Shown here one piece after another: positions 1 through 64,000 of a stretch of DNA of 64,000 bases. The notes under the pieces were generated by a model. That model ran no database searches. It was given only the letters and a program-made list of their open reading frames with translations, and was not told the origin of the DNA. Numbering within the stretch: position 1 is the first letter of the stretch; each line of letters opens with the position of its first letter. This DNA comes from a virus (Duplodnaviria > Caudoviricetes). The stretch is from IMG/VR virus record IMGVR_UViG_3300037067_026422; one strand, written 5' to 3'. A program made the translations under genes and the position numbers.

Positions 1-99
1 CTGTCTTAACTACCTACCACAATTTATAAATTTTTACAAATATCCCCCCCATAGTATTGATATAAAAAATATCCCCCACCCTTATATAGATTACATCTA

Positions 100-530
100 A
101 CAGCTATTCAATATCTATCCAACATCTATCCAACATCTATCCTGATAAGATCATTTAAAAGTATTACTATTGATCTTATTCCATAATATTGATGATCCCA
201 TAGTAGTACTGATCTTATTACTGCTATTGATATAATCACTAATTGATCCTGATAGAACTATTATTAAGATCAACAGTACTATCGATGGATCCTCTCATAT
301 TAGTATTGTATCCCTCTAATGAATCCTGTATTAGTCCTGATCTGTCATCCCTGATCTTAATATCTAATGGATCCTGTATTAGTCTCGTATCCTTTAATAG
401 ATCCTGTATTAGTATTAACCCTTGTTATTCCTGATATTAGTCCTGACAACCTTGTTAGCCCTGTCATTCCTGATATTAGTATATAATGGATCCTGTATTA
501 ACCCTTGTTATTCCTGATATTAGTATTGTT
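100..530. repeat. Low-complexity non-coding region with short direct repeats
   Basis: ATCTATCC three times at ~113-141; TAAT(G/A)(G/A)ATCCTGTATTA four times at ~318-500; ATTCCTGATATTAGT three times at ~427-524. No credible ORF. Confidence 0.7.
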
Positions 531-639
531 ATTGTTTTCAGATTTTGGAGATTTTAAAATCATGATATTTTCTGCGGACCCCAAACACGCCTGGGCTGTC
601 TTTTCCTATATATAGAGCTTTTTAGCTTTTTTACAAAAC

Positions 640-1037
640 TGCAACATAGAAAGCTTTTCTTGCATGGAATGAATGAGAGAAGAGAAAAACCTTTTCTTCC
701 TTCTTTATCTTGAATAGAGAAAAGCTTTCTGCAACATAGAATAAATTTTCTGCATGGAATGAATGAGAGAAGAGAAAACTTTCTTCCTTATTTATCTTGA
801 ATAAGAAAAAACTTTCTGCAACATAGAAAGCTTTTCTTGCATGGTATGAATAAGAGAAGAGAAAACTTTCTTTCTTATTTATCTTGAATAGGAAAAAACT
901 TTTTGCAACATAGAATAAATTTTCTGCATGGAATGAATGAGAGAAAGGAAAAGCTTTCTTCCTTATTTATCTTGAATAGGAAAAAACTTTCTGCAACATA
1001 GAATAAATTTTCTGCATGGAATGAATGAGAGAAAGGA
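640..1037 (+). repeat. Tandem array of five ~87-90 bp units, each containing TGCAACATAG-N11-TGCATGG
   Basis: Units start at 640, 730, 817, 904 and 992 (last one partial), directly upstream of the first gene. Confidence 0.95.
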
Positions 1038-1046
1038 ATACAAGAT

Positions 1047-1295
1047 ATGATTACCGCTCTTTTATCTGGAACGAATATAAAGCGTGATGGAACTATTCGA
1101 GAATGGAATTGTGTTGAGTATTCTGGTATTCAGCATAAAACAGATAATGAATGTATCATTCGTGTAATAGAAAACAAACAGATCAAACAAATAAATATTG
1201 AAACGTTTTCAGGTATCATACTTACAGGTGATGATATAATAGTATTCGAGAATGGAAAACGTACCTCAAAAGAATGCTACTATCTTCCTTTTTGA
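1047..1295 (+). CDS. Hypothetical protein
   Basis: AAGGA RBS; first ORF after the repeat array. Confidence 0.65.
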   Translation: MITALLSGTNIKRDGTIREWNCVEYSGIQHKTDNECIIRVIENKQIKQINIETFSGIILTGDDIIVFENGKRTSKECYYLPF

Positions 1296-1299
1296 AAAA

Positions 1300-1333
1300 T
1301 GCAACATAGCTTTTAAACTTTGCATGGTATGAA
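1300..1333 (+). promoter_or_regulatory. Bipartite motif TGCAACATAG-N11-TGCATGG (candidate phage promoter)
   Basis: Same motif and spacing as the tandem units; upstream of ORF 1392. Confidence 0.6.
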
Positions 1334-1391
1334 TGAAAGAAAGCTCAAATCGAGCTTTTATTATATCAACATAACATAAAAGGAGTCCTTT

Positions 1392-1841
1392 ATGAATAAA
1401 CTTATTAGTTCTGACACGGCGCGTATTCGTGAAAACGATCGTCGCAAGCAATACACTGCATTGGTTGCTGCAATTCGTGATCGTGACGAAAAGGCGGAAA
1501 AGCGTCTTGTCCCCGGTATCAATCTGTTTGCGTCATCCGCCACAGATTACGGATGGAGACTATCGGACGTTCAGACAGTATATAACCGTCTTGATTCCCG
1601 ATTGAACAGTGATCGTGAGACCCTTGCATACAAAAGACAGGAATTCAATACCCCGAACAATCGTACCTGTCGTCGTGATGCCTCTTCCCTGAAATATCTT
1701 CAAGTAACCATTGACCATCTTACTGATGATGTCCGTATCATTAATCGGTTGCATTCCATCTTTGGAGACGCTCTTCGTCGTCGTGGTCAGCTTGTTGGTA
1801 TCGTGACCATTGATCATGTTGAAAGCTATGCTCACGCATAA
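1392..1841 (+). CDS. Hypothetical protein (Arg-rich)
   Basis: AAGGAG RBS; followed by a hairpin and T-rich tract at ~1848-1892. Confidence 0.8.
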   Translation: MNKLISSDTARIRENDRRKQYTALVAAIRDRDEKAEKRLVPGINLFASSATDYGWRLSDVQTVYNRLDSRLNSDRETLAYKRQEFNTPNNRTCRRDASSLKYLQVTIDHLTDDVRIINRLHSIFGDALRRRGQLVGIVTIDHVESYAHA

Positions 1842-2453
1842 GTACAAAAAGGGAAGATGATTGGTTGATGATCACCTTCCCCCTTTTCCTTTCACTATCA
1901 GATAAGGAATAGATATGGCTTTCCAAAAAGGTTTGGATGATATAGACCATCTTCCAGTGTCCCTATCAAGTCATCGTTCTATACTGACCGTGAATGGCGG
2001 AACACTTCCGACCTTGTATAATATGCGTGACCGTCATGATGACCCATACTATCGTTCCCGTTGTGCTCCAAAAAGAACAAAGAAGGATTTCCGAATAAAT
2101 GGACGTCGTGATTACCGTCCTTGGCAAAGGTTGATATATGCCGAATGAAATAGACATAGCACTGGCACAAGCCCGATCAATATTATATGGTACGAATAGA
2201 CCTATGAGTGATTGGGATCCTTTTGACCTTATAGACTGTGATCCCAGTAACCCTTATCCAGAGGATGTTCATCATGAAGTCATCAAAGAAAATTAAACCT
2301 GTAAGGGTAATCATGATCGTGTTAATGATCATTGGTGCCCTGACCGTGATCGATAATTCAATTCGTCTTGTCCGTGAAATAGTTAATACAGTTTCCAATC
2401 ATCACTGGAATCTTGTCGTCGTAAAATAAACTTTCATCAAAGGAGTCTGTTTT

Positions 2454-2642
2454 ATGTTTAAGAAGATCGGTACCTTCATCGTTGTTGTTCTTGTCGTTGT
2501 TGGTGCATTAAACTTTCATGCCCTGAATGCTCCGGCATTCAAAAGTATTACCGAGACCATGACCACCGAAGCCATCGGGGACATCCCCGGTAAAGTATTC
2601 TCGACAGTTACTTCATATCAATGGAAATTCGTTCGCTCATAA
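2454..2642 (+). CDS. Small membrane protein
   Basis: AAGGAG RBS; N-terminal hydrophobic helix; resembles the upstream ORF ending at 2429. Confidence 0.7.
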   Translation: MFKKIGTFIVVVLVVVGALNFHALNAPAFKSITETMTTEAIGDIPGKVFSTVTSYQWKFVRS

Positions 2643-2644
2643 CA

Positions 2645-2703
2645 TGCAGACGGCTCCCCTATTAATAGGGGAGTAATGCAGCAAGCATGTCCGAAGCCAT
2701 GCT
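2645..2703 (+). ncRNA. Twister ribozyme (P5-type permutation) #1
   Basis: UGCA-GA-CGG-[P1 CUCCCCU/AGGGGAG]-U|AA-UGCA-GC-..[P4 AGCAUG-U-CCG-AA-GC-CAUGCU]. T1 = CCG/CGG, T2 = GC/GC. Predicted cleavage U2674|A2675. Confidence 0.85.
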
Positions 2704-2732
2704 ACCCTATAACAATCAACAGGAGTTTTTTT

Positions 2733-3104
2733 ATGAAGATAACAAAAGAAGTTTTGACTGCAATGAAAATGTGTCGCCGGATGGTATATGTAAAGAGAAC
2801 GGATGGGCAAGTTTATCTTATCTGCTCTGAGATACATGTCAAAAATCTTGATGTGAAGATCGAAAAGGAATTTCCTATTGAAGCTTTCGTAACATATGAT
2901 AAGTTTTATGCTACTTGTTACTCCATTACATCAAACATTCAGACAGTTATATCCTCTCTAAAAGTAGAGGATGACATATTCATTAGAGCAGTTGATTGCC
3001 CGATAAATGACAGCCTGATGCTTGTTGAGATTCATTTGATAGTTACTCGTGGAAAAAGGACATTAGATTTTATTTTATCTGTCACCACATCACAATATTT
3101 ATAA
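2733..3104 (+). CDS. Hypothetical protein flanked by two twister ribozymes
   Basis: AGGAG RBS before ATG 2733; the longer start at 2676 lies inside the ribozyme. Confidence 0.75.
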   Translation: MKITKEVLTAMKMCRRMVYVKRTDGQVYLICSEIHVKNLDVKIEKEFPIEAFVTYDKFYATCYSITSNIQTVISSLKVEDDIFIRAVDCPINDSLMLVEIHLIVTRGKRTLDFILSVTTSQYL

Positions 3105-3105
3105 T

Positions 3106-3164
3106 CGCAGAGGACTCCCTATCAAGAAGGGAGTAATGCGGCTGATCGGTTCCAAGCCCGATCA
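3106..3164 (+). ncRNA. Twister ribozyme (P5-type permutation) #2
   Basis: CGCA-GA-GGA-[P1 CUCCCU/AGGGAG]-U|AA-UGCG-GC-[P4 UGAUCGG-U-UCC-AA-GC-CCGAUCA]. P2, P4 and T1 covary against #1. Predicted cleavage U3134|A3135. Confidence 0.9.
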
Positions 3165-3233
3165 TCTAAACTTATAGATAAGGAAGGTGTATCATGTAGC
3201 GGCATTCTATTTTAGAAAAACTACAGTTTATTT

Positions 3234-3304
3234 TGCAGAGTGGGGGGATACTGTCCCCTTAATGCACCATGATCTTCTTCAGATCATGCCGGTCACAAGT
3301 CCGG
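3234..3304 (+). ncRNA. Twister ribozyme (P5-type, with P3 hairpin) #3
   Basis: UGCA-GA-GUG-[P1 GGGGGA/UCCCCU]-U|AA-UGC-AC-[P3 CAUGAUCU/AGAUCAUG]-[P4 CCGG-U-CAC-AA-GU-CCGG]. T1 = CAC/GUG; T2 probably AC/GU. Predicted cleavage U3260|A3261. Confidence 0.8.
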
Positions 3305-3335
3305 ACAAATCACAAATAACATAAGGGGTCCTGCT

Positions 3336-3536
3336 ATGGCACATTTAAAGTATCCAGTTTCTGTTGATGAAGTTTTGGAGTCTGATGAAATCATCGATTA
3401 CGATTCCGAAGCTGTTGATGATATCATGAATGAATCTGCATTCGCACCTGAGTTTTCGAACAATGCTGAACTGTCCACAGAATATGAAATCATGGCACAT
3501 CAGCTCTTCATCCTCATGAGTGAGTCTAACTCATGA
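3336..3536 (+). CDS. Small acidic hypothetical protein
   Basis: RBS present; many Asp/Glu; ATGA overlap with the next ORF. Confidence 0.7.
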   Translation: MAHLKYPVSVDEVLESDEIIDYDSEAVDDIMNESAFAPEFSNNAELSTEYEIMAHQLFILMSESNS

Positions 3537-4064
3537 ACGAGAGGAAAGATTGGAAAGACTGTCTACGTAAATTTGAACAGGAGTGTAATAAAATGGGTAC
3601 ACCAAGCTCTACCAACACCTATCCCGATCGGGATACTACTATCATGCCTGATGAGATACTCAATCTTATCATCCTTCTCAATACCACCAATGATGTTAAT
3701 GAATTCCTGCGCGAGATAAAATGAGATATCCAAACAATACCTCTGTCAGTATCCCTCAGGGGATACCTGATAGTGACATTGAAAAGCTTATGAGTATCAT
3801 AAGTGAACAGGACGGTATACAATATGTAGGGTACACTACACTACGATTGTCCCGCCCTGCTATCTGCTTACATGCCGAACAACATAGTACTCAACGTACC
3901 TTATCCGTTGAGCTGGCAAAAAAAATCTTATCCGAAGGAGTTAATCATGAGTGAAAAAGAAATCCGTCAATGGATGACCACAGGCCTTACTCGTTCAGAA
4001 GCAATCGAAGAAATCAAATACTGGCAGGCTGTTTCGAACATGCTAAAAGTAAGGAGTTAATACT

Positions 4065-4463
4065 ATGAGTCTCACATGGATTAATAAGAATGAAGTCCTA
4101 TATCATCTTGATAATGGAAACACCATTCACTACAAGATAGTGGGTGGTACTGCTTATCACTTTGATACTCCTGAAGCAGTAGTCAACATCATAGAGGATG
4201 CCCTTCGTAATCGTTTTGAAATCCGTCTTCGCTTTGGTTATGGGGACACGAAGGATGGTCGTGACTGGGGTGAACAATGTGACACGACTGGGTATATCGG
4301 ACGGTCGTCTGGTACGATCAAGGTCCCATTGCTTCTAAGCAAAATCACCAGCCATGACGGTGGATCTCTTCTTGATCACTGCATAGTACGAATCGAGAGT
4401 AAACGCCGTAAAGACCACGACTTTACTGAAGTCTACCGACACCCAAAATATCACAAGGAGTAA
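4065..4463 (+). CDS. Conserved phage hypothetical protein
   Basis: AAGGAG RBS; motif YGD..G.DW.E..D..G.IGRS.G..K.PLL recalled from phage hypothetical proteins. Confidence 0.75.
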   Translation: MSLTWINKNEVLYHLDNGNTIHYKIVGGTAYHFDTPEAVVNIIEDALRNRFEIRLRFGYGDTKDGRDWGEQCDTTGYIGRSSGTIKVPLLLSKITSHDGGSLLDHCIVRIESKRRKDHDFTEVYRHPKYHKE

Positions 4464-4466
4464 CCT

Positions 4467-4715
4467 ATGTGTAACTCATGTGGGGTAATGCACATCAATG
4501 GTGTCCTCTGCCATGAGACCGGATGCCCTGACGCATGGAAGGAAGGGACACGTGAATGTAAATGGTGCGGGGGAGAGTTCAAACCTGAAGAAAAGCATCA
4601 GGACTGTTGTGGGCATAGCTGCTCAGTAGCTTACCACAATTTATCCTGTGACTGTAATGAGTGTAACCATGAAGGAGATAACCATGAAGAAGAAAACGTC
4701 GAAGAAGGATCGTAG
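4467..4715 (+). CDS. Cys-rich small (zinc-binding) protein
   Basis: Several CxxC motifs; AAGGAG RBS. Confidence 0.7.
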   Translation: MCNSCGVMHINGVLCHETGCPDAWKEGTRECKWCGGEFKPEEKHQDCCGHSCSVAYHNLSCDCNECNHEGDNHEEENVEEGS

Positions 4716-4948
4716 GACAAAAAAGCAGAAACCAGTTACTCTGACTTCCATGATCAAGATCATAGGTCAGATGACTTCTGGGCTTGTCCCGGAACCGTTG
4801 ACTGCTCATGTAGTGGTACCCTCAAAACCATCAAAGGTGAGAAGTCGTAAGGAAGCAATCACAAAGCTTACCAAGATGACTACACGAATCAATCTCAATG
4901 GTCTAAATGATCTTCTGGCAACCGCCAGTGAAATGAAGAGACAATAAA

Positions 4949-4975
4949 CGGGGGACAATAGTGTCCCCTTTCTTT
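4949..4975 (+). terminator. Intrinsic terminator
   Basis: GGGGACA-ATAG-TGTCCCC followed by TTTCTTT. Confidence 0.7.
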
Positions 4976-5015
4976 AATCTTGAATATCACAAATAATATA
5001 AAGGAATCTTATACT

Positions 5016-5459
5016 ATGAGTAACTCAATCAGACTTCATCATACACATGGCCTCGCTCCCGTTCTCACCTTCTGTCGTATCTGTGGCAGTGATAGTGAAA
5101 TAGCTTTGCTTGGTGCAGGTGCCGATAAAGTAATGCGCGAAGTACAAAAAGCCATGGGTCAGGAAGAACGGGGCTATAAAGGTACAACCAGTGATCGCAT
5201 CCCCTCTCAAAATCTCTGTGATACCTGTCAGGGAATACTGGATGGTGGTGGTACGATCATCATGGCTGATGATACAAAAGAATATCTGCGCCTTGCAAGT
5301 GAACAAGTAGATTTGTTAATTGGAAAAATCGTGGATGCTAAAGATCGTATACTTGACTTCAATGCTGTGCGTGGCAAAGTACTTACCATACCAAAAGCAT
5401 TCTGGTATGCTGAGGGGGATAATATCCGTCTCAGGGATCCTAAAGAATGGACCATATGA
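5016..5459 (+). CDS. Hypothetical protein with two CxxC motifs
   Basis: CRIC and CDTC; AAGGA RBS before ATG 5016. Confidence 0.75.
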   Translation: MSNSIRLHHTHGLAPVLTFCRICGSDSEIALLGAGADKVMREVQKAMGQEERGYKGTTSDRIPSQNLCDTCQGILDGGGTIIMADDTKEYLRLASEQVDLLIGKIVDAKDRILDFNAVRGKVLTIPKAFWYAEGDNIRLRDPKEWTI

Positions 5460-5685
5460 AACATTTAAAAAATGGAACAAGGGTTGTTGTTTCCTCTTGC
5501 TCCGGAATAGATTCTGGAAAATCTGCAACAGTGAGTTATGGGTTACCCATTGAAGATAGTTATACCCGATACCTGATTACCAATCGCAAATGGATCCCCA
5601 TTAAATGTGATGACGGCAGCATTACTGCCATGCCACATAACCGTTTGATCATATAATATAACAAATCAAAAAGGAGTCTTATACT

Positions 5686-6429
5686 ATGGCTAAAAAGACT
5701 AATGAAGTTACTGCTCGTGAAGTCGATCTTGCTGCAGCAGTCTTGGCGAAATTCGTAGTCAAAGCAGAGTTCGCACATCTCAAGCGCCCCATAGAGATGG
5801 TATTGGGGGGTGCCATGATCCCCTTTCTACAAGCACAGGCAACAGAAAAGAATCCGGAAGTCGATACAGTCATCGAGATGTTCTCGAAAGAGAATATTGA
5901 GAAGATGCTTGATCCGGAAGAAGTAGTCGTAGAAATCCCCGTTGATCGAGTCCTTGAAACCATCAAGCTGATCCGAGGTAAGTTTCGTAGAGTCAAGAAG
6001 GGTCTTAATAAGATCTGTCGTAAGGAAAGAGCTCTTGATTCCTACTGCAGAGATACCATGATCAGATGGTGGAATGTGAATCAGCGCCTGATCCCCGATG
6101 GTGATCCAATATGTGCATCCATAGCACAACAGGTCAATGAAGAGTGCCCCAATGAAGATCCATTATCCAGCATGCAGACTGCAGGGTACTTCTCATATCT
6201 CTGTCGACTGGGTCTTATGGTGGAATCTTCACGTCAGTTATGTATCGAAAGGGCACTCAAGAAAGGAATGATCACCGTTAAACCCGTCTTCTCTTCAAAG
6301 CTCATCAAAGTAATAGAAGAAAACTGGAGACAGGAACGTGCTGATGAGGTACAGCGGGAAAAAGATCATAAGATATTAATCAAACAACGTGAGCAGGGAG
6401 ATTTTTCCCCTATCATAGCCGAAGAATAA
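5686..6429 (+). CDS. Hypothetical protein
   Basis: 247 aa; AAGGAG RBS; downstream hairpin at ~6441-6465. Confidence 0.85.
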   Translation: MAKKTNEVTAREVDLAAAVLAKFVVKAEFAHLKRPIEMVLGGAMIPFLQAQATEKNPEVDTVIEMFSKENIEKMLDPEEVVVEIPVDRVLETIKLIRGKFRRVKKGLNKICRKERALDSYCRDTMIRWWNVNQRLIPDGDPICASIAQQVNEECPNEDPLSSMQTAGYFSYLCRLGLMVESSRQLCIERALKKGMITVKPVFSSKLIKVIEENWRQERADEVQREKDHKILIKQREQGDFSPIIAEE

Positions 6430-6481
6430 CACATTCATCCAGAGGGGGTTGAATTCCCCCTCTCTTTCTAAGGAGATAGGT

Positions 6482-7096
6482 ATGGATAACACCAATCTTG
6501 GATATCATTTAATCAATTGTATCCTTACTCACTATCCGGGGGGTGCTCAAGGATTCCTTGATGATGGTGGAAGTATCGCTGCCGTCCCGAATTTGAATAC
6601 TTGTGTCATCTATCTTAAGGATGTACCTCCAGCATTTCAAGAGTTCATAGACAAGCTCAATAAAAATGGAGTGTTTAAAATCGAGATTGTTAACCGAGTT
6701 AACTTCGAGGGTCTAACTCCTAAAGAAGCTATGTCCCAGATATCAGAAGCATGTATTACCATAGGCAGCAAGTATCGCCTTAAAGAAATAATCATCAATC
6801 ACATAAGTAAAGTGTTATTCGTAGTGTCCATCACAGATAGACTGCTCAGTGATAAAGATGTCGCTGAGATAGCCCATATCTTCATGCACACCGTCAAAGG
6901 CCTTATTCGAGGCGTGATAGTACAAGGGTATGATACCTTTGCTTTTTCTGCTCCAGTTCCCACCACACCTCAACAATCTGAAGTCCTCCCCGAAAAGATC
7001 ATAGAAGGTCCGGGGATATCCAAGGATGCTATCATAGATCTTAAGATAGCTTTGGGTCAATCTGAAGATGTTCTTGATTTTCTTAAACGCATATAA
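6482..7096 (+). CDS. Hypothetical protein
   Basis: AAGGAG RBS before ATG 6482. Confidence 0.8.
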   Translation: MDNTNLGYHLINCILTHYPGGAQGFLDDGGSIAAVPNLNTCVIYLKDVPPAFQEFIDKLNKNGVFKIEIVNRVNFEGLTPKEAMSQISEACITIGSKYRLKEIIINHISKVLFVVSITDRLLSDKDVAEIAHIFMHTVKGLIRGVIVQGYDTFAFSAPVPTTPQQSEVLPEKIIEGPGISKDAIIDLKIALGQSEDVLDFLKRI

Positions 7097-7604
7097 GGAG
7101 TTATCCTATGGATAAAATTAACTATAAAAGATTCGCAGTCGGTGATAAAGTATCCGTTAAGCAGCCCGATACTGCTTATGATCAGGCTCCCGACATCACA
7201 CCGGATATGATTGGTACGATCAAAGCCTTCCCGCCTAAAGTACGTAAGATCAAGGGGCCTCTCTTCGATCGAGGGGATTACTTTGCTTATATCGAATTTG
7301 ATAAGACTCGCACGATAGGGGAACACACCCATAACATTCGTGCCGGTATCGACACCTGCAACCTCAGAAAGGTACGATCATGAATAAACCCCTACCCAAT
7401 CCAATAGCCGAACAGGATGCTAATGATATCGCTGAAGTCTGGCTGCTGAAAGGAAAAGACTCTGCTGCAGAACAATTCAATGTGGTCTGTGTTAAGCGTA
7501 GACTTAAAAGATATGAATCTGTAATCCTTCTCAATCGTACCCTGCAGATACTAATCGAAAAGGGAATCTGTATCGGTAGTACTACTTTAGCTTAAGGAGT
7601 TACC

Positions 7605-8303
7605 ATGAATTTATATAATCTTATCTATGAAATCACTCGTAGATGCAATGCTACTTGTGAACATTGCCTGCGTGGTGATGCACAGGACTTAGATATATCT
7701 GAAGCTGCCATAGATGCCTCTCTTCAGGGTGTCAATTATATATCCAGTGTATGCTTCACCGGGGGAGAACCCTCTCTTGCGGTAGACAAGATAAAATATT
7801 TCCTGAAGGCAGTAAAAGAACGTCATATCTCTGTTAGTTCCTTCTATGTCGTGACCAATGGAAAGAAACCAAGTCTTGATCTCTGTTTGGTTCTTATGGA
7901 GTTATATGCATACTGTGATGATAATGAAGCAACTTCCTTCTGTATTTCCAAAGATCAGTATCATACAGATAACATAGGTGATACTGATGAAGCAGACAAG
8001 CTATATAAAGCTTTGTCTTTTTATAATGCTGATGAGCGTGATCAGGATATCAAATCCTTGGTAGATGAAGGTCGTGCAAATGAAAGGGGCATAGGGGAGC
8101 GAAAAGCGGGTGTCGAGATCTCCCTTGAGAAGGATGAGGATGGTACCATCTCCTCCATAGAGAGTACGGTATATGTGAATGCTCTTGGTGATGTGGTGCC
8201 GGGCTGTGACCTGTCCTTCGAGTCTCAGGAAGAGAAGAAAATCGGATCTGTCTTCCAGAATACCCTCGAAGAAATCTATTTAAGACAGGATACCACCGTA
8301 TGA
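7605..8303 (+). CDS. Radical SAM protein
   Basis: CxxxCxxC (CNATCEHC), TGGEP and VTNG motifs; C-terminal twitch-like VYVNALGDVVPGC. Confidence 0.9.
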   Translation: MNLYNLIYEITRRCNATCEHCLRGDAQDLDISEAAIDASLQGVNYISSVCFTGGEPSLAVDKIKYFLKAVKERHISVSSFYVVTNGKKPSLDLCLVLMELYAYCDDNEATSFCISKDQYHTDNIGDTDEADKLYKALSFYNADERDQDIKSLVDEGRANERGIGERKAGVEISLEKDEDGTISSIESTVYVNALGDVVPGCDLSFESQEEKKIGSVFQNTLEEIYLRQDTTV

Positions 8304-8456
8304 ATGTTAAATGCTCGAAGACTCTCCCTTACTACTTCAAGAATGATAAGGGGAGAATGACGAACGTCGATACCTTCAAACGTGAGGCAGACGAACAAGA
8401 TATTGAAGAGCTGAAGAAACGTGGGTATAGGATAAGGAGGTACAAATGATTTACAA

Positions 8457-8852
8457 ATGATTTACATAGAATTATTCCACGGTCATCATACCCCCGATGA
8501 AGAACTCGATGAATGGGGCTTTCAAGGCCCCATCCTCGGACCCTTCCCTTTCTTTCATATGACTTATGGTGATGACATCAAGTTAGGTGATGGTGGTCTT
8601 ATGATACGCGGGGAGCATTATGCGTTCCCGGCTCCTGATAAAGATGGTTTTATCTATTTTCTGGGTGCGTACTATGGGGATATGTCCATCTCCGATGGTG
8701 AGACTATCCTTAAGTCTCCTGATCTTATAGATCGGATACGGGATACCAAGAAAGCATTTGAGATTACCGGGAATGATTTCGGTATGTACATCAATGATCC
8801 AACAGAATGGATCAAGCATTATGCACACTGTAAGCTGAAAGGTATCTTATGA
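8457..8852 (+). CDS. Hypothetical protein with degenerate C-terminal tag module
   Basis: Ends DFGMYINDPTEWIKHYAHCKLKGIL. Confidence 0.75.
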   Translation: MIYIELFHGHHTPDEELDEWGFQGPILGPFPFFHMTYGDDIKLGDGGLMIRGEHYAFPAPDKDGFIYFLGAYYGDMSISDGETILKSPDLIDRIRDTKKAFEITGNDFGMYINDPTEWIKHYAHCKLKGIL

Positions 8853-9400
8853 ACTTCAAATCAAATGAAGACATCAAGAAGCTTCGATCTCTTGAGTACT
8901 ATCTTGATCCTCGTCAGAAGATATCACCCTACTGGAAAGAGATCATAATAAGAAAGCTTAAGGCAATCTTCGCTATGCCTTCAGGTATCGACTCCGAGCC
9001 TATGGATGCCTATCGGGTAATCGGACAGCAATCTATCCGGATAGAGCTTATTGAAGAGCTCAATAGCATTATCATGGAACAGACTACAAACTATCATTTC
9101 ATCAAAGTATGGGCAAAGGAACTATATGAGCTATGGAAGCTCAGCCATGAGATGAGAGACGATGCCCGATCCATGGCACTCTCCTTAAGAGCTAATGGAT
9201 TCACTGACGGCTTCTATGACCCCAATACCATGATACAGGTAGATTGTCCTCACTGTACCATAAAGCATGTGGTTAAGATACATCACAATGAGGTACAACT
9301 GTTCACCTGTCCAAAAACAAATAAAGAATATGAGGCAAAGTTTCATGCAACAAAGGAGACAGCCAATGAGCGACAGACCGAGGTACCAACAAGGGATTAG
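8849..9400 (+). CDS. Hypothetical protein with C-terminal zinc-ribbon-like motif
   Basis: CPHC followed by FTCP; ATGA overlap with the previous ORF. Confidence 0.7.
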   Translation: MNFKSNEDIKKLRSLEYYLDPRQKISPYWKEIIIRKLKAIFAMPSGIDSEPMDAYRVIGQQSIRIELIEELNSIIMEQTTNYHFIKVWAKELYELWKLSHEMRDDARSMALSLRANGFTDGFYDPNTMIQVDCPHCTIKHVVKIHHNEVQLFTCPKTNKEYEAKFHATKETANERQTEVPTRD

Positions 9401-10553
9401 TCTTAAGTATGGAAGTAAGTCAGTGATCTTCCGTGATGCAACAGACATCACCGTCAATAAGCATACCTTAGCATTCCAAACTGTTGTACGATGTCTCGGA
9501 AACAATACCGTAGATGTCTACAACGATGAAGGAACAAAAGTAGGTACGAAGAGAGCATTTACCTTACATGATGAGCAATGGGTGACAAGAACGGATACAC
9601 ACATCCCTAACCCTACACTTATTGATTACGAAAATGGTGACGACAGGGATCATACGAAAGTAATAGCTTACCTGTCTCACATAGACGAGTTCAAAGTTAT
9701 CGCAGGATACTAACGCAAAGCCTACTACAGCTGAGGAGGGATCTTATGGAAAAGATGAAGAACACCAGACCTGTTAAACTGGATACTATGTGTGGATTGA
9801 TCCCGTGCAAGATTATCCAGTTCTTGAGTTATTCTAATTGCACAAACAAATATGGGGTGGATAACATCCCATCAAGTGGTACCAAGATACAGGTAGAAGT
9901 CACCAAGGATTCCTATGGGTTTAAGAAAGGTGAAATCCTTGAGTACTGGTCGACCGATGTTATCCCATCGCATAAAATTGCAAGGAATAAATATTCCTCA
10001 TGTATCAGGGGGTATAGATTAACTGCTTACTTCGTTGATGATAAAATTCCAGAAGCACTAATGACACTAAAGGAGGCTCTATGAAAGTATTTATAATAAA
10101 AAGGGGTTTCATTGCTGGTTCGGGGCATTCCGTTACTGTGGTTAAAGCTATAAATGATACGGAGGCACTAAATAAGTATAAAGAACATCTGCACATGGAC
10201 TGCCTTCCCATTGGTATAGGTGTACAGGAAATAACAGAAGATGTTTGTGAAGTTTATCATTATGACAACCCTTTATACAAAGGATGAGGAGGCTCTATGA
10301 GCTGTCCATATCTTTCTGAATGTATCCGACCCGGCACACCCCAAAGTATCCGGGATTGGATACTCTTTACTGACAGGCACCATCAAGGAGATAAAACACC
10401 CTCTCAGACAATAAAATCTTATAGAGGCACGGAGATTGCCCTATATATAGACTTTAAGAAGGTTAGTCGTCTTCGTAGGGAATCAAGAAAAAGAGAAGAA
10501 CTTCAGAATCAGTCCTTGTCGTTCTATCACTTTCACATAAAAATGGAGAATCT

Positions 10554-10737
10554 ATGAGTAAATATTCGCAAAACTGAAGATGAATTTGATATCGAGGGTA
10601 ACTATGGTCAAAGCTTTGAAGTAGTAACTTGTGAGATTACAAGGCCTGAAGCCAAAGCAACCTTGAAAGACTACCGGAAAAATGAGCCCGGTATCCCTTT
10701 CCGAATCCGTAAGCATCGGGTACCAAAAGTAATATAG
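10554..10737 (+). pseudogene. Frameshifted small phage protein
   Basis: GGAG RBS and ATG 10554 stop after 7 codons. The adjacent frame continues IRKTEDEFDIEGNYGQ...KDYRKNEP to TAG 10737. A 2-nt insertion near 10564 would restore MSKYIRK. Confidence 0.55.
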
Positions 10738-10972
10738 GGAGGCTCTATGACTCAACCCATCAAAAAAGAACTTACCCAGGATGAAAAAAGAAGTATACTT
10801 CGTGTTTTAAAAGAACTTCCGGATAATGATAGCGTTATCCCTGCACTAATGGAAAAATATGGTTGTTCCCGTACAATTATCATGGGAATCCTTATTGAGG
10901 ATACCATAGCGGGTTTTACCCCACAAAGTGAACCTGATTCATCCAATTAATTTCAATAAAGGAAATGACCGC

Positions 10973-11311
10973 ATGAAAAAGATTATCCAGCATCAGATCA
11001 TTGATCATGGTGTCGAAGGTGAACAATACTTCCAGGGCTGTGGTACCTCCTTCACCGAATACTCAACAGTATATACTGGCATCGGTAATAGTGCCCATGA
11101 AGCTCTTGAGGATGCCCTTGAACAAGCAGCATGTTGCGACTGGGATATCGAAGGTATCGAGAATAAACTATCAGAAGATAATGACGTCCCAGAAATAGCG
11201 GAAGATTCGGATGAATCTTCTGACATGCATCATTATGTTTCTATCCGCGTTAAGGGGAATGATATGGATAATTACGTCACTGGCGTCAGTAACGATAAAG
11301 GGGCTCTATGA
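10973..11311 (+). CDS. Acidic hypothetical protein
   Basis: AAGGA RBS; motif YFQGCG...TGIG..A.EALEDALE. Confidence 0.75.
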   Translation: MKKIIQHQIIDHGVEGEQYFQGCGTSFTEYSTVYTGIGNSAHEALEDALEQAACCDWDIEGIENKLSEDNDVPEIAEDSDESSDMHHYVSIRVKGNDMDNYVTGVSNDKGAL

Positions 11312-11844
11312 TAAAGCGTATCAAGTTTACGGGTAAGTTTAAAGACCTTCCCCCTATGGGATACAAATTTCAAAAGCTTTATGCCAGAAACTACCGATGC
11401 TATCATGACTACGAAATAGGTAGCGGCATCGAGCATCCGTTTTGGATATGGCAAAAGGAACGCCGGTTTGAAATAGATGACTGGCACGGGCTGGAAGTTC
11501 CTATCGTAGAATTCTGTCAAACGCATACCCTTATACCCCGAACCGTTCCAATGGGTAAGTACAAACCAATGACCATTGATTACTTTAATCTGCTCTGCAA
11601 CCGTAAGACTTTAGAAGTACGTGAAAAAGTTTTCAAAACGGATGACCCTTCAAGGTTTTTCTTTATGGAAGATCGAGGAGAGATAACCAAGGAGCAAAGT
11701 ACGGCGCTCATTAAAGAACACTATGAAAACTACCGGGAGATATGTGTTAACCCTGTTAAGTTACTCGAACGATTGAACCGGTTCGAAGGTATGTATGAAA
11801 TAGTAGTTGATGAATGGCGTACCAAACATATGGAGGCTCTATGA
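11308..11844 (+). CDS. Hypothetical protein
   Basis: ATGA-coupled at both ends. Confidence 0.8.
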   Translation: MIKRIKFTGKFKDLPPMGYKFQKLYARNYRCYHDYEIGSGIEHPFWIWQKERRFEIDDWHGLEVPIVEFCQTHTLIPRTVPMGKYKPMTIDYFNLLCNRKTLEVREKVFKTDDPSRFFFMEDRGEITKEQSTALIKEHYENYREICVNPVKLLERLNRFEGMYEIVVDEWRTKHMEAL

Positions 11845-12152
11845 TAAAAAGAATCGATGTTAAAGGTGTTGCGGGTAACCCAATCCGTGTTCTTCTTATC
11901 CCGAAAGGGAATAAGTGCCCCTATATCATCAGTGATATACCCTGTCATGTAGACACGGTACAATTTTATGATCTCAAATATACCGAGAACTTCACCCCTG
12001 ATGGTCAGTATATCGGTGCTTACTATTCAAGTACACTGATAGAGAAAACCCCAAATACAGGTCTTGATCTGTATGGCAGTGAACCCTCATGGAAAATCAA
12101 TGCCAGTACTTTCAGTTTGATACAGGATTGGTTACTGTATCATACCACTTAA
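11841..12152 (+). CDS. Conserved phage hypothetical protein (paralog of 14771..15193, without the tag)
   Basis: Shared motif FYDL...TPDGQ.I...W.I...DW; GGAGG RBS. Confidence 0.8.
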   Translation: MIKRIDVKGVAGNPIRVLLIPKGNKCPYIISDIPCHVDTVQFYDLKYTENFTPDGQYIGAYYSSTLIEKTPNTGLDLYGSEPSWKINASTFSLIQDWLLYHTT

Positions 12153-13706
12153 GCAAGGAGACTCTAATGATATACGCCAAAGGTAATGTCGTCAATGGAA
12201 AGATGGTCCTTTCCGATGTTCAACAGATAGATCAATCAACTCTCACCTCTGACTGCTTCCTGATTCAGATTCAGGGAGCCTCTGCATGTACCACCTGCGA
12301 GAACCTTAATAAGCCCCGTATATGCGGGGGTATGAAGCTTCGGGAGAAATATGGGGTCCCAGCCCCTATCGTGAAGAAGCGCTAATATGAAAAAGCGTCG
12401 ATGGAATGAAATCAGTAGCAAAGCAACCGCATATCCATTCAATTATGACGAGAAAGGTCTTGCTGAAGCAACAGCTGTTGCTTCAGAGATAGGGGGTACG
12501 GTAGAGATTTATACTGCAGGATTTCATCATAACTATGTTGTAAAAGCGGCATGGATGTATTTCAACGGATGGCCTAAGGAGGTTCTATGAGTATCCAACA
12601 CTCAGTATTTCTTCGACCGGTGGGTAAAGATAAAGTCCTGCTCCTCACAATCGTAGACAGAGACACACTACCCATAGAGGATGACTGCTTTATCATGGCT
12701 ACCACCACAGCAAGCGTACACACCAACTTCAATCCTTCCATAACCCTTGAGATGACATCCAAGCTTGAATCCAAAGAGTATACCTCTGCAACCAATGAGC
12801 CGGATACCCACGGAGAGAGTATTTCAGGTATCCTCAAAAGGCCCTTATGGTTTATACGTAAATTCAAGTCTTTGATGGAACAAATGTACGGATAACAGGA
12901 GGCTCTATGAATATAAGATTTGTGCTTAGTCACATGAACAAAGACGGTATGCGTCGAATGACCTCTGCCCTGCAGGGTCGTAACACCCATGCTACCAAAG
13001 AAGAAGCTCAGAAATATCTTAAGAACTTTATCACGAATAACAGCGAGGAGAATCTCATAGGAATCTTCGGCAAGCAAAGTATCGGGACTTTTGAAGTATC
13101 CGCTATGGAGTGCTATCCGGAGCATAATGATCCGAAAGGCTGCTTTATACAGCGGGAACTCAATCCCGATCAGACTATCCTGATCGGAAAGATAAAAGAA
13201 ATCATTGAAGGTATACGTGAGAAGGCTCTATGAGAACAAAAGAACCAATGATATGGGATCGGGTATTCGCGGCAGATGATGCCATGGAAATCCCTGCGGG
13301 TACTCCGGTCGAATGGCACGAAAAGAACAAAGCCTACTACGTGAAACCGGAGTTTTTTGCGGATAAAGATGTTCTTCCCCAGGATGCAATATACTTGGGG
13401 TGCAAAGTAGCTTCTAACAATGTTACCTGTGATGGTATAAATTTGTGTGAACATCTTAAGGATGTAACCAAATGCCCTGATGTAACATGCCCTCGTAAAT
13501 GAAGGAGGCTCTATGCCACAACTCAATCCTGATCAGTTAAAAAAGCGGGGAGCAATTCTTGAAGATATGCTTGCAATCTTCAAGAAGCAACATCCGTGGA
13601 TAATAACAAGAGAAGAACTTGTTGCAGAATTTACGGAGTTCATGGAATCCAAACCTGAAAGAATAAGAATCATCAATGCTCTTGCAGCAACAGCATAGGA
13701 GGTTCT

Positions 13707-14153
13707 ATGAAAAAGCCTAAGATAAATAAGATCCTACGAGGTTCTATCAAAAAGCCTGCAGTAAAGAAGAAAACTAAACAAGGTTCTAAGATAGAGCTAT
13801 ACCTCAATCCCCGTCAGATAAGATCCCTGATCAGTCAAGCTGAAAAAGAAGGTGAAGTAATCGTCATCCGATGTCTCAGAAAAACCCCTGCATCCAAGCC
13901 CGGAGGACCTGATCAGGGGCAAGTCTATGATCTTCACTGTACTACTAAGCCAGCAAATTATAAGGCTGCTTCTTCTGCCGGTATGCGTAAGATAGAAGAC
14001 AAAAAGAATGGAGTTTTAACGGTGTTCGTTACCAACCGTCAGGATGAACTTACCAAACAGTGGGGGGCATGGCGACGGGTGAATCTTGAAGCAGTACAGA
14101 AAGTAACGTATAAAGCCATTGACTACGAAGTAAAATCATCTACATCCAAATGA
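13707..14153 (+). CDS. Basic hypothetical protein
   Basis: GGAGG RBS; Lys-rich N-terminus; three palindrome copies within its first ~95 bp. Confidence 0.8.
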   Translation: MKKPKINKILRGSIKKPAVKKKTKQGSKIELYLNPRQIRSLISQAEKEGEVIVIRCLRKTPASKPGGPDQGQVYDLHCTTKPANYKAASSAGMRKIEDKKNGVLTVFVTNRQDELTKQWGAWRRVNLEAVQKVTYKAIDYEVKSSTSK

Positions 14154-14163
14154 GGAGAATGAT

Positions 14164-14754
14164 ATGAGTGAACCTATTGGAATTTGTATCGAGATTGGGG
14201 GGACCCTTCCTGTATCCTTGATAGAGGCCTTTCTTGAAGAAGTCTATACTGACATAGATAATCTTAATGGACCGGATTCAAAGGAAGAAATTATTGAGCT
14301 GTCGAATACAGATTGTATCCGATATGACGGTACAGCCAATTATGGCCTGTGTAATGAACTCACAAAGTTCTGTCAGGAGCATAATCTGCAATGGATACAG
14401 CACTCTGAAGCCAGTGGTGAGTACAATGCTGATACTGCATACTGGAAACCGGGTATGAAAGAACCGGAATCCTTCAGGACCGATGCCGAAAATAATGCTG
14501 TGTTGCGTGCCGATGAAATTCGTCCGCTGGTATATTTGCTTCGTGATCTTATCATCGAGGGGGAAGCAACACTCCCTAAATATATCAATGAAAAGGATGA
14601 AAGGGTCAAAGAATTGGTGGTGGCGGGTCTTAAGGCTAAAAATGGAATAACCCATGCTTCAAGATTCGTCCGGAAGCTTGATATGCTGATCGGGGATCTT
14701 ATTCCAATAGATCCGGAAGACGTCCCAAACATCATAATTGATCTCGGTAAATAA
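14164..14754 (+). CDS. Hypothetical protein with tag-like module (related to 21799..22467)
   Basis: LPKYINEKDERVKELV; N-terminal region resembles the ORF at 21799. Confidence 0.8.
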   Translation: MSEPIGICIEIGGTLPVSLIEAFLEEVYTDIDNLNGPDSKEEIIELSNTDCIRYDGTANYGLCNELTKFCQEHNLQWIQHSEASGEYNADTAYWKPGMKEPESFRTDAENNAVLRADEIRPLVYLLRDLIIEGEATLPKYINEKDERVKELVVAGLKAKNGITHASRFVRKLDMLIGDLIPIDPEDVPNIIIDLGK

Positions 14755-14770
14755 CTTAGGAGGCTCTACC

Positions 14771-15193
14771 ATGCCATTAAGGATGGATATACTTGGTGCT
14801 ACCGGGATCGGTATGCGTGCTATACTCCTGCTCAAGAATGAAAACTGTCCTAATCATAACAACTTTGCCAAGGAGGACTTGATTGAGTTTTATGATCTTC
14901 GGGGGGATCAAACACCTGATGGTCAGTTCATCATAGCAATACCTCTGAAAGCACTTAATGAAGAAAGGCATACCGGAGATACATTAGTCTTAAATGATAG
15001 TACAAAGGAATGGCAGATCAATGATCGAGTCAAAGGTATGGTCATTGATTGGGCTGAATATATCTTATACCAAACCTTAAAAGAAATAGGGTGTCTGCCC
15101 AAGGATGACCTACCCAAGAATGATCCGCCCATGAACGCTCAACAACATGCTATAAGCATGATCAGATACTTTTGTTTGAAGGAGGTTCTATGA
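14771..15193 (+). CDS. Paralog of 11841..12152 with a C-terminal extension
   Basis: Same core plus CLPKDDLPK...MIRYFCLKE. Confidence 0.8.
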   Translation: MPLRMDILGATGIGMRAILLLKNENCPNHNNFAKEDLIEFYDLRGDQTPDGQFIIAIPLKALNEERHTGDTLVLNDSTKEWQINDRVKGMVIDWAEYILYQTLKEIGCLPKDDLPKNDPPMNAQQHAISMIRYFCLKEVL

Positions 15194-15424
15194 AGAAAGT
15201 CTTAATCCAAGTAGTCGGTGGTGTCGCCGAAATTGTAGCCAAGCCAGCAGATGTCGAGGTCGAGATCAAAGATTTCGACAATGAGCCCAACGTTGCTGAC
15301 TTCTCGGCAGAAGATGTGCAGGAAGCCATCGAGTCCTGAGGCTCTAACCAAGATCCTATGATATCACTGAGGAGGGAGGTTCTTCATTAGAACCTCCCTC
15401 CTCCTCAAAAAGGAATACTATACA

Positions 15425-15700
15425 ATGGATACACAACTGATAAGTGACATAGACACTACAACCATCATGGGGAAACCTTATAAGGTGATACTTCATAATG
15501 ATGAATGTCATGAGATGCTGGAAGTCGTAGGACAAATCATCAAAGCTATACACTGTACTTATGAGCATGCTGTCAACATCATGATGGAAGCCCATAGTTC
15601 TGGTACGGCTGTTGTATTCACTGGCGGCAAAGAACGTTGTGAACTTGTTGCTGAAATCCTTGAACAGATCAAACTTACTACTGATATTATTCCGGCATGA
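15425..15700 (+). CDS. clpS: ATP-dependent Clp protease adaptor ClpS-like protein
   Basis: PYKVILHND..H....V...I...A..IM.EAH..G.AVV..G..E.CE matches the ClpS core. Confidence 0.85.
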   Translation: MDTQLISDIDTTTIMGKPYKVILHNDECHEMLEVVGQIIKAIHCTYEHAVNIMMEAHSSGTAVVFTGGKERCELVAEILEQIKLTTDIIPA

Positions 15701-15717
15701 TATATGAGGGAGGTTCT

Positions 15718-16143
15718 ATGGAAAAAGCTTTTAGCTATGGAAGAACAAGACTTACATCACTTGATAAGCTTAAGAAAGATATTACCATCCTCACCAATCA
15801 GATACATATAGTAGAAACGATCCCTTTTGATGTCCCTGTATGTCTTACACTTGAAGTGAGTGTAAAAGGGTTCCTAACTCCTGTAACGAATAGATGTGTA
15901 GCAACCCTCTCAAGTATATACATATTATTATTAGCTAATGAAGAAGAACGTATCGAGTTTAGTTGTCATTACTATGCTCATGAAAAGAAAGATCTCTTTG
16001 CTTTCTCTGATGCAATCTTACTGCCATTAAGACATATCAAAGATTATAAAGTTCTAAATAAGAATGATCTTCCCTTGCTTATGAACTGGGAAGTTAAAAG
16101 CGATACTTTCCACACACTCTACGAATCCAAGGAGGCTCTATGA
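15718..16143 (+). CDS. Hypothetical protein, tag subtype B
   Basis: IKDYKVLNKNDLPLLMNWEVKSDTF. Confidence 0.75.
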   Translation: MEKAFSYGRTRLTSLDKLKKDITILTNQIHIVETIPFDVPVCLTLEVSVKGFLTPVTNRCVATLSSIYILLLANEEERIEFSCHYYAHEKKDLFAFSDAILLPLRHIKDYKVLNKNDLPLLMNWEVKSDTFHTLYESKEAL

Positions 16144-16370
16144 AAGATACTCTTCATGTCGGGGATACTGTTATGTGGCGAGGAGGATTCGGGAATCATG
16201 CTCCTCTTCCTGCCAAAGTCACCCATATTGAGAAGACAGAAACACGTAATCAGAAATCAGGCTCTTCAGTAGATACTCTTCCGTGGGGTGAGGTGCCCTG
16301 TTCAGTGGTCAATCTTGACAATGGACATTGGGCATATGGAGATCAAATAAGTCCGAAGGAGTAAAAGGAT

Positions 16371-17000
16371 ATGGCTAATATCTGTAGCAATTATCTTATC
16401 ATCACTGGAGATCAGGATCAAATTGAGGATCTATATAAGAGACTCATGGATCAAGATCCGGCGCTAATAGAGACTGTCCCTAACTTTGAAGTAAGAAATC
16501 ACTCTGATTATTGCATACTCGATAAAGAATATATCACTCATACTGAAAGGGTTGATATAAGTTTTGACTTTGGCAGTCGATGGAATTGTCCACTTGATGA
16601 GATCCATACCCTCTCTTTAGAGTATCCTGATCTTGAGTTCCGATTGAACTATGAGGAAGGAGGCAATGATTACTTCGGGGAAGCACTCATACAAAATGGC
16701 TCATGTGACTCAAATGATCTTACGGAACGTAATTATCATGAAAGGCATCATATGGGGTATCAAAAAGAACTTGCCATACTAAATGATTGCTCGTATGAAA
16801 AGTTCTTGAGTGAGTATACTCATGGTAACTTCATGGATGAACATCCTTATGCCATGATCGACCGTAATGTGGTAGCACGCATCAAAGATAAGGATCTTGC
16901 CTTGTTCATCTCCCGGCAATGGTTAGATGATGAGGCTAAAGAAGAATACCAACGACGGCTCTCCAGAGGATCTACTGAAGAACCTGAAACTGAGGAGTGA
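16371..17000 (+). CDS. DUF1281/YubB-like ferredoxin-fold protein with C-terminal tag
   Basis: M.N.C.N.L.ITG...F.SRW.CP...YPDLEF.L.YEE.G; ends KDLALFISRQW...RRLSRG. Confidence 0.7.
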   Translation: MANICSNYLIITGDQDQIEDLYKRLMDQDPALIETVPNFEVRNHSDYCILDKEYITHTERVDISFDFGSRWNCPLDEIHTLSLEYPDLEFRLNYEEGGNDYFGEALIQNGSCDSNDLTERNYHERHHMGYQKELAILNDCSYEKFLSEYTHGNFMDEHPYAMIDRNVVARIKDKDLALFISRQWLDDEAKEEYQRRLSRGSTEEPETEE

Positions 17001-17470
17001 ATATGTATGAAGTCCTGACAAATAAACAATACCGCAAGCTCACTGCTGAAGATCAGATAGTTGAATTGAAGAAGTGGTTATCGGATCAACTTGATAATCA
17101 TTGTGCAGTGATGAGATCTGTATCAGGTACTTTGATAGAAGCTGATCCGGAGATAGAAGAAGCTATCGGTGCAGATCTTAATGAGCTTCCTACCATGATC
17201 AATGATTATGAAGAAGGTACAGCAGCAAACTTCATCGTAAAGTATCGTCTTGCTAATGCTATTGAAGACTGTGATGACAGTATCCTTGATACAGATGAGT
17301 TCGGAAAAGTCGTTATGAAACTTCTAAGTAACAGTGAATATGAGAGCGAAGAAGATATCAATATTATACGATCGCATAAATCCTTCTGCTCGGATATGAT
17401 CACGGTATGCCTGATCTTTGGCTATGAGGATCTAAGGAAGAGCTTCATAGCCTGGCACCCAAATCTATAA
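16997..17470 (+). CDS. Hypothetical protein with internal tag module
   Basis: DLNELPTMINDYEEGTAANFIVKYRL. Confidence 0.75.
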   Translation: MNMYEVLTNKQYRKLTAEDQIVELKKWLSDQLDNHCAVMRSVSGTLIEADPEIEEAIGADLNELPTMINDYEEGTAANFIVKYRLANAIEDCDDSILDTDEFGKVVMKLLSNSEYESEEDINIIRSHKSFCSDMITVCLIFGYEDLRKSFIAWHPNL

Positions 17471-17479
17471 GGAGGTTCT

Positions 17480-17848
17480 ATGAAAGTGCCTTCTAATCTT
17501 GCCCTGCTCATCAACAATGATCGCAAAGATATAAATGAAACGATCAAGCTTATCCTTAAAAACCCTGAAGATCATATCAATAACATGATACTGCTTTCGA
17601 AAATCTGCAGCATAAAGATCAAGTTCAAATCTCCGGTAGTGATCATGGCAGCAAAGAGAAAGCCACTTATTAACCTGCTTGAATATATCTTCAACAATCT
17701 GTTCCTTCATGAAGACTATGGGCTTTGTTATGCCTTAAAAGATAACTGCCGAAATGGATATCGAATACCTGGAGAAATAAAATCTTATGAACCTGTGCTT
17801 AATTCGATAGATCCATTTAATATCTATGAATCTGTAAAAATTAATTAG
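17480..17848 (+). CDS. Hypothetical protein; tandem paralog of the N-terminal half of 17863..18609
   Basis: Both begin M(K/Q)VP..L...ETIK.IL..P..H..N.I.LSK.C..KIKF. Confidence 0.8.
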   Translation: MKVPSNLALLINNDRKDINETIKLILKNPEDHINNMILLSKICSIKIKFKSPVVIMAAKRKPLINLLEYIFNNLFLHEDYGLCYALKDNCRNGYRIPGEIKSYEPVLNSIDPFNIYESVKIN

Positions 17849-17862
17849 TGTAAGGAGGCTCT

Positions 17863-18609
17863 ATGCAAGTGCCTAACACGTTACCGATAATGCTTGGTCA
17901 GGGTAATGATGAAACTATCAAGATGATACTCACTGAACCCGATAACCACTTACAGAATATCATCCGGCTGTCTAAAGTATGCAAAGTCAAGATCAAATTT
18001 AATCGTCCTTTCACCGTGTACGCCAATCGACGGCACGCTATCAAAGACGTAACCGATTACATCTTCAATGGGTTTTTCCAACTTGGTAATGATCTCTGTT
18101 ATCTGTTCAAGGGTAATGGTCGGCAAGGTCAGTATCTTCCTTTAAGTATTATAGAGTCTTATGAGCCTGTACTTACTTCAGTAAATACATTCACCAGTTT
18201 GGAACAGTTCAAGAAAAAGTTTGATACCTTCTTCATCACCAATGAATTGATCGAAAAGCTATATAGCGAAAAATCTGCTCAGACTGGTGACAAGTATAAA
18301 CCTTCCGACTTCAAGCCTATCAGTACAGCAGGTAAGGAAGCTTTGAGGGTTTTTCTTAGAAGATTCAAGGGTGTCGATGATACCGATAAAACTGGATATA
18401 CTGAATGGAAAGATACTGAGGGCAAACCCTACTACGTTTGCGACGGATCCTACTATGGGCGGGGGGGTGGTACAAGTCGGGATATCCGTATAAGTCACCA
18501 GTTTGGATTTAACAGAGTATCATACTCCAGTGAATTTCATGGATGTGGAAACGGGCGCTATGGGATACTTGCCACACGCTCAACATATCTATGGCTTGAA
18601 GATGATTGA
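17863..18609 (+). CDS. Hypothetical protein
   Basis: 248 aa; GGAGG RBS; ends YSSEF.GCGNG.Y.....LEDD. Confidence 0.85.
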   Translation: MQVPNTLPIMLGQGNDETIKMILTEPDNHLQNIIRLSKVCKVKIKFNRPFTVYANRRHAIKDVTDYIFNGFFQLGNDLCYLFKGNGRQGQYLPLSIIESYEPVLTSVNTFTSLEQFKKKFDTFFITNELIEKLYSEKSAQTGDKYKPSDFKPISTAGKEALRVFLRRFKGVDDTDKTGYTEWKDTEGKPYYVCDGSYYGRGGGTSRDIRISHQFGFNRVSYSSEFHGCGNGRYGILATRSTYLWLEDD

Positions 18610-19061
18610 TCCCTTATACCGACACAGGAGGCTCTTTGAAAGATCCAGCAGTCAAACTCAAAAAGATTCGGGACACTCTGATCAAAGATGCCCGTGATAA
18701 TATCACTACTGTCATTGAAAGATTCTCTATCAATGCAGCTGAACCTGACATCAGAGTCAATTACAAAACACCAAAGAGTAAACTCCCCTTATTCTCCGAA
18801 GGATCTTATGGGGAAACTAATAAGATCCTTGCTACTGCCATGCTTAATGGGGAACCTGATCCTATATTCTCGGAAGCCGTTTATGAGGCTCTATCACAGA
18901 GTGTAGAGGAAACCTTCATAAATGATGACCATAGTAGTATAGAAGTCCTCAACTACTGTCAGGGTAAATTATATATAATCTCTTCCATCCTCAAACAAAT
19001 AGGGGAAAGAAAAGTATCAGATATCTGCTATCAATGGGCAATGCTTGGAGCGGACTAAAAA

Positions 19062-19154
19062 TGCAACATAGATTAAATTTTCTGCATGGTATGAATAGAT
19101 ACCCCATCACACTATAAGTTCTTACTTGATAAATTTACTCTAAAAAAGTATATT
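19062..19154 (+). promoter_or_regulatory. Bipartite TGCAACATAG motif (19062) plus sigma70-like TTGATA-N17-TATATT (19126-19154)
   Basis: Both motifs lie upstream of the AAA/VWA operon. Confidence 0.7.
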
Positions 19155-19183
19155 AATACTCATTAACAGGAGGCTTACTTATT

Positions 19184-20392
19184 ATGGCTACTTTCAATGT
19201 TACTCAAACTATTGATCTTCTCAAGAACATGCCCGTAGAAATTGCTATCCTTATCTCTGGTAATCATGGGATAGGAAAATCCCAGATCGTGAAACAAGCC
19301 GCTACACAACTCGGAGTCCCCTGTGTAGATTTCCGGTTGAGTCAAAATGATGTCGGTGATCTCAAAGGTATGCCCTTCCATGTTAAAGGTCGGACTGTTT
19401 TTGCTATCCCTGAGTTCTTCCCGCTCAAAGAGTCCGATGCCCTTGAACTCAAAGATCTTCTCAATCTCACCGAAAACATTTCTATCGGAAGATACGGTGA
19501 GAAAGGTATCCTGTTCCTTGATGAAATCAACCGTGCCAACCCCGAAGTACAACAGGCAGCTTTTGAACTGGTACTGGATCGCCGTTTGAATCTTCGATCC
19601 CTGCCGGATGGCTGGCGGGTGGTCGCTGCCATCAATGGTGATGACAGTATCTATCGGGTTAATGAAATGGAACCGGCATTTTTATCCCGGTTCTTTTTGG
19701 TGGACTTCGTACCGACTCAACAGGAATGGCTCCGTTGGGCTAATGATAACGAACTTCATGAATCAGTCATCCAGTTCATCACCAAGAAACCAGAGTTCCT
19801 TGATCCGCATCCAGATGCAATCAAAGAAGCTGCCAAGCAAGGTGTAGTCAAGCTGCATGACCGCAGATCATGGGAGAAGTTTTCAACCACTCTCAAGAAA
19901 TTTGAGAAAGACTTTGAAGCAGGCAACAGACCTATGGCTCCCCTGACCAAAAATGAAGATGCCTATTCGTTTCTTGTCCTTCTTGCTTCCGGCTTCGTCG
20001 GGAGTACAGCCGCCCTCTCCTTCAAATCCTTCGTGGAACTGGATTACAATGCTCTTGATGCCAATACCATCCTCAATAAGTTTGATAAGGATGTGAAAGA
20101 AAAGCTCCAGAACATCGTGAAGATTGGTCGTATCCCAGAACTCGCTGCATACAATGAACTGATCATTTCTTATATCGCCAAGAACAAGATTACAAAGTTC
20201 TCGGCGAAACAAAAATCAGGTCTTACGTCGTATGTAGAGATACTGCCTATGGAGATGCGTGCAGATCTATGGCAGAAACTTAATCAGGATCACAAGGAAG
20301 TATCTGAAGACTGGTATGAAGATGAGAAGCCCCAGAATTTAATCATGGCTGCTCTGATCAATCCGAAGGCTGGCAAGAAAGCAAAAGCATAA
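19184..20392 (+). CDS. MoxR-like AAA+ ATPase (AAA_5 type)
   Basis: Walker A GNHGIGKS; Walker B ILFLDEINRA; VVAAIN sensor; PAFLSRF Arg finger. Confidence 0.92.
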   Translation: MATFNVTQTIDLLKNMPVEIAILISGNHGIGKSQIVKQAATQLGVPCVDFRLSQNDVGDLKGMPFHVKGRTVFAIPEFFPLKESDALELKDLLNLTENISIGRYGEKGILFLDEINRANPEVQQAAFELVLDRRLNLRSLPDGWRVVAAINGDDSIYRVNEMEPAFLSRFFLVDFVPTQQEWLRWANDNELHESVIQFITKKPEFLDPHPDAIKEAAKQGVVKLHDRRSWEKFSTTLKKFEKDFEAGNRPMAPLTKNEDAYSFLVLLASGFVGSTAALSFKSFVELDYNALDANTILNKFDKDVKEKLQNIVKIGRIPELAAYNELIISYIAKNKITKFSAKQKSGLTSYVEILPMEMRADLWQKLNQDHKEVSEDWYEDEKPQNLIMAALINPKAGKKAKA

Positions 20393-20464
20393 GTGACTCT
20401 CCTGTTTAAAGGGAAGCACTTATGTTTCCCTCACTCCTTACTCTTTTAAACTGGAGATGACTCT

Positions 20465-21712
20465 ATGAAAGACGAACTCAACGACAAAAAGTTTTCTAAC
20501 TTCCATCAGAGATGGGAATGGTTAATAGCTTTCATGACCGTGGAAGATCTCTTCGTTCATGAGATACTCATGATCATGGATAAACGTCGTAATGATGCTG
20601 TCAAAACTATGGGTGTCCGCATAGAGGGTACACGTATCATACTTGAGTATTGTTTACCGTGGACTGAATCTTTATCTGATCCGGAACTAAGATATGTCAT
20701 CACTCATGAAGTATATCACTTGATCCTGCATCATTGTACGATACGCCTTCCCTTTGACCTGAAGGATCGAAAGCTATACAATCAAGCTGCGGATCTTGCC
20801 ATCAACTCAATGATCCCTACCAGTAGCTATCGCACCATGCCGAAGGATAAAGAAGGCAAGGTAATAGGTCTTCTCCCTGAAACCCTTGGTTTCGACAAGA
20901 TGCTTTCAATGGAACAATATGTACAACTCATTAGGGATAAGCAGGATGAACAGAAAGGAGACGGTAGTGGAGAGGGTGATGGACAAGGGGGTGGAGATGG
21001 TGATGGACAAGGGGGTGGAGATGGTGATGGACACGGCGGATTCGATAATCATGATGGCTGGAAAGAAGAAGAAGTCATCAAAGAAATAGTCCGGAACAAA
21101 ATAATGGATCTCGCCAAGAATGAACGTGTCTGGGGGAAGATGCCCGGTGATATCAAAGCCCTGATCATGGCAGCACAAACTACAACTGTTTCATGGGAAC
21201 GATATCTCAAATATTATATCGGTCGTATGGCTTCCCCTGCTAAAGTCCGCACCATGAAACGACCAGATAAACGATTCGGATTCCCGTACTGCGGTACAAG
21301 AAGAAAATATGTAGACCGGAAACTGGTAGCTATCGATACTTCAGGCTCTATTGGTGATGATGAACTCTCTCAGTTCCTTGCAGAAGTGAATCGCTTAGCT
21401 GAAATACATCCTGTCGATCTCGTCCTCTTCGATGATGGGATACAATTAGGCCCCATATCCTTTCACCGCAAGCATGCAACCTTTGACTTCAAAGGTCGTG
21501 GTGGTACAGACTTCAGTAAAGTCTTTGAACTCGCCTCTGAAAGAAAGTACCAATCAGTGATCATGCTTACTGATGGATGTGCTGGTGCCCCTGAGTATCC
21601 TCAAGGAGTCAAAGATGTTTTATGGGTACTGACTGGCTCCGGTAATCCCCCCGTAGAATGGGGAGAAAGAGTTCGCATCACCCCGAAGAACAGTATGGCA
21701 AAAGCCGCATAG
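20465..21712 (+). CDS. DUF2201-type putative metallopeptidase with VWA domain
   Basis: HEVYH (HEXXH); Gly/Asp linker; MIDAS DTSGS, GRGGTDF and LTDG. This is the usual partner of the AAA gene. Confidence 0.9.
   Translation: MKDELNDKKFSNFHQRWEWLIAFMTVEDLFVHEILMIMDKRRNDAVKTMGVRIEGTRIILEYCLPWTESLSDPELRYVITHEVYHLILHHCTIRLPFDLKDRKLYNQAADLAINSMIPTSSYRTMPKDKEGKVIGLLPETLGFDKMLSMEQYVQLIRDKQDEQKGDGSGEGDGQGGGDGDGQGGGDGDGHGGFDNHDGWKEEEVIKEIVRNKIMDLAKNERVWGKMPGDIKALIMAAQTTTVSWERYLKYYIGRMASPAKVRTMKRPDKRFGFPYCGTRRKYVDRKLVAIDTSGSIGDDELSQFLAEVNRLAEIHPVDLVLFDDGIQLGPISFHRKHATFDFKGRGGTDFSKVFELASERKYQSVIMLTDGCAGAPEYPQGVKDVLWVLTGSGNPPVEWGERVRITPKNSMAKAA
20975..21033 (+). repeat. 24-bp tandem repeat encoding the GDGQGGGD linker
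   Basis: GGTGATGGACAAGGGGGTGGAGAT about 2.5 times. Confidence 0.85.
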
Positions 21713-21741
21713 TAATCAATGAAACCTTAATCAATCTGATT

Positions 21742-21780
21742 GGGCAAAAGCTTCTATCAAAGAAGCTTTTGCCCTCTTTT
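21742..21780 (+). terminator. Intrinsic terminator whose stem contains the 19-bp palindrome
   Basis: GGGCAAAAGCTTCT-ATCAA-AGAAGCTTTTGCCC followed by a T tract. Confidence 0.8.
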
Positions 21781-21798
21781 CTTTTTTGGGGGTACTCT

Positions 21799-22467
21799 AT
21801 GAAAGATAACTTAAGAACAGGCTCACATATGAATAAGGATGAGGAGAAACCAGTCATTCAAACTCAGCTTATCATATCAGGCTCTATCAAAGAGAGTATC
21901 ATGGAAGTCTTTGTCTCAGTTATAGGAACCCTCTTCAATGAAGATCCTAACCATTTCACTAACAAACGTGAGTATGGACAAAAAATAAGACAGTACATCC
22001 GTCATACTGCTATCGAAGCAGACACAAACGATAAACCTATATCTTTTGATATATACTTACCTAATGCTGAAATCTCAACCCAATTCAAAATGTACTGTTA
22101 CACTAATCATCTTACCTATATACATCATATTTCAGCATTCACCGATCATCATGGTATCAGTCACAACAACTCCATACAATATCTTAATGAAAACAATAAC
22201 TTCAGAGAAATCATGCTTGATTGTAAAGAAAGAGAAGTAGTATCAGTCATGGCTGTTTTGGATTATCTGGAACGAGTAATAACAACCTGTGATAAACCAT
22301 TAAAAGATATCCCCCTTGATATCAATGAACCAGGTCTTCTTGGAGACATCGCCCGACGAAAAATGAATGGAGAGGCTCTATCCAAGATCGTCATGGATCA
22401 TATGAGAGAGCTTATCCTGCATATGATCCCTGTACCTAAACCATTTAAAATCCTCAAAGGAGTATAA
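21799..22467 (+). CDS. Hypothetical protein with tag module
   Basis: KPLKDIPLDINEPGLLGDIARRKMNGE. Confidence 0.8.
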   Translation: MKDNLRTGSHMNKDEEKPVIQTQLIISGSIKESIMEVFVSVIGTLFNEDPNHFTNKREYGQKIRQYIRHTAIEADTNDKPISFDIYLPNAEISTQFKMYCYTNHLTYIHHISAFTDHHGISHNNSIQYLNENNNFREIMLDCKEREVVSVMAVLDYLERVITTCDKPLKDIPLDINEPGLLGDIARRKMNGEALSKIVMDHMRELILHMIPVPKPFKILKGV

Positions 22468-22471
22468 CCCT

Positions 22472-23395
22472 ATGCGATACGAAGAAGATATACAAAAACT
22501 CCCTGAAAGAAAACGTTGGCTGATACATCTTCTTTCTTTATATGCAGAATCCAAACTCACCACTATGTATGAAAATAAAACTATGAGGTATACTATACGT
22601 GGGGTATGTCCCGATAGACGACGTGTCCCCACCGTAAGAAAATATCTTGAAGACCTTAACCTTATACAGCCTTCCTATCATAGCAATGAAGAGATAGCCA
22701 TGAGAGAAGAAGAAATAGAAAAACTTCTTCCAGGTTATACCAAAGAACCTGAGTTTAATACCAGTGGTGTCACCCCTATCAAAAAATACTCATACTCGGA
22801 AGATAAATCAGAAGCTATCAGTGATCCTGGTATCGTATATCAGAGATTAAGAGATCTGGGTGCCTATGAAACCATTTATGTGTATCTTCATCAGGATGAT
22901 TATGTCTTTCAGAAGTTCACTGAAACCTATAGAAACTCTCGTAGTGTTTCCGGTTCAGAATATAATTTCGTCAGTATCTTCCCGAAAAAGCATATTGATA
23001 TACTCAATGATAACATCCTGAAGGCACAGAACGAAGAGTTCGCAAAAACCCATCCCAAGGAGGTTCTATCCAAGTTACTCAAGATAAGATTTCGGAACAT
23101 CAAGGATGATGACTTCTGCCTTACTCTGGAAGATACTTCCAGGTGTATCTCGGAAACACAGAAGTCTTTGAGGTTCTACAGTAGACTCTTAAAAGAGTAC
23201 AAGATCCTTGAGCGCCACTTAACTAAAACAGGTGATGAAGCCTTCAAGTCTTCTGTCATAAAGACAAGCAGAGACTATATCACCCGAAAAGCTCCCCTCT
23301 GGATAGTGGGAGAAGATAAAGAAAAGAAAAAATTGGCTCAGATGTTCCTCTCCGGTGAAGGAGAATTGATCACCAGCAAAACTATCTACCGATAA
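22472..23395 (+). CDS. Hypothetical protein (C-terminal part related to 25047..26144)
   Basis: 307 aa; ends KAPLWIVGEDKEKKKLAQMFLSGE. Confidence 0.8.
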   Translation: MRYEEDIQKLPERKRWLIHLLSLYAESKLTTMYENKTMRYTIRGVCPDRRRVPTVRKYLEDLNLIQPSYHSNEEIAMREEEIEKLLPGYTKEPEFNTSGVTPIKKYSYSEDKSEAISDPGIVYQRLRDLGAYETIYVYLHQDDYVFQKFTETYRNSRSVSGSEYNFVSIFPKKHIDILNDNILKAQNEEFAKTHPKEVLSKLLKIRFRNIKDDDFCLTLEDTSRCISETQKSLRFYSRLLKEYKILERHLTKTGDEAFKSSVIKTSRDYITRKAPLWIVGEDKEKKKLAQMFLSGEGELITSKTIYR

Positions 23396-23653
23396 CATCA
23401 AAGCCTACTACACTCACTATAGTGAAAGGATCTATATATGCATACTGATACTTCCGCAGGCTCCTCTTATACCAGAGGAGGCAAATGGAAAGTGAAATAA
23501 ATAATCAGGATGAGAAGGAATATATTAGAGAACTTATAGGGTTCTTAATACTCATCCTCATACAATCTGGCATCATATACGGTGTCTTCCAGATCCCACT
23601 ATTAATAGTACATCTTATACTATGAACACCACCGTAACTAATGAGGAGGCTTT

Positions 23654-23860
23654 ATGAAAGAGCGTACTGAACACTCCCTCGTAACCACCTCTCACAAATT
23701 CAAGAGGGAGGGACAGCTCATCCCCGCAGATTCCCAAGGTACTATCATCCATGTCTATAAAGGCAAGAATGCTTATGCAGTGGAGTTCACCGATCTACCA
23801 AATAACCCTATCGTTACTATGTATGAATCAGACATGACCCCTAATGAGGAGGCTTTATGA
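23654..23860 (+). CDS. DUF4926-like SH3-fold protein
   Basis: IPA.SQGTIIHVY....AY.VEF motif. Confidence 0.65.
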   Translation: MKERTEHSLVTTSHKFKREGQLIPADSQGTIIHVYKGKNAYAVEFTDLPNNPIVTMYESDMTPNEEAL

Positions 23861-24168
23861 AAGAACCAAAGAAATACACAATCAAAGATCCCTATATCCG
23901 TAAGGCAATTGATGCTTCTACAAGTCATATCACCATGGGAGATGATAAACTCTTTAAGTGGAAAGACTGCCCCATCTGTACCTATCCCTATGAGTATGGA
24001 TATCGAGTATGTGTCTCCACCGATGAAGATTTAACCGCATCCCTGAGACAGTTTGGATTTTCGGAAGCATTCATCAATCTGTACTCTATCGCCAGAAATA
24101 AGTCCTGTGATCTCATCCTTGATGGTGATGGTATCGTATACTCAGATCTCCCAACTTTCGAATGGTAA
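23857..24168 (+). CDS. DUF5983-like protein
   Basis: STSHIT..D...YEYG...LDGDG....LPTFEW. Confidence 0.6.
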   Translation: MKEPKKYTIKDPYIRKAIDASTSHITMGDDKLFKWKDCPICTYPYEYGYRVCVSTDEDLTASLRQFGFSEAFINLYSIARNKSCDLILDGDGIVYSDLPTFEW

Positions 24169-24313
24169 CAACTAAACAAGCCATGAACTCAATCTTCATG
24201 GCTCTTCTCTTTATCCCTATCCTCGCAGGCTTGATCTTTATCCTGACCCGACACTCATTAATCCTGAAACAAATCTGCTTATTATTCTGGTAGATAAAAT
24301 ATGAGGAGGCTCT

Positions 24314-25054
24314 ATGAAAGAGACTTTGTATAAATTCACAGGCACCGAACATACCAATGAAGGCTGGCAAGCTATCCCACTCGAAGTCGGATGCAGCTAC
24401 TGTATAGGTGACTTTGAAAAATATGAAGGTTCCATCACAGAGGATCTTCGTAAGAACCTCTTTGTCTTGCCTGCTCTCATGCAAGGCTCCGATTACTCAG
24501 GCGGCTCCATACAAAGATCCAATAAACGCAGCTTCCTCAAAAAGTATGAAAAAACAGAAGGAGTCTATGAAGTCTATGGTGGATACAATACCTATGGCGT
24601 AGCTATCCGTCTTGATATCTATGAATCCAAAGAAATCAAAGATGTTTTCGATGCCCTCGAAAACTATCCTCTCATCGATGATGAAGATCATACTCAATTA
24701 AAGGATGAATGGGAAGGTCAGTACATGAAAAATATTCTTATCGATGAACTCTGTAAGGATATAAAACTTGAAGCCTATATCCCTGAGTGGGAATCCCTGC
24801 TTGAAGATAAAGAAGCCATCGAACTGATAGCATGGGATGGGGTAAATGAATTAAACCTGAACTGGTATGAAGAAAATAATTGCAGTACCCTGGACTCTGA
24901 AAGTAATACTATGCTTCAGTCTTATGTCGAAGATCGATTGATCATAACACACTGCAAGAAACTTCCCTTATTCATCAATCGTGACTGGTCGTGCAAACAA
25001 ACTGAAGAAATGTTCCTCAGTAAACTCTCAGAAGGAGCTACTAAAAATGACTAA
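24314..25054 (+). CDS. Hypothetical protein with C-terminal tag
   Basis: LENYPLIDDE motif; ends KKLPLFINRDW...KLSEG. Confidence 0.8.
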   Translation: MKETLYKFTGTEHTNEGWQAIPLEVGCSYCIGDFEKYEGSITEDLRKNLFVLPALMQGSDYSGGSIQRSNKRSFLKKYEKTEGVYEVYGGYNTYGVAIRLDIYESKEIKDVFDALENYPLIDDEDHTQLKDEWEGQYMKNILIDELCKDIKLEAYIPEWESLLEDKEAIELIAWDGVNELNLNWYEENNCSTLDSESNTMLQSYVEDRLIITHCKKLPLFINRDWSCKQTEEMFLSKLSEGATKND

Positions 25055-26144
25055 AGAACAGCTTGCAGAACTCGAACGTATTAACGAACTCAAAGCCCGC
25101 ATCTGGGCCCATGCCGCTAATAAAGTCATCAAAGGAGAATCAGATCCCCTTGAAATAGAAGAAGAAAACATCGAAAGCAACAAAGGAAGAATAGATAAAG
25201 CACTCAGATTGCTTCATGGTTCTGTCGAATACAAAAGAGCTATAAAAAGCCAATACAGAAGGGATCTTAAGATATATGAGATCCTTAATTTCGATGAAAG
25301 TAAAAATCTTACCGAACTACCCGTCTTCGTAAATGATATCAAAGACCTTCATAACAGTGTAACCAGTTACTATGGTGATGAACAAACAGACTTTGATACC
25401 ATCAGCTATCGCTCTCTTACTGATCTTGCAGATAAACAAATCCTTTATATTTACTGGCACCAAAATGAATACAGCTTAATCAAACATGAGAAAGCTGTCT
25501 ATGTTTTCCCGAATGCCCTTCTCGAAGAACGAAACAAATTGATCTTACGAAGTATCATCGAACAGTATCTTCACACCAACTTCCATACATGGCTGGAAAA
25601 TAAACTCTCTATATCAGAAAACTCCCTCAAGTATGATGACCATTTCAATCTGCAGATCCGGAACTTTGCTGCTCATGGATATAGATTCTCCATGTATGCC
25701 CTCTTCGGTCAGAATGGATTCCTGGATGAATACACTCACTTCAAGGATTACTTTGAGACTCTTGTGAAGAACCTCAATGACTTCAATCAAGTCATCCAAA
25801 AAGCAGGGGGATTCGATGTACTCCTTAAATCCTTTCGGGATGAAATCTTCTGTATCCTTCTTAAACAAGCTCCCGTATATGCTTTCAGAGATGCTCCTGA
25901 ACGTAATTATAGTCAAGACAGCATAGAAATCTTGTTTAAACATCCTCATATGTATAAGTTCCTGATCACCCACTCCAACCTCTTCAACTATGACACCCTC
26001 TATGGTACAGATACCTCTATTCTGAAAATTGGTGAGAGCAACAGCTGTCTTAAGGATGGTGCAGATACGTTCATCCCAGACCCCACTGAACTCAAAGTAA
26101 TCGAAGACCACAAAAAAAAGGATGCCCAATATGTACTCAACTGA
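25047..26144 (+). CDS. Hypothetical protein
   Basis: AAGGAG RBS before ATG 25047; contains NLTELPVFVND. Confidence 0.8.
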   Translation: MTKEQLAELERINELKARIWAHAANKVIKGESDPLEIEEENIESNKGRIDKALRLLHGSVEYKRAIKSQYRRDLKIYEILNFDESKNLTELPVFVNDIKDLHNSVTSYYGDEQTDFDTISYRSLTDLADKQILYIYWHQNEYSLIKHEKAVYVFPNALLEERNKLILRSIIEQYLHTNFHTWLENKLSISENSLKYDDHFNLQIRNFAAHGYRFSMYALFGQNGFLDEYTHFKDYFETLVKNLNDFNQVIQKAGGFDVLLKSFRDEIFCILLKQAPVYAFRDAPERNYSQDSIEILFKHPHMYKFLITHSNLFNYDTLYGTDTSILKIGESNSCLKDGADTFIPDPTELKVIEDHKKKDAQYVLN

Positions 26145-26424
26145 GGGTCTGAAAAGCTTATCAGACTACCTGAAAACCACCGCTAAAGAGGCTCTTAAAG
26201 GAGAGCCTCCTGATCAAGAAGGCCATGATCAACTCATGGAAGTAGCCCGACAACTCGAAGCTATCCGCTACAATCCCCTCCTCTTCAAAACTATCCTGAA
26301 AAAATATCAGATAGACTATGGAACCATCTTGGAGAAACCCCTTAAACAAGTCCCCCTTCATATCAACGACGCTGGTATCTTATCAAAAACCATCGTCCAA
26401 TGGAGATGTACCAATAAAATCTGA
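26122..26424 (+). CDS. Small tag-family protein
   Basis: Ends PLKQVPLHINDAGILSKTIVQWRCTNKI. Confidence 0.75.
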   Translation: MPNMYSTEGLKSLSDYLKTTAKEALKGEPPDQEGHDQLMEVARQLEAIRYNPLLFKTILKKYQIDYGTILEKPLKQVPLHINDAGILSKTIVQWRCTNKI

Positions 26425-26467
26425 TATCATGATATCATCCTGAACAAAAAATATATAAGGAGGTTCT

Positions 26468-26701
26468 ATGCTAAATGCTGATGATCGAAAAGCTTTAGCT
26501 ATCCTCCTTCAACAATCTGGGTGGGCGGGCACTGCCAATGATGTCTACTGGTATAAGTCCCTATCCCGAAGTATCAAGCTCAAAGATCCTGGTCTATATA
26601 ATGTCATGAAACGATCTAAAAAACAACTCCCCCTTCTCATCAACCATCCTCATGGCTATGTCCGGGTCATAGCAAAATATCGTATGGAACATAACATATA
26701 A
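26468..26701 (+). CDS. Small tag-family protein
   Basis: Ends QLPLLINHPHGYVRVIAKYRMEHNI. Confidence 0.8.
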   Translation: MLNADDRKALAILLQQSGWAGTANDVYWYKSLSRSIKLKDPGLYNVMKRSKKQLPLLINHPHGYVRVIAKYRMEHNI

Positions 26702-26710
26702 GGAGACTCT

Positions 26711-26953
26711 ATGTTACAGCCCCAAGATCTCCTGACCATCACAGAACAGTTAAAGGGGATATGCTCAGAGGAAATGTGCTTTGATATTAGGGGTTTGAGA
26801 ATAACTTTTAAATCCTCATTATATCTAAGAAAGATGTACCCCGGATGGTATCACGCCCTCACCTGTGATATAAAAATTCTTCCCAAGCTACTTAATCATC
26901 CCACTGCTACTATTCGGGTCATAGCAAAATATCGCTTATCAGTCAATAGATAA
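26711..26953 (+). CDS. Small tag-family protein
   Basis: Ends ILPKLLNHPTATIRVIAKYRLSVNR. Confidence 0.8.
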   Translation: MLQPQDLLTITEQLKGICSEEMCFDIRGLRITFKSSLYLRKMYPGWYHALTCDIKILPKLLNHPTATIRVIAKYRLSVNR

Positions 26954-26971
26954 TCTTATACAGGAGGCTTT

Positions 26972-27715
26972 ATGAAAGATCCTATCGTAGTCCGGGTCGG
27001 AGTCAATAATAATTTCAACTGCACCGATGCCGAGTTCCAGCAACTCGATATCCTCAGTAACCTTCATCCTGATCATATCTTCTTCGTCAACTCAAATATA
27101 AAAACCCCTAACCTCACAGCTATCAATGACCATCCCTACAAAGCAGTCCTCACCCTCAATCCTGATCTAACCGTCATGGATAACCTGGTAAACAGGCTTT
27201 ATGATATAGACTCCAAAAAGATAGCCTTCGTCAGGATCAAATATATCCCTGAATGGCCTTCCATCATCGATCTGATCAAAAGAGTCTCGAAGACTCATAA
27301 GGTGGTCATCACTAACCAAAGATTCAATAGCAAGAAAACTATTGCTCAGTTCATCCCTGACTACAAAAAATATTATGAGTTCTCTTGTTCAAGATATCGG
27401 TTGAAAGATTTAAGTATCCTGTCTGATATCGTAGACCATAAAAAAGTCTTCATCTGTGATGAGAAAGGTCTTGGATGCGAAACCTGCGGTCTGTGTTCCA
27501 AACTCACCACAGGAAAAGAACTCCCGATCTATACCCTTAATCTGTCTACATCCGGGTACTGCCCCTATAACTGTTGCGATTGTTACGCAAAAGCCATGCA
27601 GAATAAGCTCATAAAATGGCACCTGCCACCTATCCATTTCGATTGGATACACCGGAATCATAAACAATCCGGTCGTACCAGACATATCAAACTAAACAAA
27701 CAAGCTCTTCTATAA
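26972..27715 (+). CDS. Fe-S/radical-SAM-like protein, possibly a circularly permuted phage gp88-like protein
   Basis: CxxxCxxC-YA (CPYNCCDCYAK) near the C-terminus, preceded by CETCGLC. Confidence 0.55.
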   Translation: MKDPIVVRVGVNNNFNCTDAEFQQLDILSNLHPDHIFFVNSNIKTPNLTAINDHPYKAVLTLNPDLTVMDNLVNRLYDIDSKKIAFVRIKYIPEWPSIIDLIKRVSKTHKVVITNQRFNSKKTIAQFIPDYKKYYEFSCSRYRLKDLSILSDIVDHKKVFICDEKGLGCETCGLCSKLTTGKELPIYTLNLSTSGYCPYNCCDCYAKAMQNKLIKWHLPPIHFDWIHRNHKQSGRTRHIKLNKQALL

Positions 27716-27724
27716 GGAGACAGT

Positions 27725-28177
27725 ATGGTAAAGACTATACCAATCACCCTATCTGTCACGGTCTACAATGAATATGCTGATGAAATCCCAGACAGCCTTA
27801 CCGTAAACATCACCGAAAAGTTATACCAGAGGATACTCAAGATATCAAAGATCCTAAAAAGAAATGATCTGGATTCTACTTCAGAGTATAACTATGAACC
27901 AGAGTTCTTTATGGAGAGTGGGGATACCGAAGAAGTTACCCCCTATGAAGGAGGTCGGGAATGTGAAATGCTCGTGATCACTGATACTTCGTTCTATTGG
28001 AAAGGTGTCCTCAAACACACTGATATCCAATATGAATCTGAACTCTTCTCCATCAAGGGTCTGAAAGAACTTATGAAGTTATATGATCGCCCTCTATCCG
28101 ATATGGCTAAACTTATTAATGATGAAGATGAATGTACCGCAGCCATAGCAAAACTTAGACTGGAGGCAGGTGAATAA
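27725..28177 (+). CDS. Tag-family protein
   Basis: Ends PLSDMAKLINDEDECTAAIAKLRLEAGE. Confidence 0.8.
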   Translation: MVKTIPITLSVTVYNEYADEIPDSLTVNITEKLYQRILKISKILKRNDLDSTSEYNYEPEFFMESGDTEEVTPYEGGRECEMLVITDTSFYWKGVLKHTDIQYESELFSIKGLKELMKLYDRPLSDMAKLINDEDECTAAIAKLRLEAGE

Positions 28178-28183
28178 CACTTT

Positions 28184-28211
28184 TGCAACATAGAAAATTT
28201 AATCTGCATGG
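28184..28211 (+). promoter_or_regulatory. Bipartite motif TGCAACATAG-N11-TGCATGG
   Basis: Same motif and spacing; upstream of the HTH gene at 28351. Confidence 0.6.
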
Positions 28212-28350
28212 ATAGCTTAAGAAACCCTGATAGACTGAGAGGTGTATCATGATCAACCAGTAACAAGATAATGTCATATGTAGTCCCTGTATATATCACA
28301 TATCATAAAAAATCTCAGATAATAAAACATTTCACTTAAGGAGTCCCCCT

Positions 28351-28617
28351 ATGAACACCAAGACAACCAAAAAGCCTGCAGCAAAGAAAAGCACCGTCCG
28401 CACCGCTCGTAACAAAGCAGAAACCCGGAGTAAACCTGTCAAAGAAAAGACACCGTTCAACTACCGGACTATCAAAATCTATGGAAGAAATTTCCGGACA
28501 GCTTCCAAAGCCGCAGTCTATATGCTCCGTAAAACCAAACTGTCCCAATCTGAAATCGCCCGTCGCTGCGGTGTCTCTCAGCCCTGTGTCTGTCAGCTTG
28601 CTGCTATCCTGAAGTAG
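28351..28617 (+). CDS. Small basic HTH DNA-binding protein
   Basis: Lys/Arg-rich N-terminus; C-terminal LSQSEIARRCGVSQPCVCQL helix-turn-helix; own terminator at ~28638-28665. Confidence 0.8.
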   Translation: MNTKTTKKPAAKKSTVRTARNKAETRSKPVKEKTPFNYRTIKIYGRNFRTASKAAVYMLRKTKLSQSEIARRCGVSQPCVCQLAAILK

Positions 28618-28667
28618 TCCCAATAAAGAAGTATATAGAAGGGAGATGATCATCTCCCTTCTTTCTT

Positions 28668-29030
28668 ATGTACTCCTACGGAGATCCTATGTCAAAAAGA
28701 TTTGAAAGAAATAAGCTAAATCTTATTGAATCCACCCAAAGAACTATTCAGATACTTCCTTTGCTTTCAGAAAATAAAGTATATATGATCACAGAAGATG
28801 AGTATAAATATGTAGGTAAAGTACTATCCTTAACCAGTGACGGTATCAGAATACACATACTGGCTATGTACTGTAACTTCAATAAAGGTGCTGATTATTG
28901 GGTAAATAAAAGAAGAGCTATCAAGTTTAAATATATCACTACCTGCTCCCTATGGACTCCTAAAGATGCCCCCCTCACCTGTAACTACAACATGACCGAG
29001 GAGTACCGAAAGATAGCCTATAGAACCTAA
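28668..29030 (+). CDS. Hypothetical protein, tag subtype B
   Basis: Ends WTPKDAPLTCNYNMTEEYRK. Confidence 0.7.
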   Translation: MYSYGDPMSKRFERNKLNLIESTQRTIQILPLLSENKVYMITEDEYKYVGKVLSLTSDGIRIHILAMYCNFNKGADYWVNKRRAIKFKYITTCSLWTPKDAPLTCNYNMTEEYRKIAYRT

Positions 29031-29081
29031 GTGTAGTAGGCTTTGATCTTATACGGTATATCTATTAGAAAAAGAGGCTCT

Positions 29082-29360
29082 ATGGAAAATCCTGAATATG
29101 TCGAAAACAAATTCACCAAACAGGACTATCACAGGCTCTATGAAACATCCTCAAGTTCCTTACTCCAATCCCATATCAGAAGAGCAAACTATCGTGATAA
29201 AAGATTCCAGAGGATGATCCCCTCTGAATCCATAAGAAAAATATTCTACTGCAATTTTAATGATATCCCCCTATATATGTTCGGAAAAAACTATCTACCT
29301 CCTGATACTCAAGAAATGATAACAGATATCGCCCGATGGCGATTAACGATACATAAGTAA
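29082..29360 (+). CDS. Tag-family protein
   Basis: Ends FNDIPLYM...ITDIARWRLTIHK. Confidence 0.75.
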   Translation: MENPEYVENKFTKQDYHRLYETSSSSLLQSHIRRANYRDKRFQRMIPSESIRKIFYCNFNDIPLYMFGKNYLPPDTQEMITDIARWRLTIHK

Positions 29361-29398
29361 CTTAATCTTATCCCCTATAAGTAAGGAGAAACTTTATT

Positions 29399-30247
29399 AT
29401 GTCTCTACTCAATAATTACCTGAGTGCCGAAAAATCCCTCGCTGAAATCCATACCACAGAAACAGCCTCCAATGAAGCCCTTCAAAAAACTATCCGGAAC
29501 ATCAAAAATGATTACTATGACCAGATCAGAACACTCGAACAGGAACGTGACCGTAAGATCGATGACGAACAGGAAGCCTATGATACCAACATCACCAGAC
29601 TGAAATCAGAAGTACCAATCCTTAATGCCACCATCAAAGAAGTCAAAAACATCTTCTCCATGATGACTATCGCTATCGATGGCTTTACGGTAGAAGCTCC
29701 AAAACTCTACGAATATTCAAATCGTGATGCCAGCGGTAACTACATCAACCCCTCCCGTAAAGTTTACTTCAATCCTATCCAGTCTATCAGAGAAGATGAC
29801 TACTCCAATATCCAGCTGTATATCGTACCCAATAAAAAACCCACCAATAAATATTCACTGATCCTCGCCGGGAACTTCCCCCTGTTTCGGTGTGAACCTG
29901 GAAGAAACTTCAGATTTTATGGATATGGTACTCCAGCACATGATGAAGGCTGTGATATCAAGCTGATCCTCAAAGAGGCTCCATCAGAAGAAACCTTAAC
30001 GGAATATGTCACCAAGAATCTCAAAAAGATCCTGGAGAAAGTCCCCAACAAGGAACTTGATGAATATATCCAAACTTATGAAACTGCAAGGGTATATCTT
30101 CAGAATGATACCTGGAAAATAGCTTACTATGAAGATCAGAAGTATTACTATGAGAACCACTACTCTCATGGTACTGATACTCCAGAATATAAAAACATCC
30201 TGAAGACCCTGAAAAACTTACAACAGAAGAGTAAAAAGCATGACTAA
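29399..30247 (+). CDS. Hypothetical protein with N-terminal coiled coil
   Basis: 282 aa; AAGGAG RBS. Confidence 0.8.
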   Translation: MSLLNNYLSAEKSLAEIHTTETASNEALQKTIRNIKNDYYDQIRTLEQERDRKIDDEQEAYDTNITRLKSEVPILNATIKEVKNIFSMMTIAIDGFTVEAPKLYEYSNRDASGNYINPSRKVYFNPIQSIREDDYSNIQLYIVPNKKPTNKYSLILAGNFPLFRCEPGRNFRFYGYGTPAHDEGCDIKLILKEAPSEETLTEYVTKNLKKILEKVPNKELDEYIQTYETARVYLQNDTWKIAYYEDQKYYYENHYSHGTDTPEYKNILKTLKNLQQKSKKHD

Positions 30248-31869
30248 CAAATCCAAACTGATCAAAGATGTCCTCGTTAAGCTTGCCTCAAATGACCAGC
30301 TCCCTGCTGACATGAACACCCTTGATGAACATATCTTCGATGATGTGATCAAGATGGATATCAAATATCTTGAGCACCATGCCGAACAACATGCCCTCGG
30401 TCAGTATCTGTCAGAGTACCCGGAAGACATGGAGTATGAAGATATCATCGAAAGACTCGTAACCAATAACCTGGTAAATGAGGAAAGCCACATAGTAATC
30501 TGGGAACCCTTTGAGGAGGGTGACCCCGCAAGAGTCGCAGTACATATCGAAAATGCAAAAAGTGCAACCCTTACTCTACTCAAAGAAGTATTTGAAGGAT
30601 GGATGAATAATAGTAAGGCTCTGTTATAGAGCCTTACTGCCCAGCAAGTAGGTTCTATGATAAAAACTTGTCAACTTAAAAATGGAGGCTCTATGATACA
30701 TACTTGCCCAAAATGCAAAGCCGATCTTACCATCAAATATAGCGTCACCCGTACCTACAACAATAAGGATACTGAAGAAGGGAACGTCAAAGCCAAAGGT
30801 CACTATGATAAAAATGGATACTTTGAACCCGACCATAAAGTAGATCTATCAGAAGGAAGATATGATCTGGTAGATGGGGCTGATACCTGTACCCAATGTG
30901 ATACTATCATCCAATAAGGAATAAAACAGTATGTCCTCTTTAATAGAACAAGCAGCCCGCAAACTATCAGCATCCGCATCTATGGGGATGTATACGGAAG
31001 AACAAGTCCTCAATATCCTGAAATCCGTACAGGAATGTGATGCAGACCCTAATGGTAAAAAAGCCAGCATTCGTGCAGCAGCCAAACAACAATACGGTGA
31101 ACAAGGCTCCATCGAAATCGATTCCGATGCCGTCGTATCCATATCAGAAGATGGTGGTGCCTATGTCCAAGCGTGGGTATGGGTACAATAACTTAAACAG
31201 AAAGCTCCTATGAAACACATACCAGCCTGTAACGGATGCCCCAATGATGGTAGATGTCAGCACCAAGACCTAAACAACTGTCAGGCTTGTAACGAAAACC
31301 TCAAGTAATAAACCTTAATCAAAGGCTCTATCTTAAATACTCACATTGAATACTGTACCACATATATAACTTAAAAAAGGAATAAATTCTATGGACTCTA
31401 TCCTCGGAAAATCCTTAACTCATTCAAAAAACCTACCCCTTACTGTAGGTACACTCCTTGATACCCTTAATACTCTGATCAAAGAAAAACCAAATGCCCT
31501 CAAAAATCCTGTATTCATGTCCTCTGATGAAGAAGGTAATCAAGCCCTTCATCTCTATGCAATAGATATAACCAAATCCGGTCAACTCACCTTATGGCCT
31601 GCCGGTGGACATGACATAGAGTTCCCCACATAATAACCTAAGAAGGAAATTTATCATGAAACAAATAATCATATCAGAAAAAGAACTCCATAGTAACGGT
31701 GGTCTGGAAATAGTCATCCCCGGTACTGCCGGTAGCCCTGAAGATCCCCCTGGATCCCCTTGTCCAGTATTCATTGAATCTTATAAGCAGGAAGTTAGAG
31801 TCATTATCTGGAATGGAACTGAAGTTCCTACAATCATCCCCCTCAAACGTGCCAAAACTCCCGAATAAT

Positions 31870-33410
31870 AAAACAGGAGGCTTTATAATAAAGCCTCCTA
31901 TGCTCTTCACCCATAAAAATTAATACCTACCCCCTAACAAAATAAGGCTCTACCTTATATCCTGATACATAGAACCTGATAGGTACCCCTACCTGGATAT
32001 CCTCATACTGATATCCCATTTATTCACACTTTACATCTATTCCCTGAATAAAACGGGGTACCCAGGTTCTATCTTATATCCTCCCCCATACTGATATCCC
32101 CTTATTATAGGGGGTACCCCTCCTTATTTTACATAGTTATATCTTATAGTACCCCTAATCTTCTATGGGGTATCCCTGTACTTATATATAGTATCTATGA
32201 AAATTGATACTGTATCACGCACCCGTTACCCCCTCTTCTATCCCAACCAAGGAGAGATATTTGAGTATCACCAAGATCACTTTTGATAAATTACCCAACG
32301 AAACACCAGCCCACTTCAAGGGTAGAGTCAAGAGATCCATTGCAAACATACGCAAACACAACCATAAAACCACAATATTAGGCATCTCTAACCTACAAGT
32401 AACTATCCAGGCTCCTATGATAGCAATTTCATATGTCATACCCAAGATTATATAGGAACAAAGCCTACTACAGCTTTCCCCCATCCTTTTTCTGATAGAA
32501 GGAGAAGGAATCCAGGCTCTATCTTATATCCTTCTCCATTAATACCCAAGCTTCTCATGGAATGATCATGACATGGGAATCGAGCTTCTTCATTAGAACC
32601 TCATTTCCATAGGTATGCTGCTGCTATTGCTCTTGGGTAAGCATAGCATACACACGTCAAGCTTCTATATTAGAACCTTATATCCAAGATACACACCAAT
32701 CTATCATGAAAAGGATCATCTCATGAGTCAATGGGTATATCATACACACCTTATATTGACAAATACTATATTCATTTTATTGACATTGTATTATTCTTGT
32801 CTTGACATTCGATTTCATAAGTCATTGTCTTATAGTGTTATATGAAGACCTTGACGTCGGGACTCGGCGGGTCAGATGCTTGAGGAAGCGCAGACAACCC
32901 AACCACCTCCCCCATCCAATCAGCATTCTGATTCAATTATTCATCAATTACTCATCGATTACTCCTCAATTTCATCCCTCTCCTACCAAGACAATTTCCC
33001 CCTAATCTCCCATAAACATCAAGTCTAATCTACCTACAATTCTTCTCATCTTCTCTACTACTCATTCTAATATTTCAATCAATATCTACGGGGGTTTCAT
33101 TAATTTCTCTTTTCATTTCTCTTTCATTTTCCTTTATTCTCTTTCATTAACATACAGTATTAGTATTTAATCAAAGTCTATCTTATCTTTCTCTCTACCT
33201 CTTAATTTCCTGTCATGTACCGTACCTTCTATAATCTTTTCTAATTACTCTCTAATATTAGCATAATCTTTCTAAGATAAAGATAACCTTACTTGTATAT
33301 TCCTTTATTTCCTATAAATTTGAAGATTCTCTTATACCTATCTGTTTTTTACCTGTTCCTTATCAGTATAGGCTGGTTAAACTGACTAAACTGATTAGAG
33401 GGTCATTGTA
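31870..33410. other. Largely non-coding region with strand-skew switch (candidate replication origin or terminus region)
   Basis: Few credible ORFs; six palindrome copies; G-poor up to ~33360, then abruptly G-rich, while genes stay on the + strand. Confidence 0.55.
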
Positions 33411-33412
33411 TT

Positions 33413-33745
33413 ATGGGGGGAGGAGTATATATGTCGTTACCGTTATCATTACCCTTACCGTTACCATGTAACTGTGAGTTGATAGTTAGTTATTGGCAGG
33501 AGTTAGCGATAGTGATATTAGAAGCGGATCAGAGGTCTACTGTAAGATATTATTGTACTATGCGGGTATTAGCTACAGAGGGGTTAGTATTTGGAGACAT
33601 CAATAGAAGAGATCCTTATACTACTTTTATTTTTATAGGGGGGATAAGATCATATCGAATATTTGATATGAGGGATATACCGCTTATTATAAACTGGAAG
33701 TGGATGAGTGAGGCATTTAAGCGTAAGTTTTTATTGGATGGGTGA
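33413..33745 (+). CDS. Hypothetical protein, tag subtype B
   Basis: Ends FDMRDIPLIINWKWMSEAFKRK; true start probably ~33431. Confidence 0.7.
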   Translation: MGGGVYMSLPLSLPLPLPCNCELIVSYWQELAIVILEADQRSTVRYYCTMRVLATEGLVFGDINRRDPYTTFIFIGGIRSYRIFDMRDIPLIINWKWMSEAFKRKFLLDG

Positions 33746-33825
33746 TCTTCAAAACTTTCATTGTTGATTATACACATTGGGCTATTGGGCTATTGGGCTA
33801 TATACACATTAAATAAGGGTGGGAT

Positions 33826-34884
33826 ATGATTATCAAATCTGTTGCATTATTTTTCTGTGAGGGTGGATCGGATAAAGAGTATGGGATACAGCTTATACAT
33901 GATACAATTTCGGATACTTATTCTGTGAAGGTGCAGTGGGGGCGTAGAGGTTCTACGTTACAGTCTGGTATGAAGAGTACCGGGGTGAGTTTGAGTGTAG
34001 CAGAGAAGGTCTATGATAAGTTATATGCTGAGAAGGTGGGTAAGGGGTACAAGGAGGGTATTGTTTCTGGTACGGCATATACTCCGGTAGTTTCTGTAGT
34101 TTCTGTTGATATGGGTGAGCGGTTTATTCCTCAGCTTCTCAATTCTATTTCAGGGGATATGCTTGAGCAGTATTTGTGTGATGATGCCTATGGGATGCAG
34201 GAGAAGAAAGACGGGAAGCATGTTATGTCATGTTACCGGGATGGTTGTTTTACCGTTTATAACAAGAAGGGGAAGCAGATAGGTTATCCTTCCTGTTATA
34301 AGGATGCTTTATTTGATTCTTGTGTGCTTGATGGAGAGGCCATCGGGGATGTACTTCATGTTTTTGATCTTCTTGAGTTAGAGGGTCAGGACTTACGGGG
34401 TAAGACTTATGTAGAGCGGTGGCATAAATTAAGTCTTATGAGTTTTGGGGAAGCCATTCATCTTGTTCCTCTTGCTATCGGGTATGCTGCCAAGAAGAAA
34501 TTATATGATGCTCTTGTTGGGGGTCATAAAGAGGGGGTAGTTTTCAAGAAGTTGGCTTCGTTGTATACTCCCGGAAAATCCCACAGTGACATGTTCAAAC
34601 TGAAGTTTTATTCGACTTGTTCGGTGCGGGTATGTGATGGTCGTGTGGGTAAGCATTCGGTGGGGCTTGAGATATTGGATGGTACGAAGTGGGTGGGTGT
34701 CGGGCACGTCACGATAGCTCCTTCGGTTGTTCTTCCTTCAGTGGGTACGGTTATCGAGATCCGCTACCTTTATGCTTATGAAGGTGGGTCATTGTATCAG
34801 CCTACGTATCTTGGTCTTCGTGATGATGTTGATGAAAATGAGTGTGTGATCGGGCAGCTCAAGTATAAGTCTACTGAGGATTGA
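33826..34884 (+). CDS. WGR-domain ATP-dependent DNA ligase
   Basis: N-terminal SDKEY...QWGRRG...EKVGKGY; motif I EKKDG; LDGE; FDLL; EGVVFK; C-terminal OB fold EIRY...G.L.QP.Y.GLRDD. Confidence 0.9.
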   Translation: MIIKSVALFFCEGGSDKEYGIQLIHDTISDTYSVKVQWGRRGSTLQSGMKSTGVSLSVAEKVYDKLYAEKVGKGYKEGIVSGTAYTPVVSVVSVDMGERFIPQLLNSISGDMLEQYLCDDAYGMQEKKDGKHVMSCYRDGCFTVYNKKGKQIGYPSCYKDALFDSCVLDGEAIGDVLHVFDLLELEGQDLRGKTYVERWHKLSLMSFGEAIHLVPLAIGYAAKKKLYDALVGGHKEGVVFKKLASLYTPGKSHSDMFKLKFYSTCSVRVCDGRVGKHSVGLEILDGTKWVGVGHVTIAPSVVLPSVGTVIEIRYLYAYEGGSLYQPTYLGLRDDVDENECVIGQLKYKSTED

Positions 34885-35318
34885 TTGAGGAGGTTCCATG
34901 TCTAAAATTTATGTGGTGATTGAAGCTGACAGGGATGTCAGTATCTATGGGGTATATGATCGGGAAGGCTTCAAGGAGTTCGTCACTGAAATGAAGAAGC
35001 AAGGACGATGGAGTCGTCTATACACCAGAGATGATTCCGGAAAAGAGAGGTTCTGGAAGAGGCAGTGGACGAATCCCATGTGGAGTAGGTTCAAAGTCAT
35101 TTCTTATACTCTCAACAAACAGGATTACGGGATGCAGATTGATTGGTGGAAGTTTCGATAGCTGAGGGGGTTTGATTAGTTATCTATTGTGGAAGTTTAT
35201 CCTGGATTATTTGAACGGTGATAACTGTATGGGGGTATCAGTTACAGACATTAGCAGTCAGGAGTTAGCAGTCAGATAGCTTACTTAATTCTTTTCATTT
35301 TTATGAAGGAGTACATTC

Positions 35319-35819
35319 ATGTATAAGATACTATCATTTATTTTTCTGATTATTTTTATGGTTTCTGCTGATACTACCTACACTACTATCGGGGATGGGA
35401 TCATCAAGTCCTATGACAGATTTGATGACTCATGGATAGATTATTCTTCAGAGCTATTCACCTTGAAAAAATCAGGGGAGCCTGACATATCCTGTAAGCT
35501 TGTCCGTAGGAACAATAGTATGTTTCTATACATCGATACTCATAAGTTATCTCATGGTGTCATTATCAAGTTACTTACCGAAAACAATAAAGTCATCACG
35601 CATCGTTTTGGATTGGATGATAAACTTTTCAAGCTTCATAAGAGAGATATAAAAATCCTTAAAAAATATTTCATTACTTCTATCCGGGTAGTTACTTCTG
35701 ATTATGATATTGATCCTTTGATAAGAACTGATATGTCCCGTGCTTTTATTTCATTGTGTGAAATAGACCGGCATCTGACTATAAAAAAGAGACACATTTT
35801 TAAAAGCAGATCATTATGA
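35319..35819 (+). CDS. Secreted hypothetical protein
   Basis: N-terminal signal-peptide-like segment; AAGGAG RBS. Confidence 0.7.
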   Translation: MYKILSFIFLIIFMVSADTTYTTIGDGIIKSYDRFDDSWIDYSSELFTLKKSGEPDISCKLVRRNNSMFLYIDTHKLSHGVIIKLLTENNKVITHRFGLDDKLFKLHKRDIKILKKYFITSIRVVTSDYDIDPLIRTDMSRAFISLCEIDRHLTIKKRHIFKSRSL

Positions 35820-36376
35820 GTGATGCGAGTGCTGCAAACTATGACAAGCTTCGTTTAGGGGCTACTCTTTCTTCCTTTGATGGGGACAACAACAATCATG
35901 GAGATTGCTTTAATTACGGATCAGTCAGTGGGTGCGATGAGGATTGTCCTGCCATGCTGGATAATCGGTGTGAGATATACACATCTGAATTTGTGGAACG
36001 CATAGGAACTCCATTGGATAAAACAAACACTTAGCTACAAACTATTATCGGCTTTTTATTAAAAATGTTGGGGTGTCTTATGTTTAATCTTTTTCATTCC
36101 CGTACAGAAAGAGACATAGAAAAGCTCATCACAGCTGCTAAAAGTACAGGCATAAAAATATTGCACATTGATCAGGTCAACGATATCATTACGATCACTG
36201 CCCAAAATGATGATCTTATATGTTTTTCAAAAAGACCACTTCGAAGAAGTATTAAAGCTGCCTTACTATGGATCAAGGACAGGGCAGCCAGTAAGATTTC
36301 TGTCCTATGAAGACCTATACTGATCCATCCATAACACTTTCTTTTATTCAGTGCTTAAAACTGAGGAGGTTTTTAT

Positions 36377-37087
36377 ATGATACGACTTAAGACTTATCCT
36401 GTAGATGAGATCCTTCCGCATATCATACCAGGAGGAAGACTTACTCTTGATGGTGAGACGGTAGGGGTAGGATCACTACGGATGCAGACGTTTGGTACGA
36501 AGGGGATAGTATGCGTAGGGTGTGGTCTTACTGGATCCTTTTTCGCTATGGAGCGTGACAGTGGTTCCCCGACATATCATCTGAATCTCTATGCTTTAGA
36601 TTCTGATGGTCGTGAGATACTTATGACTCATGATCATATACTGGCTCGTGCTGATGGGGGCAAGAATCATCTCTCGAACACACAAACGATGTGTGCCCCC
36701 TGCAACTTCAAGAAAGGTTCGATAGCTCATGATGGTGGTAGTGTCTTCAGTATCGGTGCTATGGAAAGGCTTATACGAAGTACCTATGAGCCTCTCAAGA
36801 AAAATGCCCGAAATCTTATGCGGCTTATGGAGGGGGATGCTGCTATGCTTGTGGCATTTCAATCTTTTCTTTTATCCATGAACAAGGTACAGGGTAAAAC
36901 GATCAAGACATATGCTTTAAATGATGTACCGGAGGGGATAGAATTAGAGGATTTTGATACTCATCATAAGACTTTTATTCCTATCGGAGAAAAGATAGTG
37001 ATAGTAGTGTGTGAGAGTGGCTTTTATATCTACCGAAGGGATACACGTGAACGGTTACATATTTCAGTAGGAAAGGATTTGTCATGA
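36377..37087 (+). CDS. HNH endonuclease domain protein
   Basis: CVGCG...THDHILARADGGKNHLSNTQTMCAPCN. Confidence 0.85.
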   Translation: MIRLKTYPVDEILPHIIPGGRLTLDGETVGVGSLRMQTFGTKGIVCVGCGLTGSFFAMERDSGSPTYHLNLYALDSDGREILMTHDHILARADGGKNHLSNTQTMCAPCNFKKGSIAHDGGSVFSIGAMERLIRSTYEPLKKNARNLMRLMEGDAAMLVAFQSFLLSMNKVQGKTIKTYALNDVPEGIELEDFDTHHKTFIPIGEKIVIVVCESGFYIYRRDTRERLHISVGKDLS

Positions 37088-37496
37088 AAATAGCATTACG
37101 GTATCACGACAATGATTTCCTCAACACCTTCATGGGAGTGATGAGGACGATACTTATCTTTTACAGGTTTGAGAAGATCTTTCCGTTCACGAAAGAACAG
37201 CTTCTTGATATGATCAACCACATGTCTTATGCTCACTATCGTCTCTATCAAAATAAATATCGGGATGTAGGACATCCCGATACCCATATTGAAACTTATC
37301 TACAGCTACAGATTACCGATGTTCTGATAGGACCTGAAGTGGATGCTTACATTCTTTCATGTAATTCCTGGGACAACTCCGAAACAGTGATCCTTGATAC
37401 CGATCTGGATTACCCCGGCTCCGACCCTATTTATCTTATCTGATCCTGGGTTATCCATGTCTGAACCTGCTTATTATATTATTCTAAAATTTATCC

Positions 37497-37525
37497 TTGA
37501 TGGATTCAATCTAAAAAAGTATATT
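37497..37525 (+). promoter_or_regulatory. Sigma70-like promoter TTGATG-N17-TATATT
   Basis: Member of a family TTG(A/T)NN-N17-TATATT, also at 19126, 41378, 50720, 58278, 61052 and 61636. Confidence 0.7.
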
Positions 37526-37543
37526 ACCAGTATGGGGGTTTTT

Positions 37544-38707
37544 ATGCAGAAGCGATTCATGAATGACTATGCGGATATCCTGCAGGAACAGAGGAATGTA
37601 GAAGCCCTCCGTATGCAACCGGTTACTGCTGCTACCCTCACCGATAAACAACCGGTATCTGTGCTTGCATCTCTCATTAAGATGTGGCCTACCCATGATC
37701 TTCGGTATGAGGTACAGGGGGGGCATCTGGAAGATGCTCTCATGACGGATATGATGAAGAGTATGTTCCTCAAGATTATCCGTACTGATATTAGTACAGG
37801 TATGGTAGAGGGTATGGTGGAGTTTATCAGCAACCTTGATCAAATTGAACGCTATAATACAGCTGTCCAACACCACAACAAAGAATGGATCAATCAGGGT
37901 TCCCCGGTTACTGACTTTGATCCGGTACATGGTGAGATCAGCAGAGTCAAAGATAACTTTGTAGATCCGGTATATCTCCAAGGTACAAACTATTCTCTCC
38001 CCCCCTCGGTATATCGTGATAGCTCTTCGGGGAGTCTTGCTTGTGCGAAGCCTAAGATGCTTCGCAGATCATATGTACGACTCAAGTATCAAATGAGCAT
38101 CCTTGATACCCTGTTTGTGTTGGGGTATGCTGTTTATGATTCTCAGGATCAGATCATATATTACAATGAAGTTTCCCATCACGATCTTGCTTATCTTGTT
38201 CGGAGATCGGTACAGGAGATATGGGGGAATCATACAGTAAAGGGTCAGTATCCTAAAAGGCTTCTTGATGGTATATCATATCTTCTCAATGGGGATAAAA
38301 TACCTATCTGCAAAAGGGATAATAAATTTCCTGAGTTCATAAGAAGTGAAGATACCAAAGTCAAATCTACTAAAACCATACGCAGGATGGAAGAGGATAT
38401 CAGCACTCTTAAGATAGCTATTAGTTCTTCAGCTTATGTGGCACCATTATTTTGTATCTTAGGGTTTATAGGGTGTTTCATTTGGATGGCTTATCTGGTA
38501 GCTTCGGATGATTTCAATCTTCTTATGGGGGACCAAATCTACAGGGGAGGTATACAATCAATTTTTTATCTCGTCGTGGAGGTCATACTTAAACCCCCCA
38601 TGATGGGATGTATCTTACTTTTGATTCTGACGATATTTTTCAGGAAGTTGTCTCAGCAAACTGAAAGAAAAGTATCTGAGCTTACTGCTCAGAAAAAATT
38701 CATATAA
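37544..38707 (+). CDS. Membrane protein with two C-terminal transmembrane helices
   Basis: Hydrophobic segments near the C-terminus; start placed downstream of the promoter. Confidence 0.75.
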   Translation: MQKRFMNDYADILQEQRNVEALRMQPVTAATLTDKQPVSVLASLIKMWPTHDLRYEVQGGHLEDALMTDMMKSMFLKIIRTDISTGMVEGMVEFISNLDQIERYNTAVQHHNKEWINQGSPVTDFDPVHGEISRVKDNFVDPVYLQGTNYSLPPSVYRDSSSGSLACAKPKMLRRSYVRLKYQMSILDTLFVLGYAVYDSQDQIIYYNEVSHHDLAYLVRRSVQEIWGNHTVKGQYPKRLLDGISYLLNGDKIPICKRDNKFPEFIRSEDTKVKSTKTIRRMEEDISTLKIAISSSAYVAPLFCILGFIGCFIWMAYLVASDDFNLLMGDQIYRGGIQSIFYLVVEVILKPPMMGCILLLILTIFFRKLSQQTERKVSELTAQKKFI

Positions 38708-38727
38708 CCAACTAAAAAGGATGTACT

Positions 38728-39033
38728 ATGATCAAGATACTTGAAGCGTTATTAGAGCACTTTGCTTCTCACCCATACACTCTGGATGAGAACTATTTTA
38801 TCAGGACTGTCACGCATCACTACACGGGAAAGCTGGTCCGGATTTTTAAAGATGAGCTCGTACTTAAAAATGCTTGCTGGATCCCGGATGATGGGCGGTT
38901 TGCTGATGCTCTCAAAACAGGAAACTTTAATGAAGTAGAACCCTATCCGGTTGAGAACCCAATAATATTAGGCAGGGGTGCAATCATTGATGCACAGATA
39001 TTTAATCATCCACTACCTGAGAAACAAAAATGA
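38728..39033 (+). CDS. Small Sm/SH3-like phage protein
   Basis: YFIRTVT..YTG.L.....ELVL..A.WI.D.GRF.DAL..G...EVEP motif; I recall this type preceding Ser-rich ORFs in other phages. Confidence 0.7.
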   Translation: MIKILEALLEHFASHPYTLDENYFIRTVTHHYTGKLVRIFKDELVLKNACWIPDDGRFADALKTGNFNEVEPYPVENPIILGRGAIIDAQIFNHPLPEKQK

Positions 39034-39281
39034 GCTATCACATCCAATACCTTAACTATTTAAAAGCTAATGGTATAATAATAGAGTCCCATGATAGATT
39101 AATATTGGATGATGGGACTCTATTTAAAAGCTTATTTCCTCAAATAATAAATAATCTGATATTTAATCAGAAGATGTATATTAAGCAAGCTCCTTTGCTA
39201 TTAGCTTCTAATAATCAGCTGCTAGCTCTGACCTGTTCTTTTTGCCTTGAAAATCCCATAGAATGAGAGGCATAATTTTAT

Positions 39282-39536
39282 ATGAACCAAGTCATTATTA
39301 GAATAGGTTATGAAAATAGCAGGAGCTGTAGTGGTAGCAGAAGCTGTAGCAGTAGCAGGAGCAGTAGCTGGAGCAGTAGCTGTAGCAGGAGTGGTAACAG
39401 GAGTGGTAGCAGTAGCAGTAGCAGAAGCTGTAGCTGGAGTGGGAGCAGTAGCTGTAGTGGTAGCTGTAGTGGTAGCTGTAGTGCTAGCTGTAGTGGTAGC
39501 CGTAATGGTAGCTATAGCAGTAGCAGGAGTAATTGA
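39282..39536 (+). CDS. Leader + (Ser-X)n peptide #1 (84 aa)
   Basis: MNQVIIRIGYEN followed by alternating Ser-X. Confidence 0.75.
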   Translation: MNQVIIRIGYENSRSCSGSRSCSSSRSSSWSSSCSRSGNRSGSSSSSRSCSWSGSSSCSGSCSGSCSASCSGSRNGSYSSSRSN

Positions 39537-39537
39537 T

Positions 39538-39792
39538 ATGAATCAAGCCATTATTAGAACAGGTTATGAAAATAGCAGAAGCTGTGGCGGGAGTGGTAGC
39601 AGAAGCTGTAGCAGAAGCAGTAGTGGTAGCTGTAGCAGTAGTGGTAGCTGTAGCAGGAGTGGTAGCAGAAGCAGGAGTGGTAGCTGGAGCTATAGCAGAA
39701 GCAGGAGTGGTAGCAGGAGCTGTAGCAGGAGCTGTAGCAGGAGCGGTAGCTGGATCGGTAGCAGTAGCTATAGTGGTAGCTGTAGTAATTGA
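39538..39792 (+). CDS. Leader + (Ser-X)n peptide #2 (84 aa)
   Basis: MNQAIIRTGYEN...; tandem copy 256 bp after #1. Confidence 0.75.
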   Translation: MNQAIIRTGYENSRSCGGSGSRSCSRSSSGSCSSSGSCSRSGSRSRSGSWSYSRSRSGSRSCSRSCSRSGSWIGSSSYSGSCSN

Positions 39793-39832
39793 TATGATTT
39801 TATCCATTATTTAAAACAGGAGTGAAAGTATT

Positions 39833-40501
39833 ATGGCAGTTAAAAAGCACACAACCTTTGAAGTCAAACAAGCATCTGGTAAACTTGCTCAGGATTCTCG
39901 TGGTATAGATGTAACGGACGAGACCATCACTGTCAACAAGGCATCATATAATATCGGTGAGGCTCTTACCGCATACATCAATGCTGCTGCCCTGGAAAAA
40001 TCCAACAAGGATGAAAAGGATAAACAGGCGGACATCCTTCGGGCATTCGCAAAAAATGTCCGGGATTTTTTCTCCGGAAAAAACGAATACATCAAAACCT
40101 TCAGACTCATTGGTAAGAAGGTCGGTAAACTTCAACAAGCTGCTGATGTCGCCCATCAGGATCGGTTCTCCTTCTCCAATAACAAAGAAGACAGATCCCA
40201 ACTTAAAAAGGAACTGGAAACTTACTTCCCACAGATCTTTGAAGAAGTTACTACCATCGCCATCAAAGATACTGTCATGAAAAATGACGCAAAACGAAAA
40301 GAACTTACCAAGAAACTCATCGCTGCTCTTGGTGAGGATGGCGTAAAAGAATACTTTGATCGTTCGGTAGATTTCGATATCAAAGCTGGTCTCGCAGAAA
40401 AACTTCATAAGTTCCCGAAGAATATTCAGGTCATTCTTGATACCAAACTAAAGCAGTCTGCTGACCAGGTTAAAGATCAGTCATATATTGAAGTCGATTA
40501 A
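39833..40501 (+). CDS. Hypothetical protein (Lys-rich, helical)
   Basis: AGGAG RBS; terminator at ~40528-40556. Confidence 0.85.
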   Translation: MAVKKHTTFEVKQASGKLAQDSRGIDVTDETITVNKASYNIGEALTAYINAAALEKSNKDEKDKQADILRAFAKNVRDFFSGKNEYIKTFRLIGKKVGKLQQAADVAHQDRFSFSNNKEDRSQLKKELETYFPQIFEEVTTIAIKDTVMKNDAKRKELTKKLIAALGEDGVKEYFDRSVDFDIKAGLAEKLHKFPKNIQVILDTKLKQSADQVKDQSYIEVD

Positions 40502-40580
40502 GCTTTCATCACTTGTGCAAGTACTACAAGGGGCAGAGGATAATCTGTCCCTTTTTATTTATCCCAGGAGACTTTAAATT

Positions 40581-40826
40581 ATGCCTGCCTATACCATAAA
40601 AGATATGAAGACTTTGGCTTCCATGTCAGCAGATGGTTCCATAGCGAGTGTCTACCTGCCGGATGTGCAATACTCCCCCAGAAAGTTTAAAGATTTTCTG
40701 CTATCAAAGGGTCTCAGGAAAGATGTTAACCTGCTCTTCGATATCCCACTCAAACAGGTAGCTCTTCTCATCAACAAAGGGGAGGTATCCGGATATGTGA
40801 AGTTCAGATTTCAGATAGGCAAATAA
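40581..40826 (+). CDS. Small tag-family protein
   Basis: Ends IPLKQVALLINKGEVSGYVKFRFQIGK. Confidence 0.8.
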   Translation: MPAYTIKDMKTLASMSADGSIASVYLPDVQYSPRKFKDFLLSKGLRKDVNLLFDIPLKQVALLINKGEVSGYVKFRFQIGK

Positions 40827-40838
40827 AGGACCCACCCT

Positions 40839-41111
40839 ATGAATGAATACACCAAAGAAGATTATACGATTCTTCTCACTATTCTAAAGGATGCTTATAG
40901 AAGTACAGTACGACTAACCAATCAACCTAATCTTATTACATATCTCAACAAGATTATTCTAACCGGATTTCAGGCGCAATCCGGATATCTTAATGCATCT
41001 ACTACCAGACTTATATATCGGGCACCTCTTAACAGAATGCCTACTTTGATCAATGCTCAAAAGACTACCACGAAACTCATTGCCTCATGGAGACTCCAAA
41101 TCGGTAAATGA
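40839..41111 (+). CDS. Small tag-family protein
   Basis: Ends APLNRMPTLINAQKTTTKLIASWRLQIGK. Confidence 0.8.
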   Translation: MNEYTKEDYTILLTILKDAYRSTVRLTNQPNLITYLNKIILTGFQAQSGYLNASTTRLIYRAPLNRMPTLINAQKTTTKLIASWRLQIGK

Positions 41112-41441
41112 GTTTCTATCATACAACCTGAAAGGATCTCGATCATGAAACGTACCATCAAATTCGTCAGACAGACTACTGAAGATTCAAGTCAGTTCAT
41201 AGCCAGAGTCTTTACTTCACTTAATGACCTTCGTCAGAAATCCTGTACCTTCAACTCCCTGTCGATATCTGTTGAAAGTATTACCGAAGATCCTCTGGCT
41301 CTTATTTATCTTGTTACACCTGATAAAACTTGTAATGCTCTCACCAAGACTCCTGAAAAACTTTCTACTTGATTATTTTGTAGGATTCATTCTAAAATAG
41401 TATATTCCCATAAACTTTGTATGTTATAGGATTGGAGGTCT

Positions 41442-41762
41442 ATGTTATCTACCCCATCATCAGTACGATATACAGTAGAAGATTTAGTAATATTGAGGGA
41501 CGGGCTTACCTGTATCCTGAAAGAACATCCAGCAAATGAAGTGATCAAAAAAGTCAAATCGGCACTGGATGTGATCATCCAGAAGAGGGCCCCGGAACAT
41601 GCCAAGAAATATATCTGTACGGATGACTGTGCAAATTATACCGGAGAAGGCTACAACGCTTCCATCTATGAAGCTCCTCTCTCTTCTCTTCCTAAGATGA
41701 GAATATATGCAGGGTATCTTGGTAAGGCAATAGTGGATTGGCGACTACTACTTAATAAATAA
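41442..41762 (+). CDS. Small tag-family protein
   Basis: Ends APLSSLPKM...GKAIVDWRLLLNK; own promoter at 41378-41406. Confidence 0.8.
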   Translation: MLSTPSSVRYTVEDLVILRDGLTCILKEHPANEVIKKVKSALDVIIQKRAPEHAKKYICTDDCANYTGEGYNASIYEAPLSSLPKMRIYAGYLGKAIVDWRLLLNK

Positions 41763-42027
41763 CCTCTTTCATAAGGAATCTTATGGACCTCAAGCAGGCA
41801 AAAGAAATCTGTGTGGCTCATACCAAATGTACCTGCAAGGCAGAGTCACCTGCTGTCATCAAAAAGTACCCGGATAAAACCTGTCCCTTCCGATTGGATC
41901 CGGTAGGGTGTGGGTTTATGGATTACCCATGTTTCTGGGATGTAGATGTAATGATGATAAAAGTTTCCTTAGGAAATAAGCAAGCAAAGCCTACTACGTG
42001 AATCTTTTAATGAAAGGTAAAAATCTT

Positions 42028-42324
42028 ATGAAAAGCAAATGTGCCTGGATACTTGGCAGTATGGTAGTTGTTTTGGTTTTTGCTTTATTATTCGTAGCTC
42101 TTTCTACCCAAACCCAGAAACCAGCTGAGCAAACTATAACTTCCAATAAAAAACTGATTAATCTTCCCGTTAAAAGAAATGGGTATCTGTTACTGGGTTT
42201 GAGAGTTGAAGAAACGATGATTGATTCTTGTGAGTATTTAATAGTGCGAACTCCCACAGGTAATCATTTCACTCTTACTCACAAAGGCAATTGTCAGAGA
42301 TGCTCAAAGGGAAAAAATGACTGA
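42028..42324 (+). CDS. Membrane-anchored protein (paralog of 59707..60027)
   Basis: Shared IDSCEY...HKGNC..C motif. Confidence 0.7.
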   Translation: MKSKCAWILGSMVVVLVFALLFVALSTQTQKPAEQTITSNKKLINLPVKRNGYLLLGLRVEETMIDSCEYLIVRTPTGNHFTLTHKGNCQRCSKGKND

Positions 42325-43627
42325 TATACTAAACAAAAAAATAAGCTCTGCAGATAATAAGAAAGTTAAAAGGGCACCCTCTTCCAAACCCTCAAAGAGG
42401 GTCTTTAAACAAGCCCTGGCTCTTCCTGGAATGGAGAGCCACATCAAGCGACTTAAAGCCTTCTGGAAGTCTCCTATGCCTTCTGATGAGGTTTTGGAGC
42501 GGTGGCTTATTGGGGAAATAGCAAAACAGTTCTATCGAAAGCGATTACTCAAGATGTCTCTTACTGATCTGATTGATCTTTTAAATGATATCAAGGATAA
42601 GTCATGAAAGTAAAACTTATTCTTACAGGGATATTTATAGTACTTGTGGGGTTGTCTGCTTTGATATGGTACACTGTATATCATCTAAGTCAAATACATT
42701 AAAAGGAGAGCAATATCGTGAAAGGTATACCAGATAACTGTGATATGTGTAAGTTACAGGAAGCTAAGTGTGCTTTGGGTACTATTCATGGATCACCAAC
42801 TTGTTGGGACAGTATCCACAAAGCATGGTTTGGAGTTATCATAGAAGAGCTTAAACGTCAGGGTGTGGATGCCCATATCATCGACACACATATGTCTCCT
42901 CTGCTTGCAATCAGTCGGGATTCGATGTGCAGCGCCTTCCCCAATCTCAAAGAGATATCGGAAGAGGAACCTTATACGCACACCCTTAAATTGATTGAAG
43001 AGTTTTCAGATAAACAGGTAGTCTGGGTCGGTAAGGATGGTCTATATTCGGGTGATGATTATCTATACCTGGATTTCGTATCTGAGAAAGACAACATAGA
43101 TGCTTGTTTCAAACAGGAAAGAGATGCAGATCAAATCATTAGTCTTACCAGAGATAAGGAAAATATTTGTCCTGATACAGAAAAAAGTACCGCTATGAAG
43201 GATCTTATTACAGGGATTCTAGAGGAATGTCTATCGGTTAGTGATGAATGGGGTGGTTCTAAACTGGCAGAGTGGAAATATGGATACAATGTCCTGGTAG
43301 ATGGTATCGAGGATGCTGTACAAAAGATCATCGAAGAAGTTTTCGCTCCTGTGCATAAGTCAGACACAATATCAAATGTCTGCCAATCTCTTTTGAAAGC
43401 TGTGCAAGATATAAACGATACCATCACGGAGATTAAAAAGGATACTGAAATGTTTAAGGCAGTTTCTGGAAATAGCAATTTAAGCAGATGGAATTTTAAA
43501 AATGTGAAAGGCAACGAGAATGAAACAAAGGATACCCCTGCCTAAACAGGTAGAGAAAGTACATAAGGATGCTTCAATGTATGATCGGAAGAGGGACAAA
43601 AAAATACCTTTAGAGGAAGGTACAGAT

Positions 43628-43849
43628 ATGAGTAATATGGACAAGCTAAATAAGCTGGCAGAGATTGAAGGGAAGTCAAAGGAGCAGTTACTTGAGGATG
43701 CAGTAATGGATTCGGCATGTATGGGTATCTGTACAGAACCTGGATGTAATTACACGAGAGAAGTAGAGCCTGATCAGGATAAAGGTTACTGTGAAGCATG
43801 TGGCAAGAACACCGTAGCATCCAGTTTGGTACTTGCTGGTATCATATAA
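43628..43849 (+). CDS. Small zinc-binding phage protein
   Basis: GIC...C...EVEPDQ..GYCE.CG...V.S.L.LAGII. Confidence 0.7.
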   Translation: MSNMDKLNKLAEIEGKSKEQLLEDAVMDSACMGICTEPGCNYTREVEPDQDKGYCEACGKNTVASSLVLAGII

Positions 43850-44188
43850 CATTTGAAAGGGAGATATAAGATATGCATTTCATAAGAACATTTAAAGGGG
43901 GCGGTGCCGACTATGATTTTCGTCAGAAAACCTGGGCAGTCTTTCATTGTGATGTGTGTGGTGAGGATGAAGAAGTAGATATCACAGGGAGACAAGGTAC
44001 TTTTCTATTTAATGTACCAAGACGATGTCCTCACTGCAAAAGTATTGGGAAAGATGACTACATCATCTCTCTCAAAAAAGAAATTGAAACACTGACTTCT
44101 ACTAAGAACAATATTAAAATCACCATTGAGCAGCTTACAAACAAACTGGCTGCACTTACGAATGAAACATCAATAGGAGGCAAATAAA

Positions 44189-44644
44189 ATGTCACGTACT
44201 CCCATACATACCCCAGAACAGCTTCAGGGTCTCATCAGCATCTATGGTAGCGCCTATGCCGCAGCCAAAGCTCTACGAATCACACCCCAGGCGTTCTATG
44301 ATCAGATGCACAGCAAAGGTATGAAACCAAAAGGATATGCATTGCTTGAGGGTGAGCCCAAGGGCAAGATGAAAAAAAGAATCTGGTTGCAGGACCTGAT
44401 CATCAAGCATCACAATAATTTATCTGCAGTAGCCAAAGAGCTCGGTATTAGCAGGACTGCAGTAGTAAGTCGTATGGGCAGTTATAGAATCAAAAGCAAA
44501 TACCCTACCAAACTTGAACGACAGTGTGAGTTTACGAAAGTCTTCATGAATAAAAAAGGTAAAGTGAAAGACATAGCCAGGGTGTTAAAGGTTACTCCTG
44601 CTGCGGTATATGAGAGAGTTCATAGATATATGTTGGTTACATAG
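44189..44644 (+). CDS. Multi-HTH (Fis-like) DNA-binding protein
   Basis: Three HTH-like repeats: AAAKALRITPQA, AVAKELGISRTA, DIARVLKVTPAA. Confidence 0.8.
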   Translation: MSRTPIHTPEQLQGLISIYGSAYAAAKALRITPQAFYDQMHSKGMKPKGYALLEGEPKGKMKKRIWLQDLIIKHHNNLSAVAKELGISRTAVVSRMGSYRIKSKYPTKLERQCEFTKVFMNKKGKVKDIARVLKVTPAAVYERVHRYMLVT

Positions 44645-44713
44645 TGCTCAAGTAGTATCTGCTTATTTTTAAGTATAGATTTAGTATAACTTAAAAAGAG
44701 GTATAATTTTTAT

Positions 44714-44974
44714 ATGAATCAAGCCATTATTAGAACAGGTTATGAAAATAGCAGTAGCAGTAGCAGGAGTGGTAGCAGAAGCAGGAGTGGTAGCTGGAGC
44801 TATAGCAGAAGCAGGAGTGGTAGCAGGAGCTGTAGTAGTAGCAGTAGGGGTAGCTGGAGCAGTAGCAGGAGCAGTAGCTGGAGTGGTAGCAGGAGCAGGA
44901 GGGGTAGTGGTAGCAGGAGTGGTAGTGGTAGCAGGAGGGTTAGCTATAGCGGTAGCCGGAGTGGTGCTAACTGA
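44714..44974 (+). CDS. Leader + (Ser-X)n peptide #3 (86 aa)
   Basis: Leader MNQAIIRTGYEN identical to #2; ~75 bp identical to #2. Confidence 0.75.
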   Translation: MNQAIIRTGYENSSSSSRSGSRSRSGSWSYSRSRSGSRSCSSSSRGSWSSSRSSSWSGSRSRRGSGSRSGSGSRRVSYSGSRSGAN

Positions 44975-45084
44975 AGTGCCAAAGTATCATATGGAACGGT
45001 TAGGTTCTCCTTGAGTAGTTCTTCAGGTGGATTGACATCCTGCAGGAAGAACAATTTTACTCTTCATTTTTTAAGGGGAGTGGT

Positions 45085-45435
45085 ATGGTTACTGAGCAAG
45101 CAGAAAGTATTACTTTCTTTAATACAGTTAGAAGGATAAAAACTATCCCAACGAATACTCCGATATATCTTACTTGCTCCTACCCAAATCAGGATGATGT
45201 GGAAATGTTGGTGATCCCACAGTACTATAGCAATGGGTTCTTCCACTGTACAGTACTTGCTGTAGGGAGCCGGACACCCCCGGTAAAGTATGCCCCTGAA
45301 AAAGGTCAGGTAGATGAACAGCTAATCCGGGTCGAACAGATTATTAAATGGAAACCCTGGCGCAAAGAAGATAACTTCTTGCACTTCGGTAGAGGGTACG
45401 TTTCCGAAAAGTATATAAGCATGTTACTCAATTAG
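45085..45435 (+). CDS. Hypothetical protein, tag subtype B-like
   Basis: Ends IIKWKPWRKEDNFLHFGRGYVSEKY. Confidence 0.65.
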   Translation: MVTEQAESITFFNTVRRIKTIPTNTPIYLTCSYPNQDDVEMLVIPQYYSNGFFHCTVLAVGSRTPPVKYAPEKGQVDEQLIRVEQIIKWKPWRKEDNFLHFGRGYVSEKYISMLLN

Positions 45436-46136
45436 TGATAAAAAATATGATCAAGCTAAAGAAAGAAAGATATCTTGCAGACAATCTTCCCGCTTATGAA
45501 GAAAAGCGTTGGCAGGCCGTTCTCCTATATAAACGGATTATACAGGGGCCTTGGAAGAACTTATTCTCGGAGATGGGTAAATTAAAGGAAGTGTGGGGAT
45601 ACTATGAGGGTAAAAAGGTATACTTCAGCTATGATGGGTATGGCTTAGCTCATTATAGCCCAATAGAGGGTAATGACAGAGCGGACATATTTGTAAAGTG
45701 CCTGGATAAAAAAGAACTTCCCCTGTACATAAATTCACCCTATGAAATAGTACAGACAGCCATTAAAGCGAGGATGGTTGGTGATAAAAGGTATGCCCCT
45801 GTTGTTAGACGCGACGACCTCATTGAGTTACATTACAAATGGGAGAATAGAGCAAGACATGTGCGTAAAGTAATCGAACTTTATGATAATATAATGGGGG
45901 AGCATCTGTTTAGCCTGTACCACCGAATGATTGACAGTATAGCCTTTACCAGAAAGGTACTTACCCTGACTTTAAACAATCGTACATATGTTTACCAGAA
46001 TAGCACTTTCCTGGTCAAGCCAGAACAGGAAAACTTGCAGGTTACTCTTGACGTGCTTAAAAATGATGCAAAGATCCTGGAAGCAAAAACTCTTGTACCT
46101 GATACGATCTTTACCAACTTCAAGCCAAATGGATGA
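45435..46136 (+). CDS. Hypothetical protein with internal tag module
   Basis: LDKKELPLYINSPYEIVQTAIKARM. Confidence 0.75.
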   Translation: MIKNMIKLKKERYLADNLPAYEEKRWQAVLLYKRIIQGPWKNLFSEMGKLKEVWGYYEGKKVYFSYDGYGLAHYSPIEGNDRADIFVKCLDKKELPLYINSPYEIVQTAIKARMVGDKRYAPVVRRDDLIELHYKWENRARHVRKVIELYDNIMGEHLFSLYHRMIDSIAFTRKVLTLTLNNRTYVYQNSTFLVKPEQENLQVTLDVLKNDAKILEAKTLVPDTIFTNFKPNG

Positions 46137-46152
46137 CAAAGGAGATACATCA

Positions 46153-46635
46153 ATGAAACCTTTACTCATGCTTCTATCATCTGTACTTCTCATACAATGC
46201 AGTGATATCCTTGGGGAAGATCCTCAGACATTTATGCAACCTGTCAATATCATTGGTGAGTGGATCAGGGTGACTGAAACCCCTTCTGATGTCCAGGGGT
46301 TATACAGGAAAGATACTACGATCTATCAGATAGGTCTTGATTCCCTACAGAAATTTGTTACCTGGATAGATCCCTCCCTTTACAAACCAGTAACTTTCAA
46401 GATACTCTATCAGCGGGGTGGAACTAAATACGGATATCTGCATGAGCCAGATGAGGAGTATGACTGGGAGCTGGAAGAATCAAACCTCAAGTATAATCTT
46501 GACCTTGGGCTACCAGAACAAACGACACGGTATGAGATTAATTTCTCAGTACCAAAGAACTGCCCACCAGATACTTTGCGGGTTACTCTTGATAGGTCGG
46601 AGATCTTCGGGCTTAAAAAAAGAAAGGGGTTATAG
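46153..46635 (+). CDS. Putative lipoprotein
   Basis: MKPLLMLLSSVLLIQ-C; AAGGAG RBS. Confidence 0.65.
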   Translation: MKPLLMLLSSVLLIQCSDILGEDPQTFMQPVNIIGEWIRVTETPSDVQGLYRKDTTIYQIGLDSLQKFVTWIDPSLYKPVTFKILYQRGGTKYGYLHEPDEEYDWELEESNLKYNLDLGLPEQTTRYEINFSVPKNCPPDTLRVTLDRSEIFGLKKRKGL

Positions 46636-46895
46636 TATGTACAAGAGTGAGTATTTCGAAGAAAAAGAAATAGAAAAGAAAAATACCTACACTTCTGCCG
46701 CACTGACCGTAGGGATAATCCTTACCGTCATAGTAGGTATAGCTCTTGCTGCAAAATGTATAGTAGCTTCAGGTTTATAAAAGCCCCTGTTAACCTTCTT
46801 GATCCTTTCTGAATAAAATTTATCACAAAAATCCTATATGCATATCTCATTATCACCTCAGTTATTAAGTGGACACATGAAAATCTATTTTTCTG

Positions 46896-46924
46896 TTGAT
46901 TAACTTATTCCATAAGGATACAAT
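46896..46924 (+). promoter_or_regulatory. Sigma70-like promoter for the pilin-like operon
   Basis: TTGATT-N17-TACAAT. Confidence 0.6.
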
Positions 46925-46987
46925 ATAGATATCCAAGAGATATCCCTCTCATCCTATCACCTTATTCAAGTAGAAAGAGAGTCGGCT

Positions 46988-47314
46988 ATGAAGATACTGG
47001 AGATTATTATCGCTACAATTGTTTTGGTAGCAACTACTCTGATGATTTGCAAAATGAATCGGGGGGCATCCTTGATGTCTCAGGATGCCCGGGCTAACGA
47101 TGCTGCGTATATAGTCGCGGAAAAGAAATTCACTGAACTATCTATCCAGGTCTTTCCAGTTGCTATCGGGGTGGATACAGCATTTGTTAATGAAGCCCCA
47201 TATATTCGTAACTGGGCTATATCTGACACAGGCCATATCCGTAGAGCAGTTGTTACGGTGACCTGGATGTCACTGGGGGGTAGTAGAAGTACAAATTTTT
47301 CAAGGGGTCTGTAA
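46988..47314 (+). CDS. PilV-like minor pilin without a leader
   Basis: MKILE-IIIATIVLV has Glu at +5; C-terminal R.W.I...VVTVTW typical of minor pilins. Confidence 0.65.
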   Translation: MKILEIIIATIVLVATTLMICKMNRGASLMSQDARANDAAYIVAEKKFTELSIQVFPVAIGVDTAFVNEAPYIRNWAISDTGHIRRAVVTVTWMSLGGSRSTNFSRGL

Positions 47315-48426
47315 TGAGAAATCAGAAGGGTGTAACTTTAGTAGAGCTATTAGTTTATATGGCTCTGTTTGGTATCGTGGCGCTCATCATCCAAAGTCAG
47401 TACTCGAAAATGGCAAGTATTATCCACAGAGAAAAACAAATCACTGGTATCCAAATGGATTCAAGGAGTATCCTGTCTATCCTCCTCAAGGAAATCCAGA
47501 ATACTGGATGTAAAATTTATTTTACAGATGCCTCTGATGGTTTCAATAAAAATATCGATGCACTATCCTTCCAGAATGATTCATCTTCTTTTGTCTGCGA
47601 AGAAGGTAATCCAAGTGATACCCTAAAAATTTATAAGACTATACTTACAAGTACCGGAGGTTACGAAAGATCCGACTCTGTTAAATTTTATCTTACTGGA
47701 GACAGCTTAATTAAGGAACGGGATAATAAAAAAGCTAACATCAGAGGAGGTGTTTATGCCCTTCAGTTTCAGTATGGTGTAACTGCCAGTGATTCAATGA
47801 TCTATGACCTGTATCCTTTACCAAGTCCAGCAAACTGGATGGTATCCAATATGGAGGGTACTGCTCCTACTGTTCAGGCTCAGGGTAATTTGACTCAGGT
47901 AGCTTTTACCGGAGCTGCAACAGGTAGGGTTTATTATCTCAACTCTTTTTCTATTGCTAAGGACCAACAACTTAAAATATCCCTCTGGTTATCCCCCAAT
48001 ACATCCTTTGTAAATAATTTTGATTCTGCATACTGTTCGGTTTATGACGGGGATGTCAGAGTTGGATATGATAAGTTCATCCCAAATGGTTTAAAAACGG
48101 ATGTGATAGTTAGTGTTCCACAAAAAAGTGGGCTTAAAATAGCTATAGATTATTGGGTGAAAGGTTCCGGGGCTATTCTTATAAACGGTGCTGAGATTCG
48201 CAGATTCAATGATGGTGAATATACTTGGCTTGATAATCCCCCGCAAAATAAAAGGAAACTGGTTAAAGCAATCAAAGTCAATATCCTCACCCGAAGCAAA
48301 GCAAATGCCGGAGTTATAGTTGATACCCCTGTAACAGTTGCCAATATTTCTTACCCGAGATCTGGTAAGTTTCTTTGGCGTTCTTTCGAAGAAGTCATCT
48401 TCACACCAAACAATGGAATTTTTTAA
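47314..48426 (+). CDS. PilW-like prepilin (N-terminal cleavage/methylation domain)
   Basis: MRNQKG|VTLVELLVYMALFGIVALII; LQFQYG; C-terminal V.A.KVNILTR. Confidence 0.85.
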   Translation: MRNQKGVTLVELLVYMALFGIVALIIQSQYSKMASIIHREKQITGIQMDSRSILSILLKEIQNTGCKIYFTDASDGFNKNIDALSFQNDSSSFVCEEGNPSDTLKIYKTILTSTGGYERSDSVKFYLTGDSLIKERDNKKANIRGGVYALQFQYGVTASDSMIYDLYPLPSPANWMVSNMEGTAPTVQAQGNLTQVAFTGAATGRVYYLNSFSIAKDQQLKISLWLSPNTSFVNNFDSAYCSVYDGDVRVGYDKFIPNGLKTDVIVSVPQKSGLKIAIDYWVKGSGAILINGAEIRRFNDGEYTWLDNPPQNKRKLVKAIKVNILTRSKANAGVIVDTPVTVANISYPRSGKFLWRSFEEVIFTPNNGIF

Positions 48427-48436
48427 GGAGGTCTTT

Positions 48437-49996
48437 ATGAAAAATGAAAACGGTTCAGCAATTGTTCTCGGACTAATATTCCTGGTACTGATATCCCTAT
48501 CCGGAAGTGTCATGCTGACTTTCACGAGGATGGATAAAACAAATCAATCATCGTATAATCGAATAAGGACAGCACAACAGGCAGCTTTTACTGCCTTCAA
48601 AGCATGTGAAGGATCTTTTGCAAACGATCCTAAAAGTGCTGAGGCTATCTTGGAAGGATACACCAAAGATCATTCAAAGAAATGGTTGCTTTTAACTGCC
48701 GATAAAGCTGATACAGAACATAAGATAGCTCTGGATGGAGAACCCGGATCACCTAAGTATTCAGCTAATATTGTTGGGTTCGGCGTAGGGCATGATATTG
48801 ATGGGAAAGCAGGAGTTACTCCCTTTATAAAAATTGAAGGCATTGGTTATGGTAAAGTAGGGGGGGAGAAGAAAGGTATAGCTTTATACAATCTCAATGG
48901 TCTTATATATTCAGAACCCTCTCCACCAAAATATGCAATCTATATAGCCACTGATGGGTATGACTTTAACCAACCTATTCATCTGATCGGAGACATCTAT
49001 TTCGGTAGTGGGTTTCGGTTCAATTCAAATGCTAATGGTAGTATAATCGATGGCAATATAAAAACTGCCAATAAATCTACCTTAAGTGAATTCAATGGCG
49101 GGGTGACCATAAATGGTAAAGCCTTCTTCCAGACTCCTATAAAAATACAAAACTATACAATAACTATAAAAGGTAATGGTGGATTCAAAAGAAACATCGA
49201 GCTATCAAAAGACATAGTGCTCGGGGGGGACTCCTACTTTAATGGCAACCTGACTGGAAGCTCCAGAGCTGATCTGACAAATCACATAGCTAACTATTAT
49301 TCAGGAAAGGATGATCACTTCATTCATTATACCCCGTCTCCGAAAGGGTCAGCAATAGACATAGCAACAGAACTTGATATGCCTGATGGAGATGACCCCC
49401 CACCTGTATTTAATTTAAATGTACTCTCCCCATACGTCAGAGATGTACCCCATAATCCACCTCTTATCTTTACGGCAAATGAGATTCAGAAGATATATGA
49501 TGCTACTCCATCAAAGAAGAAATGGGAGGGGTATCTTGTCATGAGAATAAGAAGTTGTTCCAATGTGGACTTAAATAATACAAGTGGGGTCTTCAGCGGG
49601 AAAGTAATTTGGATCATTGAAAAACCCCTGGGGGTCAATGGTAACTGGTATGCCAGCGATGCAAACGCTTCCACAATAATTTATGTAAAAGATGGAGGTA
49701 ATTTAAGTCAATTAGGATGGCCTGGACATATGAAAGGATACATCTATGTAACTGGGACAGGGTCCATAACTTATGCATTCAAATCCGGATCAAGTTTTGA
49801 AGGTGCTATCAATCATGTGAATGGATCCGGGTTTCAAGTTAATACCAGTAATACTGTTACCATTCAGTATGGCGAAGCACTCATCAATGATCTATCGGCA
49901 AAAGGCTTGATAACAAAGACAATGTATAACTTAAGCCCTACGCTTAAGCTGGTGGATGCCAAGATAAGACCCGTGCTTATGTCCATGCAGTTGTGA
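48437..49996 (+). CDS. PilX-like minor pilin with large C-terminal beta-rich domain
   Basis: MKNENG|SAIVLGLIFLVLISL (no Glu5); A...A...E motif; IEGIG; Gly/Asn-rich C-terminal domain. Confidence 0.75.
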   Translation: MKNENGSAIVLGLIFLVLISLSGSVMLTFTRMDKTNQSSYNRIRTAQQAAFTAFKACEGSFANDPKSAEAILEGYTKDHSKKWLLLTADKADTEHKIALDGEPGSPKYSANIVGFGVGHDIDGKAGVTPFIKIEGIGYGKVGGEKKGIALYNLNGLIYSEPSPPKYAIYIATDGYDFNQPIHLIGDIYFGSGFRFNSNANGSIIDGNIKTANKSTLSEFNGGVTINGKAFFQTPIKIQNYTITIKGNGGFKRNIELSKDIVLGGDSYFNGNLTGSSRADLTNHIANYYSGKDDHFIHYTPSPKGSAIDIATELDMPDGDDPPPVFNLNVLSPYVRDVPHNPPLIFTANEIQKIYDATPSKKKWEGYLVMRIRSCSNVDLNNTSGVFSGKVIWIIEKPLGVNGNWYASDANASTIIYVKDGGNLSQLGWPGHMKGYIYVTGTGSITYAFKSGSSFEGAINHVNGSGFQVNTSNTVTIQYGEALINDLSAKGLITKTMYNLSPTLKLVDAKIRPVLMSMQL

Positions 49997-50440
49997 AATT
50001 AAAAATTACTCCCGTTCATCACTTCAATAGAGGATATGATATGGTAAAAATAAAGAAACCCAAAACTCTTGATTTGTTTCCTGAGGATAAGAATGTCTCC
50101 TCCGATGAGATTGCTTTGTTCCTTCAAATGGATCCCCAACAAGTAAAAAAAACCCTGCTCTCTTTTAAACAAAAGAAAGAGGATGGTGTTGCTAACCCTC
50201 TGGCATACTATAAAAAGATGTCCCCATCTTTTACCTGGTTCAAGATTCATGCCTTTGATACTGATGTTTATGTACGATCAGTAGGTGATACTTTTGTCTT
50301 GAATGGTATAATCGAGGGTGAAGAAAAAGGTTGCCATGTACTTCTCGTTGAAGAAGAACAATTTTTAGAAGTCATCAGCAGTGCCTTCAATAGTTTATCC
50401 GAGGATACAGCAAAGTTTGTATTGAACAATATCGAATAAG

Positions 50441-50468
50441 AAAAAGGGCTGAGAAATCAGCCCTTTTT
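50441..50468. terminator. Bidirectional terminator
   Basis: AAAAAGGGCTGA-GAAA-TCAGCCCTTTT between convergent ORFs. Confidence 0.8.
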
Positions 50469-50670
50469 ATCTATCACACATAAGACATCCTCCACTGCAC
50501 TTGTGCAAATCATAATCCTCCGAAACACCTTCATCCCTGGAAGTATCTGATAGCATGATCGAATCATAATCAGCTATGGGTATTTCCTTAATCATCATAG
50601 CATCCTTTTTTTCCTTCTTACCATAATCACAACGCATCATAAGAGGTTGAGTAAGCGCTTCTTTTTTCAT
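50467..50670 (-). CDS. Small hypothetical protein (rare minus-strand gene)
   Basis: Converges on the bidirectional terminator; C-terminal CSGGCLMC. Confidence 0.55.
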   Translation of the reverse strand: MKKEALTQPLMMRCDYGKKEKKDAMMIKEIPIADYDSIMLSDTSRDEGVSEDYDLHKCSGGCLMCDR

Positions 50671-50800
50671 CGATACCCCACTACTTAATAAAGTTAAATT
50701 AAGACTCCTTATTTTATACTTGATTATCTCATTACAAAAAAGTATATTTTATAGGGTCACTCATGAATATGCTATTAACGCATTATTAGGAGGAAGCACT

Positions 50801-52024
50801 ATGCTTAAACTTCAATTTGGTAGAAACGTGCTCAGGAAGCTCGTTGATTTTGCTACCGGTACCCATAGCTGGAGTGCCCCTGATGTGTCCATGCTTTCCG
50901 ATCCCTCCAAAGAGGAATCGGATCTGGAAGCCAGCTATGAACCTCCTATCAATCCTGCTGATCTTGAACGAGTGATATCCCGATATGGTATCCTTGGAAA
51001 GTTTAAAGATTATCATATTGGTTCAGCGGTTACTACCTATGAGGTAAGTGTACCAGTTGGTACCAAGCTCAATAGCTTTATGCGATGTCGGGATGATATT
51101 GCAAGAGATCTTGGTACTCCTTCTCTTCGCATCATTCAGTCGGTGAACAACTCTTCATTAGTCGGATTCGAGGTGGAGAACAAAGATCGATACAATGTTT
51201 ATTTCAAAAATATGTTCCTTAATATCCCCACAGGGCTCAAGCTCCCAGTTATCCTTGGAGAAGATACCTACGGAAATAAAACCTATGTTGATCTTACTAC
51301 AATGCCTCATCTGCTTGTAGCTGGTCGTACTGGTTCAGGTAAATCTGTGTTCATCAATACACTAATCACAACACTGATCTGCAAGTATACCCCCGAACAG
51401 CTCCAGCTGATCATGGTGGATCCTAAGCAGGTAGAGTTTGCAGCATATGAAAATCTTCCTCATTTATTCAGTAAAGACGGCAACACTCTTAATATTGCTT
51501 CAGATGTGTCGGAAGCCCGAGAGTTAGTCTCTACTGCAGTAGAGGAAATGGAACGTAGGTTCGATCTTATGAAGGAAGTCAAGGCTAAGAAGCTTGATGA
51601 TTATAATGACAGGGTTGCTGAAAAATTGCCCTATATCGTTTTCATCATTGATGAGTTCGCGGACCTGATGCTTATGGGTTCTTCTGCAGAACGAAAAGAA
51701 GTAGAAAATAATATCGTTCGCATAGCTCAAAAAGCAAGAGCGGTAGGTATCCATCTTGTATTATCTACGCAGAAACCCATGGCACAAATCATGACAACAC
51801 TCATCAAAGCCAATATGCCAGCAAGGATTTCCTTTAGCGTATCAAGTCTGAGTGACTCAAGGGTGATACTTGATGAAGGCGGAGCAGAAGCATTAACCGG
51901 TAATGGAGATTTGCTGTTCAGAGACCCCCTCGCCAAAAGCGAGTACACCCGGATCAAACGAGTCCAGGCACCATGGATCTCGGATGAAGATATCGAAAGT
52001 CTTATAAACCAAGGGAGTAACTAA
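50801..52024 (+). CDS. ftsK: FtsK/SpoIIIE-family DNA translocase (motor domain only)
   Basis: MPHLLVAGRTGSGKS, DPKQVE, EMERR, IIDEFADL, ARAVGIHL.L.TQ.P, GAE.L.G.GD.L; AGGAGG RBS; promoter at 50720-50748. Confidence 0.92.
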   Translation: MLKLQFGRNVLRKLVDFATGTHSWSAPDVSMLSDPSKEESDLEASYEPPINPADLERVISRYGILGKFKDYHIGSAVTTYEVSVPVGTKLNSFMRCRDDIARDLGTPSLRIIQSVNNSSLVGFEVENKDRYNVYFKNMFLNIPTGLKLPVILGEDTYGNKTYVDLTTMPHLLVAGRTGSGKSVFINTLITTLICKYTPEQLQLIMVDPKQVEFAAYENLPHLFSKDGNTLNIASDVSEARELVSTAVEEMERRFDLMKEVKAKKLDDYNDRVAEKLPYIVFIIDEFADLMLMGSSAERKEVENNIVRIAQKARAVGIHLVLSTQKPMAQIMTTLIKANMPARISFSVSSLSDSRVILDEGGAEALTGNGDLLFRDPLAKSEYTRIKRVQAPWISDEDIESLINQGSN

Positions 52025-52644
52025 TGATCAACATCTTTGAGATGTCTATGCTCATGACAGAAGCATTAGACAGACTTATAACACATATGTCCAGTTATAG
52101 AATGTTCTATCCTACGATAATCCTATTCAACAGAGATAAGGCAATATTACCTGATGATGTCAAAGAAAGATATCCTCAGATATCCATTATGGAAGGGGAT
52201 ACCCCAGAAAATGCAGCAGCTCGGTCCAGCGATATCTACAGAACTGTACTAACTATTAAACTCTCGTCCTATGGGGAGGAGAAAAACTTTCCTAAGATAG
52301 TCCGGGAGATCGCACATAAATATGAGCCTGATGGTATAGGTATCGTAATTATGAGCTTGTATCGTGAGATACAAAAAGAGGAAAAACTTAAAACAGAACT
52401 AACTCTTGATCCGGAAGCTATCCAGGTTCTTCATACATCTTTCTCTGTCAAAGAGGACAGAGAGCACTCTTACTACATGACTACTCCGTATGTGATAAAA
52501 GATATTCTTCCTACACCAGTCTCAATTGGTTCTGAGGACTCAAGTTTCTCGGTACTTAAATCAGAAGGGTTTTGGAACAGAGCAGATAGCTCTTCCAAAA
52601 CTCTTATCATCCCCAATCCCTACAGATTATAAGGAGTTCTTTAT

Positions 52645-53649
52645 ATGGAATTCTCAAAAATATTTACACACGGCTGTCTTGTTGATCTTAACGTCAGCAT
52701 GTGGACTGCAAAAAAGAAACTGGATGCAGAAGATCTTGGCATCGAGGATACAGAAGTCAGCGCTGCTTTTTCTTTAGGCAACAAGATGCTTATACCCTAT
52801 GAAGTTATTCATGAGCTTAAGTCTTTAGAGAATGCGGCTCGACATATTTTGATTCAATTCAGTTTTCCCTGTGAGTTTGGGAATGCACGGTTTGTTCCCA
52901 AGAAAAGATTCGTGGAGTTCTCGGGAGTCATGGATGCAATCATTAAAAAGTTCAACTATAAAGCGGATGATCTCGCCAGAAACTATTTAACCTACCGCAT
53001 TGATATGCGTGAGGAATATTTATTGGCTGCGGGTGAAGCCTACGATCGCGCTAAAGCCCTTAACCCCGAGTTCGACCTACCAAGGGATACCTTCATCAAC
53101 ACGTTCCTGGAACGCATTGAAAAAGCGTATCCGGAAGAAGCTGATATCCGGGCAAAGTTCCGCATGGAATATATCGTGTTCCAGGTAGCTCTCCCGGATA
53201 TCTCCCAGGCAAGCTACGGGGATCTCATTGAGGATAGTGAAAAAATCAAACTCATGGAACAAGCTTATAGAACTTCCCTGAACAGGAAGGTTGAATCGTT
53301 CTTTGAAAAGATCACTGGAGATCTTCGGGGTAAAGCCTCTGCTACCCTTAAGCGATTTCTTGATAGACTTAATGGTAATTTTGATATCCGTAGCTCCTCC
53401 ATCGAATCAGTAATAAATATGATCGATGAATATGAGAAGATGAACTTCATAGGTGATAATACTTTCCTCAAGCACCTACAGATGTTCCGGATTAAATGTC
53501 TTAATTATAACTCGAAGATGTTGTCCTCCGACAAAGTAGTCAGGGAAACAGTGAAGCGAGAACTCAAAGCAATAATAGAGATCGCTACTGATCAAGCTTC
53601 TATCAATGAACTTGTATTAAGATACAAGCAGGGTATCGATATACTGTAA
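52645..53649 (+). CDS. DUF3150-like phage protein
   Basis: L.VS.WT..KKL...DLG......LG.K.LIP...FVP pattern; helical. Confidence 0.55.
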   Translation: MEFSKIFTHGCLVDLNVSMWTAKKKLDAEDLGIEDTEVSAAFSLGNKMLIPYEVIHELKSLENAARHILIQFSFPCEFGNARFVPKKRFVEFSGVMDAIIKKFNYKADDLARNYLTYRIDMREEYLLAAGEAYDRAKALNPEFDLPRDTFINTFLERIEKAYPEEADIRAKFRMEYIVFQVALPDISQASYGDLIEDSEKIKLMEQAYRTSLNRKVESFFEKITGDLRGKASATLKRFLDRLNGNFDIRSSSIESVINMIDEYEKMNFIGDNTFLKHLQMFRIKCLNYNSKMLSSDKVVRETVKRELKAIIEIATDQASINELVLRYKQGIDIL

Positions 53650-53670
53650 GTAAAAAAAAGGAGATGTCTT

Positions 53671-54582
53671 ATGTGGTCTTTTATCTACTTCGCAATAGCC
53701 ACGATCATTGTTTACCTGATCTTCAGAGCTATCAATAATCTGGTAGCAAAAAGGACAGCCCTCAAAGATACCAACATTGATACTGACCTCAGGGAGTTCA
53801 GGGAAAGCAAAGCTGTTGTCAATATCATCTCCAAAAGTCATTTAGGGTCCCATGACAGCCCTGTACGCATGTACGAACGTATGTGTATATTGGATCCCGT
53901 CCAGTATAATAAGGATCCCCGGATCCCGGGCATCATTGCATCTTATCAGGATATCATCTCCGGCAGAATAATAGATACAGATGGAAGTCACGTTCCATCT
54001 GAAGAACTGCTTAATGAGCACAACCCAGATTATGATGCATATATCGCCAATCAATATCGAGCACACAAGAATAACAAGGGTGTCTCTGTAGAGGCTTTTC
54101 AAACTGAGCATAAACGTATAGCTCGTGTAGCTAAAGAAGAAAATCTCAAAACGGAGTTCCTGGCTACTCTGATTGAAAAAGGTATCCCCGGCATCATTGC
54201 TGCATCAGCTCTTACTGAAGGAAAGCTTAATAGCTATACTGCAGAAGACTGGAATAAACTCTGTAAAGTTTTCTTTAGCTACCTTCAGGGGTATGATCAG
54301 GATATCGTGACATCCTTTGTTGAACTGTTTGATGAGAAAGAAATCATCTTCAATCAGCGCAAGTTTGAAATCTTTGAAGTGTTCTCCAGACACCAGGTCC
54401 CACAGGAAGTATCAGTGGAAATCGTACGGGATAATATCACCGTAAGCCAGGCTTTGCGGATGCTTTCTCTGGTTAATTCTTCTGGATATGAGTGGGATGA
54501 AGCCCTGTCAGAAGTTATAACTGAAGATATAGATAATGAAAAAGCTAATGAACTTCGTAAAAAGTACGGTTGGAAAAACTAA
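53671..54582 (+). CDS. Membrane-anchored hypothetical protein
   Basis: N-terminal transmembrane helix; AAGGAG RBS. Confidence 0.8.
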   Translation: MWSFIYFAIATIIVYLIFRAINNLVAKRTALKDTNIDTDLREFRESKAVVNIISKSHLGSHDSPVRMYERMCILDPVQYNKDPRIPGIIASYQDIISGRIIDTDGSHVPSEELLNEHNPDYDAYIANQYRAHKNNKGVSVEAFQTEHKRIARVAKEENLKTEFLATLIEKGIPGIIAASALTEGKLNSYTAEDWNKLCKVFFSYLQGYDQDIVTSFVELFDEKEIIFNQRKFEIFEVFSRHQVPQEVSVEIVRDNITVSQALRMLSLVNSSGYEWDEALSEVITEDIDNEKANELRKKYGWKN

Positions 54583-54909
54583 TCAAGGAGTGAAAAAATG
54601 GAACTCCTGGGAGGAATCTTTCTCATCGTTCTCTTTATCTTTGCCTGTAAAAAACTGAGAGGCTTTCTGTCAGCTTACGGCGAGGAGAAGGCACGAGAGA
54701 AGGAGCAGACTCAAAGACAGGTACAAGAAGTTCTGGATCTTCTTAGAAAAGATCCAGAGCAGGAAGAACCAATAGATCATAGAGAAAATCTTATCCGGGC
54801 TAACCGGGAACTAATTCAAAAGTGGAATACTGCTGCAGCTATCGAGAAGGAATTAGGGATTAATCTGTATGAGGACCCCAGTAAATAAAAATGATAGATG
54901 GAGGCTTTT

Positions 54910-55707
54910 ATGGCTATTCGTATAGTAGGTGATTTCTGGACTCTCGTAAAAAGTAATGATAGTCTTATCAAACGATGTTTCACCCATCTGTTCAGTATGT
55001 TCCCGGACACCAATGGTTACACATATAGTTTCAATAATGTTCTGGTACGGTTATATGAAATGCAGATATTTGAAAAGTTCACTCACGAGAAGCTCATCAT
55101 TGGCAAGCTCTCCGGGATGTACCGGAAAGCTGGACATAAAAAGGATGAAGCTCTTATGCTCGCCAAAGAAGAAATGGATCGGGAACATTATACAATTGAT
55201 AACGTCCGGGGTAAGGCTATTGATGTAGATAAAAAATGGGAGCAGTATATCTATACCTGGATACAAAAGATCATTAATGACGAGTATTGCAAAAATGGTA
55301 ACTACATGCGGAAATATCGTCACAATGAATCTATGATCGACTATGGTACACCAGCAGAAGAAAAAAGCTACTGGATAGAAAGTGAAGAAGAGATCATATC
55401 CTTCAAAGAAAACAATGCCAACTTCAAGGATGACCGTCGGGGCAAACTATTCCCCCCTTCTTTCAGTAATCGGGTCAGACCAAGTGAAGAAGAATTTGAT
55501 GCAGCTCTCGATACCCTTGAAGCACGAGATCTGCAGGAGAGTATCTGCAGTCGTCTTGAAGATAAGGAACAGAGAATATTCAAGCTTCTTACTGAAGAGG
55601 GTATGTCAGCAGAAGAAATCTCTGTAGCCATTGGATGCACTCCCCAGAATATTAACCGGATCATAAAGAAGATTCGTGGCGTCGCAGATCGTGTCTGCAA
55701 GGTATAA
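54910..55707 (+). CDS. Sigma-factor-like protein (sigma70 region 4 HTH)
   Basis: LEDKEQRIFKLLTEEGMSAEEISVAIGCTPQNINRIIKKIR; region-2-like WEQYIYTWIQKIIND. Confidence 0.7.
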   Translation: MAIRIVGDFWTLVKSNDSLIKRCFTHLFSMFPDTNGYTYSFNNVLVRLYEMQIFEKFTHEKLIIGKLSGMYRKAGHKKDEALMLAKEEMDREHYTIDNVRGKAIDVDKKWEQYIYTWIQKIINDEYCKNGNYMRKYRHNESMIDYGTPAEEKSYWIESEEEIISFKENNANFKDDRRGKLFPPSFSNRVRPSEEEFDAALDTLEARDLQESICSRLEDKEQRIFKLLTEEGMSAEEISVAIGCTPQNINRIIKKIRGVADRVCKV

Positions 55708-56137
55708 ATAAGAGCAAAGCCTACTACGCTCTTAAAAATGATTCAAGCAAGGATATCATGTTCTTATTTGGGATGCTTTAACTTTTACATAGGAGAGTTC
55801 TAATGAAAACTGGAGATGATGTTGTATTAAAAAAAGGTTACAACGTATCAATTAATTTTGGTGATATAGAATTTTGCATAGCTGAGGGTACCAATGGAGT
55901 AGTCCTGGAAGTTGAAAGTGTTACTCTGGGGGATAGTATACACCCGGCACAATCTTGTGTAGGATTTAAAATAACTGATACTATAGTGGTAAAGGCATTA
56001 ATTGATATAAATGCCCTGGAGGTAATATAAAAGTCTTGCTTATTTGGCTATCATAGAAATAGCATTATGGCTATGAACTTATTTTAATAGTTATATTATA
56101 TTACATTACCTCACCACCACACACAAGGAGTCTTATT

Positions 56138-56536
56138 ATGAATGTCCTTATCATCGATGATTGTAGCATTCTTAATGATTGCTGCTATGAGTTTCTTTGC
56201 CTTGCCAATCACACAGTCTATCAAGCCACTACCAAAAATTACAGGGAAGTTCTTGAACTACACCCGGATATAGAGGTAGTAACTATAAATATGGACCCCT
56301 GTGCCCCTGAAGAAACCAAAGCAATTCAGGAATATATTTCGGGGTTATTACCCCATGCACATTTCATTATCATCACCATAAATTATATGTGTAGCATTTT
56401 ATATGAGCTTATACAAAAAGGGTGTCAACCTCTTATACTTCCCTTTAATGATACCACTTTGATAGAATTAGTTGAACTTTCCACCAAAGGTACTGCCTCA
56501 GTAAAACAGACTAGTTATACCTTGGCAATACCATAA
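56138..56536 (+). CDS. Stand-alone CheY-like pseudo-receiver
   Basis: MNVLIIDD start and receiver-like pattern, but Asn at the usual phospho-Asp position (VVTIN) and LPF instead of KPF. Confidence 0.7.
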   Translation: MNVLIIDDCSILNDCCYEFLCLANHTVYQATTKNYREVLELHPDIEVVTINMDPCAPEETKAIQEYISGLLPHAHFIIITINYMCSILYELIQKGCQPLILPFNDTTLIELVELSTKGTASVKQTSYTLAIP

Positions 56537-57409
56537 GTTTATCAAAAAGAGAGAAGAAGTATATCTTCTCTCTTTTATTTTGTTATCTTAATTTATTTTA
56601 GTATATTATGCTGATATAAAATGGATATCTCTTTTGGGATATTTTTGAAAATTTCAATAGATGAGTTTGAGAAGCAACAACAAAAGCATAGTTTTATAAT
56701 TACACATTATATGCTTAACAAAAAATTCAGTACTAAATAACAAAAATAGGGAATCGAGAACCATAATGGATGAGATAACAAAAGAAATACTTGAAGCTCT
56801 CATAGCACAGGGATTTAATATAGCCTCCGAAAAACTTGCGGAGCAACCAGACAGAGACTCTAACTCGCCTCTTATTGGACCTATAGTTTTTGGTTTTGGG
56901 GATATCAGAAATTATGTCATGCCGCTATCCTGGGGAGATGATGAAGAAAAAGTAGCAGTAATCAGAGAAGCAGGGAAGACATGCTTTAAGAATAATTGTA
57001 AAAAAGCAGTAATGATTACAGAGTCAGCTATGAAACAGAGCTCACACCTACCAGAGGATCCCTCAGAAATGCCTTTGAGTTATCCCCCAAGTATGAGAGT
57101 TGACTGTTTGATATTATTCTATTTTGATTTCATATCCCCCATAAACAATACTCTCCGAATGTTCCCATTTAAGATCCTGAATAATAAACTCGTCCGGGAC
57201 CCTGAAACGGATTTGTCAAGCTTCGAGATGCAAAGCCCTCTCACAGGATATTTTCTTATGGGATTCACGGCTGCAGCTATGGTGGAGGAAATGTGTATTG
57301 GTGAGTTTATTACTCTTAATGAAGAAATAAATAAGGAATTGCTTAGTAGAGTTCTGATAAAATATCCGGGTGCTCTGGGTAATACATTAGATCCTCAGGA
57401 AGAAGTATC

Positions 57410-57753
57410 ATGAACATAATCCGGTCAACCAAACAAGTCCTTGAAAAGTTCACTTGTATTGGGTGCGACTCTGAACTTGAGGTGGGGACTGTGTAAACGG
57501 GCACCCATATGAAGCTTGGTTCAACTGCCCTGTGTGTAATAGAAAGAACTCCGTGGATGGGTTAAAGATGCCCCCGAAATGGAGAACCATTATTTATAGA
57601 GAGAAGACAGTACAAATGAATCTTGATTCACTTGTATCAAACGTTGCAAATGGTAACATAAATACCCCTTCTGCGGTAGTATTGGTCGTACTTATCATAG
57701 CTATCGCGGCAGTGCTCATTACAATAATTAATAATATTAAGGATATTATTTAA
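57410..57753 (+). pseudogene. Frameshifted zinc-ribbon ORF
   Basis: MNIIR...CIGCDSELEVG stops at 57496; CPVC continues in another frame after the G-run at 57484-57487. Confidence 0.4.
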
Positions 57754-58679
57754 AGAGCTTAAAGTAAAAATTAACAGAAAGAAAAAGATTATGCTTGGAT
57801 CTAATTTCGGTGAAAGTTTCAGAGAATATTTAAAGCACATGTTGGGTGGACAGAGTAATGATAGCTATGAACCTATAGCACCACTGTCTAAAGATGAACA
57901 GGTAGAATGGGAAAGCTTTAACGAAGCAGCCTTAAAACTTCGAGCTATGACACTGGATCTTGAAGCCAGGAAAAGATTGTTCTGGAGCTCGATGGAGCAT
58001 AAAACAGGTATCTACGATCGAAACCTCAAAATTGATAATGGTATGATTCTTGTTGAGAAAAAAGAAACTAACAAATGCCCATCCAAAAACAAGAATAATT
58101 CCATTCCAGGATTTTGTGATGGAAACTGCTCAGATTGTAGTATGGAACATGGGGAACAAGACGTTTGATGCTGCTTGAATCCCTGAATATATCCAGTGTG
58201 GAAAAACCAGGTAAAAGTCCGTGAGATACTATTCAGTTTTACCTTAAATAAATCGAACAGCATAAGTTATATATTTGTTGTTTTACTCATTATAAAAAAG
58301 TATATTAATAGGTACAGTTATACTTAAAAAAGGAGTAATGATGAGCGTTGATACAGCACATAAAAAACTTTGCTCACTTTTAAATAACAAGCCTATGAAT
58401 TTCAGAGGGCATTCTATTGATAAGAATTATGTGGTAACTCTTTTATCAATGATGCTCAGTAGGGGATTTGATTCTGAACAGGTTAAAATAAATGAAGAGC
58501 TACTTACTGAGGAGATCCTCAATAAGGTATTAGAAGGACGCTTTTTTTGGGTAACCTGTGAACATTGCGGTGAGCTTGTTAATTTTAACTTTGTTGGTGG
58601 AGACCTTATTATCATAAATAAGTGTAAATTCCCGGGAGGATTTCCTGAGAATATCCAAACGACTAAAATAGGAGTTTAG

Positions 58680-59642
58680 ATGAACGCCCAGGATATTAAT
58701 AAAAAAAGAGAGACATCGTCAATATTGATGTCGTTGGCTCAATCTACCGGGACTTGGCTTAATGGTAGTCTTCAGCCTCAGCATTATTATGTTCTCATGC
58801 AGATTAAAGATCCGGATGGGAAAATAGTGACTCAGGTCGCTCTCACCTATGAGCAGATGGCTCGTACTCTCTTATACAGCGGCCCTGTTGACTGTACTCT
58901 GCAGAGATATAGGAATGAGACCGGTAAACTCGTAGAGGAAGTTGTGCCACTTCCAAAAACTGTTAAAGAAAGAATGCACGATCGCCTTGAGGATGTTAAT
59001 AGTTCTTTGACTAAACGGTTAGAGGATGTCAAAAAAGATCTATATTTAATGGTCAATGGGCATACTAAACCGGGCAAAACCAACCTCGAAGAACTTATGA
59101 AAGAGATTGATACTATCCAGGCCCATTTTAAATCAAATCAGACATATGTAGCCCAGGAGACCGAAAAAGAACTGGCTGAAATGCAAAGTAATATGACAGG
59201 ACAGCTTGGATTGCTTCTTCAGACCCAAGCCGGACTGCAACTCCCGGGGCAAACCCTGACAAAGCTTCTGCCAGTCTCTGATGGCCCTCTACTTCTTGGG
59301 GAGCCTATAGAGCCAGTTATAGAGTCCTATGAGCTTAAAAACCGTCAGGAGATCCCTATAGATGATATGACTGCTATGGAAGTAGTAGATAAATTGCAGA
59401 AAAGATTGTCTGCGATCGAGAAAAAGATACCGCATACCAGTGCAGAGGAAACTATTCTGTATTTTGCCAGTGCTTCTCTTACCTCAAAAGGTAAGATTAG
59501 TATCCTGTACATCAGCTATCAATCCCCCTCGGTGATTGAGCTTGATCTGGCTAAGAAGTATCTGAAGTTCCTCCAGTCGATCAAGACTGCATCGGAGTTT
59601 AAGCAGCATAGTCATTTTGATGTGAAGAAAAATAATTCATAG
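58680..59642 (+). CDS. Hypothetical coiled-coil protein
   Basis: 320 aa; AGGAG RBS. Confidence 0.8.
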   Translation: MNAQDINKKRETSSILMSLAQSTGTWLNGSLQPQHYYVLMQIKDPDGKIVTQVALTYEQMARTLLYSGPVDCTLQRYRNETGKLVEEVVPLPKTVKERMHDRLEDVNSSLTKRLEDVKKDLYLMVNGHTKPGKTNLEELMKEIDTIQAHFKSNQTYVAQETEKELAEMQSNMTGQLGLLLQTQAGLQLPGQTLTKLLPVSDGPLLLGEPIEPVIESYELKNRQEIPIDDMTAMEVVDKLQKRLSAIEKKIPHTSAEETILYFASASLTSKGKISILYISYQSPSVIELDLAKKYLKFLQSIKTASEFKQHSHFDVKKNNS

Positions 59643-59706
59643 AGGTAATCTATCATGGATAAAGTATCAATATCTAAAAACGTTGACCTATATGAGGAGA
59701 CAATAA

Positions 59707-60027
59707 ATGAAACTGTTGAAGTGTAAAAGAAATCTTATTATTATAGCAATGATGATAGTAGCTTCTTGTACTAACATGACAAAGCCTACAGATCCTTGTG
59801 CGCCCTTTAAATACATGGGTATTAAAGTTTCAGTACCTTACCCAACAGCTAATGATGGTCACCCCGTATACAATGTCCTGATAGACTCTTGTGAATATAT
59901 CTTTGTCTATTATTCAAATGCTTCATGGGGAGCCCATAAAGGTAACTGTAAATATTGCTCCGCCAGAAGACTTAAAGAAACTGATTCCATGTTGACTATA
60001 AAATTAGAAGGGCTAAGCACTGATTAA
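59707..60027 (+). CDS. Putative lipoprotein (paralog of 42028..42324)
   Basis: VAS-C lipobox; IDSCEY...HKGNCKYC. Confidence 0.7.
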   Translation: MKLLKCKRNLIIIAMMIVASCTNMTKPTDPCAPFKYMGIKVSVPYPTANDGHPVYNVLIDSCEYIFVYYSNASWGAHKGNCKYCSARRLKETDSMLTIKLEGLSTD

Positions 60028-60100
60028 GGGAAATGCTTATCAAAGAAATCCCTCATAGACCATCGGGATATCTGGCTTTATAGAAAGCAGGTAATGCTTC

Positions 60101-60832
60101 ATGAGACTCTCCCGACTTAAAAAGATTAAGGTATCCAAAAAGATCTGGGATACACTTCCGGCTTTAATAAAACGAGGTAAGGTTGAATGGCAGTCTGATA
60201 CTCCTACCCGATTTTTGTGCAGCCCCGGATGTCGTAATTGTTGCGGTGGAACATTCTATACCCTGAGTGAGTTCAAGACTCTTCCTATGACTATCAAAGC
60301 GAAGCTTGTCCGTAGTGATGAAGTCTCTACTGTATTTCATATCGAAAAGATAAATGGGAAATGTGCCTTCTATATTCCCAATGAGGATCATACTGGTCTT
60401 ACACATGGCTGTTCGATTCATGGGCATGAACCTATGCGCTGTCGGATATTCCCGTATCTACCCATCCTCAGCCAAGACAGAATATTCATTACCTCTGAAA
60501 CATTCTGTAACGTCTATGACCTCGTAGGGGTAGAGAAATACCCCCATGACATCTGTTTTGGGTTGGGGAACGGGAAAAGAGGTCTTAAGACTATAGTGAT
60601 CAAGATGTGTCGGGAGTACCTGATGTCTTTGTATCAGGAGTATCCGGACCTTCTTAAAGAGATAATGTTTGAGGAACCTGTTAAACTCCTCCATAGAAAG
60701 TATATTAATATGCAGATCAACCGGAAGTATAAAACATATGAAGATGCTATCCCAGCACTACAGCATGCGGATAGCTTGAAATTTGGACGTCAGGTGCTTA
60801 ATCGCCTGGCAAAAATGCTTCAAATACAATAA
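60101..60832 (+). CDS. YkgJ-family cysteine-cluster protein
   Basis: CSPGCRNCC, GKCAFY, CSIH...P..CR.FP. Confidence 0.8.
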   Translation: MRLSRLKKIKVSKKIWDTLPALIKRGKVEWQSDTPTRFLCSPGCRNCCGGTFYTLSEFKTLPMTIKAKLVRSDEVSTVFHIEKINGKCAFYIPNEDHTGLTHGCSIHGHEPMRCRIFPYLPILSQDRIFITSETFCNVYDLVGVEKYPHDICFGLGNGKRGLKTIVIKMCREYLMSLYQEYPDLLKEIMFEEPVKLLHRKYINMQINRKYKTYEDAIPALQHADSLKFGRQVLNRLAKMLQIQ

Positions 60833-61084
60833 GACTGATAATGGCAAAGAAAAACTCATCCTCTATAAGCATAGCGATAACTTTTATATTGGATGATATA
60901 TCCTGAAGATATCAGGACTACTATATAATAACTGGAAGTTGTAAAAGAAAGATATGGCACATGACCTGTATCATCAAACCCGGAAAAATAACCAGCTACC
61001 GTGGAAGCCATAAAAATATAAAAGACATTGCTTAAACTATAGTACAGTTCTTTGTAAAATCTCATTCCTATAATTATATTATCA

Positions 61085-61180
61085 GTATTCACCGGCAGGT
61101 TTGTCGGGGAGAGCACGCTGAGGTGTCCCGTTAGGGAGCCTGTGATGCGTGAAATGTCTTGCGTGTGCTGGGAGCACTGA
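61085..61180 (+). ncRNA. Putative structured RNA with kink-turn and CRISPR anti-repeat
   Basis: Promoter TTGTAA-N17-TATATT at 61052-61080; hairpin CCGGCA/UGUCGG; box C/D-type k-turn at 61114-61151; 61157-61177 complementary to repeat nt 1-21. Confidence 0.6.
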
Positions 61181-61272
61181 TCATTGACAGTTTGGGGAGG
61201 TATCAATTTTTGGGTCATGATAATAACACATTACCTGGGGTAATTTTAAAAATTGCCCTACCAAATATTGGA

Positions 61273-61546
61273 GTGTTCCCTGCACACGCGGGGATGAACC
61301 GTTTACACATGAGATCCATACGACTAAGGTGCTGTGTTCCCTGCACACGCGGGGATGAACCGTATTATCCTGCGCATGTTCGCCCTCCATTCCGGTGTTC
61401 CCTGCACACGCGGGGATGAACCGATCTTACTTTAATCAAACAAAATAGGAGGATTGTGTTCCCTGCACACGCGGGGATGAACCGCCAACTTGAATCAGTT
61501 TTTATGTCTGTTCTTGGGTGTTCCCTGCACACGCGGGAATGAACTG
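61273..61546 (+). CRISPR. Type I-E mini CRISPR array, 5 repeats and 4 spacers, no cas genes in the window
   Basis: GTGTTCCCTGCACACGCGGGGATGAACCG at 61273, 61334, 61395 and 61456; degenerate terminal copy at 61518; spacers of 32, 32, 32 and 33 nt. Confidence 0.97.
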
Positions 61547-61673
61547 AAATTTAAACGGAATTTCTGACCTGGCTTGACAGGTATGATTTCATACAGGATC
61601 GGCTTTTAAACTTAATACTCCTTCTAAAATTTTTATTGTTTAACTGACTTTAAAAAAGTATATTGTTAAAGTC

Positions 61674-62057
61674 ATGAAAACACTACTCAACATAACATAT
61701 ACCGAAAGTGAGAGGAAACTCTTATACTCCTCTCTTGCCCCCGTAACGCAGCCCTGGCATCTGGCTACACTTAAAGAGGCGTGTGAACAACTTACTACAG
61801 GAGACAACTGTCCTGAACGAATCCTCATCTTCAGATCCCTGCCGGACTCAGTAGAAAAAGATCTTTTCAGTTATGAACCATATGGAGAAGCTAAAACCTT
61901 TGTAATATTTTTAAATAAGCAATATCTTGAATTTAACTTTTGGACCAGACACCTAAAAAATTTTCTGTTCCAGTCTAAACTATCAGAAATGCCTTTGTAT
62001 CTGAATATGTATTTTATGAATTATCTTGCAGCTTGGAGATTAAGAATAGCCAAGTAA
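61674..62057 (+). CDS. Tag-family protein
   Basis: Ends LSEMPLYLNMYFMNYLAAWRLRIAK; promoter at 61636-61664. Confidence 0.8.
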   Translation: MKTLLNITYTESERKLLYSSLAPVTQPWHLATLKEACEQLTTGDNCPERILIFRSLPDSVEKDLFSYEPYGEAKTFVIFLNKQYLEFNFWTRHLKNFLFQSKLSEMPLYLNMYFMNYLAAWRLRIAK

Positions 62058-62093
62058 TAAGTACCTGTATAAAGAAAGGGAGCACCCGTACGT

Positions 62094-62774
62094 ATGAAAG
62101 CAGCTCCAGTCAGTGAATCAATACCCGTCAAAACTTCATTTCTGTCACGAGCAGCTGTAGCAAGAAAAAGCTGGTACCTCGACAGGAAGAGTATTAGGCA
62201 ACCCTCACAGTATCACTGGACGCTAAAAGAACGTGCCATCCTATATGATTTAAGAGTTATACATAAGAAATCTATCCCTGAAATCCAGAGATATTTCCGA
62301 AAACTTAGTGGTACTCCTATTTATCTTGGTACGAACTACGATAATGATAAATATTCACGTACCCGACTTCATAATCAAATTCGCATCGTCCGTGGGACCA
62401 TGAATGGACTCTGTCATAAATGCCGTAAGAAGCTCTCAAAAGATGACCTCAAGCGTATCAACAGACGAGATAAAGAAGATCCCTCTATGGGGCTCTGCAG
62501 TGCTTGTGCTGAGGATGTTTCGGACTACAAGAGAACTGCCCGTAAAAAAGCCCTCAAGGAAGGCATCTGTCCTATCTGCTCCAAGAGGAAGATCCTGCCC
62601 GGATACACGACATGTATAAAGTGCCTGAGTGCTTCTCATCGTCAGAGATACATAGAGGGACTCTGTGGTAGATGCGGGGATAAACCTCTGGCAAAGAATA
62701 GCATTTCTTTATGCAGTGCTTGTCTCAAGGAGACACGGGAGTTAGCCAGAGAATATCGTAAAAAACAAAAGTAA
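62094..62774 (+). CDS. Basic protein with Myb/HTH-like segment and multiple CxxC zinc fingers
   Basis: WTLKERAILYDL...SIPEIQ; six CxxC motifs. Confidence 0.75.
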   Translation: MKAAPVSESIPVKTSFLSRAAVARKSWYLDRKSIRQPSQYHWTLKERAILYDLRVIHKKSIPEIQRYFRKLSGTPIYLGTNYDNDKYSRTRLHNQIRIVRGTMNGLCHKCRKKLSKDDLKRINRRDKEDPSMGLCSACAEDVSDYKRTARKKALKEGICPICSKRKILPGYTTCIKCLSASHRQRYIEGLCGRCGDKPLAKNSISLCSACLKETRELAREYRKKQK

Positions 62775-62799
62775 TCTTTTTTTATAACATTTTTTAACT

Positions 62800-63375
62800 A
62801 TGGGAGGTTTCATGTCAAGTAAACAGCGTTTGATCGTGTGGTGCAGTCTCGGTGGAGGGGGGATACTCACGAGTCTTATTCTTAGCATGATGTACTTTGG
62901 TACAGTCAACAATCATGCAGATATCCACAACCAAGCAGCGGCGCAGCAGAAAGCCAATGAGGTCATCTATGACGAGGTCTGGAAGGTACTCGCACAGAAA
63001 GCCGGTATCCTGGAAAAATACGCCGCTGATTTCAAATCGGTTTACACTTCGATCTTTGATGAACGATACCAGGGAGAAAACTCAGGGCAGTCACCGGCGT
63101 TTAAGTGGGTAGTCGAGCACAACCCGAGCTTCTCCGTGGAGATGTACAAAGATCTGTCGTCTGCTGTCGAAATCTATCGCGGTAAATTCTCCAGAGTGCA
63201 GCAGCGTTTGATTGACATCAAACGGGAAGACGATAATATGCACACCAAAATTCCAAGTAAGTGGTTCGTCGGCGGAAAGAAGGATTTGGAGATCAACATC
63301 GTGACATCAACCAAGACCGAAAAAGTCTTCATGACGGGCAAAGAAGATGACATCGAGCTGTTCCAGAAGAAGTAA
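62800..63375 (+). CDS. Membrane-anchored helical protein (LemA-like topology)
   Basis: N-terminal transmembrane helix, helical ectodomain, ends TS.KT..VF.TG.ED. Confidence 0.7.
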   Translation: MGGFMSSKQRLIVWCSLGGGGILTSLILSMMYFGTVNNHADIHNQAAAQQKANEVIYDEVWKVLAQKAGILEKYAADFKSVYTSIFDERYQGENSGQSPAFKWVVEHNPSFSVEMYKDLSSAVEIYRGKFSRVQQRLIDIKREDDNMHTKIPSKWFVGGKKDLEINIVTSTKTEKVFMTGKEDDIELFQKK

Positions 63376-63438
63376 ACTACTCTGAAGCACGCACTCCTAT
63401 GGGGTGAGTGCTCTTATCTTTGAAAAAGGATCAAAAGT

Positions 63439-64000
63439 ATGGCAACAGTATCTTATGTCTCATCTCGAATACAAGGAGCCTGGCTTACTTGGTTGTTCCG
63501 GCATCTGTGGGTCGAGGGTAATGAACTAAAAGCTGTCAAGATATGGTGTGATACTTTTCCAGATTTAGCTTCAAGGGAATATTTGGATGAGTACTTTATC
63601 CCTATCGTATCCGGAAAAAAGAAATTCATTGGTGAGTCAGATCCTGGATTCGATGTCGAAGATGACAATCGGTGTTGTTGGGATCCGGACCAGTCTGGTA
63701 AGGATAATACATCATTTCCACTGCTTGATAGCTGGCATGATGTGATTCTCCTCAAAAAAGTACACCTCTATATTGCTGAACTTGAACTACGTTCTTTTCG
63801 GTTAAACAGAACCTGTGCTCAAACACTGGAAGGATGCGGAGGGTATTCCCATAAATGGATCCAGGCTGTTGAGGAAAATAAATGCGAAAATACCCTTCGA
63901 AAAAAAGTGAACGAATACTGGACTGCAATTCACAATATCTCCATGCAATTTGCTCTGGATCTGAATCTTGAAATGCTTCCTACAGAAGATATCCCTTTAT
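63439..64000 (+). CDS. Hypothetical protein, truncated by the window end
   Basis: AAGGA RBS; ATG 63439 (MATVSYVSSRIQGAW...); no stop seen before the end. Confidence 0.65.
   Translation, partial: MATVSYVSSRIQGAWLTWLFRHLWVEGNELKAVKIWCDTFPDLASREYLDEYFIPIVSGKKKFIGESDPGFDVEDDNRCCWDPDQSGKDNTSFPLLDSWHDVILLKKVHLYIAELELRSFRLNRTCAQTLEGCGGYSHKWIQAVEENKCENTLRKKVNEYWTAIHNISMQFALDLNLEMLPTEDIPL

Follow-up and report, generated by a model that had tools for sequence, protein, structure and literature searches.

The locus lies near the left end of the genome of an uncultured phage of about 239 kb, in a run of small genes; all the ORFs around it are on the + strand. Positions given here are those of the window, the whole 64,000-nt stretch of this DNA that was analysed. 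Between two small genes and around a third, the window carries three self-cleaving ribozymes of the twister class, arranged as follows:

2454..2642, + strand: ORF of 62 aa with a hydrophobic N-terminus, ending in the TAA at 2640-2642
2645-2701, + strand: twister #1, type P5 (RF02684, 54.4 bits, E 1.5e-08)
2702..2732, + strand: 31-nt G-poor leader, UAUAACAAU, with the SD AGGAG at 2721-2725
2733..3104, + strand: ORF of 123 aa, the cargo between #1 and #2 (ORF list, gene call)
3106-3161, + strand: twister #2, type P5 (RF02684, 49.9 bits, E 2.2e-07)
3162..3233, + strand: 72-nt spacer with SD-like AAGGAAGG (3180-3187) and a bare ATG-TAG (3194-3199)
3234-3304, + strand: twister #3, type P5, with P3 (RF02684, 46.5 bits, E 1.6e-06)
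3305..3335, + strand: 31-nt leader, AAAUCACAAAUAACAU, with the SD AAGGGG at 3323-3328
3336..3536, + strand: acidic ORF of 66 aa, the first gene past #3 (ORF list, gene call)

Phage-type genes elsewhere in the window encode an FtsK-like ATPase (FtsK/SpoIIIE-type, 50720-52024), a MoxR-type ATPase and its VWA-domain partner, an ATP-dependent DNA ligase and a pilin-like protein (47314-48426) whose N-terminus bears the methylation motif of type IV pilins. Megablast of 12 kb against GenBank phages gave no match, nor did a search of IMG/VR with ORF 5686-6429. Only two contigs on record encode the product of ORF 2733-3104: one of 238,919 bp and, independently, an 18.5-kb Logan contig, on which the gene caller called the same ORFs and left 3105-3335 empty. 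Upstream of the operon, about 1 kb (1-1046) contains no ORF longer than 63 aa; L002 and L006, two of the related phages described below, have a comparable ORF-poor gap of 1.2-1.4 kb, bounded on one side by the first small gene and on the other by a large gene of opposite orientation.

To identify the elements, the whole 64 kb was searched with cmscan against Rfam 15 at gathering thresholds, the cut-off for Twister-P5 (RF02684) being 37.6 bits. Three Twister-P5 matches were obtained, all on the + strand, all above the cut-off and all spanning model positions 1-58 of 58. No other Rfam family was found in the window at these thresholds, and a looser search (E<=1) gave no hammerhead, pistol, hatchet or additional twister. 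The original prediction had placed three twisters within 660 bp and had named a covariance-model search as one check; the matches fall at the positions it gave.

Reading the sequence and parsing it by script gave the same order of parts in all three elements, P2'-GA-T1'-P1-U/AA-P2-T2-[P3]-P4 (the slash marks the cut), in the type-P5 permutation, with P1 closed by a loop and the chain ends on the P5 side. The parts of each are:

Twister #1, + strand: P2' 2645-2648; T1' CGG 2651-2653; P1, a hairpin of 8 bp; P2 2677-2680; P4, a hairpin whose loop holds T1 CCG and T2' GC; P2'/P2 UGCA/UGCA; T1'/T1 CGG/CCG; predicted cut between U2674 and A2675
Twister #2, + strand: P2'/P2 CGCA/UGCG; T1'/T1 GGA/UCC; P1 of 6 bp; predicted cut between U3134 and A3135
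Twister #3, + strand: P2'/P2 UGCA/UGCA; T1'/T1 GUG/CAC; P1 of 6 bp; optional P3 hairpin of 7 bp at 3269-3287; predicted cut between U3260 and A3261

All P1, P2 and P4 pairs are Watson-Crick in the three elements, and minimum-free-energy folds recover P2, P1 and P4, plus P3 in #3 (z -3.28 for the fold of #1). The three T1 sequences are mutually orthogonal. Cleavage at the predicted positions would release RNAs of 460 nt (2675-3134) and 126 nt (3135-3260). In its consensus order and permutation, its compensatory P2 and T1 changes with differing P1 and P4 stems, its cut sites and its product sizes, the original prediction agrees with this parse throughout.

Two departures from the family are seen. 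The flanks of the elements are unpaired and therefore form no P5 stem in #1, #2 or #3; in type-P5 twisters P1, P2 and P4 are essential, and P3 and P5 are optional (Roth et al. 2014, as reviewed in PMC5408937). The T2 pseudoknot is GC/GC in #1 and #2, and in #3 sets CC against GU, so that one of two pairs forms in the consensus register; shifted by one register (AC with GU) it would pair, at the cost of one P2 pair. The T2' GU that replaces the consensus GC, and with it a non-consensus T2, recurs in the orthologues of #3 in two related phages (L002b and L102), and the activity of #3 and these orthologues is for this reason less certain. In permutation, core letters (among them the A 3' of the scissile bond and the AAG of the P4 loop), P1/P2/P4 stems, T1 and a predicted cut 5' of the conserved A, the window elements are like Twister-P5.

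Relatives were found through ORF 4065-4463, a member of a widespread family, by using the genomic contexts of its nearest members. The order of small genes around it is the same by BLAST in the closest of these contexts as in the window: the homologues of ORFs 1047, 1392, 1915, 2238, 2454, 3533, 3721 and 4065 keep this order in L002, L006 and L007, and L005 has a part of the set. The 62-aa ORF before #1 is 57% identical to a 62-aa ORF at L002:4021-4209, and there too a twister follows, 1 nt after the ORF. Type-P5 twisters occupy the same operon gap in four related lineages (L002, L006/L007/L008, L102 and L104), and no Rfam twister was found at the matching place in the relatives L005 and L101. 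Their positions, and the ORFs enclosed by the outermost twisters, are:

Window: twisters #1 to #3; ORF of 123 aa
L002: twisters at 4211-4267 and 4566-4636; ORF of 61 aa
L006 (also L007, L008): twisters at 4549-4601 and 5262-5316; ORFs of 128 and 70 aa (L006)
L104: twisters at 71-123 and 1785-1837; ORFs of 142 and 315 aa
L102: twister at 2297-2370; no ORF

The orthologues of twister #3, L002:4566-4636 (L002b) and L102:2297-2370, have the same core and different P1 and P3 stems. Covariation was counted on an alignment (A2) of the five elements without P3, from three phages, because a MAFFT alignment of all seven misaligned those bearing P3; the latter were parsed by script instead. All 95 pair cells in A2 (19 modelled pairs in five elements) hold standard pairs. 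Both sides have changed in 9 of the 19 pairs, among them all three T1 pairs and others in P1, P2 and P4. None of 500 shuffles reached the observed covariation, and sliding the partners dropped pairing to 30-46%. The invariant columns, GCAGA, AAUGC, GC, GU and AGCC, contain the conserved core letters. The nucleotide 5' of the cut is C in L002a and U in the window elements, at a position described as non-conserved (PMC5408937). In the second twister of L104, parsing showed a weakened T1. Together, the covariance model and covariation confirm at the level of sequence that the three elements are genuine twisters, and compensated conservation across five lineages argues for a function.

P1 is not conserved in sequence in the family consensus, whereas in 7 of the 10 twisters of this clade its outer four pairs are CUCC/GGAG (window 2655-2658/2670-2673 and 3115-3118/3130-3133, with equivalents in L002a, L006a/b and L104a/b). 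One strand of these pairs is SD-like and the other anti-SD-like.

Beyond these lineages, no Twister-P5 was found in a distant 467-kb relative reached through its AAA ATPase, or in 16 phage records of IMG/VR that encode a homologue of ORF 4065-4463. A DNA pattern for the twister subtype returned 92 IMG/VR stretches, mostly a single repeated 49-nt stretch of proviruses of about 40 kb that is not an Rfam twister and was discarded as an artefact; the true Twister-P5 elements among the 92 are in L011, L013, L014, L016, L058 and L077 only. L016 and L058, which are unrelated IMG/VR phages of 144-150 kb, carry a pistol and a Twister-P5 a few kb apart (pistol/Twister-P5 regions L016:2898-2964 and L058:5435-5505 with L016:7511-7589 and L058:1048-1125), a further example of a phage region that combines ribozyme classes.

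A second conserved RNA, of 73-79 nt, lies at the place equivalent to that of the twisters in L005 and L101, and also upstream of the homologue of ORF 1392 in L002, L005, L101, L102 and L006; inserts in the middle stem lengthen it in L101 and L006. Copies are found at:

L005: 1263-1341 and 2109-2187
L101: 594-735 and 1622-1700
L102: 551-623
L002: 2570-2642
L006: ~3050-3255

Its 5' hairpin has a loop, UGACUCCAY, that can pair with a downstream GGAGYC (a GACUCC/GGAGUC pseudoknot). An A-rich linker follows, then a variable hairpin with two-sided changes in 6 of its 7 pairs, then GUU and a last hairpin, CCGG-UAAUCAAU-CCGG, which is invariant in five aligned copies and has a different loop in L006. 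In most copies a leader of the twister type comes next. No Rfam family matched this RNA at E<=1. On comparison with true pistols its first half resembles the pistol ribozyme, with the P2 strands arranged differently. From its sequence it is a candidate for a new self-cleaving variant or for a leader pseudoknot. In the window, the region before ORF 1392 (1296-1391) retains only a remnant, consisting of AUGAAAGAAA, a hairpin AAAGCUC/GAGCUUU and the leader AUCAACAUAACAU with an SD; it lacks both the first hairpin and the one with CCGG.

The placement of the twisters relative to genes is regular. In the ten elements, the twister end is separated from the following ATG by 31, 32, 31, 32, 35, 33, 39, 37, 37 and 32 nt, and six of the ten begin 1-2 nt past a stop codon. 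As the original prediction had stated for #1 and #2, these start 2 nt and 1 nt past their stops (TAA 2640-2642 and TAA 3102-3104). Where a twister starts just past a stop codon, the upstream product of cleavage would keep its stop codon and end about 30 nt further on, in the P1 hairpin. The leaders in the window and the relatives are G-poor, have a common motif near AUCAnAUAACAU and end in an SD; in the predicted fold of the 3' cleavage product of #1, leader and SD are unpaired. The leader motif ATAACAT is not enriched across the window as a whole, which ruled it out as a general gene-start signal.

Behind twister #2, at the usual distance, come the SD-like AAGGAAGG and an ATG that runs directly into TAG. 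The spacer stretch GTGTATCATGTAGC (3187-3200) is identical letter for letter in L102, and the counterpart in L002 is GTGTATCATG followed by four more codons. Because it is kept in L102 and L002, we take the ATG-TAG piece as part of a conserved element 5' of the P3-bearing twister and not as a lost gene of its own. The piece GTGTATCATG(TAG) is kept upstream of the P3-bearing twister at window 3187-3200, L102 ~2256-2269 and L002 ~4520-4535. It closes a mini-ORF of 9 or 12 codons in L102 and L002 (MQRKRECIM, MRRKCRCIMNTY), of which the window keeps only ATG-TAG. AUCAUG could compete with a P3 strand in the window and L102, and not in L002. Against shuffles the fold of the 72-nt spacer is not significant (z -0.31), which ruled out the 126-nt product as a separate structured small RNA: it consists of two ribozyme halves and an unstructured spacer.

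The genes held between the ribozymes differ from phage to phage. No BLAST similarity was detected between the cargo ORFs of different phages, and gene order on either side is conserved. Behind the last twister, L002, L102, L006 and L104 have an ORF of one family; the 66-aa ORF of the window has no detectable relation to that family and no Pfam or PHROG match. ORF 2733-3104 likewise has no Pfam or PHROG match and no relatives in IMG/VR, matches only itself among 5.8 billion clusters, and has Atlas structure matches all with TM <0.5. In L104 and L006 the last ~14 codons before the second twister are common to both, though the ORFs themselves differ.

We consider it probable, on the strength of these sequence features, that the twisters are active self-cleaving ribozymes that cut one rightward polycistronic message without the help of a protein, the products most likely being linear. 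Scans for consensus signals, beside which a phage may use others, gave no sigma-70-like promoter on the + strand at 1320-3772 and no terminator-like site on it before 4950, which fits one transcript running across the ribozymes. Each ribozyme would fold and cut during transcription. The upstream piece would retain its stop codon, its last part being the GC-rich P1 hairpin and its terminus a 2',3'-cyclic phosphate; the downstream piece would begin with a 5'-OH, followed by the short P4 hairpin, the unstructured G-poor leader of about 31 nt, and then the SD and ATG. Ribozyme and leader together would therefore form a protein-independent processing site and insulator, giving each downstream gene an identical, defined 5' end whatever the sequence upstream. 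The stretch from the first to the last ribozyme would be a spot of gene turnover, with the ribozymes retained and the intervening genes changing from phage to phage. While we infer that cleavage takes place in vivo, the direction of its effect on expression may go either way: what a 5'-OH end does to an RNA varies with the host, destabilisation included, and the products may or may not be the stable units that the original prediction supposed. In Bacillus, RNase J1 degrades the glmS ribozyme product that carries a 5'-OH, and by analogy cutting could destabilise the message here rather than stabilise it.

The proposed function has parallels in the RNase III sites of T7 early mRNA and in the RiboJ insulator, where a cut between cistrons leaves a 3' hairpin upstream and a defined 5' end downstream. 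The twister cut would leave the same two features, but a twister needs no host enzyme and its ends are a 5'-OH and a 2',3'-cyclic phosphate, not a 5'-phosphate and a 3'-OH. Similar in arrangement are the clustered hammerheads of prophages (PMC3088659), where several co-oriented self-cleaving ribozymes likewise bracket one or a few small genes of varying identity; co-oriented twisters flank variable genes, with three of them within 660 nt in the window and two each in L002, L006 and L104. That system differs in being of another ribozyme class and in prophages of cultured bacteria, whereas the present elements are in an uncultured phage and are followed by a conserved leader of fixed length. For the hammerheads, processing of a long phage transcript into gene-length mRNAs was proposed in 2011 and circular products were considered (PMC3088659); a 2019 review made the same proposal for hammerhead and twister and noted the link with phage genes (PMC6765202).

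A different emphasis would make the elements boundaries of cassettes, with ribozyme and leader serving as a portable homology or expression adaptor through which accessory genes are swapped. The unrelated genes between first and last twister in otherwise syntenic phages suit this reading, as do the extra unit of the window, where #2 precedes only ATG-TAG, and the ~14 terminal codons common to L104 and L006 before the second twister of otherwise different ORFs. However, elements of 57 nt at ~70-80% identity are short substrates for homologous recombination, and a fast turnover of accessory genes for other reasons also predicts variable cargo. We regard this as a minority possibility; it is compatible with transcript cutting, in that cutting the RNA would be the job of the adaptor and modular gene exchange its evolutionary role.

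The elements might instead be decaying or neutral relics, ribozyme sequences that the phage has inherited but has no further use for. The start-stop behind #2, the weakened T1 in the second twister of L104 and the twister-free L005 and L101 could be read in this way, but the matches are full-length with every core position kept, compensatory changes are found in P1, P2, P4 and T1 across five lineages, and the spacing to the next start codon is fixed, so that we think decay quite unlikely.

The original prediction had offered protein-independent processing and, beyond it, a natural circular mRNA. The first of these best matches the anatomy and the literature; the second finds no support. In the engineered Tornado system two flanking twisters give RNA ends compatible with RtcB, an added stem holds the ends together, and circularisation depends on RtcB. 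The 460-nt RNA (2675-3134) contains an SD and a whole ORF and could be thought to be joined by an RtcB-type ligase of host or phage, or by the reverse twister reaction, and translated as a circle; twister ends, 5'-OH and 2',3'-cyclic phosphate, are those that RtcB joins (PMC8782182). In L006 and L104 the flanking twisters moreover have the same P2 and T1, and the two ends of an excised RNA could come together there as a twister core. Unlike in Tornado, the ends in the window do not match each other as ribozyme halves: between the 3' half of #1 and the 5' half of #2, pairs form at three of four P2 and one of three T1 positions, and no twister core can be rebuilt from the two ends of the 460-nt RNA because the T1 pseudoknots are mutually incompatible. 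For the 126-nt RNA, the 3' half of #2 with the 5' half of #3 gives three P2 pairs plus a wobble and one T1 pair plus a wobble. The end compatibility is not conserved across the clade. No RtcB was found among the ORFs of at least 269 aa in the window, which covers 64 kb of the genome of about 239 kb, or in four other Twister-P5 phage records, whereas 10 of 14 control genomes gave an RtcB match, and for the clustered phage hammerheads Perreault et al. sought circular or spliced RNAs and detected none (PMC3088659). Circularisation of the 460-nt RNA accordingly seems very improbable. The ends in the window cannot template their own ligation, and joining by an enzyme is conceivable at a very low probability; a translatable circle closed by the RtcB of the host or by heal-and-seal ligases of the phage would be a natural phage circular mRNA, and we give that outcome very little credence.

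Cutting into linear units is thus the reading we prefer. The arrangement is already known in phages and the kind of element is not new; what this locus adds is a set of orthogonal pseudoknots, a fixed leader with each ribozyme, and a conserved slot in which the genes change. The roles of self-cleaving ribozymes in bacteria and phages are still largely unknown (PMC6765202), and with three orthogonal twisters in 660 nt, leaders of fixed length and a slot kept in four related lineages, the operon would provide a compact natural test case.

Follow-up and report, generated by a model that had tools for sequence, protein, structure and literature searches.

The motif block and its genes

The window, which is the whole stretch of 64,000 nucleotides that was analysed (IMG/VR record IMGVR_UViG_3300037067_026422), comes from an uncultured phage of ~239 kb and contains a 19-base palindrome, AGGNTCT-N5-AGANCCT, crowded into one ~20-kb block of small early genes. 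The copies of this motif and the associated features are listed in Table 1; every coordinate listed in the preliminary description of this DNA has been recovered. Among the copies described there as perfect, those at 15377 and 30616 are exact, whereas at 31878 and 21749 the palindrome is perfect but of a variant sequence, in which both arms are changed.

Table 1. Motif copies and associated features of the window
Position	Strand	Feature	Remarks
3269, 5999, 33948, 41111, 44237		out-of-block copies	<=2 mismatches
10074-13524	+	nine starts, left arm alone (GGAGGYTCT-ATG)	left arm <=1 mismatch
10081, 10297, 10747, 11308, 11841, 12587, 12907, 13230, 13513	+	ATG of left-arm-only starts	
13700-13799	+	three copies: 13700 (start of gene 13707), 13739, 13781 (latter two intragenic, in frame)	spacing 39, 42 bases
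15339-15357	+	exact copy	first base is last base of stop codon of gene 15190-15339
15377-15395	+	exact copy, top of 15-bp perfect stem (15369-15403), no T-run behind	48 bases upstream of start 15425
15711-15729	+	start-overlapping copy	ATG 15718
16133-16151	+	start-overlapping copy	ATG 16140
16259-16277	+	intragenic copy	frame 0
16426-16444	+	intragenic copy	frame 2; kept in 2/4 orthologues
16967-16985	+	exact intragenic copy, upstream class	next start 36 bases on
17125-17143	+	intragenic copy	2 mismatches
17427-17445	+	intragenic copy	next start 53 bases on; kept in 2/5 orthologues, 3 mismatches in a third
17473-17491	+	start-overlapping copy	ATG 17480
17856-17874	+	start-overlapping copy	ATG 17863
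18629-18647	+	start-overlapping copy	TTG 18636
18800-18904	+	two intragenic copies, 18800 and 18886	2 mismatches each
19184-21712	+	AAA_5 ATPase and DUF2201/VWA (von Willebrand A-type) operon	no motif site; surrounded by block
21742-21787	+	intrinsic terminator after VWA gene, 14-bp stem and T-run	stem top is variant motif 21749-21767
21879-21897	+	intragenic copy	
22373-22391	+	intragenic copy	kept in 2/2 orthologues
22732-22750	+	intragenic copy	kept in 5/5 orthologues (32-41% amino-acid identity)
23061-23079	+	intragenic copy	2 mismatches; not kept in orthologues
23171-23189	+	intragenic copy	frame 1; kept in 5/5 orthologues
23647-23665	+	start-overlapping copy	ATG 23654
23850-23868	+	start-overlapping copy	ATG 23857
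24307-24325	+	start-overlapping copy	ATG 24314
24441-24459	+	exact intragenic copy	kept in 4/4 orthologues; synonymous positions fixed
25756-25774	+	intragenic copy	kept in 2/2 orthologues
26461-26479	+	start-overlapping copy	ATG 26468
26965-26983	+	start-overlapping copy	ATG 26972
28351-28617	+	88-aa HTH protein, candidate binder	basic N-terminal tail, C-terminal three-helix HTH
29075-29151	+	start-overlapping copy 29075 and intragenic copy 29133	ATG 29082
30015-30033	+	intragenic copy	
30616-30704	+	three copies: 30616, 30650, 30686	spacing 34 and 36 bases
30616	+	exact copy, 10-bp stem	includes stop codon of gene 30240-30629
30650, 30686	+	intergenic copy; start copy	ATG 30693 (for 30686)
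31323-31341	+	intergenic copy	68 bases upstream of start 31391
31878-32678	+	six copies, non-coding end of block	31878 a perfect variant palindrome
31945, 32064, 32514	+	subtype with right half CTTATATCCT	
32583, 32660	+	subtype AGCTTCT...AGAACCT	
32679-33412		non-coding boundary: motif ends, GC skew turns from negative to positive	same arrangement closes block in a relative

The block had originally been placed at 10074-32678. The left arm is indeed present from 10074 onward, but the starts at 10074-13513 show the left arm GGAGGCTCTATG followed by right arms with 3-6 mismatches, which is random, the exception being start 11308 (2 mismatches), and the full palindromes therefore begin at 13700. 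As the motif has an AGG and tolerates an ATG in its spacer, it can overwrite the ribosome-binding site (RBS) and the start codon, which explains the GGAGGCTCTATG starts; the recurrent EAL-stop and EVL-stop gene ends arise because several of the left-arm-only starts overlap the upstream stop codon as ATGA.

Nor is the block covered uniformly or, as had been proposed, as a whole, since no site is present in two self-contained transcription units, one being the AAA-VWA operon and the other the HTH unit (28177-28689). The operon has its own sigma-70-type promoter (19126-19154) and holds 0 sites versus 6.6 expected in the window; it is likewise free of sites in five relatives, giving 0 sites in 6/8 genomes (2.8-9.0 expected). 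The HTH gene at 28351 is preceded by an upstream region of its own and followed by a terminator at 28637-28662. Its product is modelled as three helices (pLDDT about 90), and the C-terminal HTH helix, GVSQPCVCQLA, is identical in 4/5 aligned proteins. The proposal that this protein is a candidate binder is strengthened by its co-conservation in the motif block: considering every relative whose fetched stretch contains a homologue, the homologue lies inside the block in the window and in L029, L030, L032 and L185, and a likely orthologue is found within the block of a 467-kb phage. The protein matches HTH families, its fold hits being of a generic kind (E > 0.1). Repeated HTH motifs also occur in another protein, encoded at 44189.

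Geometry and distribution of the palindrome

The exact consensus pattern is matched 5 times (0.02 expected). With <=1 mismatch there are 28 matches versus 0.23 expected, with none of 100 shuffles near the observed count, and all 28 lie within 13700-32678; with <=2 mismatches there are 48, of which 43 are in the block and just 5 outside, in agreement with the initial impression that the motif is nearly absent elsewhere. When left arms away from starts are considered, a right arm (<=1 mismatch) follows in 15/29 cases at spacer 5 and in only 0-1 cases at each of the other spacers from 0 to 15. The intragenic copies are present in all three reading frames, and the consensus is matched much more closely by the right arm at start sites than by codons 2-4 in other genes (Mann-Whitney p = 8e-7), so that the right arm carries information above the RBS and codon background, contrary to what would have refuted the preliminary description.

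The dyad symmetry reaches positions 8 and 12 (A/T), leaving the central 3 bases, and the element can be written as (G)AGGCTCTA-NNN-WAGAGCCT(C), with two 8-bp half-sites whose centres are separated by 11 bp, corresponding to a single helical turn of DNA. The left arm is ~2.2 times better kept than the right (55 vs 122 deviations), which points to a directional, possibly strand-specific role; this asymmetry is marginal when the intergenic sites are taken alone. About 70% of the copies in the window are away from starts. The sites favour gene 5' borders, either coinciding exactly with the start codon or having motif position 1 located 20-60 bases ahead of it (43 observed vs 15.6 expected), and no site overlaps any recognisable sigma-70-type promoter. 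Clearly, the 19-bp motif is a real nucleic-acid signal, which has dyad symmetry and a fixed spacer, is limited to the block and is under selection.

Conservation in related phages

The motif is shared by eight related huge-phage loci (52-70% identity of a marker protein), and is present in L029, L030, L032, L034, L183, L184 and L185. In a 40.8-kb composite of one relative, 30/31 sites are at 12.1-31.6 kb, up to a skew flip like that of the window. It is weak in the 467-kb phage (marker protein 47% identity), where it is again concentrated in one block: in this record, which is 98% complete, 16/50 sites are within 7% of the genome, with a control count of 24.

For half of the intragenic sites of the window (7/14), two or more orthologues have the site at the same alignment column, and for 5 of the 7 all orthologues do so (identities within families 32-53%). 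Within the motif 80% of synonymous codons are identical, versus 50% outside, as scored on pairs excluding the window, from which alone the columns had been picked. The alignments thus indicate that motif sites inside genes are maintained by selection on nucleotides, and as this selection keeps the palindrome even inside genes, it is most likely that a phage regulator docks at the motif.

Discussion

The explanation that we favour, with a probability of about 0.45, is that the palindromes act as operators in DNA, through which a dimeric regulator controls the small-gene arrays. The 19-bp element would be bound in a sequence-specific manner and with two-fold symmetry, serving as an operator in double-stranded DNA for a dimeric helix-turn-helix protein that the phage encodes, the best candidate being the product of 28351-28617. 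The regulon would consist of the long arrays of small early genes at 13.7-32.7 kb, leaving out the two embedded units with their own promoters, the AAA-VWA operon and the HTH gene itself. As no site overlaps a recognisable sigma-70 promoter, classical promoter occlusion does not apply; the sites are inside transcription units, which suggests an effect on the elongating host RNA polymerase, and its blocking or modulation could shut off or time the early arrays in the manner of stoperators. At gene borders the repeated sequence also acts as a joint for the gain and loss of cassettes. Three points are inferred, namely a DNA rather than an RNA target, the protein that binds and a repressive action. 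The earlier suggestion of a dimeric DNA-binding protein that silences or organises the block is partly supported, by the dyad, the fixed spacer, the selection and the independently varying arms, but not for the block as a whole, as two units are spared.

It is also possible, though less likely, that the motif acts in RNA, as a short hairpin of fixed sequence in the early messages that is bound by a phage RNA-binding protein or endoribonuclease. Such an element would punctuate polycistronic transcripts by processing, 3'-end protection and partial termination, and translation would be reduced or shut down wherever it covers the RBS and AUG, as with T4 RegB or RegA, the operator of the MS2 coat protein or the RNase III sites of T7. 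The intergenic copies, stable and far better as hairpins, are in agreement with this: 44% are perfect vs 10%, with a mean extra flanking pairing of 1.8 vs 0.6, by pairs that are not conserved, and a mean free energy of -10.8 vs -5.6 kcal/mol, and there is weak arm compensation (p = 0.02); the copy at 15377 tops a 15-bp stem. Also, the VWA-gene terminator carries the motif at the stem top in seven genomes, being retained in six relatives, with an outer stem that co-varies on both sides and a G-U pair in the arm in two. The crowding of sites over start codons or immediately ahead of an RBS, a 5'-border preference that is dispensable for a DNA roadblock, would fit control of each message; the better retention of the left arm also speaks for RNA. 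However, the hairpins of start and intragenic sites are weak, about -5 kcal/mol in the full set and between -3.9 and -4.6 in the window, where the mean of -3.9 kcal/mol at starts speaks against the RBS-occluding hairpins considered originally. When right arms are shuffled among intragenic sites within genomes, the pairing is 225 observed versus 222.9 expected (p = 0.35), so there is no arm compensation, and the intragenic arms vary independently, as the half-sites of a dimeric binder would. Mid-stem mismatches are common, with more C-A than G-U mismatches at positions 4 and 6, and positions 4/16 pair in just 14/35 sites of the window; with its middle split in this way, the stem would not hold as RNA. 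In L184 the border copies are over stop codons, just upstream of the RBS, so that hiding of the RBS is not constant. No Rfam family is matched, and an RNA-binding protein or RNase is not found in the window.

Recombination between copies is a real side effect. In the comparison of the close relatives L029 and L034, 6-7 of 13 homology breakpoints are on the motif, so about half, the L034 gene 7029-7428 has direct repeats of cggAGGCTCTATG on either side, and the gene order within the block is strongly shuffled among relatives; the motif thus marks points of gene-cassette gain and loss, which upholds this part of the recombination-site alternative. It is very unlikely, however, that the junction GGAGGCTCT-ATGA persists mainly as a recombination joint with no dedicated binder, by which copy-to-copy recombination would move, add or delete single small genes with both frames and translational coupling preserved, as the ATGA overlaps among the nine left-arm-only starts might suggest. 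Intragenic copies that are column-conserved at 32-41% identity, with frozen silent positions, cannot be explained by border recombination, and the right arm and fixed spacer would be superfluous. The recent L030/L031 indel used a different repeat of 33 bp, which shows that any repeated start region can act as a joint. The proposed analogue, the PeSL cassettes of T4-type phages, consists of short conserved motifs, each a strong sigma-70 promoter and a terminator stem-loop, located between small non-essential early genes in hyperplastic regions, where recombination of copies leads to gene gain and loss (Arbiol et al. 2010, PMC2839356; Comeau et al. 2014, PMC4122927). Breakpoints are at the phage motif too, but a promoter is not attached to it, only a few of its copies serve as terminators and conservation inside genes is seen for many.

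Equally improbable is a dimeric protein that folds, marks or segregates a domain beside a replication origin, by analogy perhaps with parS/ParB, matS/MatP or KorB/OB, with secondary effects on gene expression: the sites are in one ~20-kb domain ending at the GC-skew flip and non-coding region in the window and in a relative, many are intragenic and individually conserved, and the half-sites vary independently, but they are on just one side of the flip, and as they skip two embedded units and favour gene starts they are tied to expression units and not to chromosome position. In KorB-OB and parS-type plasmid operators one dimeric regulator has a dozen or more palindromic sites, some of which, as here, are far from promoters or within genes; the phage sites, however, follow the borders of expression units, and a ParB-family protein is not found in the block, where only the small HTH protein gives a hit, to ParB-HTH and below threshold.

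For the favoured DNA operators, a stoperator-like block to the elongating polymerase is the working model. Stoperators of Cluster A mycobacteriophages, the sites of the L5 gp71 repressor, are orientation-dependent asymmetric 13-mers with a known binder, spread across the whole genome of temperate phages, traits that the phage motif does not share or is not known to share. The likeness is in the many copies of one site inside transcription units, off promoters and often at gene borders. The motif belongs neither to this family nor to the start-associated sequences (SAS), with both of which it had been compared, as both are asymmetric 13-mers. The SAS of Cluster K is a non-palindromic 13-mer that is almost always start-associated, and its extended form (ESAS) has 17-bp arms and a spacer of variable length, 4-13 bp (Pope et al. 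2011, PMC3203893). Shared with SAS are the Shine-Dalgarno core inside the repeat a few bases before the ATG, the location in the non-structural genome part and, often, a link to gene families, and shared with ESAS is the left inverted repeat matching the consensus more closely than the right one does; the phage motif differs in being a single 19-bp dyad with a fixed spacer, mostly off starts. The 17-bp dyad repeats of Cluster O mycobacteriophages, TGTTCGG-N3-CCGAACA, number >30 copies per genome, lie between genes or near gene 5' ends and are conserved in the cluster, and neither what they do nor what binds them is known (Cresawn et al. 2015, PMC4351075). These are also short inverted repeats with 7-bp arms and a fixed short spacer, but they are unrelated in sequence, spread genome-wide and nearly invariant, unlike the phage motif, which is confined to one block, overlaps RBS and ATG and has many copies that are degenerate or deep in genes; the hosts and the phage type, huge phages here, differ as well. 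Although never explained, such repeats are thus already a known kind in phages.

A selected 19-bp dyad within one block of early genes

The palindrome AGGNTCT-N5-AGANCCT is a real and deeply conserved feature that is under selection. Its exact form has 5 matches in the 64-kb window (0.02 expected), and with up to one mismatch there are 28 (0.23 expected), each of them within 13700-32678, which confirms the palindrome claimed in the preliminary description. When up to two mismatches are allowed, 48 matches are found in the window, 43 of these inside the block. The right arm is also genuine beyond the context of the start codon: with up to one mismatch it stands beside 15 of the 29 non-start left arms of the block at a spacer of exactly 5, while each of the other spacers from 0 to 15 gives a count of 0-1. 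Intragenic copies occur in all three reading frames, and at the start sites the right arm is much nearer to the consensus than are codons 2-4 of other genes (p = 8e-7). The element is a 19-bp dyad with symmetric arms of 7-8 bp, and every gene called in the window lies on the plus strand.

The extent first proposed for the block, 10074-32678, has to be shortened at its left end, where the gene starts carry the left arm only, so that complete dyads begin at 13700. Uniform coverage of the block is likewise not borne out, as two units within it, the AAA-VWA operon (an AAA-family ATPase gene and a DUF2201/VWA gene) and the unit of a small HTH gene, are without sites. The coordinates are collected in the table below.

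Coordinates of features in and around the palindrome block of the window
Feature	Position	Description
Second repeat	639-1061, 1301, 19063, 28185	CTGCAACATAGA...(T)TCTGCATGGWATGAAT; 4.6 tandem 87-bp units at 639-1038
Conserved 13-mer	9716, 13328, 23399, 32459, 41985, 55715	CAAAGCCTACTAC(G/A)
Starts with left arm only	10081-13513	GGAGGCTCT-ATG
Small block protein	13707-14153	148 aa
ClpS-like adaptor	15425-15700	PHROG match; ClpS Pfam in orthologues
DUF1281_C protein	16371-17000	Pfam domain of Api92-like proteins
AAA-VWA operon	19184-21712	
DUF2201/VWA gene	20465-21712	Marker protein
Terminator	21742-21787	3' of the VWA gene
DUF5983 protein	23857-24168	
HTH gene unit	28177-28689	No sites
HTH gene	28351-28617	Candidate binder, 88 aa
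Non-coding block end	32679-33412	TTGACAT repeats at 32757, 32782, 32803; GC-rich island about 32850-32900
Repeated-HTH protein	44189-44644	Outside block, 151 aa; HTH-type matches at residues 13-43, 63-101, 112-147

The ClpS-like, DUF1281_C and DUF5983 proteins of the early block may act on host factors. In the non-coding block end the GC skew turns from negative to positive, and a similar layout is seen at 31600-32060 of the composite sequence of a relative (L032); this region may be an origin of replication, or else the point at which one class of transcription gives way to another. The conserved 13-mer is shared by the window and its relatives (L029, L030, L036 and the L032 composite), including a 467-kb phage, and lies mostly just past stop codons or ahead of the gene that opens an array; three copies, at 9716, 23399 and 32459, bracket the block of palindromes.

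Conservation among relatives

Eight related loci from other metagenomes were reached via homologues of the DUF2201/VWA protein (52-70% identity); the window's own protein is carried by a 238,919-bp contig. The same motif is present in all eight loci, where the palindrome is usually cleaner, (G)AGGCTCTA-NNN-WAGAGCCT(C), with 9-27 sites per ~20 kb at up to one mismatch. In a 40.8-kb composite of one relative, 30 of the 31 sites fall at 12.1-31.6 kb, and the block is closed, just as that of the window is, by a non-coding region and a flip of the GC skew. A weaker version of the motif is found in a 467-kb IMG/VR record (47% identity, 98% complete), which has 50 sites at up to two mismatches, 16 of them at 106-139 kb around its AAA-VWA operon; a control pattern gives 24. 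The sites are thus limited to about 20 kb in the window and in the 40.8-kb composite and concentrated in one block of the 467-kb record. No close or nucleotide-level relative was found in the phage and plasmid collections, scans of IMG/VR with a 17-mer and with the palindrome at 14 specified bases gave single chance matches only, and a single-protein scan for relatives found nothing.

Selection is also seen on the copies inside genes. For 7 of the 14 intragenic window sites with orthologues, two or more orthologues have the site at an identical alignment position, and for five of these all orthologues do. The strongest example is a family that retains both of its sites in five of five proteins that are 32-41% identical. 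When columns were picked from the window only and scored on pairs excluding the window, synonymous codon identity was 80% inside the motif and 50% outside. Depending on the frame, the motif nucleotides are translated as E-A-L-x-K-S-L, R-L-L-H-R-A or P-G-S-M-K-E-P. Among the small proteins of the block, only the 148-aa protein has homologues in all seven relatives. Its N-terminus in the window consists of tandem peptide repeats (GSMKKP.. / GSIKKP..), which give rise to three motif copies that are absent from the relatives.

Site classes and the level at which the dyad acts

The sites of eight genomes were sorted by position relative to genes, as listed in the following table.

Classes among 225 sites in eight genomes
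Class	n	Perfect palindromes	Mean hairpin (kcal/mol)	Placement
Start-overlapping	49	2%	about -5	ATG at motif positions 8-10
Intergenic	43	44%	-10.8	Usually 5-10 bases past stop
Intragenic	122	10%	about -5	Inside genes

At the start-overlapping sites the AGG of the left arm is the SD sequence, with a 4-base spacer. In one relative (L184, with the half-site variant AGNNTCTAACTAAGAACCT) the border copies do not cover the start but the stop codon of the upstream gene, immediately ahead of the ribosome-binding site, which shows that the motif is tied to gene borders and not to the start codon as such.

The reading preferred here is that the motif copies are DNA operators, with a probability of about 0.45. 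Within genomes the two arms vary independently: pairing at the variable positions of intragenic sites is 225, as compared with 222.9 after permutation, and positions 4 and 16 are paired in only 14 of 35 window sites. An excess of G-U over C-A mismatches, which would be the signature of RNA, is not seen, C-A being the commoner of the two at positions 4 and 6. The centres of the 8-bp half-sites are 11 bp apart, a distance that would correspond to the classic geometry of an HTH dimer.

Action as an RNA element is a less likely but substantial alternative, and several properties of the sites agree with it. The intergenic copies form strong hairpins whose flanking pairs vary (on average 1.8 extra pairs, versus about 0.6 at intragenic sites), and the sites prefer the 5' borders of genes, with position 1 of 43 non-start sites lying 20-60 bases before the next ATG (15.6 expected). 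Conservation is 2.2 times better in the left arm than in the right one (55 versus 122 deviations). The motif is also embedded in the terminator behind the VWA gene, where it tops the stem in seven genomes and the two sides of the outer stem change together. A T-run follows this stem and several relatives' copies; most intergenic copies are without one. Compensation that keeps the stem is clear only in this outer stem, weak in the intergenic sites (p = 0.02) and absent from the intragenic sites (p = 0.35), and Rfam 15 gave no covariance-model match at E <= 1 in 9000-35000.

It is also conceivable, if improbable, that one conserved phage factor reads the dyad twice, as duplex DNA inside early transcription units and as a message hairpin at stop/start borders and terminators. 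A large clade of huge phages would then have a code dedicated to the punctuation and shutoff of its accessory early genes, and this code would also be the standard joint at which single-gene cassettes are exchanged.

The units that the sites skip bear on the preferred reading of the motif as DNA operators. The AAA-VWA operon, which has its own terminator and its own conserved sigma-70-type promoter (TTGAYW-17-TATATT), has no sites in six of the eight genomes, where 2.8-9.0 are expected. As the sites skip both this operon and the HTH unit, the signal tracks expression units, which favours a role in regulation over one that concerns the chromosome alone. Single copies of the second repeat lie upstream of gene 1392, of the sigma-70 promoter of the AAA operon and of the HTH gene; this repeat is absent from the fetched relatives and may be a regulator site or a promoter element of the palindrome-free units.

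The product of the HTH gene is a candidate binder by co-occurrence only, being located in the motif block of the window and of four relatives (L029, L030, L032 and L185), and the motif block of the 467-kb phage contains a likely orthologue of 66 aa. It has HTH-family matches below the Pfam cut-offs and matches the PHROG 'HTH DNA binding protein' (E = 1.6e-5). In the predicted model a disordered basic tail is followed by a beta-hairpin and three helices (pLDDT about 90); the fold matches are generic HTH regulators or domains only, and a PDB sequence search with the protein found nothing. Four of the five aligned proteins share an identical C-terminal HTH helix, GVSQPCVCQLA. The protein at 44189-44644 has P22_Cro as its best family and also matches the Fis-type HTH_8; such a repeated HTH architecture is unusual.

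The dyad as a recombination joint

The gene order of the block is shuffled among the relatives. Between two close loci (L029 and L034), 6-7 of 13 homology breakpoints fall on the motif, and one gene of L034 is flanked by direct repeats of cggAGGCTCTATG. Two near-identical contigs (L030, at 12290-12660, and L031) differ by a recent 284-bp single-gene indel, a clean example of cassette loss or gain by a short repeat, and this indel is bounded by a 33-bp direct repeat of the ribosome-binding-site/start region (..cacttttcaaaggagttactatga..) that is not the motif. The motif thus serves as a recombination joint in the way that any repeated start region can. This role, which was among the readings first offered, is unable to explain the conserved intragenic copies.

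Other candidates are rejected: a phage-polymerase promoter as the main reading (no flank is conserved past the 19 bp, the motif is palindromic and most copies are intragenic), a host global-regulator box (the motif persists in phages of 40-55% GC, and we know of no such regulator with a matching consensus), a mimic of CRISPR or Cas12a repeats (a stem resemblance of only 4-5 bases, and no Rfam match) and a conjugative element, raised by an FtsK-like match (the genome context is a 239-kb phage).

Comparison with known phage repeats

The stoperators of Cluster A mycobacteriophages are asymmetric 13-bp sites that share a single orientation with respect to transcription and occur throughout the genome, whereas the motif has symmetric arms and is limited to about 20 kb. 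Stoperators are bound by the phage immunity repressor; for the motif, the candidate binder is the HTH protein. The SAS of Cluster K is a non-palindromic 13-mer with an SD core, located 3-7 bp before the start codon and almost always start-associated (PMC3203893); the motif, in contrast, is palindromic, and starts account for no more than 13 of its 48 sites in the window and 49 of its 225 sites overall. The comparability to stoperators and SAS suggested earlier therefore does not extend to the symmetry and placement of the sites. The ESAS, 17-bp imperfect inverted repeats just upstream of the SAS, have a variable spacer of 4-13 bp (PMC3203893), unlike the motif, whose spacer is fixed at 5 and which has no separate SAS. 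PeSL cassettes contain a strong sigma-70-like early promoter within the repeat (PMC2839356; PMC4122927), and no promoter hexamers adjoin the motif sites. The PeSL repeat also has a stem-loop that terminates transcription; among the motif copies, that at 21742-21787 and several in relatives have a T-run, and most intergenic ones do not. The two are alike in that recombination between copies leads to indels, as at the L029/L034 breakpoints and the gene with flanking direct repeats. Because of these differences the motif is not assigned to the stoperators, the SAS or the PeSL cassettes.

The motif comes closest in kind to the dispersed dyad repeats of Cluster O, together with the SAS/ESAS of Cluster K. 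The Cluster O repeat is a short inverted repeat with a fixed spacer, in tens of copies that are intergenic or near gene 5' ends and conserved within the group (PMC4351075). All of these features are found in the motif, which is of the same kind and not of the same sequence family. The function of both the Cluster O repeats (PMC4351075) and the Cluster K SAS/ESAS (PMC3203893) is still unexplained. A full-text literature search with the motif strings gave no phage paper among the ten top-ranked of 1,727 matching papers.

Implications for huge phages

Catalogues of dispersed short repeats in phage early regions, such as the SAS, Cluster O and stoperator-like repeats, go back more than a decade, and for most of these repeats they offer no mechanism. 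The motif is a new instance within this known, unexplained kind, and it is unusually well constrained: the same 19-mer persists in huge phages that differ in the marker protein down to about 50% identity, silent positions are conserved inside genes, defined units are skipped, and a small co-conserved HTH protein is present alongside. This provides a directly testable pair of a protein and a 19-bp site with which to study the timing or silencing of the large complements of small accessory early genes in huge phages. It is also a concrete case in which a regulatory repeat is at the same time a hotspot of cassette exchange.

Follow-up and report, generated by a model that had tools for sequence, protein, structure and literature searches.

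A probable cas5e remnant with an inverted partial repeat copy upstream of an orphan type I-E CRISPR array in a giant phage

The array and its surroundings

The DNA analysed here, referred to throughout as the window, is a 64-kb stretch (64,000 nt) of giant-phage DNA; its source contig has a length of at least 238,919 bp. Nearly all ORFs of the window are on the plus strand, the genetic code is the standard one, and a virion protein encoded here has distant relatives in Lak and other huge phages. Among the window ORFs, PADLOC matches were obtained for SspH (E 5e-58), mad8, mad1, a WGR protein, HerA and a pVip-like radical SAM protein, and Pfam matches for FtsK, ClpS, DNA ligase and prepilin-type proteins. 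The locus of interest is flanked by genes for a YkgJ-type Cys-cluster protein and a zinc-ribbon protein. Neither flanking protein has a match in IMG/VR, and no homologue of the YkgJ-like protein besides itself was detected among 5.8 billion proteins. The following features were mapped at the locus:

60841-60910, plus strand: broken 5' end of a homologue of p122, the gene before cas3 in the related locus L091, with a 1-nt frameshift and then an in-frame premature TGA
61052-61080, plus strand: putative sigma-70-like promoter, TTGTAA-N17-TATATT (9/12 match), in AT-rich filler at the proposed deletion junction
61085-61180, plus strand: probable 3' remnant of cas5e, identical with a GC-rich island; 31 codons and a stop (VFTGRFV, a 24-residue tail ending in WEH, TGA)
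61092-61107, plus strand: hairpin 1, CCGGCA-GGUU-UGUCGG, within the codons for TGRFVG of the Cas5e motif
61114-61151, plus strand: asymmetric-loop hairpin resembling a box C/D k-turn, CUGA opposite UGUGAUG, in the putative Cas5e tail codons
61157-61177, plus strand: anti-repeat, a partial copy of the repeat in inverted orientation (15/17 over nt 1-17) whose pairing extends through nt 21 with G.U pairs
61181-61272, plus strand: AT-rich CRISPR leader, the terminal 15 nt of which, CTACCAAATATTGGA, resemble the leader-repeat junction of bacterial arrays with the identical repeat
61273-61546, plus strand: orphan type I-E array in which four 32-33-nt spacers separate four identical 29-nt repeats and a last, degenerate one

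The first-pass annotation of this DNA had described a type I-E mini-array, and this assignment holds. The five repeats follow one another with a period of 61-62 nt, and the 29-nt repeat combines a Cas6e-type stem-loop (-12.2 kcal/mol) and an 8-nt 3' handle with spacers of about 32 nt. The identical 29-mer is also present in bacterial and metagenomic arrays, and the window array is classified as type I-E because, in one metagenome contig (L073), this repeat adjoins the I-E genes cse1-cse2-cas7e-cas5e-cas6e-cas2, with a cas2 of the I-E type. The similarity of the final 15 nt of the leader to the leader-repeat junction of the bacterial locus L074 was attained by 1 of 500 shuffles; when the island was compared with bacterial leaders, the similarity was confined to these last 15 nt of the leader. 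The spacers have no targets in the window or in the phage database, the exact repeat has no match in IMG/VR, and no DNA similarity to the island was detected in 50,697 phage records.

Two observations concern the repeat outside this array. In L072, a bacterial metagenome contig with the exact repeat of the phage, a gene for a 246-residue DnaQ-like protein with the DEDD exonuclease motif (206-946, minus strand) is located between cas2 and the leader. In the window itself, the sequence GCGGGGATAAACC at 62659-62687, inside the gene for the 226-residue zinc-ribbon protein, matches the 3' part of the repeat at 12 of 13 positions, with a handle of the E. coli type (ATAAACC); given an expectation of about 0.08 such matches per window, this one may be due to chance. 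Downstream of the array, at 61634-61685, a 9-bp perfect inverted repeat (TGACTTTAA / TTAAAGTCA) surrounds a TATATT element, its 3' arm overlapping the ATG (61674) of a gene for a 127-residue protein, and may form a hairpin involved in translational or promoter control.

Synteny and probable traces of a lost operon

The virion protein encoded 1.25 kb downstream has many relatives, the closest of which (91% identity) is encoded on Logan contig SRR33452760_50553, represented here by loci L080 and L091. The order and strand of the downstream genes are common to the window and these loci: p131 is similar to the 127-residue protein of the window (E 7.5e-10), p238 is 60% identical to the 226-residue protein, and p408 is 83% identical to its window counterpart. 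At the site of the island and the array, L091 contains p122, p70, cas3 (846 residues), cse1, cse2, cas6e, cas7e, cas5e, a 51-nt leader and a 7-repeat I-E array, with cas5e directly preceding the leader. In other relatives with a 72% identical virion protein (L087-L090), I-E arrays of at least 24 repeats occupy the same syntenic site, and in more distant relatives (virion protein at most 83% identical), unrelated genes are found upstream of the virion gene. In this giant-phage clade, a phage-borne type I-E cas3-Cascade module occupies a fixed site.

Several details of these relatives can be recorded separately. The complete interference module of L091 (1016-8430) has the unusual gene order cas3-cse1-cse2-cas6e-cas7e-cas5e, and no cas1 or cas2 was found on the 11.6 kb recovered. 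The seven repeats of its array degenerate progressively, and a promoter match, TTGACA-N16-TAGAGT, abuts repeat 1; transcription may begin within this first repeat. The arrays at L087:1-1500, L088:1-1120 and L090:1-340 run off the contig ends, and repeat variants build up toward the trailer.

No Cas protein, TnpB, Cas12 or Cas9 was detected among the 95 window ORFs, and a tblastn search of the window with the Cas proteins of L091 produced no match. What the window contains instead is a set of apparent stubs. Residues 2-21 of p122 align with the window at 50% identity (E 0.003, tblastn); when DNA and translation are compared side by side, MAEEKLVVYEHNGNYYIGW stands against GKEKLILYKHSDNFYIG, the latter ending at a stop. 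From the p122 stub to the cas5e remnant extends an AT-rich filler of roughly 175 nt (60911-61084), for which no convincing homology was detected in the region upstream of cas3 in L091. Beyond the filler, at 61085-61105, the sequence encodes VFTGRFV in a frame that stays open to the TGA at 61178-61180. This heptapeptide corresponds to the C-terminal motif of Cas5e, R-x-F-x-x-R-x-[VI]. A search pattern for the motif, built from five other Cas5e proteins (L091, L073, L072, L003 and L007), has a single match in the six frames of the 64 kb, at precisely this place; elsewhere, the motif reads RVFTHRFV (L091), RRFGARFV (L073), RLFAPRRI (L072) and RLFSPRRV (L003). Among 150 Cas5e homologues, 86 contain the motif within the last 60 residues, followed by tails of 1-35 residues, a range that includes the 24-residue tail of the window.

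The Cas5e motif is accordingly found in frame at the syntenic position of cas5e. Cas5e tails are unconserved, and the alignment of the window tail with them is no better than that of shuffled versions. The 40-residue remnant peptide has no words in common with longer proteins and, being too short for either Pfam or NCBIfam, is not scored by them; the island as a whole displays no similarity to any of the compared loci. The composition of the island is distinctive, with a GC content of 58% from the junction to the stop codon, compared to 31% and 35% in the flanks; the cas5e gene of L073, the contig with the identical-repeat array, has 57% GC, matching the island. The first-pass annotation had taken the GC-rich island for an RNA gene. 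The island is indeed there, but both its edges and its GC content fit a cas5e remnant; because cas5e ancestry would account for the composition and for the exact boundaries, an RNA gene is not needed, and the high GC content would therefore not reflect selection for RNA structure. The annotation did not consider this alternative because the remnant and the lost operon are not visible from the window alone.

From the motif, its frame and its syntenic placement, we conclude that the island is most probably (with a probability of about 0.85) a remnant of cas5e left by the loss of a phage-borne type I-E operon. The ancestor of this phage would have held cas3-cse1-cse2-cas6e-cas7e-cas5e followed by the array at this site, as its closest available relative still does. 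Approximately 7.5-8 kb would have been lost, so that the start of the p122 homologue and the final 32 codons of cas5e are left, with the AT-rich filler between them; the native leader and the now orphan five-repeat array apparently also survived the loss of the cas genes.

Two further observations were made across this region. A 120-residue ORF on the minus strand (60856-61218), reported by the gene caller on the Logan contig, has no family match; it crosses the pseudogene stubs and the filler and is probably spurious. In run SRR18595300, the Logan contigs that encode the identical flanking proteins stop at about 61140, in the island, and resume at about 61458, in repeat 4. The break at about 61140 is away from any repeat and hints at population variation or a drop in coverage inside the island.

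The anti-repeat and predicted RNA structures

The segment 61157-61177 had been proposed to pair with repeat nt 1-21 through 16 Watson-Crick pairs, 4 G.U pairs and 1 mismatch, and this pairing was confirmed in full. The anti-repeat makes up the last seven codons of the remnant ORF, about 95-96 nt before repeat 1. Its core (61161-61177) is the sole match of at least 14/17 to the reverse complement of repeat nt 1-17 outside the array on both strands of the 64 kb, and its alignment score was reached by 0 of 5000 shuffles. The anti-repeat is clearly a real inverted partial copy of the repeat, beyond chance. The identity is uneven along this copy, at 15/17 over nt 1-17 and about 2/12 beyond.

Three other accounts of the segment were considered and rejected. 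Decay of a direct repeat, seen through its palindrome, is contradicted by the loop GTGT and the flank AGCAC, both in the reverse-complement form, and by a direct alignment of only 8/29. An integrase-anchoring leader motif is discounted by its absence from all other I-E leaders examined, and an inverted duplication that included the leader by flanks that do not match.

The distribution of the anti-repeat is narrow. The only cas-bearing homologue of the locus, L091, lacks the element: the region upstream of its array contains no true anti-repeat, the best candidate being equalled by 883 of 1000 shuffles, so that the conservation check proposed with the first-pass annotation turned out negative. 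Bacterial arrays whose repeat is identical or nearly so (sets of 4 and 7) have no anti-repeat, and neither do 59 loci with I-E repeats from IMG/VR, in which the few matches that reach significance fall in the palindromic stem and are degenerate direct repeats. In IMG/VR, the 17-mer of the anti-repeat has three matches, all of them chance occurrences inside coding sequence; the combined pattern of anti-repeat and repeat was not found in JGI metagenomes, and the search for a close cas-bearing sister with the same repeat type yielded none. With L091 and about 70 other I-E arrays lacking it, the anti-repeat is not generally associated with I-E loci.

At the RNA level, the predicted duplex of anti-repeat and repeat (-36.7 kcal/mol) is far more stable than the hairpin of the repeat itself (-12.2 kcal/mol), so that a plus-strand segment is predicted to pair with the first repeat more stably than the repeat folds natively. 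Counting G.U pairs, the complementarity stops at the Cas6e cleavage site (nt 21), and the four transitions that distinguish the anti-repeat from a perfect complement all keep wobble pairing, on the plus strand only, with an estimated chance probability of about 0.1. The leader together with repeat 1 folds with z = -5.0 on the plus strand and -2.7 on the minus strand. For the segment 61088-61301, the anti-repeat helix is formed in both the MFE and the centroid structure, and 0 of 200 shuffles are as stable. In an equilibrium model of the full transcript, the anti-repeat pairs with one repeat at a probability of 0.97, and this is the degenerate repeat 5, not the first one. The island alone folds no better than shuffled sequences (z = -1.17).

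Separate promotion of the island, as originally suggested, is not supported. The site TTGTAA-N17-TATATT is present and is the only plus-strand promoter-like match in 60700-61800, but the region contains four promoter-like matches where 3.3 are expected, and window-wide 11 of 27 such matches are in intergenic DNA, a mild enrichment only. No terminator-like site was found between the island and the array; therefore, any transcript of the island would be the 5' leader of the pre-crRNA rather than a separate RNA.

The two upstream hairpins that had been noted in the island are both there. Hairpin 1 falls in conserved Cas5e codons, and the hairpin at 61114-61151, in the unconserved Cas5e tail like the anti-repeat, conforms to the sequence and secondary-structure consensus of a box C/D-type k-turn, with sheared G.A/A.G pairs, U.U at 3b.3n, five Watson-Crick pairs, a 3-nt bulge and flanking helices. 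How rare such a hairpin is depends on the descriptor: a loose one detects 13 sites in the window vs 8.9 in shuffles, a chance-level rate that weakens the original claim, and a strict one, tuned after the fact, detects 1 site vs 0.033 expected per window. The k-turn pattern has no match in IMG/VR. A search of Rfam at permissive thresholds returned only chance-level snoRNA and c4 matches, with snoR117 falling on the k-turn hairpin at E 3.6; ARAGORN detected no tRNA in the region. Among the 25 of 28 weak families listed for 61 small window ORFs, there is no Ribosomal_L7Ae-type domain that would point to an L7Ae/YbxF-type protein.

Readings of the anti-repeat and comparison with known systems

Whether the anti-repeat has a function of its own is a separate matter from the origin of the island. 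We favour the reading in which it is an unselected by-product without a selected function, and put the odds of this at about even. The anti-repeat would likely have entered the variable 3' end of cas5e via an older rearrangement of the array. If transcribed, from the junction promoter or by read-through, the region would be the 5' leader of the pre-crRNA, in which the anti-repeat would trap one of the five repeats in a helix of 21-22 bp and hide its Cas6e hairpin. Several observations fit this account poorly: a 15/17 inverted copy beyond chance; the drop from 15/17 to about 2/12 identity, unlike the uniform decay of a whole inverted repeat; the end of pairing at nt 21 and the retention of wobble pairs on the plus strand; the fold z of -5.0 compared to -2.7 on the minus strand; and the rarity of the strict k-turn (0.033 expected). 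The uneven identity, the end of pairing, the wobble pairs and the fold z also favour a role at the RNA level. Such a role could be that of a selected cis-acting leader-repeat helix, which would keep one repeat (the first, in co-transcriptional folding) out of the reach of Cas6e. The helix would either stem from the cas-bearing ancestor or have been co-opted once the deletion had occurred, and would tune the use of Cas6e and Cascade by the phage array. Its predicted stability (-36.7 vs -12.2 kcal/mol; z = -5.0, 0 of 200 shuffles as stable, one repeat paired at 0.97), the pairing that spans exactly nt 1-21, the end of the Cas6e product, with G.U pairs that work on the plus strand only, and the absence of a terminator before the array all point in this direction, and other CRISPR types provide established examples of the principle (PMC13187072, PMC12080349). 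Nevertheless, the helix is missing from L091 and about 70 other I-E arrays, with neither conservation nor covariation to support it; its equilibrium partner is the degenerate last repeat rather than the first; and the array may be inert after the loss of the cas genes. Type I-E crRNA requires the cutting of both flanking repeats; blocking a type I-E repeat costs a guide, beyond removing extraneous RNA. We consider this reading tentative and distinctly less probable than an unselected by-product. The related, more specific proposition that the anti-repeat was selected and kept on purpose when the cas genes were lost, be it as a I-E leader-repeat helix or as an antisense RNA against the 3' hairpin of the crRNA, appears slightly more doubtful still.

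The first-pass annotation had offered three functions for the island, among which only a leader RNA affecting pre-crRNA processing may still apply. A separately transcribed RNA of about 95 nt, with a k-turn as protein handle and a 3' anti-repeat, acting as a tracr-like partner or as an antisense anti-CRISPR against host pre-crRNA, is unlikely. It is suggested by the promoter-like site ending 7 nt before the island, by the k-turn consensus, rare under the strict descriptor, by an anti-repeat at 61157-61177 such as tracrRNAs possess, and by the order of elements. Type V single guides have the order scaffold, anti-repeat, repeat, spacer, which is also the order seen here. Phage type V systems on 29-nt repeats exist (bioRxiv 10.64898/2026.04.20.719267). 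The Cas12r system of phages, which has 29-bp repeats, does without a tracrRNA. Against a trans-acting RNA stand the lack of a terminator after the anti-repeat, the lack of an Rfam family, and a 64-kb window in which no type II or V effector, TnpB/Cas12 or L7Ae-type protein was detected; the absence of detected cas, TnpB and Cas12 genes among the 95 ORFs, together with the unrelated nature of the two flanking proteins, speaks against the tracr-like version. Moreover, the first third of the supposed RNA consists of conserved Cas5e codons, the island extends from a deletion junction to a stop codon, and five repeats in the same transcript would titrate a single anti-repeat. The remaining proposal, a degenerate minus-strand repeat-spacer-repeat unit (61177 down to 61088, with a 61-nt period) that is processed by Cas6e and loads Cascade, is very improbable and already largely refuted. 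Its basis is the recurrence of GTGCTC at 61 nt and a minus-strand promoter-like site at 61249-61220, and such phage RNAs are known (PMC10651486; bioRxiv 10.1101/2024.10.29.618823). The two copies of this hexamer, GAGCAC at 61111 and 61172 on the plus strand, are indeed 61 nt apart, as had been pointed out, but the agreement with the array period is due to chance: the downstream 'repeat' (61088-61116) was matched by 1883 of 5000 shuffles and overlaps the Cas5e motif. The upstream copy corresponds to repeat nt 1-17 only and has lost both the hairpin's 3' arm and the 8-nt handle AUGAACCG; folding is less favourable on the minus than on the plus strand; and a search of the window for even a partial target of the 32-nt 'spacer' gave none.

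An intact-looking orphan array from which the cas genes have been shed would be a snapshot of how phage orphan arrays arise, and an apparent tracr-like or anti-CRISPR RNA island that is more probably the stub of a lost cas5e has value as a correction. If the anti-repeat had a function, type I systems would join those with leader-repeat control of crRNA maturation, and a helix gating Cas6e would be the first in a class 1 system and in a phage. The antisense variant, if true, would have as its target the 21-nt 3' hairpin common to all I-E crRNAs of that repeat type.

The closest parallel to the locus as a whole is found in the CRISPR loci of huge phages. Al-Shayeb and colleagues reportedly described, in 2020, huge phages with CRISPR-Cas loci and orphan arrays, and type I systems without cas1 and cas2. 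In L091, cas3 and Cascade are accompanied by an adjacent array, and the window has an array without cas genes at the same site. Unlike these loci, it has pseudogene stubs on both sides of an apparent loss of about 7.5-8 kb, and an inverted partial repeat inside the cas5e stub.

Individual elements of the island resemble parts of other systems. As in tracrRNA-type systems, a 21-nt anti-repeat adjoins the array and is preceded by hairpins; in contrast to them, neither an effector gene in the window nor a terminator before the array was found, and the repeat belongs to the genuine Cas6e-type repeats of I-E systems. The k-turn-like hairpin shares with box C/D k-turns the CUGA opposite UGAUG and the tandem G.A pairs, but is found in putative coding sequence and in a window without a listed L7Ae/YbxF-type protein. 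Phage solitary repeat units (Racr) and the crRNA-like RNAs Cracr, CreA and CreR (PMC10651486; bioRxiv 10.1101/2024.10.29.618823; PMC10120712) are, like the window element, repeat-derived sequences, here phage-encoded, outside an array proper; in Cracr and CreA, a short pseudo-spacer matches a cas or toxin promoter. These RNAs mimic the repeat on the sense strand, with Cas6 hairpin and 5' handle intact, whereas the element in the window is antisense and its minus-strand copy retains neither.

The most direct comparison is with leader-repeat hairpins, which block the formation of extraneous crRNAs in type VI-B (PMC13187072) and type II-C (PMC12080349) systems and, as cited in these two papers, have a type II-A counterpart (Liao et al. 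2022). Common to these systems and the window is a segment upstream of the array, on the same strand and complementary to a repeat, with a predicted ability to out-compete the structure required by the processing factor. The known cases involve crRNAs in which the guide precedes the repeat, and their hairpins are conserved; the array in the window is of type I-E, and its anti-repeat, about 96 nt upstream in a gene remnant, is absent from all comparators, namely L091, the bacterial same-repeat arrays and the 59 viral I-E loci.
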